64,000 nucleotides of DNA from Candidatus Obscuribacteraceae bacterium (GCA_044226015.1 JBGAHS010000003.1:789364-853363); one strand, 5' to 3'; positions 1 through 64,000 are shown, counted from the stretch's first letter. Notes: generated by a model not told the origin, from the sequence alone. Program-made: numbers and translations.

Positions 1-1
1 G

Positions 2-634
2 GGACTGGAAGGCTTCGACTGGTCCGCTTTTCTACAGGAAGACGTTTATGTTGTTGACGACGCAAAAGCAGCGCTGCTCGGAGAAATTTGGAAGGGAAGT
101 GCGCAAGGTTTGCAGGACGTTATCATGATTACTCTTGGCACCGGTGTTGGTGGCGCCATTTTTGCAAACAACCAACTCGTGAGAGGACATATTGGACGAG
201 CCGGAAACCTTGGTCACATTTCTCTAGACACCTCTGGAGACCCAGATGTATCAGGCATGCCCGGTAGTCTCGAAAATGCGATAGGCAACTGCACGATTAA
301 AAGCCGAAGCAATAATCGATTTACGTCAACAAAAGAACTGGTTGAAGCTGCGAAAAACGGCGACCGGGAGGCTGAGCAAATCTGGGATTTATCAATGCGC
401 AAGCTAGCTTGTGCCTGCGCTGCTTATATAAACATTCTCGACCCAGAAGCAATCATTATTGGTGGTGGCATCGCGAAGGCAGGCGGATTTCTCTTCGAAA
501 AACTCAATCGCGAGTTGGAAAAGGTAGAATGGCGGCCAAACAATTATGCTGTAAAAATACTTCCTGCCGAGCTGGGAGAATGGGCCGGCGCAATGGGCGC
601 AGCCTATAATGCCATTCTTGAAGCCTCAGCTTAG
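2..634 (+). CDS. ROK family sugar kinase (5' truncated by window edge)
   Basis: Frame is open from position 2; motifs DDAKAA, ITLGTGVGG, GNLGH, LDPEAIIIGGG, AGAMGAA. Confidence 0.85.
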   Translation, partial: GLEGFDWSAFLQEDVYVVDDAKAALLGEIWKGSAQGLQDVIMITLGTGVGGAIFANNQLVRGHIGRAGNLGHISLDTSGDPDVSGMPGSLENAIGNCTIKSRSNNRFTSTKELVEAAKNGDREAEQIWDLSMRKLACACAAYINILDPEAIIIGGGIAKAGGFLFEKLNRELEKVEWRPNNYAVKILPAELGEWAGAMGAAYNAILEASA

Positions 635-656
635 AAAGACTGGAAACTGCCACTTC

Positions 657-1361
657 TCATGGAAGATCCGTATACAACTCAAGGTCTGGATGCAGCCATA
701 AGAAAGAGCCCGGAAATTTGGGGTCAATTTTAGCTTCGAGAAAGCGCGCCAGCTGCGCTTTCTTTTGTTCTCCATTCACCAGAAAAATGATCCTCTTCGA
801 CGACAAGATCTCTCTCATACCCATCGTATAACCAAACTCCATTTTCTTTCCACTCGAAGCAATCATCGAGTGCTGCTGCGATTGCGAGCTTAAAGTGGCT
901 ATATGTGCGTACGGCTGCAAATATTCAGCAGGCTCATTGAATCCCAAATGTCCATTCAAACCCAGCCCGAGAACGCAGATATCAATTGGCGTTTCCTTCG
1001 CCAACGCACTCCTCACTCGTGCACACTCCAGCTCGGGCTCGGCGGCGTCGCCAGCAAAACTAAGAAACGTACTTGTATCTATCTTAAGCGGCTCGATAAA
1101 ATAATTGCGAATGTAATGCTCGCAACTTCCCTCATCAGTCCCGCTAAGACCGCCCCACTCATCAAGTTTTACCACCTGCACTCGCTTGAAAGAAGTGCCC
1201 GAATGAGAGGCTTTCTCTGCTACCTTTTCATAACACAGCCTGGGTGACGAACCTGTCGCCAAGCAAATTTTCAGCGTAGGATTTCCAATGACTGCCATGA
1301 CGATTTGCTCTGCTGCTGCATTGCTCATTGATTCGTAATCAGCATATCGAAAAATCTTCAT
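657..1361 (-). CDS. Glucosamine-6-P deaminase / galactosamine-6-P isomerase family (NagB/AgaI-like)
   Basis: LATGSSP, LDEW, LGLGLNGHLGFNEP, TMG, PGSFLWLHP motifs. Confidence 0.85.
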   Translation of the reverse strand: MKIFRYADYESMSNAAAEQIVMAVIGNPTLKICLATGSSPRLCYEKVAEKASHSGTSFKRVQVVKLDEWGGLSGTDEGSCEHYIRNYFIEPLKIDTSTFLSFAGDAAEPELECARVRSALAKETPIDICVLGLGLNGHLGFNEPAEYLQPYAHIATLSSQSQQHSMIASSGKKMEFGYTMGMREILSSKRIIFLVNGEQKKAQLARFLEAKIDPKFPGSFLWLHPDLELYTDLP

Positions 1362-1378
1362 TACTCTTTCCCTTCTAC

Positions 1379-1651
1379 TTACCCTTCTTCAAACGAATTT
1401 GCTTTAGAAATTTCGCTATTTGACGCTGCGTGCAATTGCTTTCTCTTATCCATTTGAATAAGACCAAACATGATGCATGCAAAACAAAACATACTAATTC
1501 CACAGGTCAAATCCAGATTCAAACGAAGCCTCTGTACTGGCTCTACAACCAACTCCAATATGGTGATTTGGGGATCAACCAGCCCATAAATTATGAGCAT
1601 GGCGCCGACAATAATGAAAAGATATGCGATTGGTTTTTTCACATCGAGCAT
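1379..1651 (-). CDS. Small 2-TM membrane protein co-transcribed with the symporter
   Basis: 90 aa with two hydrophobic segments, starting a few nt after the symporter stop. Confidence 0.65.
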   Translation of the reverse strand: MLDVKKPIAYLFIIVGAMLIIYGLVDPQITILELVVEPVQRLRLNLDLTCGISMFCFACIMFGLIQMDKRKQLHAASNSEISKANSFEEG

Positions 1652-1655
1652 TTCT

Positions 1656-3272
1656 TCACCAGAACCAGATATTTAGCGCAATAGTCAATAGTGAAACCGA
1701 GACTGCCAGAACTACCGGGCGTTGGTACCACGCAAGAGTACTGACAGGCGGAGAGTCCGAAAGACCCCAGCACAAGCCATAAAGCTCTGACTCAGGCTTC
1801 TTCTTAGTGAAAAACGAAATCAAAACTGTAGTCACAAAACAAACACACCAGGCGATTGTAGCCCGCCAAAAATTACCAGCCATTATAGATGGATAGTGAA
1901 TTGTATTATTTACCGTCAAATAATAATGCACTACCGCAGAAATGATACCAATTAGCAAGCCCCAGAAAGCTCCCCAAGGACTGCATTTTTTCCAGAACAT
2001 ACCCAGCAAGAAGGTCGCAAACAGGGGCGCGTTAAAGAAAGAGAAAATCAGCTGCATATAGTCCATAATACTGGGGAAACCCATTACAAGATAAGCCGTC
2101 GCGATGCTTATTAAGATACCACCTGCGGTGGCAATACGCCCCATCTGAAGATAATGTTGATCGCTCTTGTTTTTTGCAATGTAGCTTTGGTAGAGGTCAT
2201 AAGTCCAAACCGTGTTGAATGCAGTCACATTGCCAGCCATACCTGACATGAAGCTAGCCAGCATGGCAGTTAAACCAAGTCCCAACATTCCGCTGGGATA
2301 TAGCTTTCCTAGAAGAAGCGGCAAGGCCATGTTGTAAGAGAGAGTATCATTGTTGGAACCTATGCCTTTTATCATCACGACAGCCATTAGCCCCGGCAAT
2401 ACTGTCACAAAAGGAAAAAGGGCTTGCGGAAAAGCAGCTATGAGCGGGGTTCGTTGCGCCGCAGGTAAACTCTCGGCAGCAAGTGCGCGCTGCACCACAA
2501 GAAAGTCAGTGCACCAATAGCCGAACGAAAGTACAAAACCCAATCCCGATAGCAGTCCGTAAATATCCACCCCCATGGGATTGTTCGAACTCAGAGTACC
2601 TGTCCAGAGGTGCATAAAAGCGGGATCAGGCATGGCTTTTGCCAAGCCGTCCATTCCTCCAAATTTGATCAACCCTAAAATAGAAATTGGAGCAAGGCCG
2701 AATACTATTAGAAAAAACTGCACAACCTCATTGTAAATGGATGAAGCAAGACCGCCAAGCATGGTGTACACAAGCACTACACCGGCGGCAACAAGAATGG
2801 ACATGTTCATGTCCCATCCCAACAAGAGCTGAAAAACCAGCGCCATCGCGTAAAGATTGATGCCGGACATCAAAACTGTCATTACAGTAAAAGAGATCGC
2901 GTTCAAGGCTCTAGTGGGCTCATTGAAGCGCATCTTCAAATATTCAGGCACGCTACGAACGCGTGAACCATAATAAAATGGCATCATAAAAAGCGCCAGG
3001 AAAATCATAGCGGGAATGCCACCGATCCAGAAAAAATGAGCAGTCATAATGCCATACTGAACACCATTTGCGGCCATACCCATAACCTCGAGAGCACCCA
3101 GGTTAGCCGACATCAGTGCAATTCCTGTAACCCAACTGGGAATTTTGTGGCCCGCCAGAAAAAAGTCCTCGCTCGACTTCATCTGACTCCTCAGCACAAA
3201 ACCGACTGCTATTACGAATACGAAGTATATGGCAACGATTGCATAGTCAACAATGCCAATCTGAATGTGCAA
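1656..3272 (-). CDS. Sodium:solute symporter (SSS family, probably sugar)
   Basis: Many TM helices; DFFLAG, SVPEYLKMRF, YWCTDFLVVQRALAA motifs. Confidence 0.9.
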   Translation of the reverse strand: MHIQIGIVDYAIVAIYFVFVIAVGFVLRSQMKSSEDFFLAGHKIPSWVTGIALMSANLGALEVMGMAANGVQYGIMTAHFFWIGGIPAMIFLALFMMPFYYGSRVRSVPEYLKMRFNEPTRALNAISFTVMTVLMSGINLYAMALVFQLLLGWDMNMSILVAAGVVLVYTMLGGLASSIYNEVVQFFLIVFGLAPISILGLIKFGGMDGLAKAMPDPAFMHLWTGTLSSNNPMGVDIYGLLSGLGFVLSFGYWCTDFLVVQRALAAESLPAAQRTPLIAAFPQALFPFVTVLPGLMAVVMIKGIGSNNDTLSYNMALPLLLGKLYPSGMLGLGLTAMLASFMSGMAGNVTAFNTVWTYDLYQSYIAKNKSDQHYLQMGRIATAGGILISIATAYLVMGFPSIMDYMQLIFSFFNAPLFATFLLGMFWKKCSPWGAFWGLLIGIISAVVHYYLTVNNTIHYPSIMAGNFWRATIAWCVCFVTTVLISFFTKKKPESELYGLCWGLSDSPPVSTLAWYQRPVVLAVSVSLLTIALNIWFW

Positions 3273-3414
3273 ACCCGCGTTCTCCAGAAACTATGGAAAT
3301 TATTGATCTCCAGACGCTCAAGAGCTATGCGAAATCTACGATTGCAAACTTATCTATGTGTAATACATACAGTTTTGCGGTCATTCACAGTAGAGACTGT
3401 TGAGATTAACGCCG

Positions 3415-4311
3415 TTACTTGAATGCCAATGACGCAGGCACCGCTGGGTCGATCAACCTGGCTCTATCAAGGTCTGCCCGAGCTGAGCTCTCATGGTTCA
3501 TCTGATGATACAAGAACGCTCGGGCTAGAAGATACTTAGAACTGCTAGAATCGAGGCTTATCGATTCACCAAATTCTTCAGCGGCTTTTGGATATTTCTT
3601 TTCCTGCTGCAAAGCTAATGCGTAGTTAAAATGAACGCTTGCCTCACGAGGATTGCTCTCAAGTGATTTGCGGCAAGACAAAATGGTTCCTTTGCTGTCC
3701 GCTAGAATCTTGTCCAGCCCCTCTGGATGCAAAAAAGGGGTCTTCAAATCGTCGGGGAACTCAGGGCGCACGATGCCACTAAATACAGTACCAGGAGCAA
3801 ATTCAGCTTTTCGATTTTCTGAAACTATTTTTGCGGCTTCCAAATAATTCTGCACTGATTGCTCATTTTGAGGTCCCTTAGCAGCGGCATTCGCCTCCTG
3901 CGGAGTGGCTTTCGATGCCGATTGCAGCAGCGATGGATCAAGCCTCAGCGCCTCTTCGTAATCCATAATCGAATGTGGATTGTCACCGGTTTTGCAGTAA
4001 GTAGCACCTCTCCAGAGATAAAACTCTGCATTTTTCGCATCCACTAAAATCGCAGAGCTAAAATCATCAAGTGCAAGTTTCATATTGCGCAAATAATAGA
4101 AGCACTGCCCTCTTTTGAAGTAGCCTTTTGCATTGCGGGTATTGGCTCCTACAACTTGATTGAATGAGAGTATTGCCCCATCGAAATCGCGCCGGGACAT
4201 TCTTTCAAGACCCTCGGTATAAGAGGGAACATCATAGTCCGCAAAAGCAGAAAATGGCACGAACACATTAGTTAAGAGTGCAATTATCGCTACAGTAAGT
4301 TTCTTGTTCAT
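3415..4311 (-). CDS. Secreted TPR protein
   Basis: Signal peptide (AFA-D) followed by TPR repeats. Confidence 0.8.
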   Translation of the reverse strand: MNKKLTVAIIALLTNVFVPFSAFADYDVPSYTEGLERMSRRDFDGAILSFNQVVGANTRNAKGYFKRGQCFYYLRNMKLALDDFSSAILVDAKNAEFYLWRGATYCKTGDNPHSIMDYEEALRLDPSLLQSASKATPQEANAAAKGPQNEQSVQNYLEAAKIVSENRKAEFAPGTVFSGIVRPEFPDDLKTPFLHPEGLDKILADSKGTILSCRKSLESNPREASVHFNYALALQQEKKYPKAAEEFGESISLDSSSSKYLLARAFLYHQMNHESSARADLDRARLIDPAVPASLAFK

Positions 4312-4314
4312 CTC

Positions 4315-5130
4315 TCAGTGACGATGGATTTTGGAAAGCGCCGCCGAAACTAGTTGTTTAAGCTTGTCGTCCTTCGCATGATTCAAGGCAAGCCTATATT
4401 CTGACTCCGCATCATCATATTTTTTTGTGCTCGCTAATGCAACCCCCAACACATAGTGTGCCTGTGCATTATCTGGAGATTTCTGCAGCAATGCTTGCAA
4501 GCGAGTGATTGCATCTGCATACTTAGCAGCAGCAATTTCTGCGCTCGCTAACGAAATCTCGGATGGCTTTGGTGGCACCGGAGTTCCATCAGACTTAAGC
4601 GCCACACCTAGAAGGCCAGCTACTGTGCTTTTCATAGTAGCGAACTCTTTCTCTTCGTATCCCATCGAAGCAAAAGCAACTTTTCCTGTCTTATCAATCA
4701 CAAAATTTCTTGGGATGCCTTTATTGGCGTAGAGATCGAACACGGTTCGTTTAGTGTCCGCCAAAATAGGCATAGTGAGCTTCGAGGACTCCTTGAACTG
4801 CTTCATCTCCTCGACACTATGCTCACGCCCAAGAACCAGAACCACCAACCCCCTATCCTTCATCGGCGCCCAGACTTCTGACTCAAGGTGCGGTAATTCT
4901 GCCCGACATGGTCCGCACCAGGTCGCAAAGAAATCGAGAACGACTACTTTTCCTTTGAAATCAGACAAAGACACCTTGGTTCCATCACTAGCCATCAAAG
5001 AAAAGCTAGGAGCCACTTGCCCTACCTTAACTCTGGCTTCCATACCAGGTTCCTCAACTGCCAGTGTGGGGACAGCTGACGCCGTGAAAATGGAAACAAA
5101 TGTGCATAAAAGAAAACACTTTTTGCGCAT
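4315..5130 (-). CDS. TlpA-like thiol:disulfide oxidoreductase with C-terminal TPR
   Basis: Signal peptide, FFATWCGPC, GIPRNFVID, then TPR. Confidence 0.85.
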   Translation of the reverse strand: MRKKCFLLCTFVSIFTASAVPTLAVEEPGMEARVKVGQVAPSFSLMASDGTKVSLSDFKGKVVVLDFFATWCGPCRAELPHLESEVWAPMKDRGLVVLVLGREHSVEEMKQFKESSKLTMPILADTKRTVFDLYANKGIPRNFVIDKTGKVAFASMGYEEKEFATMKSTVAGLLGVALKSDGTPVPPKPSEISLASAEIAAAKYADAITRLQALLQKSPDNAQAHYVLGVALASTKKYDDAESEYRLALNHAKDDKLKQLVSAALSKIHRH

Positions 5131-5196
5131 GATGAATACCTCCTACAAATTCTTTCCCTTTGTAGGCAAAAATCTGCGGCAGCTCGCAAAAATCAC

Positions 5197-5223
5197 AAAA
5201 GAAAAGTGCCCCTTTCGGGGCAC
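5197..5223 (-). terminator. Intrinsic terminator of clpC
   Basis: GTGCCCC-GAAA-GGGGCAC hairpin plus T-tract on the minus strand. Confidence 0.8.
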
Positions 5224-5247
5224 CTTGAGATTTGTACGGCAAGAAGC

Positions 5248-7794
5248 TTACTTGTCGTCGGAATCGCCTTTTCCTTCTTTGGCTTCAGCTTTATCCTCAG
5301 ACTTGTCTTTCTTGCTGCTCTTTGCAGTTGCTGCGACTTCTTTCTTTTCTGGAGCTTTTTCGAAGCGGAATGCATCGGAATCCAGAACCGTATGAATGGT
5401 ATCACCTTCTTTGAAGCGACCCGCCAGAACTTGTTCGGCAAGTGCATCTTCCAACAAACGTTGAATAGAACGACGTAGTGGTCTTGCTCCGTAGGTTGGG
5501 TTGTAGCCATCTTTTGCGATAAAGTCTTTGCAATCGTCGGTGATGACAAGTTCCATTCCTTGAGCTTTGAGACGGCTTTGCAAATCTGCAGTCATGATAT
5601 CGACAATTCTGCGGATTTCTTCCTTCGTAAGCTGTTGGAATACGATGATTTCATCGATTCTGTTCAAGAACTCTGGTCTGAATGTCTTCTTCATAGAATC
5701 CATGACGAGATCGCGAATCTTCTTGTAACGCTCGGAGTGCTCTTGCTTCGTGTCAGCAAGCTGGAAGCCTACGGTCAACGATGACTTATCAATGAACTGA
5801 GCACCAACGTTGGAGGTCATAATGATGATCGCGTTCTTGAAGTCAACCGTGCGTCCCTTACTGTCAGACAAACGACCATCGTCGAGAATCTGGAGCAACA
5901 CGTTAAATACATCTGGGTGCGCTTTTTCAATTTCATCGAACAGCACAACTGAGTATGGCTTTCTGCGTACTGCTTCAGTAAGCTGACCGCCTTCCTGGTA
6001 GCCGACGTATCCTGGAGGTGAACCAATCAACTTCGATGTTGTGTGGTGCTCCATGAACTCAGACATGTCGATACGGATCATGTTGTCTTCGGAACCAAAG
6101 AAATAACCTGCCAGAGCCTTCGCCAACTCGGTTTTACCTACACCAGTAGGACCTGAGAAGATGAAGCTACCGATTGGACGGTTCGGATTTTTCAAGCCAA
6201 CGCGCGAACGGCGAATAGCCTTACAAACAGCTTCAACAGCATCGTCTTGACCGATAACTCTCTGGTGCAAAACGTCTGACATGTGCAGCAATCTTTCTGA
6301 TTCGCCTTCGGTAAGTTTCAGAAGCGGAATGCCTGTCCAGGTGCTTACTACGTGAGCTACTTCCTCGCCAGTAACAACCGGCTTTTCGGTTTCCTGTTTT
6401 GCTTTCCATGCTGCCTGAATGTCGCGAATTTTTTCTGAAAGCTTGGTTTCAGATTCACGCAATGAGGCTGCTTTTTCGAACTCTTGATTGCGAATTGCAG
6501 TTTCCTTGTCGCGACGAACTTTGCGCAATTCGCGGTCAACTTCCTTGCCTTCTGGTGGCAATGAACTGGCTCTCAAGCGAACGCGTGATGAAGCTTCGTC
6601 AATAATATCGATAGCTTTGTCTGGAAGAAAACGATCGCTGATGTATCTATCGGAAAGCTTGGTAGCATGTTCGATAGCCTCATCAGAGATAATCAAACGA
6701 TGGTGCTCTTCATACTTCGAGCGCAAGCCACGAAGAATTTCGATTGTTTCGTCCACGCTCGGTGGGTCGATGATAACAGGCTGGAATCTGCGTTCCAATG
6801 CGGCATCACGCTCGATGTGCTTACGATATTCATCCATCGTTGTAGCACCGATACACTGCAGTTCGCCTCTCGACAGAGCTGGTTTCAAGATGTTAGCCGC
6901 GTCGATTGCGCCTTCTGCTGCACCAGCACCAATCAATGTGTGCAACTCGTCGATAACAAGCATAACGTTGCCTGCACCGCGAATTTCATCCATGATTTTC
7001 TTGAGACGCTCTTCAAACTCGCCTCTGTACTTGGTTCCAGCGACCAACAAACCGATGTCTAACTGAACAATTTTCTTGTCCATCAAAATGTCTGGAACAT
7101 CAGCATTCGAAATGCGAATAGCCAGACCTTCTGCGATAGCGGTTTTACCTACGCCAGGCTCACCGATCAGAACAGGATTATTCTTTGTTCTACGACCGAG
7201 AATTTGGATCACACGCTCGATTTCTTTCTCGCGTCCGACTACCGGGTCGAGGCGTCCTTCTTGTGCAGCCTGAGTCAGATTGACACCAAACTCATCGAGG
7301 GTTGGTGTTTTTGATCTGCCCGTACCAGCAGATGTGGTAGCACCCGCGGTGGCAGCTCCACTTTCACCGAGAAGGCGAATCACATGGCTTCTGACCTTTG
7401 TCAAGTCGACTCCGAGGTTTTCCAACACTCTAGCGGCGACCCCTTCTCCTTCTCTAATCAGTCCGAGTAAGAGATGTTCAGTACCGATGTAGTTATGACC
7501 TAGCTGTCTGGCTTCATCCCAGGATAGTTCCAGAACGCGCTTAGCACGCGGTGTAAATGGAATTTCTACTGCAACAAATCCAGAACCCCGGCCGATAATT
7601 TTCTCAACTTCGACACGAGCATCCTTCAGGTTCACGCCCATTGACTTCAATGTCTTGGCAGCGATCCCTGTTCCCTCGCCGATTAGACCCAAAAGGATTT
7701 GCTCAGTACCCACGAAGTTGTGCCCCAATCTGCGGGCTTCTTCCTGGGCAAGCATAATCACTTTGATTGCCTTCTCTGTGAAACGCTCAAACAT
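5248..7794 (-). CDS. clpC: ATP-dependent Clp protease ATP-binding subunit ClpC
   Basis: [33 protein letters not shown]-terminus (cyanobacterial type); two AAA+ modules ([16 protein letters not shown]). Confidence 0.97.
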
Positions 7795-7962
7795 GGCGAA
7801 TTACGCCTCCCGTAACAGCTTAATGTAATTCATTCTAACACTATGTTTATGGTCAATAGCCCGGAAAGCTCCAAAAAATCGAGCACAAGCCTGATTTTTA
7901 GTTTCAGCCCGTTAAGCTATTGATAATGATTTTTTCCACGTACTGCGGCAACTCATGCGTCG

Positions 7963-10287
7963 TCAAGCGTGAGTTTCTTTTCCTTCAGCAAGTTGCGAAA
8001 AGTCACATTCCTTGTTGGAGCAAGCGATTTGGTCGCCACGCTTCAAGGTCTTGTAAAGCAGCAAGCTTTCGCATTTCGGACAAGTTGTCTTGCCATTTGG
8101 TCCATCAGAAAGCAGCGGTGGATACCAGTACGCGGAAGGACACTGATTCAGACCATAATTGCTGCAGCCGTAGAACATTTTTCCACGTCTTGACTTCTTC
8201 TCTACGATGTCTCCACCGCAGCCTTCACGCGGGCACACAACACCAGTCGTCTTCACGATAGGTCGCTGTGCATTACATTCAGGATTGCTGCCTGTGTTGG
8301 TGCAATGCAAGTAATCTCCATAGCGCCCGTAGCGAATGACCATAGGCGCAGTGCATTGCTTGCAGAGCTCTTCTGAGGGTCTATCAGGCGGAACAGGCAA
8401 ACCTTCTTTTGTGAGTTTGACTGTGCTCTTGCATTCTGGATATCCAGTACATCCAAGAAAAGGACCGTAGCGTGATGATTTGACTGCCATCTGCAAACCG
8501 CAAAGAGGACAGTTTTGGTCAGAGAGGATGACTATTTTGTTCATGCTCTCTTCTGCTTTCTTCAGAGTCTCGCCGAATGGCTTGTAGAACTCTTTCAGCA
8601 TGCCATGCCAATCGACCTTATCGTCTTCGATCTGGTCAAGTTTGGCTTCCATTTCAGCTGTAAAGCCGACATCAACGATGTTGCCGAAATGTTCGACAAG
8701 CATTTCGTTGACAGCTCTTCCAAGCTTTGTTGGAACAAGAGTTTTGTTCTGGCGCTCAACATATTTGCGATCGATAATCGTCGCTACAGTTGCCACATAT
8801 GTTGACGGTCTTCCAATTCCAAGTTCCTCAAGAGTCTTAACAAGACTTGCTTCGCTGAATCTCGGAGGTGGCTGAGTGAAGTGTTGCTTTGGATCAAGAT
8901 CCTTCAACTTGAGAGAATCTTTCTTGTCCAACTCTGGGAGATGAGCCGTATCTTCATTATCTTCGTCATCAGATTCTTTTGACTCACGATTGAGAACAAT
9001 GGTATATCCAGCAAAAGTTATCTCCGAAGCCGATGCTCTGAAAACTGCTTTGCCAGCGGTTATTTCAACCGTTCTTGTGGATAGTTCTGCCGAAGCCATC
9101 TGGCTTGCGACAAATCTTTCCCAGATCAATTTATATACTTTGTATTGATCAGCCGAAAGATGTGACTTGATTGACTCTGGTGTCTTGTAAACGCTCGTAG
9201 GACGAATAGCTTCGTGCGCGTCCTGCATGCTCTTTGCTTTTCTTTCGTAAACGCGTGGCTTTTCAGGATAATACTTTTTGCCATGCTTTTCGAGAATGTA
9301 CTCTTTTGCTTCGTCTTGAGCTTGTTGAGCAACACGAGTCGAGTCAGTTCTCATGTAAGTGATAAGACCTGATGGACCTTGTGTTCCAAGTTCCACACCT
9401 TCGTACAAAGACTGCGCAACTTGCATGGTCTTTTTGACTGTAAAACCTAGAGCATTTGCAGCTTCTCTCTGCAAGGTAGATGTAATAAACGGAGCCTGAG
9501 GTTGTCTCTGGCTGCTCTTGGTGGTTACAGAACTAACTACAAAGTCTTCTGACTCAATTGCCTTTGTGATTTTCTTGCACTCTTTTTCAGAGTCAATCGT
9601 CATCGTTCCACTGCCACCCTTATCGGAGGCAGAGATGATGCGCTTCCCGTCCCACTTCACAAGGTTAGCTTTGAAGCCTTGCTTTGAACGAGCCTTCGAA
9701 AATTCGCCTTTCAAAGTCCAATATTCTATTGGGACAAAACTTTCGATTTCGACTTCGCGTTCACAAATGATGCGCACGGCCACGCTCTGCACACGACCGG
9801 CAGATCTGCCGTTAATTCTGCGCCATAGCAACGGGCTGATTTTATAACCTACAAGACGATCTAGCAGACGACGAGCTTGTTGAGCGTCTACAAGCTGTCC
9901 TTTTATATGACGCGGCTTTTTCATTGCCGCAAGAACTGCTTCTTTTGTAATTTCGTTGAACTCTACTCTGTGCAACTTCTTCGGTGGCACATCTAGAATC
10001 TCAGAAAGATGCCATGCAATTGCTTCCCCTTCTCGGTCAGGGTCAGGCGCGAGATAAACGTGATCAGCTTTCTCTGCTGCTTCTCTTAGTTCTTTTACGA
10101 TCGGTTCTTTATCGCGCAAAATCTCGTACTGAGGTTCGAAGTTCTTGCGCACGTTTACGCCTAACTTGTTCTTTGGTAGGTCACGTACGTGGCCGATACT
10201 GGCTTTGACCTGGAACTCTTGACCGAGGATCTTGGAAATCGTCTTGGCTTTTGCCGGAGACTCAACTATAACGAGAGATTTTCCCAT
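7963..10287 (-). CDS. topA: DNA topoisomerase I
   Basis: LVIVESPAKAKTI, DPDREGEAI, SAGRVQS, ITYMRTDS, C-terminal zinc ribbons. Confidence 0.97.
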   Translation of the reverse strand: MGKSLVIVESPAKAKTISKILGQEFQVKASIGHVRDLPKNKLGVNVRKNFEPQYEILRDKEPIVKELREAAEKADHVYLAPDPDREGEAIAWHLSEILDVPPKKLHRVEFNEITKEAVLAAMKKPRHIKGQLVDAQQARRLLDRLVGYKISPLLWRRINGRSAGRVQSVAVRIICEREVEIESFVPIEYWTLKGEFSKARSKQGFKANLVKWDGKRIISASDKGGSGTMTIDSEKECKKITKAIESEDFVVSSVTTKSSQRQPQAPFITSTLQREAANALGFTVKKTMQVAQSLYEGVELGTQGPSGLITYMRTDSTRVAQQAQDEAKEYILEKHGKKYYPEKPRVYERKAKSMQDAHEAIRPTSVYKTPESIKSHLSADQYKVYKLIWERFVASQMASAELSTRTVEITAGKAVFRASASEITFAGYTIVLNRESKESDDEDNEDTAHLPELDKKDSLKLKDLDPKQHFTQPPPRFSEASLVKTLEELGIGRPSTYVATVATIIDRKYVERQNKTLVPTKLGRAVNEMLVEHFGNIVDVGFTAEMEAKLDQIEDDKVDWHGMLKEFYKPFGETLKKAEESMNKIVILSDQNCPLCGLQMAVKSSRYGPFLGCTGYPECKSTVKLTKEGLPVPPDRPSEELCKQCTAPMVIRYGRYGDYLHCTNTGSNPECNAQRPIVKTTGVVCPREGCGGDIVEKKSRRGKMFYGCSNYGLNQCPSAYWYPPLLSDGPNGKTTCPKCESLLLYKTLKRGDQIACSNKECDFSQLAEGKETHA

Positions 10288-10653
10288 GCGTTGCTTACTG
10301 CTGTGTTGTGAAGAGGGAGTTACGAGTTATTCAAAATGACACGTTTTCTGGCTGCCGACAAGCCAAGAAAACCGATTAGGCTTCTGAAGACCTGTCAAGA
10401 ACCTTATGAGCGGTGAGTATAACACGCTCATCTTTTTATATATGATTTGCCATAATTTCTTCTGCCCAAATTTCCACCCTGCGCTTGATCTTTCAGCCAA
10501 ATGAAAAGGTGATGTCAAGACGACTGTTTAAGCGTATCTTGCCATCTTGTCACGATTGTGCGAATTTCCAGCGCTAAACATTGCCGCACAGGGCATTAGC
10601 AGGTTTTATGTTTTTTGGAAGATAAATTCGCAAATTTATTTCCTTTCACAAAT

Positions 10654-11178
10654 TTACAATCCAGATTTCGAAAAAGCTGCTATTTTCTCTTGACAAGCAG
10701 CGAGGACTTTTTCGGCTTCATTTCCGCGGGAAGTCAAAACAGCTTTTCGGCCACCCTCAGCGACATACTCAATACAAATGCGTAACTCAGAGTAATCGGA
10801 GCTAAAATCTTCCCAGAGATTAAGCCACTCCACGACTGCCACCACCCTGGGAAAAGTCTCCATTATTTCGTCTAACTCAAACTTCAAATTAGCGACCGCT
10901 CGCGAATCAAGATCGAGGTCTTCCTGCAAGCGATAGAGATCAAAATGGTAAAGCGGAACTTCCTGGGCGTTGTATTCATTCAACATCAGAAACGTCGGAC
11001 TGCTTACCGCATCCTCGACTCCAAGAGCCTGCGCAAGCCCCTGTGTTAAAGTCGTTTTGCCTGCACCAAGGTCCCCGATTAAGGCAAGAACTAAGCGTCC
11101 ACTGACGTTTTGCCCTATCAGTGCACCAAGCCGCACCGTGTCTTCAGCGCTATTCAGATGGATTTCTGTCTTGTTCAT
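10654..11178 (-). CDS. tsaE: tRNA t6A biosynthesis ATPase TsaE
   Basis: GDLGAGKTT, SSPTF, HFDLYRL, VVEW motifs. Confidence 0.93.
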   Translation of the reverse strand: MNKTEIHLNSAEDTVRLGALIGQNVSGRLVLALIGDLGAGKTTLTQGLAQALGVEDAVSSPTFLMLNEYNAQEVPLYHFDLYRLQEDLDLDSRAVANLKFELDEIMETFPRVVAVVEWLNLWEDFSSDYSELRICIEYVAEGGRKAVLTSRGNEAEKVLAACQEKIAAFSKSGL

Positions 11179-11183
11179 TTAGA

Positions 11184-11336
11184 AGGAGCGTCTCGGTCGG
11201 AGAACAGCCGCAGTTTTTTGTACCCGGGGATTGATCCAGGGTGGGAACCCTCCTTTGCGCATTCCGTTTCCTAATTCCAAATCGTCAAGCGACTTAGTTG
11301 CATAGGTATACTTCAGCGTTTCGAGTCGGACTCCCT
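11184..11336 (-). ncRNA. ssrS: 6S RNA (probable)
   Basis: Ends pair (GGAGT.../...GCTCC); contains GCTTGAC and CCCACCCTG...CGGGTAC-AAAAAAC-TGCGGC, resembling the Firmicute/cyanobacterial 6S 3' strand. Boundaries approximate. Confidence 0.7.
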
Positions 11337-11520
11337 AACTTATAAAACTTGTAGGACAAAACTTGCTCAGCAAAATCCTACGACCGAGACTATGAAGGAT
11401 CATAGCAGATCAATCCGCCAGTCAAAATCATCAATTTTCTAAAATCATCTGCTTCCAATCCACTTAGATCTTTTACTGCAGATAATCAAACTTTACCTAT
11501 CTTGCACAAACGAAATGCTA

Positions 11521-12498
11521 CTACTTTGATGCAAATGTATTCACAAAATTTGGGTTCCGCAGAACCTTTCCTTGAACCTCTTCTGCATGGGAATTTTTCT
11601 GCATAGTCGGACTGCTTATGTCGGGTCCACTAGCTTCCTGTATTCTTGCCGTAGCCGAATGAGCGTCGGGATATTCGTTTGGGTTCGCTTTCCCATAGTA
11701 ACGCACATAGAGATTGGTTCCGCGTGTCTGCAACTTTACTCCGCTAGGTCCTACGGGTTGATCTAGTTGGGTTTGCAAATTCTCAGCTGCCTCATCTACC
11801 AGGGCCGAACGGCTCTTTCGCCAGCTGTCATAAGGCTTTGAGCGCTCAGCTGCCTCTCGAATAAGCCTCTCTTTTTGTGCTGCTGCCGCTGTACGAATTT
11901 GATCTTCCCGCTCTTTCATCAGCTCAGGAACAGCCAGAAGCCTGTTAGCTTGAGCACCACCGTTGAACACGATAGGGTCGTGCAAACGTTCAATTTCGTA
12001 TTGCATTTGCTGGTCAATTGCTTTTAGCTGCTCATCAAGCTTTGCTTTGATCTCTTGCTCTGTTCGGCTTGCAACAACTTCGTGCTTGTCTTTTTCAAAA
12101 CTCGCTTGTTTTTGTATTCGTTTTTTAGCCCGTCCAATGTCGTCCTGTGCAAGAGGCTCATCGATTTTAACCGCCGGAAGACGCTTGCCGTAAGCCAGAA
12201 GCGCTTTCTTGCAAAACTCTCCAGTAGGACTACTTGCATCAAGCATATAAGCGAGCTTGTATTCTTCGGCTGCTCGCTCGTTCTGGTCAATACGTACAAG
12301 ACAATTCGCAAGCAGATAGTGGTGAATTTGCCGGGTAGGCTCTTGCAGAGTAGCTGCTGTAAACAACTGTGCAGCCTTTCTAAATTGCCCTTGCTTATAC
12401 TGCACCATTCCCTGGTCATAGTAAGACGCACTAGCCTCAGCTTTGCTGATGCTGCAGAGACCTATTACTAGCGCTAGTACCGCTGACTGCTTTCGCAC
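11521..12498 (-). CDS. Secreted TPR/coiled-coil hypothetical protein
   Basis: Signal peptide, N-terminal TPR, helical middle region. Confidence 0.75.
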   Translation of the reverse strand: MRKQSAVLALVIGLCSISKAEASASYYDQGMVQYKQGQFRKAAQLFTAATLQEPTRQIHHYLLANCLVRIDQNERAAEEYKLAYMLDASSPTGEFCKKALLAYGKRLPAVKIDEPLAQDDIGRAKKRIQKQASFEKDKHEVVASRTEQEIKAKLDEQLKAIDQQMQYEIERLHDPIVFNGGAQANRLLAVPELMKEREDQIRTAAAAQKERLIREAAERSKPYDSWRKSRSALVDEAAENLQTQLDQPVGPSGVKLQTRGTNLYVRYYGKANPNEYPDAHSATARIQEASGPDISSPTMQKNSHAEEVQGKVLRNPNFVNTFASK

Positions 12499-12580
12499 GT
12501 TATAACCAGAAAAAGAGCTGAACTCTTTCTAGTTTATCAGCTAAAACTGCCGAACAAATGGTGATTACCGCACCCTTTTT

Positions 12581-14047
12581 CTACATCTCATTGTCTTTTC
12601 GAGATTTCGCAAGTCGCTCTGCCGACTCTTTCAAGAATTCGCTTGCAGGCTCTTTCTCCTGAGCGAGGCGCGCCTCTTGCTCTGCCTCTGCCAACTTACC
12701 CTTAGCCTCTTCTAGCATGGAAAGGCAGGCATGAGGAGCCGCAGAGTTCTTATCTAATTCAGCTGCTTTCTTAAACTGATTGAAGGCAGAACTGAAATCT
12801 CCCAGCTTAGTCAGAGCAAGCCCCAAACCGATGCGAAGCTCAGCCTCAGCGGGGCGAACTTCCACTACCTGTTTGTACAATTCAGCTGCCTTCGAAAAAT
12901 TTCCTGATGACAGATAAGCTGCCGCAAGACGATTTTTTGCCTCAAAACTGCCTGGGGAAAGCTTCAATGCTTCTGCGAATTGATCGATTGCACCTTGTTC
13001 ATCTTTGTTTGCCTCAAGAACAGCTCCGAGGGCCAGATGACTCTGCGACAGCTCTGGCTTTACTTTAACAGCCTCGCGCAAAACAGCTATGGCAGCCTCT
13101 GGCTTGCCACTACGAAGCAAAAGTAAGCCCTGCCCAGCCTGAGCATCAACCAGGGTCGGATTCAATTCTATAGCCTTCTGGTAAGCCTCCAGTGAATCTT
13201 TCAATTCGCCTTTGCCAGCCAGAGCCCAGGCCAGATTGCACCAGGCCACTGAGTTCTTCGGCTCTGATTGAATCACCTTTCGTGACTCTCTTACCTGTCC
13301 ATCCAGGTCTCCAGAGTTACCCAAAGCAACGGCTAGAGCATTTCTTGCAGATACAGAGTCTGGACAATTTTCCAGAGCTTGTTGGAAGAAACGTTTGGCC
13401 AGGTCGAACTTACCCTGCCTGAACATCAACAAGCCACGATTAACGAGCGCTTTTGAAACTGGTGTTTCTGTTTCTTTAACTTGTTTGGTATCACCAGTGA
13501 CACCAGCCATTTCACTCAACCCTGTCTGCTCAAGCTCTCTCACAACGGGAGCTGTCTCTCCCTTGTTCCATCTCATTTTCGGCAAGTTCATTGCTTCTAA
13601 ATTACGCTTAGCAATTTGATTGTTTGGCTCAAGCTCGATAGCTCTCTTCAAATGTTCTCTTGCGCCTTCTTCGTCATTCAACTTTTTCAAGACAAATGCC
13701 AGTTCGATATGCGAAGGCACATAGTTACCGTTGGTGGCCAGGGCTTTGCGCTCACAGTCTGCTGCTGCGCTCATCTCTTCTGTGTGCACGTAGGCTACTG
13801 CGAGATCATGCAATGCGACAACGTTTGAAGGGTCTTGCGAACAAGCTTGCAAAAAGCTCTCTTTCGCTTTCTCCCAACGACCGCCTTTTGCGTGCCCCTC
13901 TCCAGCCGCAATTAACTTGCCAGACCCATCAACGGAAGATCCCACTTCACTCGCTCTTGCATCCAGCGCGAAAGCAGACAACCCTAAAATGGCCGAAAGG
14001 CTAATTACGAACTTTCCTGATTTCATATTCTCTCCAAACTTGAACAA
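12581..14047 (-). CDS. Secreted multi-TPR protein (start may be ATG 14026)
   Basis: Signal peptide and many TPR repeats. Confidence 0.85.
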   Translation of the reverse strand: MFKFGENMKSGKFVISLSAILGLSAFALDARASEVGSSVDGSGKLIAAGEGHAKGGRWEKAKESFLQACSQDPSNVVALHDLAVAYVHTEEMSAAADCERKALATNGNYVPSHIELAFVLKKLNDEEGAREHLKRAIELEPNNQIAKRNLEAMNLPKMRWNKGETAPVVRELEQTGLSEMAGVTGDTKQVKETETPVSKALVNRGLLMFRQGKFDLAKRFFQQALENCPDSVSARNALAVALGNSGDLDGQVRESRKVIQSEPKNSVAWCNLAWALAGKGELKDSLEAYQKAIELNPTLVDAQAGQGLLLLRSGKPEAAIAVLREAVKVKPELSQSHLALGAVLEANKDEQGAIDQFAEALKLSPGSFEAKNRLAAAYLSSGNFSKAAELYKQVVEVRPAEAELRIGLGLALTKLGDFSSAFNQFKKAAELDKNSAAPHACLSMLEEAKGKLAEAEQEARLAQEKEPASEFLKESAERLAKSRKDNEM

Positions 14048-14169
14048 GCCGATTCGATATATGCACCCGCGCTCATTATCTTCTATTTACAACCTCTTTT
14101 GGCCTTGTAAGACCAGTTTTTTCGGTTTAGGATTTCTAGCTGATTGAAATTCAGGGGAAGGTCATCGAT

Positions 14170-14763
14170 TTGATGTGTTCTTTTTCATACGCCAGGGCGA
14201 TTTCTCTGGTGCTTCTCTTCCAGGTATTTACATATTCTGCATGTGCTCAAACTGGAGAGCCTCAGCAAGCTTCCTCTGAGCCAGCAGCAACAAACCAAGA
14301 GGTTCTGCCAAAGCCAGCCAACACAATGCCACCAGCCTTGCCAGATCGCACAGTTCCTGCACCACCAGCAATATCACATACTCCTGCCAGCTCACAGGTA
14401 AAACAGCCTCTTGCCTGGCGCCAGAAAGCACTAAATATTTCATGCGATAAATTCAAACAAAACGCAGCAGCTGCAAATTCGAACCAGAGAGTTATCATCG
14501 GAAGCTATTCCGACGTGATTGTCGCGCTAACCGAGACCTGTTCGGGCTTCTCCTACAAAAGCGAGCAGTTTAATAGCAATGCAGGTGAGCTTCTCGTCAG
14601 CAACGGCAAGAGCAGATTTTTGTTTTGTTTGTGGGAGCAAGAACCATCGAAAACAACAATCGCAGCCTGTGTGGAAAAGGGAAAAAACTCAGAAACACTC
14701 AAGACGCTTAATGCGATCTTAGACTCAACATGTACCGCATTCGCACACCGAGGACGTATTTGA
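14170..14763 (+). CDS. Secreted hypothetical protein
   Basis: Signal peptide, Pro-rich linker; stop overlaps the pncB ATG (TGATG). Confidence 0.7.
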   Translation: MMCSFSYARAISLVLLFQVFTYSACAQTGEPQQASSEPAATNQEVLPKPANTMPPALPDRTVPAPPAISHTPASSQVKQPLAWRQKALNISCDKFKQNAAAANSNQRVIIGSYSDVIVALTETCSGFSYKSEQFNSNAGELLVSNGKSRFLFCLWEQEPSKTTIAACVEKGKNSETLKTLNAILDSTCTAFAHRGRI

Positions 14764-16256
14764 TGGTTAGCACAATTGGAAGCATGTACGGTCCCTCCGT
14801 GGCTCTGCTCACAGACCTATATCAACTCACCATGGCTTACTCTTACTGGAAATCTGGTACTGATGATAAGGAAGCAGTTTTTCATCTCTTTTTTCGAAAA
14901 GCGCCATTTCACAACGGTGTGACGATAGCCTGCGGCTTGCACTACACCATTGACTTTCTGCAAAGATTTCGTTTTCTTGATGATGATGTACGTTACCTTG
15001 CCACCTTATCTGGTGCCGATGGACAGCCCCTGTTTTCGGCAGAGTTTTTAGAATATCTTAGAAACATGCGCTTTTCATGCGATGTTGACTCCGTTCCCGA
15101 AGGAACCATCATGTTTCCACAGGAGCCCATGCTGCGCATAAAAGGTCCGATAGTGCAATGCCAGTTGCTTGAAACTGCGCTCCTGAACATCTGGAATTTT
15201 CAAACACTTGTAGCTACAAAAGCTAATCGAATCAGGCAGGCTGCAGGAAATAATCCGGTTCTCGAATTCGGATGCCGCCGGGCACAAGGTGCTGATGGCG
15301 CCCTCACAGCAAGTTGGGCTGCTCACGTGGGTGGATGCGATTCAAGTTCAAACGTTTTGGCTGGAAAGGTGTTTGGCATTCCGGTATCTGGAACCCATGC
15401 ACACAGCTGGGTCATGAGCTTTGACGATGAATTGAGCGCCTTCAAAGAGTATGCCAAAGCATTACCGAACAATTGCATCTTTCTCGTCGACACTTATGAC
15501 ACTCTTCAAGGAGTGCAGCACGCCATCGAAGTAGGAAAACTTCTCAAGGCTCAAGGACACAAATTACTTGGCATACGGTTGGACTCGGGCGACCTTGCTT
15601 ACCTCAGTATTGAAGCACGCAAATTGCTTGATGAAGCTGGATTTACAGACACAAATATAGTCGCCAGTAATGACCTTGATGAAAACATCATTTCAAGTTT
15701 GAACGCTCAAGGAGCCCGTATAAATGTCTGGGGCATCGGAACCAAGCTTGTAACAGCTTTCGACCAACCCGCACTGGGTGGTGTTTTCAAACTGGCTGCC
15801 ACTAGAAAGCCAGGTAACAGTTGGAAATACACCATTAAGCTTTCGGAGCAATCGGCAAAAATCTCCACACCAGGAATTCAGCAGGTGAGAAGGTTTCTGA
15901 AGGGTGGTCTTTTCCTTGCTGATGCCATATATGATACCAATGGTGATATACCAAAAGGCTTTGTTATCATCGACCCGTTAGACTTAACCAGGCGCCGTGT
16001 CATTTCCAGAGAGGCAGATTTTGAAGACCTGCTTCAACCAATATTTAGAGATGGCCAACTCGTTTATACCGCACCAGATCGCCTTGTCGTAAAAGACCAC
16101 GTGGAATCGCAATTGCAGCGTTTTCACCCGACCATCAGACGCTTGCTCAACCCTCACGAGTACCCTGTAGGCCTCGAACAAAACCTGCATAAACTACGTA
16201 CAGAACTCATCATGAAGGCCAGAGGCACAGCCGACCTTAACCTTCAAGAAATTTGA
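14763..16256 (+). CDS. pncB: Nicotinate phosphoribosyltransferase
   Basis: LLTDLYQLTM, EFGCRRAQG, GTHAHSW, LVDTYD, IRLDSGD motifs. Confidence 0.95.
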   Translation: MVSTIGSMYGPSVALLTDLYQLTMAYSYWKSGTDDKEAVFHLFFRKAPFHNGVTIACGLHYTIDFLQRFRFLDDDVRYLATLSGADGQPLFSAEFLEYLRNMRFSCDVDSVPEGTIMFPQEPMLRIKGPIVQCQLLETALLNIWNFQTLVATKANRIRQAAGNNPVLEFGCRRAQGADGALTASWAAHVGGCDSSSNVLAGKVFGIPVSGTHAHSWVMSFDDELSAFKEYAKALPNNCIFLVDTYDTLQGVQHAIEVGKLLKAQGHKLLGIRLDSGDLAYLSIEARKLLDEAGFTDTNIVASNDLDENIISSLNAQGARINVWGIGTKLVTAFDQPALGGVFKLAATRKPGNSWKYTIKLSEQSAKISTPGIQQVRRFLKGGLFLADAIYDTNGDIPKGFVIIDPLDLTRRRVISREADFEDLLQPIFRDGQLVYTAPDRLVVKDHVESQLQRFHPTIRRLLNPHEYPVGLEQNLHKLRTELIMKARGTADLNLQEI

Positions 16257-19200
16257 GAAATTTGACAAAGGTTCCAGGTTTGTTAGGGTCTTGCTTAAGC
16301 TCAGCTGCAGTCCCTTGCGGGGCGCCCTGAGGCACAGGAGTTCCGCACTCGCCACAGAACTTTGCTTCTGGTTCTAACGGCGCTGAACAGCCACTACATG
16401 CCTCAATTCGCGTCGGCAATGAATATCCACACTCGCCACAAAAGCTAGCATTTGCTTCAAGCGGATTGCTACATGAAGGGCACACTGGTATTCCTTCGGC
16501 AATCTCTTCTTCCTGATAAGAAGCAGGCTCACCAGCACTGTGATATGTATTCGCTGGCACTTCCGCATCGTCAAATGCGTAGTTCGGTTGCGATGGTGTG
16601 CCGTAGGGAGAAGCCGATTGAGGCGCTCCAAATGGCGTATCAAGCACACCACTGTTCTGTGCGGCACTATTAAGATCTGGATCAGGCACAGACCTGCTTT
16701 GGACTGGACCGGGCGGACCCTGCATCGGAACACCAGTGTATGGCTGCACTCGCATCGCTGATGGTGGCAAAGCAGGCATCGGTGGAGGAGCAGGCGGAGC
16801 CGGAATATCAGGTTCCTTCACAAGAGGAGGAGCTTCCTCCTGCTTCTTATTCTTAGAAGGAGGCAATTTCTTCATGCCACGAGCAGCCGCTGGCTCGGGG
16901 TTGTCCACATATGGTGTTAAACCCTTAGAAAGCTCTAGGGGCTTATCTTCCGGAGCTTGCGGAGAAGGCACAATGTCCGTTGGGTCAAGATATCGAGTAC
17001 TTCCATAGAGAAGCATATTGGGATCTTGCGGCGCCACAAGTGCTGCAGGAGCCTCAATGGGTACGGCTGCTTGAATCGGAGGACTCACTGCTGGCATCGG
17101 CGGCACAGAGGATAGAGCATCCACCTGACTCTGAACTGGATGTGGATCCACCAAAGGGGCTACTGGTTCTACTGCGCTCTGATTTGGCTGTCCTTGGTTC
17201 ACTGCTCTAACTGCAGGGTTGATAGGCTGAACAGGTGCGACAGGCAAGACTGGCGGGGTCACTGGCGCTGTCGGAGCCTGAGGAAGCACTGGCGGCTGCG
17301 GTCGTGAGATCTGTACCGGCGAAACAGGCTGCATCTGCACAGGAGATTCAGCGATCTGCGGAGGCGCCGAGGGCGGAGAAGCTGGCTGTACAGGAGCAGG
17401 CTGCGGAACCGGCTGCGCCAGAACTGGGACGGGCGCCGGCTCGACATGAACTGGGGCTGCTGGTTCAGCAGCACGCATCGGTGGAGCCACTTGCACAGGA
17501 ACATTCGCTATTAACCTCGACTCTGCAAGGAAGCGAGATGGACCAAGATCATTTCCGGCACTCTTACATGGAAAACTGAGATAGATTCCTTCTCGTGCTC
17601 TGGTGAAAGCCACGTAGAAAAGCCTTCTCTCTTCTTCCAGGTCGGCTGTGCCAGAGAGAGGAAATAGCCCCTCAGCAAGACCAACCAGAAAGACCACCGG
17701 AAACTCGCTGCCCTTAACGTCGTAAACCGATTTAACATGAACGGCCTGTTCTTCGTTCTTGTCCTCATAATCACCAATGCGATCTTCAACATGTTGAACG
17801 AATTCAACAACAGTGGAAAACTTGCGCGCTTCCTCTTCCATGCGTCCCAGCTTTTTCAGAGGCTCATAAACCTGCCCTGGCGGGACTTTTATATTCTTGT
17901 AGTAGTCATTCAACCTTCTCGTGCGTCTGAGATATCCAATCGACTCCGCAGGTGGCAGCCTGTCGTTGTTCATTGCACGAATTACTTTTACTAATTGCTC
18001 CAATTCCTTGCAGCTATGATCAGCAGTGGCTTCTGCATAAATTTCCACTGCTTTCAAATAAGACAAATTGTTTGCACCGGCGAAACTAGCTATGGTGGCG
18101 GAAAGCTTGGGATCAATCTCTTTGGTGCCAAGCTGACAGACACGCTCAAATGACTCCCTGGCACGGGGACCGTCCGGGTCCATCACCAGCTTGAGGAAAG
18201 CAAGCATGTCTCCCAGCTCATCAGGAATTACTGAACTATCTGAAACACTAGCTTTGAATCTCACGCCTCTGGCAGCAAGTTCCTCTTCCAGCATTGTTTC
18301 ATATTGATTTTGTCTGTAAATTATCGCTATGTCGCCAGCATTACGTCCAGCATCAATAAGATTCTTCACCTGCTGCGCGGTCCACGCAGCATCCTCACCT
18401 TCGTCGATGCAGGCCTGTGGTCCGAATATGGCTGCTGTGGGCACAGCTCCCCAACCAGAATCAAAAGGTTTTTTGATCTTGCTTCGCTCAAGGTAGGAAA
18501 TTATCCACTTCGCATGTTCAACAATTGTGGGATGACAGCGCCAATTGTGCTCCATCGTAATTGCTCTGCCATTGGGAAAACGAATCGTGAAATCAGCAAG
18601 CAACTCAGGACATGCATTTTTGCTTTCGGAAATAGTTTCATCCTCATCACCAGAGATGAAGAAGTTATCTTGAGGAGCTGCAATGATACGCGCCAGCATA
18701 TCTTGCGCCACTGTCACTTCCTGGTACTCGTCCGCGAGAATAAACTCGTATTGACTTTGATACTTCGTGCGCAATTCTGAATTTTCCAGAAGCAGGTTCA
18801 CTGCCATTCCGAAAACATCATTGCGATCTATTCGATTTGTCTTCTGAAGCTGGTCCTCATAAGCCTGATAGACACGAGCCACCATAGACTCTGTCTCATT
18901 TTCGGCCTGGTCTTTGGCTTGCTTGGCAGAAATCAAATGCGTTTTGTACATGCTGATCATGTCATAGACATAAAACTCATCTATTTCCCCGGACATTTCG
19001 AGCTTCAGAGAATCGGTATCTTTTCGGGCTTTGCTCAGGAGTTTCTGTATTACTTTCTCTGGACTCGTCTCCAGCTTTAGCGGTGGCTTCCGCTTAATGG
19101 TGTTGATATTTTCTTTGAGAATCTTCATGCCGAGATCATGAAAAGAAATAACATTGAGCCTCGGTGCCCATTGCTTATCAATATTCGTTTCCAAACTTTG

Positions 19201-20349
19201 CTTTAGCAGGCGTGCGGTGTCAGCTGAATAGCTGAGTATCAAAATACTGTCGGGACTGATGCCTTGAGAAAGCAGATAGCCTGCTCGCTTTTGCAAACAT
19301 AATGTCTTGCCTGTTCCGGATCCACCGACTAGAGCAATGGGACCGCCACCAAATACGATTGCACTGCGCTGCACATCATCTTCTGGCAACTCGGGACAGG
19401 GAGGCAAAGACTGCCCGCTCAAAAGCCGCCCAAAGTGAGACCGCTTTCTTCCTTCCCTCCAGATATCCTCGACAACATCCACACATCCCGGAGTGTTGTT
19501 TAGAAGTTCTGAGCTGCTAAATTTCAAAATCTGCCATCCATCCGAAAGCAAGACCAGGTCGCGCTTTGCTTCCCTCGTATTGATTTCATGACCTGACATC
19601 GCGGAAAGCAAATCACATTCAATATTCAGCCGTCTATCACCTTGCATCAAAGCAAAGTCTAGAAGATAGTCACCCAAAACATGCTGTGGGAAGGGATCCA
19701 ACCCTCTTTCGCGCAACGCAGTAAACAACTTCAATTCTGCTTTCAGCATCGGAGGAGCAGATTCTTCTCTTGAAGCTTTGAATTCCTCCTGGCTAATTGT
19801 GCAAGCCTGAATCAAGTACTGAAGTTTGTCCCAGTTAACAGGTCGGTTGCAAAAATCAAAGTCACCACAAGCCCTTCCCTGCTTCATAAACTCAGCATAT
19901 GGAAGTGGTGTGGTAATAATCGTGACTTTGCCAGAAATGATGCGCGGGAAAAGCACATAGTAAAGCAAATACCAGATATGACTGGGTCTTCGTGGTGGCA
20001 TTAAAGAGTCAAGAATAACCACATCATTGCCACTCATCTCCAACTCGATTTTCGAAGCGAGAGGTCGCGCGAAAAGTGCCTTCTCGTGTGTCTCGTTGAA
20101 AATAAAATCCGCCTGCTGATAGAGCATGTCACCAGCAATTACAAATGGAGAATAGGCGCGAGACTTCAGATTGATCACTGCAGCTTCAAGACTCACCGCA
20201 AGCTCCTCAGTCCAATCAGACAGAAAGAGTCCGCGAACCGAACCACTGTAAAGACCGATCGTGTTGACAAACCACTGCAGTGCCTCACGCCAGTCCGCTG
20301 GTGTGGACATCATTCCTTGATTTCTTTCGTTTCTCCGACTCTTGGCCAA
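16237..20349 (-). CDS. UvrD/PcrA-like SF1 helicase fused to a DnaC/IstB-like domain, DUF559, Pro-rich linker and zinc ribbons
   Basis: GGSGTGKT, DEYQE, KGSEF, EEERRLFYVAFTRAR; YLLDFA...IECD...RD...GWQILKF; four CxxC at the C-terminus. Confidence 0.85.
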   Translation of the reverse strand: MAKSRRNERNQGMMSTPADWREALQWFVNTIGLYSGSVRGLFLSDWTEELAVSLEAAVINLKSRAYSPFVIAGDMLYQQADFIFNETHEKALFARPLASKIELEMSGNDVVILDSLMPPRRPSHIWYLLYYVLFPRIISGKVTIITTPLPYAEFMKQGRACGDFDFCNRPVNWDKLQYLIQACTISQEEFKASREESAPPMLKAELKLFTALRERGLDPFPQHVLGDYLLDFALMQGDRRLNIECDLLSAMSGHEINTREAKRDLVLLSDGWQILKFSSSELLNNTPGCVDVVEDIWREGRKRSHFGRLLSGQSLPPCPELPEDDVQRSAIVFGGGPIALVGGSGTGKTLCLQKRAGYLLSQGISPDSILILSYSADTARLLKQSLETNIDKQWAPRLNVISFHDLGMKILKENINTIKRKPPLKLETSPEKVIQKLLSKARKDTDSLKLEMSGEIDEFYVYDMISMYKTHLISAKQAKDQAENETESMVARVYQAYEDQLQKTNRIDRNDVFGMAVNLLLENSELRTKYQSQYEFILADEYQEVTVAQDMLARIIAAPQDNFFISGDEDETISESKNACPELLADFTIRFPNGRAITMEHNWRCHPTIVEHAKWIISYLERSKIKKPFDSGWGAVPTAAIFGPQACIDEGEDAAWTAQQVKNLIDAGRNAGDIAIIYRQNQYETMLEEELAARGVRFKASVSDSSVIPDELGDMLAFLKLVMDPDGPRARESFERVCQLGTKEIDPKLSATIASFAGANNLSYLKAVEIYAEATADHSCKELEQLVKVIRAMNNDRLPPAESIGYLRRTRRLNDYYKNIKVPPGQVYEPLKKLGRMEEEARKFSTVVEFVQHVEDRIGDYEDKNEEQAVHVKSVYDVKGSEFPVVFLVGLAEGLFPLSGTADLEEERRLFYVAFTRAREGIYLSFPCKSAGNDLGPSRFLAESRLIANVPVQVAPPMRAAEPAAPVHVEPAPVPVLAQPVPQPAPVQPASPPSAPPQIAESPVQMQPVSPVQISRPQPPVLPQAPTAPVTPPVLPVAPVQPINPAVRAVNQGQPNQSAVEPVAPLVDPHPVQSQVDALSSVPPMPAVSPPIQAAVPIEAPAALVAPQDPNMLLYGSTRYLDPTDIVPSPQAPEDKPLELSKGLTPYVDNPEPAAARGMKKLPPSKNKKQEEAPPLVKEPDIPAPPAPPPMPALPPSAMRVQPYTGVPMQGPPGPVQSRSVPDPDLNSAAQNSGVLDTPFGAPQSASPYGTPSQPNYAFDDAEVPANTYHSAGEPASYQEEEIAEGIPVCPSCSNPLEANASFCGECGYSLPTRIEACSGCSAPLEPEAKFCGECGTPVPQGAPQGTAAELKQDPNKPGTFVKFLKFLEG

Positions 20350-20638
20350 TTTGATTCCGTTTTTCTCTGACTGATATTCTGCGAAAAAATTTTTCTTCTA
20401 AAAATGATCTACCAACATTTCTACTGCAAATATTCCCGTTCTCCTTGTCTATAACCACTTCTAGCATGAAGAGACATTTCAAGATGGCAGATTTCTTCAT
20501 TACGTGGGTACATTTACAATGCAAACTTGACATTTCTGCAATCGAAATGACAGTGTACAATCGAACATGGTGTCAAATCCTCTAGTCAAGGGTATGACTA
20601 CTGCAGACCGGCAATCACTTCGAAAGGAGACATCTCCA

Positions 20639-20860
20639 ATGAAAAAGGCGCTAGTTATCCTGGCAGCTTTGTCCACAACATCTTTACCAGCGTTCAGTCA
20701 GGCTTGCGGCGACGAAGGTCGCTACTTCCACCTGACCCCGCCAGACTACTCGATTCCGAGTGCTAGAAGACATGCTATCCACAGATACGCAAAAGCTCTT
20801 CGTTGGTATCATGAGCACCTGGGCGACAAACCCTTGTGCGTAAACGGCAAACCCCAGTAA
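20639..20860 (+). CDS. Small secreted protein (73 aa, two Cys)
   Basis: AAGGAGA RBS, MKKALVILAAL...AFS signal peptide. Confidence 0.7.
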   Translation: MKKALVILAALSTTSLPAFSQACGDEGRYFHLTPPDYSIPSARRHAIHRYAKALRWYHEHLGDKPLCVNGKPQ

Positions 20861-20970
20861 GCGGGTTATCTAAGGTTTTTATACAAGCAATGTCTACATA
20901 GACGTTGCCTGGAGATTCTTGTCCTCAAACAAGTTGTTGAGAGATAAGCTGCCGTACTGCAAATCTACAG

Positions 20971-20993
20971 GGAGGTCGAAAGGCCTCCTTTTT
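20971..20993 (+). terminator. Intrinsic terminator
   Basis: GGAGGTC-GAAA-GGCCTCC-TTTTT. Confidence 0.75.
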
Positions 20994-21048
20994 GCTATTT
21001 TCTAACTATCGACCTGCTCAGAGCTAACAAGCGACGGAACGATACTGA

Positions 21049-21402
21049 TTAATCAAACGAATAGCCCAGAAAGCACACCTTATCTGCTCTTCCATCCACA
21101 TAGCAAACAACAAAACAACCTTTCCCTCTATCGAGAATTTCCCAGATAGAGTAATCACCCGCCATTACCTGGTCTTCCGTAGGCTCTTCTGTTTCAAAGA
21201 GATTCATCAACGTTTCTTCGTCAAGCGGACGAACACAAACAAATCCCGAGGGATCTTCTGAGTCAAAAGCCTGCTCGTCAAACCTGATATTGCCTCGCCA
21301 GTCTGCGGGCAAGCCTTGTTTTATTTCACTTATATTCTTTTCAAAAGTGTTTCGTGCACTCGATTCAAACTTCGCCACAAACTGCCAGGTATGCCCGCCC
21401 AT
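21049..21402 (-). CDS. Hypothetical protein
   Basis: 117 aa ATG ORF with RBS-like AGGA. Confidence 0.7.
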   Translation of the reverse strand: MGGHTWQFVAKFESSARNTFEKNISEIKQGLPADWRGNIRFDEQAFDSEDPSGFVCVRPLDEETLMNLFETEEPTEDQVMAGDYSIWEILDRGKGCFVVCYVDGRADKVCFLGYSFD

Positions 21403-21442
21403 TTCAAATTCCTATGACACTTGCCGAGAGCTAGTTAGACAA

Positions 21443-21877
21443 TTAGTTACCTATGTTTGAATTCAAAAAATAGAAGCAGGACATCATCACCATCATTGAT
21501 GAAGTAACGCCGAGCCAGAAAGCAGCAATAACAATTTGCCAAACGATAAGTGCTTGCCTTGCCGTTAGACTGACGATAATGCCGAGTCGGTTGATCATGT
21601 AGAGCACGACAGCTAGGACCGTCAGCAGCAACGGCAAAAGCTTCAAACCAGGTGCGACAGGAAGCGCCACTGCCGCCACCAGGCTCATGATACAAATCAC
21701 CACAAGACCAATAGTCACGTAATCCGAAATTCTTTGTCTTACGGACTCTGTAACGGAAGCTTCGTTGATATGCTTAATCGCCGCAACAACATTACGTAAG
21801 CCACCACGTCTGGCGCCTTCGAACTCTTCTTTCGCGTCATCGCCTTGCGGGTTCTTCGTTATATCTGAGTCAGCCAC
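21443..21877 (-). CDS. Membrane protein (3 TM)
   Basis: GGAGG 6 nt before GTG 21877; hydrophobic helices. Confidence 0.7.
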   Translation of the reverse strand: MADSDITKNPQGDDAKEEFEGARRGGLRNVVAAIKHINEASVTESVRQRISDYVTIGLVVICIMSLVAAVALPVAPGLKLLPLLLTVLAVVLYMINRLGIIVSLTARQALIVWQIVIAAFWLGVTSSMMVMMSCFYFLNSNIGN

Positions 21878-21969
21878 GGAGATCCTCCAGATGCAAATTC
21901 TTGTATTATCAGTCTGACTACTTTGACTTCCAATCAAGTCATTCCCTGCAAAACCAGAGATTAACCAAT

Positions 21970-22908
21970 TTGCCCCAGAACAACGAAGAAATCAAACTCG
22001 AAGAAAGCGCTAAAGTCTGGGTTGCAGTGCTGCATTACCTCGGAGTCGAGCACACGCGCAAATGTCTTAACAGCATCAAGAACCTTGAGCATCGCCCGTT
22101 TCAAATACTTATTACTGATAACTCTTCGCCTGATAAAAGCGGCTCGCTGCTGCATCAGGAGTTTCCAGACTGTCATTATCAGCTGCTTTCCGAAAATAAA
22201 GGTTTTGCCGGTGGAAGTAATGCGTCAGTAAATTACTGCATTGAGCACGGCGCAGAATGGGTTTGGATCCTGAATAACGACACAGAATTAGATGCCGACT
22301 CACTGTCAAAATTGCTCTCGATGGCTGCCAAAAATCCAAAGGCTGCCATACTCGGAGCAGCCGTCTTTACGCCCACCGAAACAGGTTTTCATCAATCGGG
22401 AATCGGACAAATTGATTTTGCAAAAGCAAAAACCTATGAACGCGGAGAAATCGATAAAAGCAAAGAAACAATTGAATGCCAGTGGCTATCAGGCTCAAAC
22501 ATGCTGATTCGCAGCCAGGCGTTCAAAGAAATTGGTGGATTCGACGAAAATTTCTATCTCTACTTTGAAGACACAGACTTATGCTGGAGACTACGCGAAC
22601 AAGGCTGGACCTGTGTTTTCGTCCCTGGTGCAAACTTGCGTCATATTGGAAACGCTTCAACACAGGGGAAGTTAGCCATCTGGCGCGCCTACTACCATAC
22701 ACGAAACCGTTTGTTATTCTTCCTCAAAGTAAAACACGGGGTCGCTGCAATTCCTGTACTCTTCGCAATTCTCACGCACGTATTCAGACACTGCCTTGTG
22801 CTTCCATTTCGTGGAGAAGATGGAAAAAGAAAACTCCGTGCTGAACTGCTCGGAGTTAAAGACTTCTTTAGTGGCAAGCTGGGCAGAGGCGAATCTCTAG
22901 ACTTTTAG
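21970..22908 (+). CDS. Glycosyltransferase family 2 (start uncertain)
   Basis: TDNSSPD, NKGFAGG, ILNNDT, GGFDENFYLYFEDTDLC motifs. Confidence 0.88.
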   Translation: MPQNNEEIKLEESAKVWVAVLHYLGVEHTRKCLNSIKNLEHRPFQILITDNSSPDKSGSLLHQEFPDCHYQLLSENKGFAGGSNASVNYCIEHGAEWVWILNNDTELDADSLSKLLSMAAKNPKAAILGAAVFTPTETGFHQSGIGQIDFAKAKTYERGEIDKSKETIECQWLSGSNMLIRSQAFKEIGGFDENFYLYFEDTDLCWRLREQGWTCVFVPGANLRHIGNASTQGKLAIWRAYYHTRNRLLFFLKVKHGVAAIPVLFAILTHVFRHCLVLPFRGEDGKRKLRAELLGVKDFFSGKLGRGESLDF

Positions 22909-22994
22909 CAACCCAGCTCTCCAACGTCACCACATCTGATACCAGTGTGCCACCAGAATATTGAGTTCCTACCGTATGAATGAAGCGCGCTGAA

Positions 22995-23504
22995 CTACTC
23001 GGCAGCTTCAGCCCCTTCTTCTTCGGCTCCGTGTTCACCCACGTAGCTGATAACAATTCTTCTGTCCGGATCCTCACCCTTACTATTCGAAGAGAGCTCT
23101 GGGAAATGTTCCTGGAGGTATTTATGAACTATTCTTCTTTCGAAAGCGCTCATTGAAACGAGTTCAACTTCCTCAGACTCTCCGTTGAGAACTGCCACTG
23201 CGCCTTCTTTAGCCTGGTCAACAATCATCTCACGTCTACGCTGACGGTAGTTTGCAACATCGAGAAGAAAATGCGATTGTTCTATTCTCGTACCTTTGCA
23301 CATCTGTCTTAGCAAAAACTGAATTGCTTCAAGAGTCTGACCTTTCTTGCCAATTAAGAGTTTTGCATCTGAAGGTTTGCAATCAATTCGATAACAACGA
23401 GTCGATTCATCAATGTCTTCTTCGTGAATGACAGCATCAATATCAAGAATCGCTAGTATTTTTTCCAGGTAGCTTCTGGCGTTTTCATCATGCAGGGTAT
23501 TCAT
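22995..23504 (-). CDS. jag: Jag/KhpB (EloR) KH-R3H RNA-binding protein, short form
   Basis: LIGKKGQTLEAIQ, ERRIVH, position downstream of yidC. Confidence 0.88.
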   Translation of the reverse strand: MNTLHDENARSYLEKILAILDIDAVIHEEDIDESTRCYRIDCKPSDAKLLIGKKGQTLEAIQFLLRQMCKGTRIEQSHFLLDVANYRQRRREMIVDQAKEGAVAVLNGESEEVELVSMSAFERRIVHKYLQEHFPELSSNSKGEDPDRRIVISYVGEHGAEEEGAEAAE

Positions 23505-23520
23505 GAGAACTTGTCTTCCT

Positions 23521-25131
23521 TTAGTTATCGAGTTCTTTCACATTTTCCTTCAAGGGTAATTTTACAGATTCGTCTGCATCTTTCTTCTTCTTGTCATTTG
23601 GTGTCACATCTATGACCTCAGAATTTTTCGCACCCTTGTTCTTGTTTTCTTTCTTTTCTTCTTTTTTCTTGTTGTCAGTCGGCAACACTTCTACCGCGCC
23701 ATCCTCGTCGAAATCCTTGAATTCAGGTGCCGGAGACTGCATGATCAACCACGTCTGCAATGTCTGAACAACGTTCGAGAAAACCATGTAGAGGTAGACT
23801 CCTGCCGGCAGTGGCATAAAGAAAAACATCGCAGTTACCGTAAACGGCATGATCTGCTGAGTTTGCTTTTGCACCGCAGCTTGCTCTGGGTCTGTTGGGG
23901 TTGAAGTAACCATGAACTTTTGCGAGAGGAACATGGTGAAACCAAATAAGAGGATCAGCGAGAGAACGTCGAAGTTTTCAGGCTTCAAGAGATCCATTCC
24001 TTTGGCAGTTTTTCCAATGCTGTTAATGAAAAGGAATGGCTCATGCTTTGCTTCACCAGGAATCATCGCATTTACTACTACTTCGCCATCATGACGGAAA
24101 GTCGCTTTTCCGTTCTGATCTATAGAACTTCCGTTTGCATCTTCAAGAACTCTCCAGTTAGGCTCGAAGCCAACTGGAAGCTGTCCCTCAACAGCTTGTA
24201 CACGGAAATTGACAGGCTTTCCTGCTACAACTGTAAGATCGCCGGGCTCAACAGCCAACTCCACCTTCTTTCCGTCAACTGTGCCGGACACCGTTGTATC
24301 TGATTTCTCTTTCTTTTCTTTTATCGCTTCTTCTGAAGAACCGCCTGGAAAACCAAAACCACCTTCTTTCTTAGGAAGAACTTTGACCTTCACTGGAATG
24401 GTCTGCTCTTCTCCACCAGTGATAGATGCTGGGATTACCGCACCAAGCGTTATCTCCCCTTCCATTGGAAACATTGCCTGTCCACCAGGAGCAATACTTG
24501 CTCCATTGGGATCCATGGCAATCTTCCATTCCGGCTTGAAGTCATTTGGCATTTCACCCTGGCTTGCGCTCACAGTGAAATCAAGGCTGTTGTAGCCGTC
24601 TTTTGTAGGCTGGCCTTCTTGCCTTCCAAGAACCAGAGTAGAATCGCCGGGTCGCACTACAAACTTGCATAGCTTGCCGTCTTTGCTGATGTAGGCGGAA
24701 TCAGACGAAGAAGTAGGATTCTGTGTGGTGGTTGTGTTATTCGCCTTATCAGGTGCAGTGAGCTTGACCTTAACTGGAATGGCTTTGTCCTGGAAGGGTG
24801 GTCCAGAGAAAGTTCCAAACAATGCAAACAAGATTGGCAACTGAACCAGCATTGGCAAGCAACCACCAACCGGATTGACCTTGTTCTTCATGTAGAACTC
24901 GGCCATCTTTTTTTGCAATTCCTCAGGACTATCTTTGTATTTTTCCTGAAGAGCCTTCAGTTTGGGCTGCACCTTGCTCATCGTTTGCATCGATTTGGTG
25001 GATGCTGAGACAAGCGGCCAAACCAGAATTCGCACAGCGAGCGTAAGACCAAGAATTGCCCAACCATAACTCCCCAGAGTCTTATCGAGAAACTGGAGCA
25101 CTGGAAGCATGAAAAGATAGGAAATATCCAC
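23521..25131 (-). CDS. yidC: Membrane protein insertase YidC
   Basis: YGWAI...VRIL, NPVGGCLPMLVQLPI, PAGVYLY; large internal insertion. Confidence 0.93.
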   Translation of the reverse strand: MDISYLFMLPVLQFLDKTLGSYGWAILGLTLAVRILVWPLVSASTKSMQTMSKVQPKLKALQEKYKDSPEELQKKMAEFYMKNKVNPVGGCLPMLVQLPILFALFGTFSGPPFQDKAIPVKVKLTAPDKANNTTTTQNPTSSSDSAYISKDGKLCKFVVRPGDSTLVLGRQEGQPTKDGYNSLDFTVSASQGEMPNDFKPEWKIAMDPNGASIAPGGQAMFPMEGEITLGAVIPASITGGEEQTIPVKVKVLPKKEGGFGFPGGSSEEAIKEKKEKSDTTVSGTVDGKKVELAVEPGDLTVVAGKPVNFRVQAVEGQLPVGFEPNWRVLEDANGSSIDQNGKATFRHDGEVVVNAMIPGEAKHEPFLFINSIGKTAKGMDLLKPENFDVLSLILLFGFTMFLSQKFMVTSTPTDPEQAAVQKQTQQIMPFTVTAMFFFMPLPAGVYLYMVFSNVVQTLQTWLIMQSPAPEFKDFDEDGAVEVLPTDNKKKEEKKENKNKGAKNSEVIDVTPNDKKKKDADESVKLPLKENVKELDN

Positions 25132-25134
25132 TAA

Positions 25135-25389
25135 TTACACCTGTTTGCTAACAAATTTGGTACTGGCTCCAAAGCTAAATTGCTCTGGAACTTCGTCTAG
25201 TCCTGGCGTGCAGAACGGATTACAGCGTGCCACTCGGTATGTGGCGAGCAAGAAGCCTTTAATCAAGCCATGCTTCTCAAAACAGCCATATGCATAGTCA
25301 GAACAGGTCGGATAGAAACGACAACAAGCAGGCCGAAACGGTCTGCTTTTCTGATATAGCCGAATAAGTAATAGAAGAATTTTTCTCAT
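25135..25389 (-). CDS. yidD: Membrane protein insertion efficiency factor YidD
   Basis: CRFYPTCSDY, RCNPF motifs. Confidence 0.93.
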   Translation of the reverse strand: MRKILLLLIRLYQKSRPFRPACCRFYPTCSDYAYGCFEKHGLIKGFLLATYRVARCNPFCTPGLDEVPEQFSFGASTKFVSKQV

Positions 25390-25393
25390 GGCG

Positions 25394-25819
25394 TTATGAG
25401 GACGCCCTCTTTGCCCCGAATTTTTGGTTGGCTCGGTCCAAGCAATGTCTAATTGACTTCGCTATGTCCGCATACTCTGCTTTTAACACATCGGACTGCA
25501 CAACCCAGACAATTGCATACCATTGTTTAATGTGCGCCAATTTTGAGACCTTATCGGTCTCTTCAGCAGATACTGAATTCAGTTCATTCTTGATGATTCT
25601 GTAAGCTTCCCGAACTCTTCGCTTCGCCCTGTTCCGATGGCAAGCCTTGCTGAGCGTCTTTTTTGCAACGACGAACCCGGTCAAAGGAAGTCGTGGAGCG
25701 CTTTTAGCCTGACGTGGCAAAACATACAAAGTGAAAAGGTCCGAGTTGACGGACTTTCTTGCGTTATAAACTCGCTGAAAGAGTCCGGACTTCCTCAACC
25801 TTTCCGAATCAGGAAGCAC
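25394..25819 (-). CDS. rnpA: Ribonuclease P protein component
   Basis: ERLRK...F, GFVVAKK, RNRAKRRVRE motifs. Confidence 0.92.
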   Translation of the reverse strand: MLPDSERLRKSGLFQRVYNARKSVNSDLFTLYVLPRQAKSAPRLPLTGFVVAKKTLSKACHRNRAKRRVREAYRIIKNELNSVSAEETDKVSKLAHIKQWYAIVWVVQSDVLKAEYADIAKSIRHCLDRANQKFGAKRASS

Positions 25820-25828
25820 AGAACAACC

Positions 25829-25963
25829 TTATTTGCTGAGGCGGTAGCGTCCGCGTGCGCGGCGTGCCTTGATAACGTTTCTTCCATTTTTGCTGGACAT
25901 TCTGGCCAGGAATCCACTGCTCTTTTTAGCTTTGCGGATAGAGCCTCTGAGTGTGCGTTTCAT
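25829..25963 (-). CDS. rpmH: 50S ribosomal protein L34 (not in ORF track)
   Basis: Hand translation [44 protein letters not shown]; conserved synteny. Confidence 0.95.
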
Positions 25964-26320
25964 AACAAAATCGAACTCCGTACAAATTTGACTAATTATT
26001 GCAATAACGGTAATTGCTCAACTTAGCAAATACGGCATGGGGAGCCGCGTTGCTTATAAATAACTTAGAAGTTGGCAAGTAATCGTTTATGCTATCATCA
26101 CCAGCAGACTCTTAAGACCGGTCGTGAAGCGCGTCCTGGTTAAAATTTTACGATTTGAGCTGTTTCCAACAGCTTCATTTCTGCTCCCGTGCCCCAACCA
26201 TACATGGATGTACACGCGGGAGCTCACTGTATAAAAAGCTCCTAAGAAATGGCTTTTCGTTACAGAATGCGCTTACTTCTTGTTTTCTGGTGTCCGGTAA
26301 CTCATGTGAAAGCGACGTCG

Positions 26321-27769
26321 ATGAAATCAGAACAGCCGGAAGATATTTGCCTTGACAAACCACTCTCGGAAGTTTGGGCAGAAACGCTTGAAATTCTCTC
26401 CAAGAAACTTCCATTGCCTACATTCAATTCGTGGATAAGGCCGCTCCAGCTGACTCGATTAACCGCCAGTGAAGCGGCAATTGCTGTCAGAAATGAGTTC
26501 ACTAGAGAACGAATTGCTAAGCTGACTCCGGAAATAACCAATGCGCTCACTGAAGTAATTGGTCGACCAATCAAGCCTATTGTCGTTGTCGACACCAGTT
26601 TGGTAGATACCGAATACACACCATCTATTGCTTCCATTACAGTCCTGCCTGCAGCGGAGCTGCCAACACAGCAGCAGACAGCCAAGCCTCCGCAACGCTC
26701 TAACGTTTCTGCCGTCTCTGCAGAGCAGGGCACTCGCGTAGGGCTCTCTAATCTGAATCCAAAGCACTTGTTTGAATCATTCGTCGTTGGAACAAGCAAC
26801 ACTTTTTCTCACGCCGCTGCTATGGCAGTCGCTAACAAACCGGGACAAGCCTACAATCCCTTGTTTCTTTATGGCGGAGTTGGGCTTGGAAAAACCCACC
26901 TTCTGCATGCGATAGGAAATGCAATTTTAGCTAAGGCACCACATACGGTGATTCGCTACATGTCCTGCGAGAAATTCACAAATGACGTCATCAATTCGAT
27001 AAGAGACGGAAAGATGGCTGAATTTAGAAAGAGATACCGCCAGGTAGATCTTCTACTAATGGACGATATTCAATTTATTGAAAAGAAAGAATCCACTCAG
27101 GAGGAATTTTTCCATACGTTCAACCATTTGAGAGATAACGGAAAACAAATTGTTCTGACGAGTGATCGCCCTCCAAAGGCCCTGGCTAGTTTGGAAGAAC
27201 GATTGAGAAGTCGCTTCGAATGGGGTTTGATAACAGATATTCAGGCACCGGACTATGAAATGCGTCTGGCAATTCTGCGCAAGAAAGCAGAACAGGAACA
27301 TCTACCTGTACCAGAAGATGTTCTAGATTACATCGCAAACAGCTTCACCAGTAACATTCGCGAACTTGAAGGTGCCCTGCTGAGAGCTCACGCCTATTCT
27401 TCTTTAACCGGTTCAAATCTATCGGTTTCCATAATTTCATCGATTTTGAACCCGGGTGCTCCAAAGCGAAAAGATAAAGCTCCACTGACAATCGAAAGGC
27501 TGATCGATACTGTATCGGCTTATTACCATATTGAATCTGCAGACATAAAATCTTCGAAAAGATCGCAAGATTTAACCGTTCCGAGGCATGTTGCAATGTA
27601 CCTCGCCCATGAGCTAATGACGATGAGCTTTCCACGAGTCGGACAGGCTTTCGGGAATCGCAAACATACATCTGCACTATATGCGTACGATAAGGTAAAG
27701 GAAGCGATCTCTAAAGACCCGGCCATTGCTGAGGCAGTTCGCGAAATCTCCCGTCAATTGGACGTTTGA
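26321..27769 (+). CDS. dnaA: Chromosomal replication initiator DnaA
   Basis: YNPLFLYGGVGLGKTHL, DDIQF, QEEFFHTFN, SRFEWGL, NIRELEGAL. Confidence 0.97.
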   Translation: MKSEQPEDICLDKPLSEVWAETLEILSKKLPLPTFNSWIRPLQLTRLTASEAAIAVRNEFTRERIAKLTPEITNALTEVIGRPIKPIVVVDTSLVDTEYTPSIASITVLPAAELPTQQQTAKPPQRSNVSAVSAEQGTRVGLSNLNPKHLFESFVVGTSNTFSHAAAMAVANKPGQAYNPLFLYGGVGLGKTHLLHAIGNAILAKAPHTVIRYMSCEKFTNDVINSIRDGKMAEFRKRYRQVDLLLMDDIQFIEKKESTQEEFFHTFNHLRDNGKQIVLTSDRPPKALASLEERLRSRFEWGLITDIQAPDYEMRLAILRKKAEQEHLPVPEDVLDYIANSFTSNIRELEGALLRAHAYSSLTGSNLSVSIISSILNPGAPKRKDKAPLTIERLIDTVSAYYHIESADIKSSKRSQDLTVPRHVAMYLAHELMTMSFPRVGQAFGNRKHTSALYAYDKVKEAISKDPAIAEAVREISRQLDV

Positions 27770-28109
27770 GTGCTTTTAGAAAAGCTGTAGAAAACTTGTA
27801 GGATCTCTGTAAGCGATCTGTTCATCAGGATCTTCCTGAAGATCACAAGTAGAGAAGATCATTCAACTCAATGACAGTTTTTCTACAGGTTAGATCTGTA
27901 CTACGACTTCAATTCAAGACTTATCTACAGAAATCTGCGGAGCTTACTACTTCTATATTTATATTCTTAAGACATTAAGCTAACAGTTGCAGTTTAAAAA
28001 ATGAAAGGCTCTTAAAGCTTGAAAGCCGCTTCTTAAGCCCTAGTTGGTTGCAATTCACCGCCAAAGCCGATAATCTGTGAGTATAGTTTTCTTCAACAGG
28101 TGAGCAGCC
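27770..28109. other. oriC (dnaA-dnaN intergenic region)
   Basis: Box-like TTWTCTACA at 27786-27794(-), 27879-27887 and 27921-27929; DnaA-trios TAC TAC TTC TAT at 27945-27956; AT-rich tract; six GATC. Confidence 0.85.
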
Positions 28110-29300
28110 ATGCATTTTGCCATTCAGAAAGACGTTCTGGTCAAAGCTCTGAGAGATGTTAGTAATGCAATTGCCACTCGTGTTGTTCAGCCTGTATTGA
28201 GCAATGTGCTCATTGAGTCAGTCGACAATGTGACCTTGAAGTTCACCGGAACTGACCTCGACCTGACGATAAGAACCAGCTCACCGGCTGTAGTATATAC
28301 ATCGGGTGCGATCACCCTTCCGGGAAAGAAGCTGCTTGAAGTTGTTTCGAAACTCTCTAACGACCTTGTTTCTTTTCAGGTCAACCCAGAAACATTCGAA
28401 ACCACAGTTACCTGTCAAAAATCAAAATTTTCAATTGCTGGCTTATCCTCGGAAGATTTTCCCAAGTTGGGTGCTGGAGCGAAAAGTGATGGTTTCTTGA
28501 TGCCGACTGAAATTCTGCGTCGGGCAATTGTACAGACATCTTTCGCCGCTGCGAGTTATGATGTTGGTAGTATCATGGGCGGTGTCTACTTGCTTGTTGC
28601 TGATAGTGCATTTGAAGCCACTGCAACAGACTCTAGCCGTCTAGCTCACAGACATGAGGAGTTATCCGTTACTGCACCAGCAGCACGCAAAGCTGATGGC
28701 GAGCTTGAAGTAGAGGGAGAAACAAAATCAAGCACCGCTACTCTGGAAAAGCCGCAAGAACTTAAAGCTATTGTTCCTGCCCGAGCTTGTGGCGAGTTAT
28801 TGAAGATATTCGACAGCAAAGATCCAGGAGCTCGCGTGAGAATCGTTGTAGCTGACGGACAAATCAGTTTTGAAAGTGACAGCCACTATCTCTGCAGTAG
28901 ATTAATCGGTGGTGAATATCCGCGTTATCACGAACTATTTCCGACTGAGTACAGCTACCTGGCACAGTTCAAGCGCGAGGATGTGTTGTCTGCAGTCGAG
29001 CGCGTAGCTGTTATGTCGGACGAGAGAACAAACCTTATCAAAATGCATTTTGAAGGTGACTCCGTTCAAATTAGTTCAAACACTCCTGACCTTGGTAAGG
29101 CTCAAGAAGAAGTTCCGTGTCAATTTGAGGGACAGGTTCTTGATATTGCCGTTAACGTTCGTTACGTGCTTGACGTGCTACAGAAATTGAACGCTGAGTC
29201 TGTCCGGCTCGAAATGACCGGACCTTTGAAGCCACTGATCTTCAAGGGTGATGCTGACGATAATTACAAATATCTATTGATGCCAGTTCAAGCTAGATAG
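28110..29300 (+). CDS. dnaN: DNA polymerase III beta clamp
   Basis: PVLSNVLI, GTDLD, ATDSSRL, RLIGGEYP, YLLMPV motifs. Confidence 0.96.
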   Translation: MHFAIQKDVLVKALRDVSNAIATRVVQPVLSNVLIESVDNVTLKFTGTDLDLTIRTSSPAVVYTSGAITLPGKKLLEVVSKLSNDLVSFQVNPETFETTVTCQKSKFSIAGLSSEDFPKLGAGAKSDGFLMPTEILRRAIVQTSFAAASYDVGSIMGGVYLLVADSAFEATATDSSRLAHRHEELSVTAPAARKADGELEVEGETKSSTATLEKPQELKAIVPARACGELLKIFDSKDPGARVRIVVADGQISFESDSHYLCSRLIGGEYPRYHELFPTEYSYLAQFKREDVLSAVERVAVMSDERTNLIKMHFEGDSVQISSNTPDLGKAQEEVPCQFEGQVLDIAVNVRYVLDVLQKLNAESVRLEMTGPLKPLIFKGDADDNYKYLLMPVQAR

Positions 29301-29364
29301 TCGTGTGATATACTTCAATCCTCGGCTCACAGAGTGAGTCTGGTTTGCACGAAAAATTGAATAT

Positions 29365-29438
29365 GGGATCGTAGCTCAGTTGGTTAGAGCGCCTGCCTGT
29401 CACGTAGGAGGTCGCGGGTTCGAGTCCCGTCGGTCCCG
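29365..29438 (+). tRNA. tRNA-Asp(GTC), CCA not encoded
   Basis: GGGATCG acceptor stem, TAGCTCAGTTGG D-arm, anticodon loop CTGTCAC, GGTTCGAGTCC T-arm. Confidence 0.96.
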
Positions 29439-29522
29439 TTTTTTTTTTGCCAATTCCGACGACATAAGTTTACTGCAATGCTTGCGCTTTGCAGTTTTTT
29501 GTTAGTTACTGAGAATTGGATT

Positions 29523-31487
29523 TCAGTCGAGATGCTTGGCAGATTTTCTAGAGCCACTTTCTAAATCTGCGAAATATTGTTTTGCCTTTTCGAGCCCCTC
29601 AACCATACGTTCTTGCCGCCTGGAGCTCTCCAGTGAGTCTAGATAGGCTTGCCACGCAATCAAGGTTTGCTTAGCGTTCTTGAGGTCTTTGAAGTTATCT
29701 GCATAGATGTGGAAACTGAGGTAGTAATACAGATTCAGTCGATGCATATGAGGATTGATGATTTTCTCGTTGTGTTCTTTCGCCAGTTTTGAGTACGCAG
29801 CAAACTTTTCATGGTCGCCTATTTCCGCGTAAGAAACCATAAGAGCAAGAAGAACACTCGACTTCTGCAGCAACGTTAAGGACTCAATTGCTGCGTGATG
29901 TTTTTCTACCAGCGAAAGTTCTTTTTTCGCATTTGCTATGTCTTGGCCTCTATAGCAAGCAATTCTCGCTGCGATCAAATGAAAGTAGAATTCGCGGACG
30001 TTCTTTGGAATTGGGTCTTTCTCAAATAGAGGTTTCTGTCTGTTTAACAGATTTTGAGCCTCTGGAGTGCGGTTCTTTTCTCGCATCAGCTCGACAAGGT
30101 CGAGTAACGATTGCAGAGCGTCCAAGTAATAGCCGTTGTTTCTTTGTATCTGAATGAGATACTCATCCATTTGAAGAATTTCTGCTTCCGTAAGACCAAA
30201 AGCAGTAGCGCGAATTTCGAGGCTCACTCTTTCGAGATTATCGAGCTTCGGGTGCGTCTTGTCTGTAATAAGTGCAAGTTTACGCAAGAGATCTAGATTT
30301 TTCTTGCTAACGTCAGTTGTAATTGCGTTTGACGGATAGCCGTGTGCCAGTAATTTCAGAGCGCGTTCCATGTAGATATTTGCTTGCTGATTGCGACCAC
30401 GTGAAGCGAATGATTCAGCCATATTCACTAATTGCTCTATCTTGCTGCTCGTATTTTTTCGATTCTCAATAGTAGCTGGAGGTTTATTGGGTGGTGGAGA
30501 ATGAAATCGCCTTTTTTGTATTGAGAATAGTCCAATCGCGGCAAACAATAGAAAAATCAGCGCAAGAGTAGGAGCCAGGCTTATGCGGCTTTCTTTCTTG
30601 CGTAATTCTTTGATGGCTATGTCTTTTGCAGAAAGATCGCCAGAGTTTAATCGTTGCAACGTGGACAATAGCTCGGCCATAGAGACAAAGCGATTCTCTG
30701 GGTCTTTTTGAATTGCTTTTAAAACTATGTGTTGAAGCTCCAGAGGAACATCATCGGGCAGCTGCTCGGGCGCAGAATGAAGATGCTTATGCAAAATAGA
30801 CATCGGATTTTCTGCATCGAAAGGCACTTTTCCAGAGAGCATCTCGTACATGATGCAAGCTAAGGCATAGATATCAGTGCGTTCGTTTGCCTTGTTTCCG
30901 GTGCACAGTTCTGGTGCCATGTAATGGATGCTTCCAATTAAAGTACCTGTCTGCGTAAGCTTTTGCGGAGCCTGTTCGCCAGAGTTGTATGCAATTCGAG
31001 ATAAGCCAAAATCAAGCACTTTTACTAAGTCTGGCTCTGGCGCTTGCAGCAACATTATGTTTTGTGGCTTGAGGTCACGGTGGATAATTCCGCGTTCGTG
31101 AGCGTATTGTGCTGCCGCACAAATCTGCATTACGATATTGATCGCTCGCTTCCAGGGAATTCTGCCTGTCTTCGTCAATTCATCTCCGAGCGATGTACCC
31201 TCGAGAAATTCCATTGCCATATATGGTTGCTTGTCTTCAATCAAACCAACGCTGTAGACCGACACAATATTTTTATGGCTGAAAGAGGCTAATATTCTAG
31301 CCTCCCGTTCAAATCTAGCCCTGCTATCTTGTGAGAGAAGTCCATCAATACGAAGTACTTTGACTGCGACAATGCGAGTAAGTTCCGCATGCTCGGCTTT
31401 GTAAACGGTTCCTAGACCGCCCGAGCCGATGAGTGCGAGCACTCTGTATTTCTCATCAATTACGCTGCCAACGCGGAAGTCCTGCAT
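29523..31487 (-). CDS. Hanks-type Ser/Thr protein kinase with TM and helical extracytoplasmic domain
   Basis: GSGGLG, VAVK, HRDLKPQN, DFG, YMAPE motifs. Confidence 0.93.
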   Translation of the reverse strand: MQDFRVGSVIDEKYRVLALIGSGGLGTVYKAEHAELTRIVAVKVLRIDGLLSQDSRARFEREARILASFSHKNIVSVYSVGLIEDKQPYMAMEFLEGTSLGDELTKTGRIPWKRAINIVMQICAAAQYAHERGIIHRDLKPQNIMLLQAPEPDLVKVLDFGLSRIAYNSGEQAPQKLTQTGTLIGSIHYMAPELCTGNKANERTDIYALACIMYEMLSGKVPFDAENPMSILHKHLHSAPEQLPDDVPLELQHIVLKAIQKDPENRFVSMAELLSTLQRLNSGDLSAKDIAIKELRKKESRISLAPTLALIFLLFAAIGLFSIQKRRFHSPPPNKPPATIENRKNTSSKIEQLVNMAESFASRGRNQQANIYMERALKLLAHGYPSNAITTDVSKKNLDLLRKLALITDKTHPKLDNLERVSLEIRATAFGLTEAEILQMDEYLIQIQRNNGYYLDALQSLLDLVELMREKNRTPEAQNLLNRQKPLFEKDPIPKNVREFYFHLIAARIACYRGQDIANAKKELSLVEKHHAAIESLTLLQKSSVLLALMVSYAEIGDHEKFAAYSKLAKEHNEKIINPHMHRLNLYYYLSFHIYADNFKDLKNAKQTLIAWQAYLDSLESSRRQERMVEGLEKAKQYFADLESGSRKSAKHLD

Positions 31488-31490
31488 ATT

Positions 31491-34088
31491 TTATGACAGC
31501 AAGTGCGTCAGGTTTGCGCTTTCGCGCGCGACGAAAGCATTTGCAATTTTTAGCGTCTCTAGATTTTGGGCCAGACCCTTTTCATTCCCTTTAATATTGT
31601 TGGCTGCAAAAAATTCGCTAATTTCCTTTTCCATGTCGGGGTCGACCAGACAAGTTATACCTTCGCAAAGCCTGATTACGCCCTGCAGAGGCAACATTTG
31701 AACCAGTTTGTCCCAATTGGTGCTGAGGAAATTCCAGCTGAGTTTTGCGCCTTCTATATTGAAGAAGAAGGCACGAAGCACCTGGGGTATGTCCTGAGTT
31801 TTGATTTCGCCATCCAGGATGGAGAGAAGGGTCTTGCGAATGAGTTGGTGGTCGCGGAATGATGTTAGCGCGAAGAGAAATCTTGATTCTTCTTGCGGAG
31901 TTTTTGCGTTCTTTCTAAGTTGCAAAAACTGCTCGTAACGCTGTTCGTCACCATGGCTTGCTATAAGCTCAACGACTGCTGGAAGTAGGTTTGCTGAAAT
32001 AGCGCTGCTGTCCTTGAGGTATGCAGTCCAAAGTTCATCAACTTTATCGCGTACATGTTTGTCGCCAAAACTTCCAAGAGTGGAGATAATTGATGCACGT
32101 AATTCGCTAACTTGAGCTGGCTCAGAGTCCTTTTCTTGCCAGCCCAGCTCGCTGAGCACCGGCGACAAAAGTGATTGAACCAGGTGGCAGAGCGATGAAA
32201 CTTTGCCTGGCGAGGTCGCTTTGCAGATGCGACGCAAATAACTGAAGGAAGCATTGATAACGGAGAACACATTGCTATCTCGTTCCAAAGGAATTACCTT
32301 TCTAATGCTTGATAGATAATCTTGCAGACTCACAGCACCAGATTGTGTAGCTGCCCAGAGGTCGCTGACCAGATTGAAGCGTTCGGAGCCCGTAAGTGCT
32401 CCTAGGTTATTGAGAAGGGCTTCTCTAAGCTCGTTGCTGTAAGCGATTCTGAGAAAGCCGCGTCCCTCTGAGTTTGCAACAATACTCTCAGCGCTATGTG
32501 CTATGTGGTACGTTTCTTGCTCTTGTATGAGATTGAAATATTTTGAGGTGGTATTGCCAGTAGTGCTACGGAAAGAAAGCGGAACGTGCCAGATTTGTTT
32601 TGCCGCATTGGATTCGTTCAGATATCTAAAGGCAGTTTGGCTTACGACGACGCTTTCGTCACCCGCCTTTTCCACCTTGATTAGCGGAAAACCTTTTTGA
32701 TAAACCCAGGTATCCATCAAACTTGCTACAGGTATTTGTAAGCCGTTTTCTGCAACAGCTTCGTCTAGGGCTTTCCAGAGATCGCTGGTTTCTGTATTAG
32801 CGTAAGCGTGTCTGTTCATATAAATACGACAGCCACGCCGGAAAACGTCTTCTCCGACATAAAGCTCGAGCATCCTCAGAATAGCGCAGCCTTTCTCGTA
32901 AGTAAGAACATCGAACATCGCTCTTGCATCTTCCGGGCTGGCAACGGGAAATTCTATGCTGCGGCTGGCATGCAAACCATCAATTCGCATAGCGCCAGCT
33001 TTCTCAATATTGAAGTCTTCCCAAAATTTCCAATCAGGGGCAAAAGTGTCCACCGCTTTAGCAGCCATAAAAGTGGCAAATGCCTCGTTTAACCAGAGTC
33101 CATTCCACCAGTCCATGGTGACGAAATCTCCGAACCACATGTGCGCATTTTCGTGACTGATTACTTCAGCTACGCGCTTTTTTTCGGCATGTGTTGCGCG
33201 ATTTTCATCGAGTAAGAGAGCGGTCTCTCGGAAAGTTATAGCACCGAAGTTTTCCATTGCTCCGGAAGCGAAATCGGGAATCGCTATGAGGTCTAGCTTA
33301 TTCGACGGATAGTCGATATTGAAGTATTCGGCAAAATAGTCGAGAGAATCTTTGGCCCATTTCAGTGCAAAAGAGCTCATGTGTTGTTTGCCCGGAACAG
33401 ACCAGACTCGAATCTCTGCACCGCTCTTTGAGTTGACTGGTTCAGAACTTTCAAACTTGCCAACTACATACGCAACCAGGTAGCTAGACATCTTAATTGT
33501 TGGCGCGAACTTCACAAGCTTTTTGCCGTCTGAGAGAGCTTTTTCCTCAAGCAATGAGCTGTTGGAAATAGCGCAAAGATTTTCGTCGATGACCAGTGAT
33601 ACTTCAAAAGTTGCTTTGAATTTTGGCTCATCAAAGCAAGGAAAGGCTCGTCTGGCGTCGCTCGGCTCGAATTTGGTTGTAGCTACGAATTGTTCTGTTC
33701 CTTGAGCATCTTTATAGGAACTTCGGTAAAAGCCGCGAAGTTTATTATTGAGTATTCCATCAAAAGTCAGTTCTAGTGCGTATCTTCCAGCTGCGATTTC
33801 TTTACCAGGAAGAACGCTGACTTCCTGCCGCTCGTCGTTATGTTCAACGTAGCAGGCTTGCTCAAAATCTGTGGCACGAAGAACAGCGCGGTGAATTGCA
33901 ATTTCGGCTGCGTGGAGAGTTATTTTTGATATCGGTTCGGCAATATCAATGTCGATGATTTCTTTGCCCGAGAAGCGTGCATTTTGAATGTCAGGAGTGA
34001 CCTCTATCTTGTAGTGGCTCGGACGAACAGTGTCCGCCAGGCGGGTATTTTTGTGGCTTGCTTCAAGTGATTGTTGTATTGAGCACAT
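31491..34088 (-). CDS. M1 family aminopeptidase (PepN/ERAP-like)
   Basis: GAMEN, HENAH-x18-E, YEKG motifs. Confidence 0.93.
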   Translation of the reverse strand: MCSIQQSLEASHKNTRLADTVRPSHYKIEVTPDIQNARFSGKEIIDIDIAEPISKITLHAAEIAIHRAVLRATDFEQACYVEHNDERQEVSVLPGKEIAAGRYALELTFDGILNNKLRGFYRSSYKDAQGTEQFVATTKFEPSDARRAFPCFDEPKFKATFEVSLVIDENLCAISNSSLLEEKALSDGKKLVKFAPTIKMSSYLVAYVVGKFESSEPVNSKSGAEIRVWSVPGKQHMSSFALKWAKDSLDYFAEYFNIDYPSNKLDLIAIPDFASGAMENFGAITFRETALLLDENRATHAEKKRVAEVISHENAHMWFGDFVTMDWWNGLWLNEAFATFMAAKAVDTFAPDWKFWEDFNIEKAGAMRIDGLHASRSIEFPVASPEDARAMFDVLTYEKGCAILRMLELYVGEDVFRRGCRIYMNRHAYANTETSDLWKALDEAVAENGLQIPVASLMDTWVYQKGFPLIKVEKAGDESVVVSQTAFRYLNESNAAKQIWHVPLSFRSTTGNTTSKYFNLIQEQETYHIAHSAESIVANSEGRGFLRIAYSNELREALLNNLGALTGSERFNLVSDLWAATQSGAVSLQDYLSSIRKVIPLERDSNVFSVINASFSYLRRICKATSPGKVSSLCHLVQSLLSPVLSELGWQEKDSEPAQVSELRASIISTLGSFGDKHVRDKVDELWTAYLKDSSAISANLLPAVVELIASHGDEQRYEQFLQLRKNAKTPQEESRFLFALTSFRDHQLIRKTLLSILDGEIKTQDIPQVLRAFFFNIEGAKLSWNFLSTNWDKLVQMLPLQGVIRLCEGITCLVDPDMEKEISEFFAANNIKGNEKGLAQNLETLKIANAFVARESANLTHLLS

Positions 34089-34346
34089 AACTCCTCCATT
34101 GAGGACATCAATTATAAGCTCTTGATCATTGATGGAGACCGAGCTTTCATCAATCTTTCAGGCAAATCATCGCAGCGGAAAAAGTCGCTGCTTGCATGTT
34201 TTGGCCCATGACACGATCTTGCAAAGTTAGATAGAACACTGCTCTTGAGGTTTCCAAGGTGTGCGAGCTGAGCAAATGCCCTTTTCGAAACTAGCCAAGA
34301 TGAGTGAACTTTAGTGCATCTTGTCATGTTATAGAAGGCCTTAAGG

Positions 34347-34641
34347 TTGATCTGAAATGCCCGTCCTTTATAGATTTTAGTCCTGTATTCATCTCTCCCA
34401 GAACTAAATCGGTGCCCAGCAACTAAGAAATCTCAGTTCCAACTATCTGTCTGTCAAAAGACCTGGCTGAGCATCGACTAGAGATGAGTGTAGTGTTCTG
34501 CTGATCTAATGGTTCCAGTTGGAAGCTTCGACTGTGACTGTTGGATTGGTTTGTTTCGGGTGCAGTTTTCTCTGCGCCTGGTTTCTAGCGTCCATCTAAC
34601 CGAGACGGCACTGCTGTGCGTCTCACACAAGGAGAATCAGT
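34347..34641 (+). promoter_or_regulatory. Putative sigma70 promoter plus structured leader
   Basis: TTGATC-18-TAGATT; 13-bp stem 34384-34396/34480-34492; GAGACG/CGTCTC hairpin just before the AAGGAG RBS. Confidence 0.5.
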
Positions 34642-35733
34642 ATGTCCAACAAGATCGTTCACGCTCGCCACCTCGCCGGCGTCCTCCCTCCCTACCTGCT
34701 GCTCGAGCTCGCTCTGCGCAACCCGGAGAACCCGCAGTACGCCGCCACGCTCGCCGAGACGCAGCGCCTCTTCGGTGCTTCGTCCTTCCGTCTGAATCCG
34801 CACAATCGGTTCGTCGGCGCCGGCAAGAGCAGCATCGAGGTCTACGACGCCAAGGCTGGCAGCAGCCGCCCGGGCACCAAGGCTCGCTTCGAAGGTGAGC
34901 CCGCCACCGGCGACACCGACACCGACAATGCCTACGACTTCACGGTCGCCGTCCGCAAGTACTACACGGACATCCACGGTCGCAACGGCATCGACGGCAA
35001 CGGCATGCGCATGGTGAGCACGGTCAACTACGGCCGCGGCTACAACAACGCGTTCTGGGATGGCTCCCAGATGACCTACGGCAAGGGCGACCAGCAGATC
35101 TTCGCGTCGTTCGTCCTGCTCGACGTGTGCGGTCACGAGATCACGCACGGCGTCACGGAGTTCGAAGCGAACCTGCGCTACTACAAGCAGGCCGGCGCCC
35201 TGAACGAGAGCCACTCCGACGTGTTCGGCAAGCTCATCGAGGCCTACATGAAGAACCAGCCGGCTGACCAGATCGACTGGGTGCTCGGCCGCGGCATCTT
35301 CATGCCTGGCATCAAGGGCGAGGGCATCCGCAACATGCTCCACCCCGGCACGGCCTACAACGACTCGCGCCTCGGCAAGGATCCCCAGCCGGATCACATG
35401 TCGAAGTACAACAACACCTCCGGCGACAACGGTGGTGTGCACTACAACTCGGGCATCATCAACCGCGCGTTCGCCAACTGGGTGCTCGCGCTGGGCGGCT
35501 TCGAGTGGAAGAAGGCTGCGAAGATCTGGTACGCGGCTCGTGCTGCGGCTGGTTCGAACCCGTCGTTCGCCAACCACGCCCACCAGACGGTCGAGGCCTG
35601 CAAGGTCATGGGCACCGCCGATGACCTGAAGAAGCTCAAGGATGCCTGGGAGCTGGTCGGCGTCACCCCGAGCGCCCTCACGTCGCACGACAACGACGGC
35701 GAGGACGACAGCGACGGCATCGAGACGGAGTAA
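34642..35733 (+). CDS. M4 metalloprotease, protealysin-like
   Basis: PPYLL propeptide motif, NNAFWDG, HEITH, GALNESHSD, DNGGVHYNSG. Confidence 0.92.
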   Translation: MSNKIVHARHLAGVLPPYLLLELALRNPENPQYAATLAETQRLFGASSFRLNPHNRFVGAGKSSIEVYDAKAGSSRPGTKARFEGEPATGDTDTDNAYDFTVAVRKYYTDIHGRNGIDGNGMRMVSTVNYGRGYNNAFWDGSQMTYGKGDQQIFASFVLLDVCGHEITHGVTEFEANLRYYKQAGALNESHSDVFGKLIEAYMKNQPADQIDWVLGRGIFMPGIKGEGIRNMLHPGTAYNDSRLGKDPQPDHMSKYNNTSGDNGGVHYNSGIINRAFANWVLALGGFEWKKAAKIWYAARAAAGSNPSFANHAHQTVEACKVMGTADDLKKLKDAWELVGVTPSALTSHDNDGEDDSDGIETE

Positions 35734-35754
35734 TCTCGGCTCGATGTGACTAAA

Positions 35755-35797
35755 GAGGAGGGATGGGAGCTTGCTCTCATCCCTCTTCTGTTTTTTT
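35755..35797 (+). terminator. Long terminator hairpin
   Basis: GAGGAGGGATGGGAGC/GCTCTCATCCCTCTTC plus T-tract. Confidence 0.8.
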
Positions 35798-35903
35798 CCG
35801 GTGCGAAAAATGCACCCATACGCAGGCCCGGTTTTCTGGTGGGGACGTAGTACCACCGACTTCGGGCCTTCGTGCTTTGACAAACATTCACGAAGGAGCC
35901 AAC

Positions 35904-37976
35904 ATGAAGAACAATAACGTTCGCTTGCTCTCGAAACATCGCCTGTTGCAGTCCGCGCTTCCCCTGCGGCTGATCAACCACACCGGCGAGGTGAAGGACA
36001 TCCATCGTCTTTTGCATGCTCACGAGGGCGGACAAATCTGCCGCAAGCCGCTTATCGTTTTGCCCGGTACCGGTCGCAAAACGTTCAAGCTGCCCAACGA
36101 GGCGGAACTGATCGCGGTGTGCGTTCAGTACATCAACAAGGTCGCAGCCGAACAGCGCGCCCGCAAGGCTGCTGCTGCCCAGGCCGCGGCTGCCATGGCT
36201 CGCAAGGCGCCCGTCAACGCTGCGCCCGAGGAGAAAGCTCCTGAGCCTTCCGTCAAGGAAATCCTCGACGGCCCGACCATCGAGCAGCTCATCCCCCTGA
36301 TTCAGGAGGCGGGCCCGACGCTGAACAACAATGGCGGAACGCTGTTCCTCGCCGCTGGTGGTCTGTCGGAATCGATGTACGAAGGTCGCTTCGAGGAGCA
36401 CCTGGCGCCCATCTTCGACCCGCCGCAGGGCATCGAGGAGTGGGCCAAGAAGAACATGCCGGCCAAGTTCAAGGACACGGTCGAAAGCCTTCGCTTCCAC
36501 TGGGAGGAGATCTACAAGCTCTTCATCGGTGACCAGAGCAAGAAGCCGAACGTGCAGGGCGCTCTGCCCAGCGTCATGCATGCGGTGAAGGCGAACTTCC
36601 CGGAAGCCGGCGAGGAAGAGGTGATCACCGCGGCTGTCAGCGTCGTCTGCAAGGCGTTGGCGCAGATCATCAGCGTCCTCAGCATGTGGGACAACAGCTT
36701 CGCTCAGCAGCGTGACGGCAAGTACACCGAGCTCATGTACGTCACGTACACGCTCGAGCAGTGCTTCAAGCTGATGACCGCGAATGCAGGCATTCAGACC
36801 ATCGTGATGCATGTGGGCGACGTCTACATGCCTCGCTACTCTGGCTCTGGTCCTGCCACCATCCCCGGTGCTCGTGGTCCTCTCTGCTCGCACCTGATGG
36901 AAGTGCCGTTCAACATGCGGCATCAGCTCATCACCAACATGCCGGTCTTCACCCACGAATTCCGGCACGACGTCTACGCTGACATTCCGAACCTGCCCGT
37001 GCAGATGGCGCAGGCGGTCATCGACAGCATCGAGCGCAGTGCTGGGTCCTACAAGTTCTCGTCTGAGACGATCTCGCTTGGCGGTCAGAAGGTTCCGACC
37101 CTCGAACTGATCAAGCAGATCTACGTTCAGACGCTGAGCGAGACGGACGCCGACATCGCCGGTGGTGTTCTGTTGACCGGTCCGGCCTTCGGCAAGTCGA
37201 TGGTCACGGTGTTCAGCGCGCTCAATACCATGGGCGGCAGCGTTCTCAACGCTGATGCGATGCTGCGCTCTGGCAGCCGCTACGCGATCGACACCGACAA
37301 CGGCGAGCCGCAGCTGGTCTTCGCTGTGCACATGCCGGACTACCCGCGCGCCTACGTGGTTGCTGCGGCTCTCGATGTGCTGGGCTTCAAGAACGAAGCC
37401 AACGAGATTCGCGCGATTGCCGACCAGGCAGCGGGCGACAAGAAGCCGACCAAGGTGGTCTGGACGAACGGCGACCGTGAGGACAAGCGGTTCAAGTTCA
37501 AGATCGAAGTTCCGTTCAACGACCTCATCCAGGTCGCGCCGGCCGTTGTTGATGCCATCATCAACACCAAGCTGGAGTGCCTGGGCAACCGGTCGATGGG
37601 CGAACTGGTCTTCTTCGATCAGCACAAGCAGGACAAGGTCTTGAAGCTCGCCACGGTGCTCGCCGCTGGCAAGTCCGAGATTCCGGCCGAGGCTGGTGAC
37701 GTGTTCGCAACGTATGTTGCTGCCGCTGCCATCACCGCGTACTGGGACCTCTGCAAGTCCGGCATGCGTCCGCGTCGTGCGTTGGCTCAGGTGGAATCCT
37801 GCGCTCGCAAGATGCTCGACGAAGTCCAGAAGCGTGATGCCGCTAACCCGGCGCCTCAGCCTCCGGCTCCTGCCCCGGTCGAGCCTGCCCCTGCTCCGAC
37901 TGCTCCGGAAACCCCGGCGCAGCCTGCTCCTCAGCCTGAGAAGGCTCCGGAGGGCGAGGGCACGGACAACAACTAG
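35904..37976 (+). CDS. Hypothetical HExxH zinc-metallopeptidase-like protein (690 aa)
   Basis: AAGGAG RBS; HEFRH, ETDAD, HMPDYPR; Pro/Ala tail. Confidence 0.75.
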   Translation: MKNNNVRLLSKHRLLQSALPLRLINHTGEVKDIHRLLHAHEGGQICRKPLIVLPGTGRKTFKLPNEAELIAVCVQYINKVAAEQRARKAAAAQAAAAMARKAPVNAAPEEKAPEPSVKEILDGPTIEQLIPLIQEAGPTLNNNGGTLFLAAGGLSESMYEGRFEEHLAPIFDPPQGIEEWAKKNMPAKFKDTVESLRFHWEEIYKLFIGDQSKKPNVQGALPSVMHAVKANFPEAGEEEVITAAVSVVCKALAQIISVLSMWDNSFAQQRDGKYTELMYVTYTLEQCFKLMTANAGIQTIVMHVGDVYMPRYSGSGPATIPGARGPLCSHLMEVPFNMRHQLITNMPVFTHEFRHDVYADIPNLPVQMAQAVIDSIERSAGSYKFSSETISLGGQKVPTLELIKQIYVQTLSETDADIAGGVLLTGPAFGKSMVTVFSALNTMGGSVLNADAMLRSGSRYAIDTDNGEPQLVFAVHMPDYPRAYVVAAALDVLGFKNEANEIRAIADQAAGDKKPTKVVWTNGDREDKRFKFKIEVPFNDLIQVAPAVVDAIINTKLECLGNRSMGELVFFDQHKQDKVLKLATVLAAGKSEIPAEAGDVFATYVAAAAITAYWDLCKSGMRPRRALAQVESCARKMLDEVQKRDAANPAPQPPAPAPVEPAPAPTAPETPAQPAPQPEKAPEGEGTDNN

Positions 37977-37998
37977 CTGATGGCGAAAGCCTGAGGCG

Positions 37999-38035
37999 GG
38001 GGAAGACGGATGAGAAATCATCCGTTTTCCCTTTT
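37999..38035 (+). terminator. Terminator hairpin
   Basis: GGAAGACGGATGA-GAAA-TCATCCGTTTTCC followed by T. Confidence 0.8.
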
Positions 38036-38118
38036 AAGAGTTTTTCTATTCATCCATATAGTGGAACAGGTTCTATATCCCCTATAATTGCTGGGGCTCT
38101 TACTACTTGGGTGGAAGA

Positions 38119-39249
38119 ATGGTGACAGTGCGCAGGTTTCGAAATTTGCATGATCCGCAGTCTGAGAAGGTCTGGAACTCCGAATGTCTAGAAAATCGAG
38201 TAATCATGCGTTCGGGAAAAATGTCTGCTCAGAAGCTAAGCGAGAAAATCTTGGACAATGCTGACGCTGCTCTTGTATATGCCGAAAAGGAGGAGTGGAC
38301 CCGGCTAAAAAAGGGTTATGAGCTATCAATGCCAGGAGCTGAACCTGGTGAGCCTTTAATGCATCTCTATCTTGGGGCTTCTCATAGTGGTTCGATGCTG
38401 ATGGAAGTGCTAGAGAATGGGCAATTGTTGGTCAACCGGTACAATCAAAACAGCCAGCACGATGAATTGATCTTTCTTACAGATGAGGGAAAAGTGGCAG
38501 AGGTGCTGCCTCTTCCGGAAACCAATAGTCTGGTCTGGAACGCCAAATTCAGCCGACCAAGTAGTTTGTTGTTGCTTGTAGATCATCAGGTTTTTAGCTA
38601 TTCAATGCAAGACAAACAATTCCGAAAGTTAGGGAAAAGAAATTCTAACCCTGCCAGTTTTCTTTGCTGTAGCGGCGATGTTCTTGCCTGGTATGAGGAG
38701 CCTGAGATTGTTTTTGTAGATAGAGTTACTGGAGAGATTTCAAGAAAACAAACAGTGAAACCAGAGAAGTTTGGAGGGCATACATTGCAGTTAAAGGCTG
38801 AGCTCTCGCCAGACTCAAAAACTCTTGCTTTGTGCTGCAAGAGTGGAGAAATTATGCTAATTGATGTTGCTAGTGGTGAGATACGCTGTTCACTAAAAGC
38901 AGATTTTCAGATGGTGAGAAAGCTAGTTTTCAGTCCGGATGGCAATTATCTGTTTTTCCAAGAGGCTTATGGTGACTGGGGATTGTATTGCATCGATCTC
39001 CAACAGGGAGAACTAAGCAAAGACTTTCCGCATATTCGCGATACGGCTGGCGGTGATTTCGCTGTTAATACTTGCGGTAAACTGGCAGTTTCATCCAGCA
39101 AGTGGATTGACGTTATTGAGTTACTTAGCATGGAAAAAGTATTGAGATTCCGTGTTGATCATGCTGTTAAGTCTTGCGCAATGAAGTTCTACAGTGGTCA
39201 GCTTTGTGTTCGGACAGACTACGGTTGTTTGAGCCTTTATTCAGTTTAA
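38119..39249 (+). CDS. WGR-like domain plus WD40-like beta-propeller protein
   Basis: N-terminal SEKVW...GK...KKGYE; LSPDSKTLA and FSPDGNYL repeats. Confidence 0.7.
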   Translation: MVTVRRFRNLHDPQSEKVWNSECLENRVIMRSGKMSAQKLSEKILDNADAALVYAEKEEWTRLKKGYELSMPGAEPGEPLMHLYLGASHSGSMLMEVLENGQLLVNRYNQNSQHDELIFLTDEGKVAEVLPLPETNSLVWNAKFSRPSSLLLLVDHQVFSYSMQDKQFRKLGKRNSNPASFLCCSGDVLAWYEEPEIVFVDRVTGEISRKQTVKPEKFGGHTLQLKAELSPDSKTLALCCKSGEIMLIDVASGEIRCSLKADFQMVRKLVFSPDGNYLFFQEAYGDWGLYCIDLQQGELSKDFPHIRDTAGGDFAVNTCGKLAVSSSKWIDVIELLSMEKVLRFRVDHAVKSCAMKFYSGQLCVRTDYGCLSLYSV

Positions 39250-39530
39250 TAAGCTGCGCAGCAAAGCTCTCGCCTTCGCGCTAGCTTCACGAGCCAGCGA
39301 AGAGTTTCATCAAGTCTCGCTTTAACTTAGCGCAAGAATGCTGGTTTTTGACTGATGAGAAAGCATAGAGTCAGTTGTCAACCAACTTTTTTCTTCTTCC
39401 ACCCAGGTTCCAGAAACCAAATCCCAATCCACGCATCTAGAGCTTTTAGCTGTCTTTCAGGACATCGAGCTCAGTCTACCTTGCGTGAATCGGGGTTCCA
39501 CTGCCAGCATCAGCTGGAGAAAGAGGCAAC

Positions 39531-40472
39531 ATGATCCCGTACAATGATGTTCCCCCGTCGGCCAATGAGGCTGCTCTCATCGACCTTCTCGTCCAGCTCA
39601 CCCTGGAGAAGCAGCGCAAGAATCACCAGGCCGGCCAGGTCGCTCGCCGTGATGTTCATTCGAAGTCGCTCGGCGCCGTGAAGGTTCAGGTTCGCGTTCT
39701 CGACAATCTGGCGCCGTCGTTGCAGGTTGGACTCTTCGCCACGCCGGCGACCTACGATGGCGTGATCCGCTTTTCGAACGGAGCGATGGGCCCCACCGGC
39801 TACGACATCATCCCCAACGTCCGCGGCATGGCTCTGAAGCTCTACGGAGTTCCCGGCGCCAAGCAGCTTCCCGGCGAGGAAGCTTCCACCGAGATGGACC
39901 TTTTGATGGCCAACGACCCCGGCTTCTTCATTCCCGTGATCGAGCAGTATGTGCTCGTGACGCAGGGCAAGATGAAGGAACTGGCGCTGAAGCACCCGCG
40001 GACCGTCGGTCTGCTGCTCGGAGCGCTGAAGGTCATCAAGAACCCGCTGACGACGAGCTATTTCTCGCAGTTGCCGTATCGCTTCGGCGCTTATGCCTGC
40101 AAGTTCTCGCTCGTTCCGACTGCGACGACGCCGCTTCTTAGCTTCCCGAACGTGTTTGATCGTGATTATCTGCGGCATGCCGTGGAGCAGACGGTCAACA
40201 ACGGCGGCAGCAAGTTCGTTCTCGGCGTTCAGTTCCAGCGCGAGGGCGAAAGCGTTGAGGATTCGACGCATCGCTGGACGGGCAAGTTCTATCGTCTGGC
40301 CGAAGTGACGGTTCTGCCGCACGCTGGTTCGATCGAGGAATCGCTCGGCGAGGGTCTGTCCTTCAACCCGTGGCGCACTCTGGCTGCTCACGAGCCCCTC
40401 GGCTGGGCGAGCCGCGTCCGCAAGGCTGTCTACGACGCCGACTTCAAGTGGCGCCGAGACCAGAACAAGTAA
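39531..40472 (+). CDS. Catalase-related heme protein (short catalase-like)
   Basis: RRDVHSK distal His, RFSN, RGMALK, FNPW, RVRKAVY proximal Tyr. Confidence 0.85.
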   Translation: MIPYNDVPPSANEAALIDLLVQLTLEKQRKNHQAGQVARRDVHSKSLGAVKVQVRVLDNLAPSLQVGLFATPATYDGVIRFSNGAMGPTGYDIIPNVRGMALKLYGVPGAKQLPGEEASTEMDLLMANDPGFFIPVIEQYVLVTQGKMKELALKHPRTVGLLLGALKVIKNPLTTSYFSQLPYRFGAYACKFSLVPTATTPLLSFPNVFDRDYLRHAVEQTVNNGGSKFVLGVQFQREGESVEDSTHRWTGKFYRLAEVTVLPHAGSIEESLGEGLSFNPWRTLAAHEPLGWASRVRKAVYDADFKWRRDQNK

Positions 40473-40487
40473 TCGCACCTACAGACT

Positions 40488-40528
40488 GGGGGAACGGCGC
40501 GCAAGCGCCGTTTCTCCCTTTCTTTTTC
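40488..40528 (+). terminator. Terminator hairpin
   Basis: GGAACGGCGC-GCAA-GCGCCGTTTC plus T-tract. Confidence 0.85.
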
Positions 40529-40989
40529 GCTTTTGTTGTTACGACTATGGGTAGTAGAGCATTTCTATACTGTGTGTTTGGTAAGTGGTTTCCGCTCTGG
40601 GCCAGACTTTCGGAGGACTTATCAAGATGAAAATACCTATCCAGATTGATGGTGAAGGTCGCGTGATCAACCTTTAGATTGAGTTCGTTAGCACAACGAT
40701 TTTGCTGAGTCATGGCCAGGCGGGGTTTTGCTGAGATCTAAGTCCGGGCAAAAACAATTCCTTTATCTACGAAGGTCATTTCGCTGCGTTTCGTTTCGCT
40801 AAGTCATTCTAAAGGTCTATTGAATGCCGAAGCGCCAAATTACTAGGTTTAGGGCGTCTCTTTTTTCCATCTCAGTAGCGCAGGTAGATCTCTCGAAACC
40901 ACCAAGTCCCAACTCAAATTCAGCAAAATATTCGCCTGATCTATGCGCCGCTTTGAGCTGGTTTCAACCACGAACGAAAGGAAACTGCC

Positions 40990-41553
40990 ATGACCACGAC
41001 GAACTTCGTTATGAGCGAGCAACAGCTTCGCGATATGGCCCTCAACGCCATGCTTCTTGCCCTGGATGCCCAGTCTGCTGCTCTCCACTCGATGGATCGC
41101 GAGCACAGCCTCGGCGTCGAGAATGGTTATTCCATCGACAATCTGCGCCAGCGCTCCAAGGACCTGATTCAGGCTGCTCAGACCGTCGTCAAGACTGCTG
41201 ATTCCATGTCGCTGGATGACCTTCGCGAGAAGATCATGTCTCTGGCGGTGACGTCGTCTCGTCTGAAGACTTCAGCTGACGCCTTCAAAGTCAGCAGCCA
41301 GGGACGGGCGAAGAACCGCTACGAGCACCTGGAACTTTTGCTCGGCGACAACAAGAACAAGGACGGCGTCGTCGGCTCTGCGCCTGCGCGCGACCCGCGG
41401 CAGCTCACTGTCGAAGCCGGCCGAGCCTGCCTGCGAGCTGAGGTCGACGAATATGACGCCTTCGCTCTCCAGATCCACGCGGTCTGCAATCTGGCGCTGG
41501 AATACGCGCTCAACGCGGCCGCCAAAGCCGCACGCAGCTTCTCCAACATCTGA
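40990..41553 (+). CDS. Hypothetical helical protein
   Basis: AAGGA RBS; biased codon usage like neighbouring units. Confidence 0.75.
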   Translation: MTTTNFVMSEQQLRDMALNAMLLALDAQSAALHSMDREHSLGVENGYSIDNLRQRSKDLIQAAQTVVKTADSMSLDDLREKIMSLAVTSSRLKTSADAFKVSSQGRAKNRYEHLELLLGDNKNKDGVVGSAPARDPRQLTVEAGRACLRAEVDEYDAFALQIHAVCNLALEYALNAAAKAARSFSNI

Positions 41554-41577
41554 CAATCTGAACAAGGAGCTTGAATC

Positions 41578-42201
41578 ATGAAATTCCACAATCCTATGGT
41601 TGTGCAGAGCTTCAGCCTGCAACGTGGAGTGACGTTCACGCTGAATAGCTGTCTGGGAACGCAGGACGACCCCGGTGTGGAGAACATCGTGACCGACCTG
41701 CTCGTTCTCGGCGAGATGGCGAATTGCCGCCTGCCTGCCGTCGAAGCCCTCGACGCCAAGCTCGGAGGCAAGGTCGCCGCAGCTCTGGCTGATGTGAACT
41801 TCACCGGCCAGGCTGGCGAGAGCGTCCTGGTGAATGTCAATGACCCGACGGCGTCCCAGAAGTACATTCTGGTCATCGGGCTCGGCGACATCGCGCACTA
41901 CAACGGACGCAGCGTCTGTGGCTTTACGCGCAAGGTTCTCGAAGTCGCCAAGGAACTCGGCGTCGAGAAGATCAGCATTCCGTTTTTCCCCAATCGGCAG
42001 ACGGAAGAGAAGGTCTGTCTCGCCGCAACGGCAGCCACAATGGTTTGCCGCGTGACGATGTTCATTCCGAGCCTTCCGAACCTGAAGGAAATCGAGGTAC
42101 TCTCGACTCCTCAGGCTCGGCGGCATCTTCAAGATGGGCTGTTCGGTCGCACGCCGCGCTGCATCATCTGCACCAACCCCGAGTTGGGTCATCAGAGCTA
42201 G
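41578..42201 (+). CDS. Stand-alone leucyl aminopeptidase N-terminal (M17_N / macro-like) domain protein
   Basis: FTGQAGES, ILVIGLG, SIPF; C-terminal CIIC; AAGGAG RBS. Confidence 0.65.
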   Translation: MKFHNPMVVQSFSLQRGVTFTLNSCLGTQDDPGVENIVTDLLVLGEMANCRLPAVEALDAKLGGKVAAALADVNFTGQAGESVLVNVNDPTASQKYILVIGLGDIAHYNGRSVCGFTRKVLEVAKELGVEKISIPFFPNRQTEEKVCLAATAATMVCRVTMFIPSLPNLKEIEVLSTPQARRHLQDGLFGRTPRCIICTNPELGHQS

Positions 42202-42217
42202 TTCGTAAGAACTGGCG

Positions 42218-42252
42218 GCGGAGAGGCTAACGCTTCTCCGCTTTTTCTTTTT
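42218..42252 (+). terminator. Terminator hairpin
   Basis: GCGGAGAG...CTTCTCCGC plus T-tract. Confidence 0.8.
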
Positions 42253-42485
42253 ATTTTGGTGCTATTAGCAGTAGTACTATAGAGAATCGCGAAGTTGTTC
42301 AGCAAAAAATAGCTCGAGCCAGCTTGTTATGAAATACACGCATTGCTAAATTCTGCGGTTCTGGAAAGTAGGCAGCTGAACAGTTACATATGTGGAACAG
42401 CTTTTGCTCTAGGTGCTACGATATTCAGTTTGCCCGACCTGGCATTTGCTGCCAGTTTAGAGCACTTAACAGCGTTGGAGTGTGC

Positions 42486-44258
42486 ATGAGATCAAAAGTT
42501 CTCTGGCTTTTAATGTCCCTGGAAATGAGTTTTGCCAGTTTGACGGCAGACGCTGCAATTGAGCCTTTAGGCGCGAAGACAACTATTTCAAAAGTCAGTC
42601 ATTCAAGTAAGGTCTTGAATTTAAAGGAAGAAGCAAATCAGGCATTCTGGAATCAAGACTATAAGATTGCCAGGGCGAACTTGCAGAAGCTCTTGCTTGA
42701 AGCCAAAGACGACTATCAATTGAAAGGACGAATTCTTGTAAATCTGGCAGTTTGTGATGCTCAAGACGACGACCTCAGCCTGGCAATGAAAAGAGTAAAT
42801 CAGGCTTTGAAAATACTTACGCCGGGCAGCATGACTTATGCAGATGCGCTTCTAGTGCGGGCAAGAGGTCTCTACATTTTGGGCAAAGTTGATGAGTCTA
42901 GAGCGGTGTATCTCAAGGCAACGGAAATTGCAGAGAAACAGCTTGGTTCATGGAACACTGATTTAGCCACACTGTATGAGGGTCTTGCGGCTTGTGCAGT
43001 GAGCAAAAATGATTGGTCGGAAGCGGAGAAGTGTTATAAGAAAGTAGCTCAGCTCGACTTTCTCCAATACGGCTCAGAGAGCGTGCAATTGGGTTGGGCA
43101 CTTCTCAGTTTGAGAACTGCAGAAGAAAAATTGCAGAAGAAGTCGCTTGAAGCGGAAATCTATAAAAAGGTTTTCTGGAATTTTCGTCGCCAAAACGAAA
43201 AACGCATTATGTCAGAACTGAAAGAGTTTCCTGACCAGACCCGCTTAACTGAAGAACTGCGAACACAACTCTATGGTTTTAAGAATGGATTTGCCAATGA
43301 AAATATGGCGTTGAGCTTCGTTAAAGATGGTATTCCAACAGATCTTATTGGTGGACAGGTGAGTTCTAGAGAACACAATTTTGATAATTGGTATCGGCAT
43401 CGCAGTGGGCGAGATCGCGCCCCAGGGCTTGCGTTTTTTGATCCGACAAAGAAACTCAAAGGATTGATCGTAGCTGTTCATGGCTTGGGACTTTATCATG
43501 GCGCTTTCACGCCTTTTGCCGAAAAGATTCAGCACGAAGGTTATGGCGTAGTGGCATTCGATGTTAGAGGTTTTGGTAGTTATCGAAACGATGAGGTATA
43601 CCAGCGACTAAATCTCGATGGCGCGGTTGAAGACCTCGTTCGAATACTCACTGAGCTGCGGCATGACTATCCCGATACTCCTTTTATATTGCTTGGAGAA
43701 TCAATGGGTGGCGCGATAGTGTTGCGCCTTGCGGCAACACAAGAGCATCTTGTTGATGCGGTAATAAGCTCTGTTCCGTCAGGTTCGCGCTTCAAGGGCG
43801 GAGCTACAGCAATTGGTGTTGGCTTGAAGTTGATTGCAGATAAGAACAAGCAATTCAACATGGGAAAAAAGGTTGTTGAAAGGGCAACACAAAAGCCTGA
43901 TCTACGAGATATGTGGGAAGGTGACCCCAATGTGCGCATGAAATTTTCCGCATCAGAGCTTCTGAATTTTCAGCATTTTATGTCAGACAATCTTCGATAC
44001 GCACAGCAAATTGCCAAAACGCCGGTAATTATCTTCCAAGGTTACAGCGATAATTTGGTCAAGCCTATGGGAACACTGGCAATTTATCAGGCGATTAAGA
44101 ATAAAGACAAAGACCTTCTTTTCATTGGCAGAGCTGAGCATCTTATTTTCGAAGAAGGGCAGTTTGACCCCGATATTTACAAGGGTGTTGTCGCCTGGAT
44201 AAACAAGCATGTTGTTGCATTGAACCGTGCACGTGGCACTGCAGGTGGTGCGCCATAA
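42486..44258 (+). CDS. TPR plus alpha/beta hydrolase (lysophospholipase-like)
   Basis: Signal-like N-terminus, TPRs, VHGLG, DVRGFG, GESMGG, D...H. Confidence 0.85.
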   Translation: MRSKVLWLLMSLEMSFASLTADAAIEPLGAKTTISKVSHSSKVLNLKEEANQAFWNQDYKIARANLQKLLLEAKDDYQLKGRILVNLAVCDAQDDDLSLAMKRVNQALKILTPGSMTYADALLVRARGLYILGKVDESRAVYLKATEIAEKQLGSWNTDLATLYEGLAACAVSKNDWSEAEKCYKKVAQLDFLQYGSESVQLGWALLSLRTAEEKLQKKSLEAEIYKKVFWNFRRQNEKRIMSELKEFPDQTRLTEELRTQLYGFKNGFANENMALSFVKDGIPTDLIGGQVSSREHNFDNWYRHRSGRDRAPGLAFFDPTKKLKGLIVAVHGLGLYHGAFTPFAEKIQHEGYGVVAFDVRGFGSYRNDEVYQRLNLDGAVEDLVRILTELRHDYPDTPFILLGESMGGAIVLRLAATQEHLVDAVISSVPSGSRFKGGATAIGVGLKLIADKNKQFNMGKKVVERATQKPDLRDMWEGDPNVRMKFSASELLNFQHFMSDNLRYAQQIAKTPVIIFQGYSDNLVKPMGTLAIYQAIKNKDKDLLFIGRAEHLIFEEGQFDPDIYKGVVAWINKHVVALNRARGTAGGAP

Positions 44259-44331
44259 GCGATTTAAAAGTCTAAAAGAGCCAGGAAATTTAAGAGAGGA
44301 CGTCAAAAAGAGCACCAGACGTCAAAAAGGC

Positions 44332-44376
44332 GAAAAAGAAAGAGAGCCCTGATGATGGTTAGTCATCAGGGCTCTC
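44332..44376 (-). terminator. Terminator hairpin of the S53 gene
   Basis: Perfect 14-bp stem GAGAGCCCTGATGA/TCATCAGGGCTCTC plus T-tract on the minus strand. Confidence 0.85.
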
Positions 44377-44390
44377 AGTCGGAACACATC

Positions 44391-46040
44391 TTACTGCTTC
44401 AGAGCAGCGAGCAGCTTCGCGTAGTCGATCGGACCGAGTCCGCAGACAGCGTTGAAGATGTCACCTTCCTTGCAGCTGTAGGCGCCATTGTTGCCCTTGG
44501 TGACGGGCATGCAGACGTTCTTGCCGTCGGCCGCCAACTTGTACACGATGGCGTTGAGATTGCCGATGGCTTTGCCGAGCTCAGATTCGAGCGCGACGCA
44601 GGCTGCCGCATGGAACGGAGACACCGCGGAGGTGCCACCGATAACGCTGACGCTGCCGTTCGGTCCCATCACCTCGATGCCTGTCGCGGGGTCAGCGATG
44701 CCAGCGACATCACCAACAACTCGACCGGGCTTCTTGGTTTCAGCGTGAACCGGAAGCTTGACGCCAGCCTTCTGCAAGAGCAGCTGGTCCTCGGTGTAGT
44801 TCGGGTACTTCAGGCTGACACCGCCGCCGGTGGCGCCGCCGAAGCTGCTGTTCCACGCACGAACGACGTTGCCATTGTCGAAGACACCGCTGCACGAGGT
44901 GTTCCACGGCGAGCTGCCAGGGTAATCGCAGTGCGACTTCCCGTCTTCGGCGCCGTCGGTCGAGCCGTCGTCACCTGCCGCACAGAACACGGTGATGCCC
45001 ATCGCCATGCAGGTCTGCAGCGCCTGGTCGAAGAGCTTGCGGTCATCATCGGTCCACTCGCCGTCTTCCCGAGCGCCCCAGCTGATGCTGATCTTCTTGG
45101 GTTTGGACGAGTGGCGTGCGATAGCAAGCAGGGCATTGGCGAAACCGCTGACGGTGTTCGGGCCGATCGCCATGATCTGCTCAGCCAGGGGCACGATAGC
45201 TGCCTGAACCTGCGAGTCCAGGTAGTTTTCGCCATCGGCGCCGTCGAGGTCACCCGAGGGGTCGTTCTTGGCGCCGTCGACCGTGATGATGGTAATCTTC
45301 GGCGCGGGCATGCCGATGCGCTTGTTGGAACGCGCAACGACTTCCGGGTCGAGACCACCACCGAGCGACACGAACCCGACTGCGAAACCGGCGCCGAGCT
45401 TGGTCAACGGAACACCATAACGCACTGCTACAGCTTTGCTGTTCCAGGAACGAGCGAGCTGTTCATGCGGCTTGTCGCGGCCGTTGTCGTCCTTTTCGGA
45501 GCCGCTTCCGGTATCGTCCTGGGGCTGCTTGGGCTCCATGAAGCGCACGAGTTTGGGCTCGCACTTCGGACGCTGGTCGATGCCGTGGATGGATTGCACG
45601 TACTTGTGAATCTTCCACTTGGTCGGCATGCTGAGCTGACCAGTGCGGCCAGTGAAGAGCAAGCCGTTGATGCCTTCGTACTCGTTCAGGGTAGCGCCGA
45701 AGCACTGACGAATCTGACGAGCGCTGCCTTCGACCTGAAGCAGTCCGCTGAGCGGGTCGTAAGCGCCGACCTGGAAGCCGGCAGTTTCGAGCGTCTGACG
45801 AATGTTCGACAGGACGCTTTCACAGATGATGCCGCAGCTGGCAGCGAGCTGTTCTGCGGTCAATGCCTCGACTTCGCCGGTGGCGACTTTGCGTGCCAGG
45901 TCGGCGAGGCGGGTGCTGCCTTCATTGAGGTGCAGGAAGAAACTGAGAGTCTTGCTGTGCGGCGTGACCTTGACTCGCTTTTCGGCGGGTGCAAGGCGTT
46001 CGCTACCAGCGAAGAAAGTCTGGTGAACGGGTTGTTTCAT
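44391..46040 (-). CDS. S53 family peptidase (kumamolisin/sedolisin-like)
   Basis: Prodomain, ENYLD, SISWG, AAGDDG, GGTSA, GLG; GGAG RBS before ATG 46040. Confidence 0.9.
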   Translation of the reverse strand: MKQPVHQTFFAGSERLAPAEKRVKVTPHSKTLSFFLHLNEGSTRLADLARKVATGEVEALTAEQLAASCGIICESVLSNIRQTLETAGFQVGAYDPLSGLLQVEGSARQIRQCFGATLNEYEGINGLLFTGRTGQLSMPTKWKIHKYVQSIHGIDQRPKCEPKLVRFMEPKQPQDDTGSGSEKDDNGRDKPHEQLARSWNSKAVAVRYGVPLTKLGAGFAVGFVSLGGGLDPEVVARSNKRIGMPAPKITIITVDGAKNDPSGDLDGADGENYLDSQVQAAIVPLAEQIMAIGPNTVSGFANALLAIARHSSKPKKISISWGAREDGEWTDDDRKLFDQALQTCMAMGITVFCAAGDDGSTDGAEDGKSHCDYPGSSPWNTSCSGVFDNGNVVRAWNSSFGGATGGGVSLKYPNYTEDQLLLQKAGVKLPVHAETKKPGRVVGDVAGIADPATGIEVMGPNGSVSVIGGTSAVSPFHAAACVALESELGKAIGNLNAIVYKLAADGKNVCMPVTKGNNGAYSCKEGDIFNAVCGLGPIDYAKLLAALKQ

Positions 46041-46685
46041 AATATCTCCAGAGGTTAGCGAAGCCGTGAGGCTCGCGGATTCATCTCGTTCGCAACAAAA
46101 GACCTCGCGAGCAACAGAGCACGCGAAAACAGCAAGCAATTCGAATCAACCGTCTCAGGACAGAAAGGGGGACTTCGATTTACTTACTGGGTTTGACTTG
46201 TGGGTTGAAAAGGCTTGCTGTTGTGGGAACGAAGAAGTGCCATGATTATTCAAAATTGGCGCGTTTAAAACCAAGTTTAAAAGGCGCACTGTGGCTAGTT
46301 CTTTACAACCGGTTGCGTGGTGTGATAGCGGAAACAGGCAGTTTACAAACGCGTATCGTACTGCAATGCACTGCATATCTATTCAGCGCAAATCAGCTAT
46401 TCATGCCAGTTTTAGCCAGTATTATGTGTGAAGAAAGGAATTGTCTGCACAGTTCCACTTGAATACTTGAATTGTCGATAAAAATCCGGAAACCATTGTA
46501 ATAACACAGTTGCTGGATTTAGGATTTATTTTTGTAAGTTGCGCTAGCTCGGAAACATGTAAGTTACGTTTCCCGAAACCCACAACCCGACCGGTTTTCA
46601 AGTGAGGTGTCTGTTCTTGTAGTATTGGCGGAGTTTTTCAGATTTGCCACTTTGACCCGCACTGTTTTGGCCCATGGCAACTTCC

Positions 46686-46924
46686 TTGAAGTATTCATTT
46701 TTCATTTAGTATTTTGCAAGTCCGCATTCATCGTTCGAGTCAGCCCTGAAGGACCCAGATCTCCTTAGTTTCTCAGAGAAAGTCCCGCAAACAGAAAAGT
46801 AAGACACCAGCAGTCCCTCTGCTGTGTGTTGGCTCGAACGTTTCTAGCATCCAGAAGCAGACGGAAAAACAGCACCCATCGAAGCCGTCTGGTCAAATCA
46901 TAAGATGGGACCCATGGTAGCGTC
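46686..46924 (+). promoter_or_regulatory. Putative promoter plus structured leader of ftsH
   Basis: TTGAAG-18-TATTTT (also TTCAAG-17-TAGTAT at 46597-46625); 13-bp stem 46732-46744/46828-46840; CAGACGG/CCGTCTG stem. Confidence 0.5.
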
Positions 46925-49051
46925 ATGATTACCAAAAATTACAAAAACTGGTTCGTTTGGACTGCTTGCATCGCTTTGATCGCAACGGCAGTCACGTTCC
47001 TCGTCCCCTCCGCTCCTGTTCGTCCGACGGCTCATGCCGCAACGACGCAGACTGGACGCGGAGTAGTTTCTAACCCCTCGACTGAAGCGCCCATCCAGGT
47101 TTCGCAGCTTGCGGCTCCGAAGGCGCCGACTGTCTCCGCAGTTTCTTACCAGAAGCTCAAGTCTCTTCTTGCTACTGATGCTCAGAGCATCAAGAGCATT
47201 GTCATCGAGACCACTGGGCTCACCGTCAAGGCTCGCCTTGTCGATGGTAACGAGCTTGTTGCTGTGCTTCCCGACGCTGACGCGAAGATAGAGCTGCGCA
47301 AGTATCTCGATGCCAACAATGTGCAATATGACGTGTTTGCGACGCCTGCGCCTCAGCCCGCGCCCATCGTGGTGAAGACTGATGGTGGTGGCGGTGGATT
47401 CAGTTTCACCTCGCTGCTCGTCATGTTCGGCCTCATGCTCGCTGTTTCTCTGGCAGTCGGCTGGATTCAGCGTCGTTTCATGAGTGGTGGCGCCGCCGGT
47501 GGTGTCAGCAACACCTTTAACAAGACCAAGTCGAAAGACGTGGGCAATCTCGGCGCGCGTGCTGACAAGGTCACTTTCGAAGATGTGGCTGGTCAGGACG
47601 AGGCTGTTACCGAACTCAAGCGTGTCGTGAAGAACATTCTCGACCGTGGCGTCTATGCCGAGTTTGACGGTGAACTGCCCAGCGGCATTCTTCTGCTCGG
47701 CCCTCCGGGCACGGGTAAGACGATGCTCGCCAAGGCGCTGGCTACGGAAAGCGATGGCGCGATGGCGGCTCTTGCTGGCTCGGACTTTGTCGAGATGTTC
47801 GTCGGCGTCGGTGCCGCTCGTATTCGCGACGAGTTTACCAAGGCTCGTGAGACCGTGGACAAGACTGGCAAGCCCTACATCATCTTCATCGACGAGTTCG
47901 ATGCAATTGGTGGCAAGCGCGGTGCTGGTGGTCCGGCCGGTGGCAACTCTGAGCGTGAAAACACGCTGAACCAGCTGCTGGTTGAAATGGATGGTGTGCA
48001 GACGAACAAGGGCATCCTTATTCTTGCTGCCACGAACCGCGCTGAAATGCTTGACGAAGCTTTGCTTCGTCCGGGTCGTTTCGACGCTCACATCCAGGTT
48101 GACCTGCCTGACGTGCTTGGTCGCGAGAAGATCTTCAATGTGCACACGCGCAAGAAGAAGCTGGCGTCCGGCGTGACGACCAAGCTGCTTGCTCAGCGTA
48201 CCTATGGGTACAGTGGTGCGGAGATCAAGGGTGCGTGCAATCGTGCCGCGATCATCGCTGCTGAGCGCTGGGTCGCCGAGGCTGAGAAGCTGAAGCTTGC
48301 CGGCAAGACTGCCGCTGAGATCAAGGCTGAGCTGCCGAAGGAAATTCGCCTCACGGACTTCGATGAAGGTATCGACTTCGTGCGCCTCGGCGGTGCCAAG
48401 GTCGGTGCTCAGTCGCGCATGCCGGTTGAGGAGAAGCTCAACACCACGGTGCACGAGGGCGGTCACGCTCTTGCAGCCGCTGTGTTGAAGGGCTCTGACC
48501 CGGTCGTGAAAATCACCGTGATGCGTCGTGCGCGTGCGCTGGGCTACGTCCAGTACATGCCCGACACTGACCGAGTGAGCTTCTCTGACGAGCAGGCTAT
48601 TGCGCGCATCATTTGTGCGATGGCTGGTCGTGCTGCGCAGGAGGTCTATCTGAACAAGATCGACACCGGTGCGTCGAACGACTTCGAACAGGCCTCTGAC
48701 ATGGCTTATCGCATGGTGACCAAGTGGGGCATGTCTCGCCTCGGTCGCATCTCGGTCGGTGACCGTGGTGCCGGCATCTCTGCGACGGGCGGTCATGGTG
48801 GCAGCTTGCCCTACGGCAGCAATCTCGCCAACGAGATTGACGCTGAGTGGCGCCGCATTGTGGATGAGTGCTACAAGATTGCGCGTTACATCGTCGAGAC
48901 CGAAAAGGTCCGCATGGACGCGTTGGTTCAGGAGCTGCAGCGAGATGAAACGATGCTCGCGCCGCGCTGGGCTGAATTCCTGGAGCAGTATCCTTCTGCG
49001 GTTGACCCTGAGAAGGTCAAGTTCAACCCTGCTTCGCCGGTCAACGGTTAA
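46925..49051 (+). CDS. ftsH: ATP-dependent zinc metalloprotease FtsH (probably a paralog)
   Basis: Two [22 protein letters not shown]...[19 protein letters not shown]. Confidence 0.92.
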
Positions 49052-49061
49052 GGAGGGCACC

Positions 49062-49268
49062 ATGAAAAAAGAGCAGCAAAAGGGTCTGGCAACGCGTGAC
49101 GACAAAATTCGCGGCTGCACCAGTATGGTGTTGATGTTCGCGGGTTTCATCTTCGCGCACCAGCAGGTTGATCAGTCTTTGATCGCCGGCGGTCTTTGTT
49201 TCGGCGTCCTGAACATGTGCACTCTGTTTGCCATCATGTTCAAGGACATGGATACGGTCGAGGGATAA
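49062..49268 (+). CDS. Small 2-TM protein (68 aa)
   Basis: AGGAGG RBS immediately after the ftsH stop. Confidence 0.7.
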   Translation: MKKEQQKGLATRDDKIRGCTSMVLMFAGFIFAHQQVDQSLIAGGLCFGVLNMCTLFAIMFKDMDTVEG

Positions 49269-49314
49269 AACCTTCGCCGGTGACAGGCTGTCACCATGGG
49301 TGGTAGCACAACTT

Positions 49315-49362
49315 GGCCCCGGAGATGAGCGCTTAACAGCGCCTTCTTCGGGGTCTTTTTTT
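49315..49362 (+). terminator. Terminator hairpin
   Basis: GGCCCCGGAGA...TCTTCGGGGTC plus T7. Confidence 0.8.
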
Positions 49363-49419
49363 CTTCTGTTTTTGAATACGATGTAGTGTAGTAGAACTCT
49401 CAGAAGTAAAAAGAGTAAA

Positions 49420-49470
49420 AAGAGGAGGAAGAAGAACAGCCGGCGAACACTAGGTTCAACCGGCTGTTCT
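49420..49470 (-). terminator. Terminator hairpin of the ABC gene
   Basis: AGAACAGCCGG/CCGGCTGTTCT plus pyrimidine tail on the minus strand. Confidence 0.7.
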
Positions 49471-49499
49471 CAATTAGTGGTGGTCCTGAAGCTTCAGCC

Positions 49500-51284
49500 T
49501 TACGACTTGGGCATCAGGAAGGAGGGGAAGATGCCGAGCTTCAGCTTGGACTTCGCCTCATAGTCCTTGGCAGGAACCAGCTTGGTCTTGCCACCCTCGC
49601 CGATGTCGAGCACCCAGGTGTGATACTTCACCAGGTCGGGGTTGTTGCCCGCCGTGATGTAAGTTGTGCCCAGGGTCTTGAACAGCGTGAAGATGAGCTT
49701 CTCGGTGTCGGCTTCCAGAGAGTTGGAAGCTTCGTCGATGAGGCAATACTTCGGCTTCTTGAGGATAATCCTCGCCAGAGCCAGACGCTGTTGCTGCGAC
49801 AGGGAAAGCACTTCCCGCCAGTTCTGCACTTCGTCGAAGCCGATGTTCTTCTTGTCCTTAGCGACGATGTCGCCGAGGTCGACCAGCTTCAGAATTTCCA
49901 CGAGACGGTCGTCGGGCGTCTCGGTCTTGTCGGAGGACGGATAGCTCATCGCTTCCCGCAGCGTCATCGGCTGCATGAAAGGCTGCTGAGTGATGATCAT
50001 CACATCGGTGATGACCGGACGCTCGATCTTACCCGACCCGAAGGGCCATGTCCCGAGCACGGCGTTCAGAGCGGCAGACTTGCCCGAGGCTTGAGGACCA
50101 CGGATGAGAACGCTTTCGCCCAGCTTCACCTGCAGGTTGAGTTTCGAGATGAGAAGGTCGCCACCAGGGGTGGTGATATCGACATCCTTCATCACGATTT
50201 CGGGGTTGCCCTCGACGACATGAATGTACTTGCCTTCCGGAAGCTTCTCCACACCGGTCGTTTTGAGAAACTCCATCAGAGTTCCCAGACGATTTACGAT
50301 CGCAGTGTAGAAGGTCAAGCCGCCGAAGTTGCCGACTAGCACAGACATACCGCCGAACATAGCAGCGAAGGTGCCCTGAGCCTTGGCGACGACGCCGAAG
50401 TCCAGGCTGGGGTTCTGCAGAACCATCGCGCCCATGATCGCCAGCGGGATCAGAGGGGCAAGCGGGTAGTAAATCGCCGTGAAGACCTGGATGTTTCGAT
50501 TCACCAGCATCATGTCCATGAGGGTGTCGATGACTGCGACTTGCCGCAGATTTGCCAGATTTTCGACGAGCGACTGCGCCCGGTAGTTCGCCATGATCGA
50601 CACCTGAGTGCGAGCCTCGGTGAGACCAGAGCGCAGGTCGCCTTCCGTTTGCTGCTGCCGGCTCGTGAGAGCGACCAGCGAGCGACCGAGGAAGTAGACG
50701 ACCGTCGAGCCGAAGAGAGCATAGAGCACGTTGGCTCCAGCCAGCATCGGCGCCATCTTGTAGAGCACACTGCCCATGGTGCCGATGGTGAGGAAGGCAT
50801 CGAAGAACGAGAAGAAGAGCCCGATCGACGTGTTTGCGAAGGAATCAACCTCCGCAGTCATGCGCCATTCGGGGTTATCGATGCGGTCTCTCTCTGCCTG
50901 GGTCTGGTTGAATTGGTCCAGACGCAGAGCGGCAAGACCGGCGAAGTATGACGCGAAGTATTCGCTGGACAGGAACTTTCGCCAGATCAGAGCGAGGGTC
51001 GTTCGACAGACGTTGCCGATGACCTCGGTAGGCATCGTTAGGAAGATGAGCCCGACGTTGAGGGCGAGAAACCACCAGAAGTTCGGTGCTTCGCCGGCCT
51101 TGAGAGCCGACCAGACCGCGCCGTTGGTGTCGTTGACGTAGACGGTGATCGCGATTTTCGCGACCACGCAGGCGATGGCACCACCCAGAAGACCGAGTGC
51201 CTTGAACTTGTGTTCAGACAGCCAGAAGGGTTTGCCGACATCATAGATGCGTCGCCACGGAAAGCCTTGAAGGTTGAGTTTCAT
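49500..51284 (-). CDS. ABCD/YddA-type ABC transporter (TMD-NBD fusion), degenerate NBD
   Basis: IDNPEWRM, GPQASGKS, WPFGSGKI, LSLSQQQR, LIDEA. Confidence 0.88.
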   Translation of the reverse strand: MKLNLQGFPWRRIYDVGKPFWLSEHKFKALGLLGGAIACVVAKIAITVYVNDTNGAVWSALKAGEAPNFWWFLALNVGLIFLTMPTEVIGNVCRTTLALIWRKFLSSEYFASYFAGLAALRLDQFNQTQAERDRIDNPEWRMTAEVDSFANTSIGLFFSFFDAFLTIGTMGSVLYKMAPMLAGANVLYALFGSTVVYFLGRSLVALTSRQQQTEGDLRSGLTEARTQVSIMANYRAQSLVENLANLRQVAVIDTLMDMMLVNRNIQVFTAIYYPLAPLIPLAIMGAMVLQNPSLDFGVVAKAQGTFAAMFGGMSVLVGNFGGLTFYTAIVNRLGTLMEFLKTTGVEKLPEGKYIHVVEGNPEIVMKDVDITTPGGDLLISKLNLQVKLGESVLIRGPQASGKSAALNAVLGTWPFGSGKIERPVITDVMIITQQPFMQPMTLREAMSYPSSDKTETPDDRLVEILKLVDLGDIVAKDKKNIGFDEVQNWREVLSLSQQQRLALARIILKKPKYCLIDEASNSLEADTEKLIFTLFKTLGTTYITAGNNPDLVKYHTWVLDIGEGGKTKLVPAKDYEAKSKLKLGIFPSFLMPKS

Positions 51285-51442
51285 GACAGTGGTCCGTGTT
51301 CGAGGAGAGGTTCCTGACGGAACGTCCTGGTTGCAAGAAAGCTTTGAATCAAACTACAGCGCTGAGTGCGCAGCAGCCCACGGATAGGTCAAAGCTTTCG
51401 CCAACCGCACCATTGCGGTGAGCGCAAACCAGGTCCGTGTAA

Positions 51443-51856
51443 TCAGGGTCGATAGAGAATCTTTGCCATGCCGCTGATGACCTCCTCACCTCGCTGATTT
51501 CTGCAGCAGGTTCGGAGCGTCATGCGGCCAGCTTGCTCGTCGTAAGTGTCGACGCTTACGTCCGTTGTAATCTCGTCGCCGAAGTAGACCGGCTTGAGGA
51601 ATCGCAAGTCCTGTGCCAGGTAGATAGCGCCCGGCCCAGGAATTTCCATCGCGACCAGTGCTGAGATGGTGGAAGCCACCAGCATGCCGTGCGCGATGGG
51701 TCTCTTGAAGATGGTGGTGGCAGCGTACTCCGCGTCCAGGTGGACGGGGTTGCTATCACCACTCAATGTTGCGAATGCTCTCACCATTTCGGCGTTGATG
51801 ACTCGAGAGCTCTGGCGTGAATCGCCAGGCTTCCAAGACTTACGCGAAATGAGCAT
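51443..51856 (-). CDS. MaoC/PhaJ-like (R)-enoyl-CoA hydratase
   Basis: FATLSGDSNPVH, IAHGML, PGPGAIY, FLKPVYFGD. Confidence 0.9.
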   Translation of the reverse strand: MLISRKSWKPGDSRQSSRVINAEMVRAFATLSGDSNPVHLDAEYAATTIFKRPIAHGMLVASTISALVAMEIPGPGAIYLAQDLRFLKPVYFGDEITTDVSVDTYDEQAGRMTLRTCCRNQRGEEVISGMAKILYRP

Positions 51857-51908
51857 AGTTGAGCTCCGTGAATTGTTGCCGCAGAAGGTTTCGTCGTTGT
51901 CTCGACCG

Positions 51909-52190
51909 TTACTTGATCGGGAACTTCGCCGAAATCCAGATGCAGCCGGCGCGGCCGGAGGTGGCGCTGAACTGATGCGGCTGAATCAGCCACATGTTCG
52001 CCATCAAGGTGCTTGCGCGCTCGATGACCTCGTCGGCCGGGTAGCCGTCCATGAAGTCCACGCAGACCGAGTCGAGATGCGGGCGCACCTTGCGCTCGTC
52101 GTGGAACTTGGTGACGAGGGTGTTCGAGAGGCGCTTGGCCTCGTCCTCGACGGTGGTGTTCTTCAGGAGGCTGAAGGGAGCGTCGTTCAT
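51909..52190 (-). CDS. Hypothetical protein (93 aa)
   Basis: AAGGA RBS, strong C/G-ending codon bias. Confidence 0.7.
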   Translation of the reverse strand: MNDAPFSLLKNTTVEDEAKRLSNTLVTKFHDERKVRPHLDSVCVDFMDGYPADEVIERASTLMANMWLIQPHQFSATSGRAGCIWISAKFPIK

Positions 52191-52649
52191 GTGAGTAGTC
52201 CTTTCTCTTTCTTGGGTTGCTCTTTCGAAGGGTTACAGGCAAGACTCCGACCAGGAAGCGAGTTGCTTCAAGTTACTGGGTGGGTTTGTGAACCATGCAG
52301 TGTTGTCGGAGTTTGTATGTGACCAATCGAAGAATTAAAGACGCACTACTACTGTTCACTATCTGCGCCCGCAGTTCCAAGCTTCTAGTGTTACAGGCGG
52401 TCGCCTTAGCTGCATATAACAGTGCCGCAGATGCGCCAGGCGCTGGCCCAGTGGCGTCTTGTAGCTGGCTGCAGTTTGTTAAGGGCTATGTTTCAATTGA
52501 TAAAGATTTCAAGAGTTGGTCACCACCGATGGTGGCGCGAGGTTGCGCTGCGGAGATTAGCAGTTGGGTACTGTTGTTATTACGTCGCCGGAACCTGCTT
52601 TATCCATTGGTTTTGCGACTCTTCGAGTCATAAGCTAGTTAGTACAAGT

Positions 52650-53228
52650 TCAGTCGGCCCACTCAATTGACTCTGCCATGCGTCGGAAAAATTGAATGCC
52701 TTTCAGATGCATTTCTTTAGCTGTAACTCTCAAATACAGCTCGTAGATTTTTCTTCCGCTCTCGTCGGCCTCTACAAAGAGCCCACCATAAAAAGTGTCA
52801 GTTTTGTCTTCATCGCGAAATTCGCCATCAACCTTCAAAACAGCTTTGCCGTTAATCACAATGACCTGTGCGGTTTTTAGGAAAAAGTCTGGACTATAGC
52901 CAGTCAAATGCCGTGGATAGGTGTATTGATTGAATCCAGCAAGGTCCAATACCCGAGATAGCGAGCGTATTTGCCCCGGGCTCAAAGTTACTGCCTGCTC
53001 GGCTTCTCTATGCTGCAAGAGCAAAGCATGAAAGTTTTCACCATCGTCTTCGCTTTCAAGTTTGCCACGATAAAAGATGCCAATTTCCATTTCTTGCTCT
53101 TTTCCGGGCATTGTGAGTTGGATGATTGGCAGCTCCATGCGATTAGACTGTGGAACACGCAAAGTATTCCTGCGCCAATCTGGCGGAACCGTTATTTTTT
53201 TGAAAGGACCGATGTCTGTTATGTCCAT
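52650..53228 (-). CDS. Hypothetical protein
   Basis: 192 aa ORF, 3 nt from the upstream gene. Confidence 0.75.
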   Translation of the reverse strand: MDITDIGPFKKITVPPDWRRNTLRVPQSNRMELPIIQLTMPGKEQEMEIGIFYRGKLESEDDGENFHALLLQHREAEQAVTLSPGQIRSLSRVLDLAGFNQYTYPRHLTGYSPDFFLKTAQVIVINGKAVLKVDGEFRDEDKTDTFYGGLFVEADESGRKIYELYLRVTAKEMHLKGIQFFRRMAESIEWAD

Positions 53229-53231
53229 GAA

Positions 53232-54602
53232 CTAATGCGGCGCTGTTCTCATAGGATTGAGAGTTGCATTATAGAGTCTTTGCAAGCTTATTTTGCTTGA
53301 GCGCTGCATTCCAGGAAGTAACTGCGGGTTGTAGATTCGCAGCAGTCCGAATTCGTTAAACTGAACTACGTTAATGCAATGGTTAATGCCATCTTGATAG
53401 CTTTCGGCTAGCAGCCTGCGTTCATCAACTGCAATAGTGATTGGAATTGCACTGCATTTTTTTGCAGCCTGTAGCGCTTCAGATAACTGCTCTGGCGAAC
53501 TGATGTGAACCAATAAGTTTGCTTTCGACAAATAGTCGGCATACTCTGGAGAGTTTGGTGGGAACGCGTTTGTGTTGACGATAACACAAGAGTTCTCGTT
53601 AAATTCGAACTTAGCAAGCAAGGCGAGTTCGAGGTAACTCAGGGTTGCAAGTTTTGGATTTACCAGGTCTCCGTGCTGATTGCGCACAATTTGTCCGCTG
53701 TATTTTTTTCCTGGTCTGCCAGGGCATTCGGCATAAGTTAGAGATTGTCTTCTTCTGCGAAGTACATTGTTCAGCAGAAGAAGTTGCATCAGTTTCACCG
53801 CATAACTTCTTTTGTTTTCACCACTGCGATAAAGTATTTCCTCAGGACCAGGCTTCAAAGATTGCTCGTCGATGATCATAGTTTTGCCATCGAATGTTTG
53901 CCACTCACCTAAGATTGCGGCGGAGGCGATCATTTCAGTAACTCTAGATGGTCGCGTTGCGAATAACCTTTGAATAAGGCAGAGCACTTCTGACCCGATT
54001 TTGCTTCCCTGGCAAGCACTTTCCGGTTTGGCTGCATGCACCAGGAAATGTGATACAGCGAGCAATCGAGATTGCCACGGAATTGATTGAGCGAAAGGCG
54101 GAGTGCTTAGCAAATATCGCAAGTTGTCGTATGAGGTATTTATTTCTTGCTCAGCGACTTCTGAAAAGTCTTCGATCATTCGAGATTCAAACTGGGCCAT
54201 AGACTCTGCACAGGCATTTCTCTGATTCTCATCACCAAGACCACAGATAGACTCAAGTAAAGCTTCTCTTGACTCTTGTACATTCTTGGAAATTTCGCTG
54301 AAATCTAGGAAGTAAGCCAGGCATGAGCCAATTGCTTTGTTGAGAATAGGTCTTGCCGGTGGCGCAGGAAGATTGCGATCTAATTTGTCCTGAGTGGGCT
54401 CAAGCGTATGCGCTGCACTCTGAGAGAATTCACTCATGATGTAGCGATAAGTATTTCGACTTCGCTTTTTCGAATCAGTTGAAGCAGGAATCTGATTGTT
54501 TCCTGTGATTCTGATATCGTCTGCCGTTAATGGTTCAGAAACGTTTACTTCAATTTTTTGTCCAAACATTCCTAGATGTCGCCTGTCAGTTTTTTCTGCC
54601 AT
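53232..54602 (-). CDS. Hypothetical protein, possible degenerate papain-like fold
   Basis: 456 aa; QG...S and HCINV...IYNP pattern. Confidence 0.7.
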   Translation of the reverse strand: MAEKTDRRHLGMFGQKIEVNVSEPLTADDIRITGNNQIPASTDSKKRSRNTYRYIMSEFSQSAAHTLEPTQDKLDRNLPAPPARPILNKAIGSCLAYFLDFSEISKNVQESREALLESICGLGDENQRNACAESMAQFESRMIEDFSEVAEQEINTSYDNLRYLLSTPPFAQSIPWQSRLLAVSHFLVHAAKPESACQGSKIGSEVLCLIQRLFATRPSRVTEMIASAAILGEWQTFDGKTMIIDEQSLKPGPEEILYRSGENKRSYAVKLMQLLLLNNVLRRRRQSLTYAECPGRPGKKYSGQIVRNQHGDLVNPKLATLSYLELALLAKFEFNENSCVIVNTNAFPPNSPEYADYLSKANLLVHISSPEQLSEALQAAKKCSAIPITIAVDERRLLAESYQDGINHCINVVQFNEFGLLRIYNPQLLPGMQRSSKISLQRLYNATLNPMRTAPH

Positions 54603-54860
54603 AGTTCAGGTTGCCGTTGAATAGATCGTTTTGCCGTCTTTTCCGAGATGATAAGGGAAAAAGTAGCAGCAGACAACACGGCTCTTGATAACCTCGTTCA
54701 AGCGTTGTATCCGGCGAGTTTGAGGAGTACTGTTCTGAGTCGCTTTGGGAACTATACGATAGGAAATGCTTAAGATCATTTCATCTTTGCTGTGGGCATC
54801 GAAGACAGCGGAGGTACACGGTTTCGCGTATCTCGGAAAGATTCAGTATGCAGATTTCAA

Positions 54861-55739
54861 TCAGTAGTTAAGAACCAGCACTTCGCTAATTTTTCCACGT
54901 CCGCTTGCTTTGCAATTTATCGCTCGCATGGCATAAACTGTCTCAACTCTGAATTCTGAATAGAGGTCGCGAATAAATGGGCAATCGGAATTGCTCAGCA
55001 TAAGCTTGCAGCCTCTACGGTCGAGTTCAATGAATGTATCTGCAAGCCTCTCCTGGTCCTCTGCAGAAAACGAGTTCTTTGTATAAGAGGTGAAATTAGA
55101 AGTACTGCTAAGAGGATGATATGGTGGGTCGAAGTAAATAAAATCGCCTTTTCGAGCCTTTTTCAAAATGTCTTCAAAAGGACGATGAACAATATTCGTG
55201 TTCTTCAAAGCCTCGCTGCAGGCCCGCAACAAAGGCTCATTTCGGGTGCTTGGGTTTTTATAGAAACCAAAAGGAACATTGAAATTTCCTTTGCTGTTCA
55301 CGCGATAAAGTCCGTTAAAGCAAGTTTTGTTTAGGAAGATGAGGCGAGAGGCGCGCTCAATGTTGTTTAAGAGTGAGGTATCTTGTGCTCTTATTTTGTA
55401 AAAGTACTCCTCGGTGTTTTCATGTTTCTGTAGGTCTTTGAGCAGCGGAGAAACATTATCGCGAATAACCGTGTAACAGTTTACAAGCTCGCTATTCATA
55501 TCTGATAGCTCGGCAAAGAAGTCTCCATGCAGGTTGCGCAAGTGAAAGAAAACTGCGCCACCTCCAGTGAAGGGTTCGAAATATCGGTTTATGGACTCAG
55601 GAAAAAATTCTTCAAAGCTTGCAATAAGCTGAGATTTGCCTCCCGCCCATTTCAGAAAGGGTCCGACTCTATCAAGACGTTGGTTAGTAGGAAGAGCCCT
55701 TAATGGTGGCTGATTTATAAGACGGGAACGACGGCTCAC
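54861..55739 (-). CDS. dam: Dam/DpnM-family DNA adenine methyltransferase (orphan)
   Basis: FLKWAGGK, YFEPFTGGGAV, FNGLYRVN, DPPY, LSNS. Confidence 0.88.
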   Translation of the reverse strand: MSRRSRLINQPPLRALPTNQRLDRVGPFLKWAGGKSQLIASFEEFFPESINRYFEPFTGGGAVFFHLRNLHGDFFAELSDMNSELVNCYTVIRDNVSPLLKDLQKHENTEEYFYKIRAQDTSLLNNIERASRLIFLNKTCFNGLYRVNSKGNFNVPFGFYKNPSTRNEPLLRACSEALKNTNIVHRPFEDILKKARKGDFIYFDPPYHPLSSTSNFTSYTKNSFSAEDQERLADTFIELDRRGCKLMLSNSDCPFIRDLYSEFRVETVYAMRAINCKASGRGKISEVLVLNY

Positions 55740-55900
55740 GGCATATCCTTTTCACATATAAAGTGGTCTCAGATTATATGCCCGGCTTTTGTCTTAAGCA
55801 AGCGCATTAAGCGGCTAAGTCTGGCTTTTTATGCGGCTTTATGAGACGAACCTTTATAAGTCAGTCATGCGACTTGCTAAGAGGGAGCCGGTTTTCTTGC

Positions 55901-55940
55901 AAAAGAAAAGAGGTGCCACCGTCAGCGGTGGCACCTCTTT
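55901..55940 (-). terminator. Terminator hairpin (likely bidirectional)
   Basis: AAAGAGGTGCCACCG-TCAG-CGGTGGCACCTCTTT. Confidence 0.8.
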
Positions 55941-55957
55941 GTCTACTTTTGAATTTC

Positions 55958-56389
55958 TTATTGGACTACGATCAATCTTCCATCGATAGCAGCTGCCAGT
56001 TTATCTGGCTCATCTGTTCCTATAAGAACGCTTTTGCCATTGTTGAAATTCACCTCAACGGCATCTAAACCATAAATGTTGTAGAGCCAGGCATAACCTG
56101 TGAAGTGAACGCCCCAACCTTGCAGAGGGGTTGTGCGTACTGCATGAACAGAAGTGACATCGTGCAGATTGAATGTTTTTTTTATGGGTCCATCACCGAA
56201 TTGTATTTTGATTTCAGAGTCGTCTACTTCGACGGTGAGAGAGCGAAAATTGTACACAGTGGCGCCGAGCAGTCCTGTTAAAGCCAGGCGAGCCAGAAAT
56301 CCTGGAGGTGTCAGGCCCAGCGCGAGGCTGGCAATGCCCGCACCGAGCAGTATTTTTTCAGGAATTTTTTGAGTATGACTATAGTGCAT
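55958..56389 (-). CDS. Membrane protein with bacterial PH-like domain
   Basis: Two TM, then GWGV...YNIYG...IGTDEP. Confidence 0.75.
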   Translation of the reverse strand: MHYSHTQKIPEKILLGAGIASLALGLTPPGFLARLALTGLLGATVYNFRSLTVEVDDSEIKIQFGDGPIKKTFNLHDVTSVHAVRTTPLQGWGVHFTGYAWLYNIYGLDAVEVNFNNGKSVLIGTDEPDKLAAAIDGRLIVVQ

Positions 56390-56485
56390 GAAAATTGCCT
56401 CTAGTTGTAAAAAGCTAAAGGGGATCTTAGCCCAATCGAGAAGAATCTGTTTGATTCCCGGGCTCATTGTGATGAAATTTAAGTG

Positions 56486-57631
56486 CTAATGAAGTCCATT
56501 TTGATTAGGGCTGTTACTGTAGTTAGAGCTTGGAATTGGCTCTGGGTAGTCTTGATAGATGCGCAGTAGTGTTGCCTTGTCTCGTTTTGTCAGGGCTGGC
56601 CAGACCGCACTTGAATTTGAAAAGAACATTACATCCTTATTGCTCGGAGAATGTCCCACCATACCCAGCGCGTGTCCTATTTCATGCAAGCAAGTTTTTT
56701 TCATTTCGTCGCTGCTCAGAGGTTCTCCTGTGCGGCGATTATTGACCAAAATACAAACATTTGCTGAGAGAATTTGTTTTGTGCCATCGGCACCGGGGTG
56801 CTTTTCTGCAATGACTTCCGCTACGCCAAGCTCAACATTATTGCCTTCATTCTTCAAAAATGCTGGGTCGTCTGTCCATGTGCAGGCAAGCGATGCAAGC
56901 CTGGCGTCGGTAACAAGGCGATAAGAGAGTTTGTGGTGCGAGGCCTTCATCCAGTCATCAATTGCTGCAAGAAGAATGTAATTGTATTCTTCGCGAAAAC
57001 CCTGCACGGGGCGTCCACTCTCATCTTTTCCAAAAGAGATAAAGATGCTTAGCGGCACTTTGTTTTGAGGCCAGCGGCGAACGCAGCCATCGTCGCAAAT
57101 GCTCGGTAGGTAATCGGGCGACTGCGGGTCTGATTCGACGTGTTCTCGCTTGTATTTCTCTAGAGCTCCAATCATGTTTTGAATGGTCTGGCTGTCTTTC
57201 GGGTGTGCCTTTTTTAGATAGCCTCGAAAAAACTGAAGCGCATCATCAGTGCGATTTTGCACCTGATAGCAGCTGCCGATGTTCACCAGGCAATCTGTCA
57301 TTTTGGGATCAATCTCGAGAGCCTTTTTGAACTCTCCAATAGCCAAGTCGTAGAGGGCGCATTCGTTATAGCAGCAGCCCAGGTTATAGTGCATAGCAGC
57401 ACTTTCCGGCCACAATTGCGCTGCCTGTTCCAGAGGTTTTCTTGCTTTGAATGGTTTTTTTGCCTCAAGAAGTCTCGTTCCTTCAACAAGCAGATTACAG
57501 GCTTGCTCTTGTTGTTGGTTTTGCGGATTGAGTTCTAGTTTCTTATTTGCTGCTGCAGATGCAAGGGCAAGCAAGAATATCAGCAATGCACTTGCTGATA
57601 TTCTTGTTATCGCTCCTGAGATGCGTTGCAA
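56486..57631 (-). CDS. TPR plus matrixin (M10) metallopeptidase
   Basis: Signal peptide, TPRs, HEIGHALGMVGHS, Met-turn DVM. Confidence 0.88.
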   Translation of the reverse strand: MQRISGAITRISASALLIFLLALASAAANKKLELNPQNQQQEQACNLLVEGTRLLEAKKPFKARKPLEQAAQLWPESAAMHYNLGCCYNECALYDLAIGEFKKALEIDPKMTDCLVNIGSCYQVQNRTDDALQFFRGYLKKAHPKDSQTIQNMIGALEKYKREHVESDPQSPDYLPSICDDGCVRRWPQNKVPLSIFISFGKDESGRPVQGFREEYNYILLAAIDDWMKASHHKLSYRLVTDARLASLACTWTDDPAFLKNEGNNVELGVAEVIAEKHPGADGTKQILSANVCILVNNRRTGEPLSSDEMKKTCLHEIGHALGMVGHSPSNKDVMFFSNSSAVWPALTKRDKATLLRIYQDYPEPIPSSNYSNSPNQNGLH

Positions 57632-57703
57632 TTATCCCCCGAAATTTGGAGTCCGCCGGAATGGCGGCATATCCCGCAATTCGTATCATTTGTTCCCTTT
57701 CTT

Positions 57704-58813
57704 TCATTGTTCATCACAGGTCGGATAGTCTACTGAAACGAAGTGAGGAAAGTAGGCGTAAGGGTCCTTCTGATGTGCACTGAGGACCCCAGGATTTATA
57801 GCGTAGCTGAGGCTGAGTTTGGCAGGTGGCGAAACCTGCTCAGGGTGAGCTTTTCCGGCATAGCAAAAGCCGCGCTTCAGTTGCTTTTCTGGAATTTCGT
57901 AGAGTCGTTTTTCCTGTGACCAATCCTCATTGAAGTTCTTTGTTGTTCTGCCGACTATGTTTTTTCCCATGCCATTTTGGCTGTATACACAAAGATAACC
58001 AGTGCGAACTTTGATGAGAGAAGCTTCTGCTGCGGCTTGCTTCCAGAGGTAATGTATGTTTTTGCTTTCTTTGGACCAGAAGATTTTTTTGTTTTCGTCC
58101 CGACAGAGAAATTCTGCTTGCACTAAGTTTCTGCTGTCAATCTGTTGGCATGGAATGCGCGCAAGAAAGGCTTCTTTATTCGTTTCATTTAAGCCTATTG
58201 AATAGACAAAGTTGTTCTCGACTAGAGCAGCCACTCCAATGTGAATCCCTCCATTTTGTTCTACCCTTACTGTTCGCATTTTCCAGAAGGGAGGAGCCGC
58301 TTCAGGGTTGAATACAACGTGAATTTCATCTCCAATCCAGGAAAATCCAAATGGATCTTCTTTCAAGGATTTCACGGGAGCGATTACTTTTTGAAAACAA
58401 TAGAGTCGTCCGCAGTTTTTGACTGCGTCACCAGGCCACAGCCAGTGTATTTTGTCTGAACTTTGAAAAAAGGCTTCTCGTCCATTTTTGTTGGTGTAGA
58501 AGCTTATCTTGTTGCTGGTAGTATCTTGCACAGCAATAGTATTATGAACCATTCGTCGTGGATTGCTGCCATCGCCAATGGTGTCGATAAAACTGTCTCC
58601 AAAAAGCCATAGAACTGTTTTTTCGTTTATCGCAACACTATATGCTCCGTCGCCTCCTGACCAGTTGGAGTCGTGCAGAAAGCAATCCTCTAAGCTTCTG
58701 CTGGAGGCAAGTGCTATTGAACAGAGCGAGATACAGACAATTGCAATTTGGAATAGTAATCGCACTAGTTTTTGCCTGTTGGTTTTAACGGTATTATTGC
58801 AAGAGCTTAGCAC
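57704..58813 (-). CDS. DUF4185/DUF5005-like beta-propeller protein
   Basis: WSGGDGAYS, LWLFGDSF, YAGKAHP, YFPHF. Confidence 0.75.
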   Translation of the reverse strand: MLSSCNNTVKTNRQKLVRLLFQIAIVCISLCSIALASSRSLEDCFLHDSNWSGGDGAYSVAINEKTVLWLFGDSFIDTIGDGSNPRRMVHNTIAVQDTTSNKISFYTNKNGREAFFQSSDKIHWLWPGDAVKNCGRLYCFQKVIAPVKSLKEDPFGFSWIGDEIHVVFNPEAAPPFWKMRTVRVEQNGGIHIGVAALVENNFVYSIGLNETNKEAFLARIPCQQIDSRNLVQAEFLCRDENKKIFWSKESKNIHYLWKQAAAEASLIKVRTGYLCVYSQNGMGKNIVGRTTKNFNEDWSQEKRLYEIPEKQLKRGFCYAGKAHPEQVSPPAKLSLSYAINPGVLSAHQKDPYAYFPHFVSVDYPTCDEQ

Positions 58814-58946
58814 AGCATGGTTTCAGGAAAAGGTCCAGCTCTGAATTGCGTGGAATTCCCATCGACAGTTTGCACGCTCGTAATTAAGATTTGTAATTGG
58901 GTAAGGAGATGGGCCGTAAATCTAGACCAACGGAGCCAAACTAGAT

Positions 58947-59177
58947 ATGGATGTTTACACTTGGGTCATTTTCTTATACGTAGCCGGCACCTTGATGGTT
59001 GGCTGGTTTTTGCTACATGAGGTAAATCCGACTGGTCACAAAAACAAAGATCGTCAGGTCGGAGCAAGTTATTGGGGGGTCTACAATGGCTCTTCGTTTG
59101 AATCTGAGCGTGCATTCACACTTCACGAAGTGAAGGATGAAGAACTCGCGGTCATCTGTGGTCGACCAGCTAAGTAG
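58947..59177 (+). CDS. Small membrane protein
   Basis: GGAG upstream, N-terminal TM helix. Confidence 0.6.
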   Translation: MDVYTWVIFLYVAGTLMVGWFLLHEVNPTGHKNKDRQVGASYWGVYNGSSFESERAFTLHEVKDEELAVICGRPAK

Positions 59178-59404
59178 TTTTTGAAATCGTTTGCATAAGG
59201 AATTCTCGGGAGCCTCGCATGATGAGGGCTCCCTTTTCATTGGGGAAATTACGCAAGTCTTAGTCATAGCTGCTATGGCAGTTGATGAACTTCGAGTTGG
59301 CTATCGACTAGGCTGAGAGCATTACTTTCTTTATTTCAAGACTTGTTCGAGACTCATATCGACTAAATTTCAAAACAACCTTACTCGAAATCTGAAAGAA
59401 CCAA

Positions 59405-59608
59405 ATGTTCTCCATTTTGCATCACCCTGTTGTGCTTTTGATTGGGTATGTACTGAAGTTCTCTGTTGGTGTACTGCTCTTGTCTGTTATTGCAAACGAC
59501 TGGTACTGGCGTGCTCGACACGAGAGAGCGCGTGCTCAGCAACAACGACTTCAAGACTTGTTCGACGGCGTAAATCATGATGATGGTTTCCCACCCGAAT
59601 ACTACTAA
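59405..59608 (+). CDS. Small membrane protein
   Basis: N-terminal TM; precedes the C39-like gene by 12 nt. Confidence 0.6.
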   Translation: MFSILHHPVVLLIGYVLKFSVGVLLLSVIANDWYWRARHERARAQQQRLQDLFDGVNHDDGFPPEYY

Positions 59609-59620
59609 CACGGAGAAGAG

Positions 59621-60382
59621 ATGAAAAGGAAGACCAAACTGCTACTGCCGGAAGGTGCAATCAAACTCACTCTTCCGGCACTCTCTGGCTATAGCCCGCA
59701 GCGTTTTCGTAAACGAAGCGCTCTGCTTGAGAGTCTGAGCCTTACTAATATTCACCAGATTCCTGGTGGATCTATCTCAGTTCCTGCGCCTGACTTGCCG
59801 CAGCCGACTGATTACTCATGCGCTCTGGCAGCTGCCTCGATCGCACGTATGTACGGAGTTGGTCCAGACTCCATGGAAGAGTTCATGCAAGGAATGAACA
59901 CTGGTGTGAACGGCACCAGTCCAGGCAATATCGTTCGTTACCTCAACCGGCTCGGATTACGAGCAAGCATCCAGCGCCGAATGACGAAAGAATCGCTCAT
60001 CAAGCTGCTGGATAAGCAAATCTCTACTGTACTGGACATCCAAGCCTGGGCTAAGGATCGCTCTGTATACAACGACGTAAACAAGAACGATAACGGACAC
60101 TACGTTGCAGCAATCGGCTATTCGGAGGAAGCTCCAGAGCTGCTTTCTGAAGATGGAAGCAGAAGAAAGTTGGTCAAGGGTGAAAACGAAACCTACTTCT
60201 ACTTCATGGACCCCAGCATTCTCTGCCGATATGGTTTTCTGCCCTGGGCGGAGCTAGATCGGCGCTGGCACGACGATGAAGGCACCGACGAAAAGCCTAA
60301 GCCGAATTGGCACATGGGAATCGTGATTCGACCCAATGGTCAGAAACCTGTTCATGCCTCGATGGCAGAGTTTATTGCCTGA
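59621..60382 (+). CDS. C39-like cysteine peptidase
   Basis: QPTDYSC, GHYV, FMDP catalytic pattern; GGAG RBS. Confidence 0.8.
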   Translation: MKRKTKLLLPEGAIKLTLPALSGYSPQRFRKRSALLESLSLTNIHQIPGGSISVPAPDLPQPTDYSCALAAASIARMYGVGPDSMEEFMQGMNTGVNGTSPGNIVRYLNRLGLRASIQRRMTKESLIKLLDKQISTVLDIQAWAKDRSVYNDVNKNDNGHYVAAIGYSEEAPELLSEDGSRRKLVKGENETYFYFMDPSILCRYGFLPWAELDRRWHDDEGTDEKPKPNWHMGIVIRPNGQKPVHASMAEFIA

Positions 60383-60383
60383 C

Positions 60384-60445
60384 AGTGTGCTGCACATCGA
60401 CTTCAAAAAAGTCCATGTGCAGCACACTTTTCGCCTGTTTTTGAC
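60384..60445 (+). terminator. Terminator hairpin
   Basis: AGTGTGCTGCACAT/ATGTGCAGCACACT stem plus T-rich tail. Confidence 0.8.
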
Positions 60446-60896
60446 TTTTAAATGGCCAATTTTTGACCACATTTGCACTTACATGTGGCGAGGCTGTGTT
60501 AACTTTAGCAGGCTGGCATGACAGTTCTAAGCAGGACGGACTTTTCCGGTCGCGCATCTCGCCAAATTGTTCTTGCTGACAAAGGGAATTACAAAACACT
60601 TATTCGCAGCCTGCTTTCTAGATATTGGCGCAAGGAGTGGAAATTGCTAGTTTTGGATACAGTTCTGAATTCCAACCTCTTGCAGCATTAGGTAACTTGT
60701 CGAAACCCCTGAGCTAGATACCATCCTTGCCTGACGAAGTCCCTGTAACTATGGGAACGTTGACGCATTGATCAGCTCAGCGCAGAGTTATTGGGAGAGT
60801 GGATGACCACTCCCTCAATTGCTTTGTGACTCGGACGACCTGACTTGCAAGCCGCATCGCTCAGCGATGTGTTTTATCAAGAAAGGAGAGAGAACC

Positions 60897-62081
60897 ATGA
60901 GCTTCCAACTCTTGTTTCTCATAGTGCTTGCCGGTCTGGTCGGCCCCCTTCTCTCTGGCAACAAGCGTTTCGCTGTGCCACTAGTAGTTGGGGAGATCAT
61001 TGCAGGTATAGCTATCGGAAACAGCGGCTTTCACTGGGTGAACCCAGCTGACCCCGCGTTCAAGTTTCTTGCCCTGGTGGGCTTTGCATTGCTGCTCTTT
61101 CTCGTCGGCATTAAGTTGCCTCTCAGAGATGGCGGATTGCGTTCTGCTCTGAAAGTCGGTGCTAAAGCTTCGGTCATATCATTCTTGGTAGCAGTGCCGT
61201 TTGCTTTTGCGCTCAGCTTCATCACGGGCATTCACAACATCGGTATCTTCGTCTTGCTCTGTGCCTGCAGTTCCACGAGCATGGTCGTGCCGATGCTCCA
61301 TGAGCGCCACCTCACCGGACCTGTCATCATGCTGACCACAGCGTGGATCGCAATCTGCGATATTGTGGCCATGATTGCGCTGCCTCTTGCCACCGCTAGC
61401 GGTGACACTGAGACGGTCGCGATTGGTGTCGGTGTAGTGGGCGTTGTGGCCATCGCCTGCCTCGTCGGCATGCGTTTCTTCCGCTCTTCGGTTATTGGTG
61501 AACATCTGAGGCAGCTTTCCCGAAGCAAGCATTGGGCACTCGACCTCCGTCTCTCCCTTGCGATGCTCTTCGGGCTCGCCTGGTTGGCGACGGTTTTTGG
61601 AACCAGCGTGCTCGTTGCGGGTTTTGCAGCAGGCATGGTTGCTTCGTCGCTGGGTCACCCGCGGCGCTACTACAAGCAGCTTATCGGAATCGGTGAAGGC
61701 TTCCTGGTGCCGGTGTTCTTTGTGCATCTTGGTGCTAGCATCAATGTTCAAGAGCTGTTCACGTCTACCAGCAATATCGCTCTTGCTGTGATGATTTGCG
61801 CGGCATCTATATCTGTGCACATGATCGCTGCGAAGTGGTCTGGCTTGCCGAAGGGCTCTGGCTGGGCGGCGAGTTCTCAGATGGGTGTTCCTGCAGCACT
61901 GGTTTCAATCGGTCTATCTGGTGGCTTGCTCACAGCAGGACAAGGCGCGGCAATAATTGCAGCGGCTTTGCTTTCTCTCATCGGAAGTAGTTTCGGTGTG
62001 AGTCAACTGAGCACCGCACCTGGTGTCGTCATCGACAGTTCCTTCCCCAAGAAGAAGAAAGACGACGACGAAACAGATTGA
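60897..62081 (+). CDS. Cation:proton antiporter (CPA family)
   Basis: PLVVGEIIAG, CSSTS, ICD, GFAAG, PVFFV; many TM helices; AAGGAG RBS. Confidence 0.88.
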   Translation: MSFQLLFLIVLAGLVGPLLSGNKRFAVPLVVGEIIAGIAIGNSGFHWVNPADPAFKFLALVGFALLLFLVGIKLPLRDGGLRSALKVGAKASVISFLVAVPFAFALSFITGIHNIGIFVLLCACSSTSMVVPMLHERHLTGPVIMLTTAWIAICDIVAMIALPLATASGDTETVAIGVGVVGVVAIACLVGMRFFRSSVIGEHLRQLSRSKHWALDLRLSLAMLFGLAWLATVFGTSVLVAGFAAGMVASSLGHPRRYYKQLIGIGEGFLVPVFFVHLGASINVQELFTSTSNIALAVMICAASISVHMIAAKWSGLPKGSGWAASSQMGVPAALVSIGLSGGLLTAGQGAAIIAAALLSLIGSSFGVSQLSTAPGVVIDSSFPKKKKDDDETD

Positions 62082-62084
62082 ATC

Positions 62085-62151
62085 GAAGTCGTTCCCGGCG
62101 TTAGCAAGTCTTGAAAAAGACAAGCTGACGCCGGGACTTCTATTCTTCTTT
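62085..62151 (+). terminator. Long terminator hairpin
   Basis: CCCGGCGTTAGC...GCTGACGCCGGG stem with an inner GTCTT-GAAA-AAGAC. Confidence 0.75.
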
Positions 62152-62243
62152 GTAGCAATACGATGAGGCGTAGTAGAGGCTTTTCAAACAAATGTATTCC
62201 TGAAGGCTCGCCGTTAGTGGGTTACGCTCTTATTCAAATCCGT

Positions 62244-63209
62244 TTACAGTGCCTCAATTTGTTTCCGCAAAGACAATTCCTTTCCTGGGTCTAATCCAGT
62301 GGACGTGTGATGCGATTTCCATAACAAATTGATTTCATTGAGTCTCTTACTTAATGAGTCTTGTTCGAAGGTTCCCAGAAAGCCATTCTTACCGCAAGAT
62401 TCGATGCGTTTTGAGAGTGAGTCGATAAGCTGATCTATGCTCGGCTTTGGAGGTTCATGGAACACCAATCCTGTATTTGGAATTGGCAAGCAATCATCAT
62501 CTTGATTCTCTTCTGTTTGTTGTCCCTGCTGCGCATCTTCCTCTTTTACTGAAGCATGAGGACCCGCAAATTTCTGTGATGTTTGCGGCAGCAGTGATCG
62601 ACCGGCCATGTTTGCTTCGATCGATCCTGCTTCCTCTGCCAGACTGTTCATTCTTATCGCAGACCCCACCGACGGTGTTACGGCAGATGCTCTTGCAGCC
62701 AGGTCACTGATATCAGCCTGAAATCGCTCCTGGTCTGCTTCTGACATTTTTGATTTTCGCTGAGCAAATGAATCTTTCAGGTGAGAGATCGCTGCGTTCA
62801 TGGCTGCCAGATTAGCTTCATTACTTTGTTTGGTGCGCTCTATATTAGCGGACAGCTCCTCCTGCAATTGTTTTAGACCATCTACATACTGATTTGCAGC
62901 AGGACCATTCGCTGCAACATCCTTTTCTGCTTTTTCTTGTAAGTCTGCAAAGCGCTGTTGGAAATATTGCGAATCAGAATCTTCTAGAGTTCCGCGAGCA
63001 TCTTTCAAGGAACTTTGAATAGTGGTTATATGTGTGGCAGCTTGTCCATATTTTTGTTGTTCTGGGCTTCTCTTGCGATTAGAAGCCGGTTTCGATGAAG
63101 CATTGGGCGTAGAATTACTGGTGCTCGTCGATGGCTCATCTGCAAGACAAGGTAGAACGAATAAGCCGCTCAGTACCATGGCAATTTGGATTCGAGTTGC
63201 TTTGACCAC
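62244..63209 (-). CDS. Secreted coiled-coil hypothetical protein (start uncertain)
   Basis: Signal peptide ending in CLA-D; helical body. Confidence 0.65.
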   Translation of the reverse strand: MVKATRIQIAMVLSGLFVLPCLADEPSTSTSNSTPNASSKPASNRKRSPEQQKYGQAATHITTIQSSLKDARGTLEDSDSQYFQQRFADLQEKAEKDVAANGPAANQYVDGLKQLQEELSANIERTKQSNEANLAAMNAAISHLKDSFAQRKSKMSEADQERFQADISDLAARASAVTPSVGSAIRMNSLAEEAGSIEANMAGRSLLPQTSQKFAGPHASVKEEDAQQGQQTEENQDDDCLPIPNTGLVFHEPPKPSIDQLIDSLSKRIESCGKNGFLGTFEQDSLSKRLNEINLLWKSHHTSTGLDPGKELSLRKQIEAL

Positions 63210-63307
63210 AGCGCACTCTCTGACAGACTCTATATTTATACCGAATATTTTCGCTAATTGTGTACGAAGTATGGCGTACGTATAGGTATAGTATATGACT
63301 TTGAAGT

Positions 63308-63349
63308 AAAAATGGCGGCTAGAGAAGGTTTTACCAATCTCTAGCCGCC
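63308..63349 (-). terminator. Terminator hairpin
   Basis: GGCGGCTAGAGA/TCTCTAGCCGCC plus T-tract on the minus strand. Confidence 0.8.
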
Positions 63350-63364
63350 TGTGCTTAATCACAC

Positions 63365-64000
63365 TTACCAATTGAGAGTGTGATAAACACCGTTGTGATC
63401 CATGTACACGTATCCGACGCCAGGCGTCCAATACGCGTTGTAATACCAGGTCAGGGTCTCCTGAGCAGGCGGTCCAAACGGACTGCGAACTGTGACCGTT
63501 TCGGTGTCTACCACCGTGATCACGTCAGCGCCGCTTAGAGGGCGGTTCCAGGAATAACCAAGCGATGGCGACCACCAGTAGTTGTTAGTGGTGTAAAAGA
63601 AATAGCTCGTTGGGCAATAGTTGCCCCAGGCACAGAAGCGACCTCCATACCAGGCACTGTTCAAATAAAATCCGTCGTACCATCCACAACCAAGACCAAT
63701 TCTCGTGCGACCAGTGTATGTGTACGGGCGGCAGTACGTTACACCAGGGCGAGCCATTGGTGGGCTCGGCAAGCGGTAATTCGGATGGTAGTTGTGATTC
63801 CAGTTAGGTCCGTGGTGTTGACCAGGAACTGAAGGAAGTTGGGGATGCCATCCACCTGGGTGACCGGGATGGACGGGACCGGGGTGAACAGGACCGGGGT
63901 GAACAGGACCGGGGTGGACAGGACGGGGGTGGACGGGACCAGGGTGAACAGGACCGGGGTGGACGGGACCAGGGTGAACAGGACCGGGGTGGACAGGACC
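63365..64000 (-). CDS. Pro/His repeat protein with Tyr/Trp/Gly-rich C-terminal domain (5' end outside window)
   Basis: Frame is open to the window edge: (GPVHP)n-GHPGGWHPQ...YHTLNW. Confidence 0.75.
   Translation of the reverse strand, partial: GPVHPGPVHPGPVHPGPVHPGPVHPRPVHPGPVHPGPVHPGPVHPGHPGGWHPQLPSVPGQHHGPNWNHNYHPNYRLPSPPMARPGVTYCRPYTYTGRTRIGLGCGWYDGFYLNSAWYGGRFCAWGNYCPTSYFFYTTNNYWWSPSLGYSWNRPLSGADVITVVDTETVTVRSPFGPPAQETLTWYYNAYWTPGVGYVYMDHNGVYHTLNW
63866..64000 (-). repeat. 15-bp tandem repeat, at least 9 copies, encoding GPVHP
   Basis: GGT CCY GTY CAY CCY units; variation is only at synonymous positions. Confidence 0.92.

Follow-up and report, generated by a model that had tools for sequence, protein, structure and literature searches.

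What keeps compact, codon-distinct gene units interleaved with ordinary genes beside the replication origin of a Candidatus Obscuribacteraceae bacterium, one of the Obscuribacterales, little-known relatives of cyanobacteria? The window considered here, the whole stretch of 64,000 nucleotides (GCA_044226015.1 JBGAHS010000003.1:789364-853363), had received an initial annotation that described about eight GC-rich units of one layout, either a separate expression/translation class or units acquired or re-inserted one transcript at a time. The units do lie where it placed them and are GC-rich, with GC3 of 0.41-0.46 in the ordinary genes between them, and, in line with the annotation, no integrase, transposase or att-like direct repeat turned up in the window.

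The GC skew changes sign at dnaA and dnaN (26249-29300, plus strand), genes of the ordinary codon class that mark the origin and the centre of the zone. Unit 1, on the plus strand, has a class promoter at 34347-34376 (-35 TTGATC, -10 TAGATT, 12 bits), genes for an M4 (thermolysin-family) metallopeptidase (34642-35733; GC3/A3 0.91/0.01) and a 690-aa HExxH protein (35904-37976; 0.80/0.04), and a terminator with a 16-bp hairpin (37998-38033), with no palindrome above threshold. An ordinary beta-propeller gene (38206-39249, plus) separates it from unit 2, where a plus-strand promoter at 39348-39376 (TTGACT-17-TCAGTT, 13 bits) precedes a catalase-like gene (39531-40472; 0.79/0.03) and a terminator hairpin, U-tract and palindrome (40488-40556; TACGAC-N5-GTAGTA at 40540-40556). 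Unit 3 follows on the same strand with a promoter at 40820-40849 (TTGAAT-18-TAGGTT, 18 bits), genes for a 187-aa unknown protein and an M17 N-terminal-domain protein (40990-42201; 0.75/0.06 for the ORF at 40990, 0.74/0.08 for that at 41578), and a hairpin, U-tract and palindrome at 42217-42276 (palindrome 42260-42276). Beyond an ordinary TPR and alpha/beta hydrolase gene (42486-44258, plus; GC3 0.42), the minus-strand S53 unit (44260-46040) encodes an S53 (kumamolisin-type) peptidase (44391-46040; 0.76/0.08), and its 3' end is a terminator followed by a variant of a second end motif (TTTT.GACTTTTAAA type). The FtsH unit (46925-49268, plus; FtsH paralogue 0.67/0.05 and a 68-aa ORF from 49062) converges with a three-gene unit (49500-52190, minus) encoding a 93-aa protein (ORF 51909; 0.93/0.01), a MaoC dehydratase (GC3 0.69) and an ABC-D-type transporter (0.78/0.08), and one palindrome (49377-49393), which together with the terminator of the FtsH unit occupies 49315-49393, is common to both. 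Past a minus-strand run of ordinary genes (52650-58813; Dam-like methyltransferase, TPR protein and others; GC3 0.41-0.46) come two plus-strand units that bear out the graded bias reported earlier: 59405-60453, with a short ORF, a C39-like peptidase gene of intermediate GC3 (0.54), a hairpin and the second end motif at 60439, and 60897-62175, with a Na+/H+ antiporter gene (0.60), a terminator and the window's strongest palindrome (62159-62175, 19.7 bits). The window's end cuts a minus-strand ORF with GPVHP repeats (63365-64000; GC3 0.55), and the GPVHP repeat links the end of this contig to that of contig C1, in which the zone goes on.

The class that the initial annotation described from the window is real and reaches far beyond it, occupying an oriC-centred zone plus one block. 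Calling genes with a purpose-made ORF scorer, we assign 204 of 5467 genes to a second codon class, H (GC3 0.77 vs 0.45 in ordinary genes), which makes some 200 genes spread over about 90 units. Of these, 148 lie at -417 to +185 kb around oriC and 49 in a single 60-kb block off the origin, close to the skew reversal on contig C9; 7 H calls fall outside both, several of them probably false frames over repeats. The block is purely H, co-oriented and downstream of an integrase-bearing island, and its paralogues share 23-61% identity with other H genes. Within the origin zone H genes show no strand preference: 80 of the 158 lie on the leading strand.

Five H genes (M4, HExxH, catalase-like, S53 and FtsH) had been noted to lack TTA, CTA and TCA, and we count none in their 2618 codons, compared with 3.5% in ordinary genes; their in-register antisense ORFs are a by-product of this codon use. 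Highly expressed genes typically prefer codons ending in C where the box is two-fold, avoid AGR and ATA, stop at TAA and have strong ribosome-binding sites, and H genes share these traits: against a GC3-matched control, AGR/Arg is 0.08 vs 0.29, ATA/Ile 0.04 vs 0.14, TAC/TAT 2.6 vs 0.9 and TAA stops 36/90 vs 22/131. Unlike a highly expressed class, however, H excludes the ribosomal genes (GC3 0.34-0.55 in the S10-spc-alpha cluster, 0.50 in tuf), is spatially confined and is GC-shifted at the DNA level. The codon shifts of H and ribosomal genes correlate at 0.39, with opposite sign in G:A boxes (GAG/GAA x0.5 in ribosomal and x2.0 in H genes; ACG/ACA x0.6 and x11.6). Regression resolves the H shift into a GC push (1.58+-0.18) and a ribosomal-like term (0.47+-0.14; R2 0.72), so that H codon use combines a GC push with a high-expression signature. 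Plain translational selection, as the initial annotation framed it, thus holds up for synteny across relatives and fails for a codon pattern shared with ribosomal genes. At all positions the base composition of H DNA resembles native DNA of a ~58% GC genome: promoter flanks have GC of 0.51-0.55 vs 0.44-0.45, and in 24 paralogue pairs GARP amino acids replace FYMINK at 331:196, a reach for which selection at the level of tRNAs gives no account. Nor do the codons carry a signal of translational accuracy (odds ratios of 1.09 vs 1.04). Ordinary genes flanking H units keep their own codon use (GC3 0.461 and 0.454 vs 0.460), and no GC3 gradient runs along units (first gene 0.722, last 0.698, p 0.16). 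A second tRNA pool encoded in the zone was discarded, the sole tRNA array lying on contig C10 and none inside the zone, and A-avoidance tracking CNN-anticodon tRNAs, true for Glu and Gly and false for Ala, was dropped as a discriminator; Rfam matched one tRNA and nothing else.

Common to the units are a promoter, a strong RBS, ATG as start codon, a long terminator and a palindrome at the 3' end. The common layout described in the initial annotation is confirmed, although the palindrome had been overlooked, and with these signals and a codon use unlike that of ribosomal genes the units do form a separate expression/translation class. The promoter is of sigma70 type (TTGMWY-17/18-TAGGGT); with a matrix trained on H 5' regions, scores above 14 bits are reached by 24 of 80 such regions and by 3 of 400 ordinary ones, and intergenic matches of at least 18 bits number 8 in the zone and 1 elsewhere. 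SD-like motifs occur at a frequency of 0.71 (0.28 in ordinary genes), and 199 of the 204 H genes start with ATG. Folds below -30 kcal/mol follow 81% of 47 H 3' ends vs 20% of 300 ordinary ends, and the long terminators remarked on in the window fold at z -3.3 to -7.5 (n = 6; a seventh stretch, cut through its hairpin, is uninformative). The palindrome, TACKA-N7-TMGTA, often lies ~10 nt past the terminator U-tract. It occurs at 33 of 66 junctions of an H 3' end with an ordinary gene and 6 of 12 between two H 3' ends, at 1 of 72 junctions of an H 5' end with an ordinary gene, and at 5 of 199 H-internal and 6 of 203 ordinary-ordinary junctions; a held-out matrix gives 15 matches across 285 kb and 13 across 7.5 Mb, and the sites cluster around oriC. 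In 45 of 79 oriented ends it starts 8-11 nt past the last T4 run, a spacing that we take to be that of the RNA polymerase front edge, and this terminator-plus-palindrome geometry suggests protein-assisted termination. No motif was found at the 5' boundaries of H units, and a search for a TrcR-like RHH binder (RHH_5, PF07878) gave sub-threshold matches only and no convincing homologue. By exact matching, an insensitive method, a first palindrome pattern does not exceed its reversed control in most relatives and a second clearly does so in only some (27 vs 3, 21 vs 3 and 16 vs 5; 0 vs 4 in G003).

An origin-centred H layout is seen in four genera, three beyond this one (the zone spans -415 to +206 kb in G031), and the H units next to dnaA-dnaN are syntenic in G001 and G012. 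H gene sets have GC3 of 0.74-0.84 over genome backgrounds of 0.41-0.72, 26 of the 30 YeaH-operon loci reach 0.71 or more, and H genes keep their GC-richness across species with protein divergence equal to that of ordinary genes. Because their gene trees group mostly by genus, the class is old and maintained, not freshly inserted. This synteny, lasting GC-richness and tree structure speak against acquisition or re-insertion one transcript at a time, as does an independent strain: in a contig from run X2 (another study), 38135-39185, the region of the ordinary beta-propeller gene, is swapped for 44 letters, a loss of an ordinary gene and not of an H unit. A recent genomic island, for which patchiness and amelioration would be expected, was rejected on the synteny, the presence of the HExxH protein in 68 of 82 genomes of the family (some by weak matches only) and the lasting high GC3 (26 of the 30 loci counted against such an island are at 0.66 or above). 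The suspicion of a chimeric assembly was likewise removed, since one contig from run X1, which may be the source, covers 35127-52500 at flat depth and X2 contigs cover 39185-45642 and 45885-52500, across codon-class boundaries. The M1 aminopeptidase gene adjoining unit 1 has GC3 of 0.46 here and 0.72, 0.67 and 0.54 in three relatives. In G053 (40 kb sampled) GC-rich genes are present with no palindrome site, and G068 has 3 sites in 30 kb with a slight codon shift.

Pfam families match 93 of the 175 H proteins scanned, about 21 of them proteases and about 29 lipid-catabolic, raw figures from a hand count within the H set; ordinary genes inside the zone likewise include peptidases and lipid enzymes. 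An N-terminal hydrophobic stretch is found in 38% of H proteins vs 20%. The HExxH protein, widespread in the family, has no match in Pfam, NCBIfam or PHROG and falls in Atlas into unnamed clusters only, with recognition below threshold; in its tree one copy from genus g27 is nested within genus g1. Many relatives of the catalase-like protein carry PF00199. A prophage or giant phage was dismissed: Pfam finds no replication, virion, conjugation or integrase families among the 175 proteins, and PHROG matches cover 3 of 87, none structural.

A further core feature of the order is a single-copy VirB4-VirD4-MOBC-like relaxase operon, found in 55 of 57 genomes. Relaxase orthologues occur in 53 of 55 and 2 of 2 genomes of its two families and in none of 143 other genomes of the taxonomic class, with one full-length match per carrier, at 60-82% identity in most; the gene, which in G000 occupies C10:63035-63886, adjoins VirD4-like and VirB4-like genes, and all 13 sequences compared retain D175, E193 and D195. 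Judged by family matches and invariant residues, VirB4, VirD4 and a relaxase with an intact acidic motif, the parts of a T-DNA-like machinery, are all present. A sequence search gave no relative of solved structure for the relaxase.

The reading that we tentatively prefer, as a real though unsettled possibility, is that the units form an insulated, very highly expressed feeding (biomass-digestion) regulon, ancient and vertically inherited in an origin-centred domain. One putative sigma70-family factor would drive their very strong expression during a single life stage, probably when prey or dead cells are consumed, and proximity to oriC would add gene dosage. A putative dimeric DNA-binding protein on the palindrome would hold RNA polymerase at the U-tract and thereby keep read-through out of the housekeeping genes that lie between units. 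What would decide membership is the transcription unit and not position, so that a gene leaving the regulon would drift back to ordinary codon use. The importers and beta-oxidation enzymes would suit the cytoplasm of the feeding cell itself. Against this regulon, growth-phase ribosomal genes, expected to be highly expressed, shift in the opposite direction in G:A boxes, the GC shift reaches promoter flanks and amino acids with no accuracy signal, a block of 60 kb is found off the origin, and a codon and base optimum like that of a GC-rich cell, unlike the host's ribosomal genes, is left without account.

That optimum is what a second, doubtful reading addresses, in which the units are cargo for expression in a GC-rich foreign cytoplasm: the VirB4-VirD4-MOBC-like machine would deliver origin-proximal DNA to prey in the manner of T-DNA or Hfr, or contact would expose the origin domain to prey enzymes. 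With portable promoters, RBS, terminators and GC-rich codons, the prey would then produce the very enzymes by which it is digested, and the palindrome would be a nick site or insulator. Codon use such as a GC-rich bacterium has in its highly expressed genes, near plateau across hosts, agrees with it, as do the order's core relaxase with its neighbours and invariant acidic residues, the excess of N-terminal hydrophobic stretches and the GC-rich promoter flanks, which would escape AT-binding silencers. Delivery of DNA to prey by a T4SS has been proposed for the relative Vampirovibrio, in the available part of that report (PMC4451040). However, nothing ties the relaxase to the palindrome (none near its operon, best 9.9 bits), whose spacing suits a roadblock at the terminator. 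A border motif at the 5' side was looked for in vain, and beside the sites we saw no direct repeats like the five that lie 70-120 bp from nic in a characterised MOBC oriT, as given in the accessible part of its description (PMC12857230). Importers and beta-oxidation enzymes would make little sense in prey, and the small genomes G068 and G099 retain the relaxase as the codon class fades.

That the class is a domesticated remnant of, or refreshed by, a large GC-rich mobile element with moron-like cassettes, inversion-shuffled among origin-proximal genes, seems improbable: composition like a ~58% GC genome at all positions, the pure co-oriented 60-kb block with its diverged paralogues beyond an integrase-bearing island and the g27 HExxH copy inside g1 fit it, yet the H proteins lack mobile-element families, viral contigs hold no relatives of two H proteins (in a scan that detects close relatives only), trees are mostly genus-coherent, and a relic at 60-77% protein identity would have ameliorated, as the M1 gene did. 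Local GC-biased substitution, for instance by gene conversion from conspecific exchange through the core conjugation machine, sharpening codon selection, would explain a shift that includes non-coding DNA and amino acids, and the machine is present; we hold it to be quite improbable, as adjacent ordinary genes on both sides are unaffected, no gradient runs along units and bacterial gBGC effects are far smaller. Least credible, and largely refuted, are re-insertion through an RNA intermediate removing silent adenines, as the initial annotation had speculated, and the movement of integron-like cassettes by a recombinase that acts on the palindrome. A single cassette-like 3' site per unit and one XerC/D-like gene at the zone edge speak for them, but untranscribed promoter flanks share the shift, and spacer A (0.27 in H vs 0.28) and TAA stops (91 of 204) are kept, so silent adenine depletion is limited to codons. 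The closed genome G052 has the system and no reverse transcriptase match, and the two matches in G000 lie outside the zone. Sites do not stand at both unit ends, convergent units share one, the XerC/D-like recombinase scores 45.7 bits against an integron-integrase cut-off of 265, and among the joints listed none is at the palindrome.

If cargo for prey were the true reading, Obscuribacterales would be predators or parasites of GC-rich bacteria and, with a conjugation machine domesticated for this use, hold a bacterium-to-bacterium counterpart of T-DNA. In any case two interleaved codon and base-composition regimes have been kept on one chromosome through the whole family's history, which neither amelioration nor ordinary translational selection predicts and which amounts to a natural experiment on the determinants of bacterial GC content. 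The promoter, end site, ~200 genes and core relaxase operon offer a testable handle on the lifestyle of a widespread uncultured order. dnaA is absent from 3 of 5 bins tested (G006, G032 and G033), in which missing H genes carry no weight; this is consistent with composition-based binning losing the zone, and the order's published gene inventories may be biased.

A literature search, with supplements and most subscription journals outside its scope, returned no earlier description of the system. Phage morons are self-contained promoter-gene-terminator units and integron cassettes have one site each; the H units resemble both in these respects, but are vertical across the family, multi-gene up to tens of kb, not linked to an integrase and GC-richer than the host, and unlike integron arrays have their own promoters and both orientations. 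As in the ParB/parS origin domain, sites are grouped around oriC, though the parS consensus differs from the palindrome. In the available portion of its report, the RacA/ram domain of sporulating Bacillus subtilis is origin-centred at -412 to +200 kb with many palindromic sites, like the extents here and in G031; the ram sequence TGACGCCGGCGTCA differs, our sites stand at a fixed distance past the terminators of one gene class, and no codon class is mentioned in that portion (PMC4914108). With Agrobacterium T-DNA and the Vampirovibrio chlorellavorus T4SS model, as far as the accessible text describes them, the system shares expression signals unlike the carrier's and an owner with VirB4, VirD4 and relaxase (PMC12857230, PMC4451040). 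Unlike T-DNA, its units are chromosomal, dispersed and bacterial-style, known here from sequence, with a MOBC-like relaxase and an end motif on one side. The Patescibacteria core T4SS is likewise chromosomal, lineage-wide, minimal and free of a mobile element; according to the part of the source at hand it is mostly relaxase-free (103 genomes of that survey have one), unlike the conserved relaxase-like core gene here (PMC12102498). Each palindrome arm resembles the half-site ATACTACA/TGTAGTAT of TrcR sites of Anabaena, which in the excerpted account overlap promoters and repress (PMC10272220), whereas the sites here lie 3' of terminators. Three weaker palindrome sites lie 3' of genes in a resident prophage-like region.

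Within the window, codon-distinct genes are interleaved with ordinary ones, as the initial annotation had proposed: its named genes have third-position fractions of 0.67-0.93 for G+C (GC3) and 0.01-0.08 for A (A3), and the genes between them of 0.41-0.46 and 0.23-0.31. The five genes thought to lack TTA, CTA and TCA do lack them (0 in 2618 codons vs 3.5% in ordinary genes), and the suggested grading of the bias holds, the C39 and antiporter genes being intermediate in codon use. Mis-assembly fails as an explanation, because contigs from two sequencing runs span the class boundaries: an X1 contig covers 35127-52500 at flat depth (X1 is possibly the assembly's own source), and X2 contigs, from a separate study, run across several boundaries. 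The X2 strain lacks the ordinary gene at 38135-39185 and retains the GC-rich units on both sides. Plain translational selection had also been considered; ribosomal genes do not share the codon pattern of this second class, hereafter class H.

The host genome, G000, comprises 8.19 Mb (~47% GC) in 13 contigs; the window is the final 64 kb of C6 and contains both dnaA-dnaN and a GC-skew reversal. Named homologues of one window protein come from Ca. Obscuribacterales and Melainabacteria. A purpose-written ORF scorer called 5924 genes (86% coding), and a codon likelihood score placed 204 of the 5467 genes that are 100 aa or longer in class H. The main H zone (C6:395-853 kb and C1:1130-1287 kb) holds 148 of them among 449 genes in total and, because a repeat joins the C6 and C1 ends, extends from roughly -417 kb to +185 kb relative to oriC. 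A second block at the end of C8 and the start of C9 holds 49, and 7 lie outside both. This block occupies about 60 kb, on a single strand throughout and with one end site, near a skew reversal on C9 provided that the C8-C9 join is correct; its co-oriented H genes (C8:713000-735115 and C9:1-38500) include extra diverged copies of the lipid-catabolism operon and many paired small membrane proteins. Position alone fails to explain the class, as ordinary genes inside the zone keep fully ordinary codon use (GC3 0.46).

H genes exceed ordinary ones in GC1 (0.61 vs 0.55), GC3 and spacer GC (0.52 vs 0.44), with no difference in GC2; GC of H promoter spacers and upstream flanks is 0.51-0.55, a value that small missed genes or adjacent units may inflate. 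H paralogue pairs lean toward GC-rich amino acids (331:196). Retro-insertion through an adenine-depleting RNA intermediate, an early suggestion, fails its tests: spacer A is unchanged. Relative to a GC3-matched control, the ordinary genes of a GC-rich relative, H genes avoid AGR and ATA, favour C in two-fold boxes, tolerate T in four-fold boxes and keep TAA, a combination that is a signature of highly expressed genes. Regression divides the codon shift into a GC push of 1.58+-0.18 and a ribosomal-like term of 0.47+-0.14. From this comparison and split, class H resembles what a GC-rich bacterium has as its highly expressed genes. Its GC3 is 0.74-0.84 in four hosts with backgrounds of 0.41-0.72, a level partly determined by the cut-off in three relatives because their zone sets were selected by GC3.

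H units carry a bipartite promoter motif, TTG(A/C)WY-17/18-TAGGGT(G), mostly 80-400 nt upstream of the first ATG; it exceeds 14 bits in 24/80 H 5' regions vs 3/400 ordinary ones, an enrichment that is partly circular because the model was trained on H regions. The genome encodes nine long sigma70-family factors, candidate readers of this promoter. Starts are ATG in 199/204 H genes, and SD-like motifs precede 71% of H vs 28% of ordinary genes, a gap that narrows when strong SDs are scored by duplex energy (0.54 vs 0.42). Unit ends fold strongly and are followed, 3' of the U-tract, by the palindrome TACKAY-N5-RTMGTA. All 35 matrix matches of at least 17 bits lie inside the zone on which the matrix was trained; a held-out matrix, trained on C6:395-790 kb only, gave 15 matches in the rest of the H-bearing DNA (285 kb) and 13 across 7.5 Mb elsewhere. 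The palindrome occurs at 33/66 junctions of an H or intermediate 3' end with an ordinary gene and 6/12 convergent H ends, and at 5/199 internal and 6/203 ordinary junctions. It starts 8-11 nt past the last T4 run at 45/79 oriented ends in three genomes, whereas its distance from the hairpin varies. A second end motif, TTYGRCYTTTAAA, has 8 copies in the zone and none elsewhere (a looser variant, 6 and 6); several copies lie near three tandem, near-identical 240-aa H genes (GC3 0.93-0.94) at C6:698682-701899. Three weak palindromes follow genes in a region at C11:1179000-1197000 judged prophage-like by eye from protein starts.

Outside the window, class H has 177 proteins with a length of 130 aa or more; a Pfam scan of 175 (two near-duplicates omitted) gave matches for 93. 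By a hand count within class H alone, about 21 are proteases (M3, M4, M17, M28, M29, M41, M48, M50, S41, TldD/PmbA and Clp-type ATPases) and about 29 are lipid-catabolic (acyl-CoA dehydrogenases and ligases, hydratases, thiolase, patatins, acyltransferases, PLD and ABC-D); others include MoxR-vWA-DUF58 modules, PrkA-YeaH-SpoVR, peptide and amino-acid transporters and salvage enzymes. Protease and lipid enzymes are likewise encoded by ordinary genes of the zone, and the 13 M4 peptidase paralogues genome-wide divide into 4 H or near-H and 9 ordinary. No replication, virion or mobility families appear among the scanned H proteins. The palindrome marks 1/72 H 5' junctions, and integron cassettes fail as an explanation.

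Synteny of the units extends across relatives: in G001-G004 the M4-HExxH pair, the window's first H unit, is adjacent and next to an M1 aminopeptidase gene, and in G012 and G017 all three occur within a single cluster. In G002-G004 the pair is still H at 62-77% identity, as diverged as ordinary genes; the M1 gene switches class between lineages. In two H-protein trees (30 sequences each; FastTree, midpoint-rooted, topology only) most congeners cluster together; in neither does G001 join its genus, and a single copy from genus g27 nests within g1. Recent influx fails against this persistence and grouping. GC3 of the YeaH operon is 0.71 or higher at 26/30 loci, the exceptions being the four smallest genomes.

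In three relatives sampled by stretches (20 in G031, with most of those in the zone chosen at sites; 20 in G052; 24 in G012), GC-rich units with 3' sites lie near dnaA. In the closed genome G031, dnaA is at 2.83 Mb and 26/27 exact palindromes fall within 2.42-3.04 Mb. In G012 all 13 sites of at least 11.5 bits (11 of at least 14 bits) fall within 13 stretches at 210-940 kb, one of them positioned on a known site, and none in 11 stretches outside. The G052 zone is lopsided (~1.7-2.74 Mb, dnaA at 2.58 Mb), with one 14-bit match far outside. Among 20 loci selected by an exact match in five relatives, most g1 sites come after the 3' end of an H or intermediate gene; those in G010, G015 and part of G017 do not clearly do so.

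Outside the zone, an operon at C10:63035-71720 encodes, by family matches, a small membrane protein, a VirB4-like ATPase, a membrane protein, a 1047-aa VirD4-like protein and a Replic_Relax protein, whose family we take to be MOBC. The relaxase-like gene is present in 55/57 other genomes of the order and 0/143 others of the class; its product's acidic residues are invariant, its codon use is ordinary, and no palindrome lies near the operon. A connection between this core relaxase and class H is conceivable, and the operon merits its own study regardless. The MOBC family is described in PMC12857230.

We tentatively favour the reading that H units form an insulated feeding regulon that is stage-specific and expressed in the organism's own cells, because the palindrome geometry is consistent with a termination roadblock and importers and beta-oxidation genes suit a feeder cell. 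Such a regulon leaves the GC push without explanation. Expression of H units in GC-rich prey after DNA delivery would account for that push, for the portability of the signals and for a core relaxase; with a second border and a direct link both absent, we consider it unlikely. A refreshed mobile pool and a local biased-conversion process behind the class both seem less likely still.

Literature searches found no description of class H among the records listed. The nearest known systems resemble it in part: the RacA/ram domain (PMC4914108) in the extent of sites and TrcR (PMC10272220) in the palindrome half-site. Further partial parallels are the T4SS of Patescibacteria (PMC12102498), T-DNA and the model proposed for Vampirovibrio (PMC12857230, PMC4451040).

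Among minor observations, another VirB4-like ATPase, split between two gene calls (699 and 193 aa), lies at C1:182200-201300 beside TadE-like genes and large membrane proteins, and C2, a 70-kb circular contig, is a plasmid of ordinary codon use that carries a VirD4-like gene and a probable relaxase. FtsK/SpoIIIE searches found no canonical FtsK, only weak matches in four of five genomes (G000 and four relatives), that in G000 being a VirB4-like protein. Bins G006, G032 and G033 are rated ~90% complete yet have no dnaA match, which suggests that a mixed-composition origin region was lost during binning. A UvrD-like helicase (window 16237-20196) has zinc ribbons and a GC-rich low-complexity stretch near 16500-18000; this GC peak is outside class H. 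An array of 18 tRNA genes at C10:356333-358584, many with UNN anticodons, is reminiscent of the cyanobacterial trn operon and contains the only tRNA-Ser(TGA) found.
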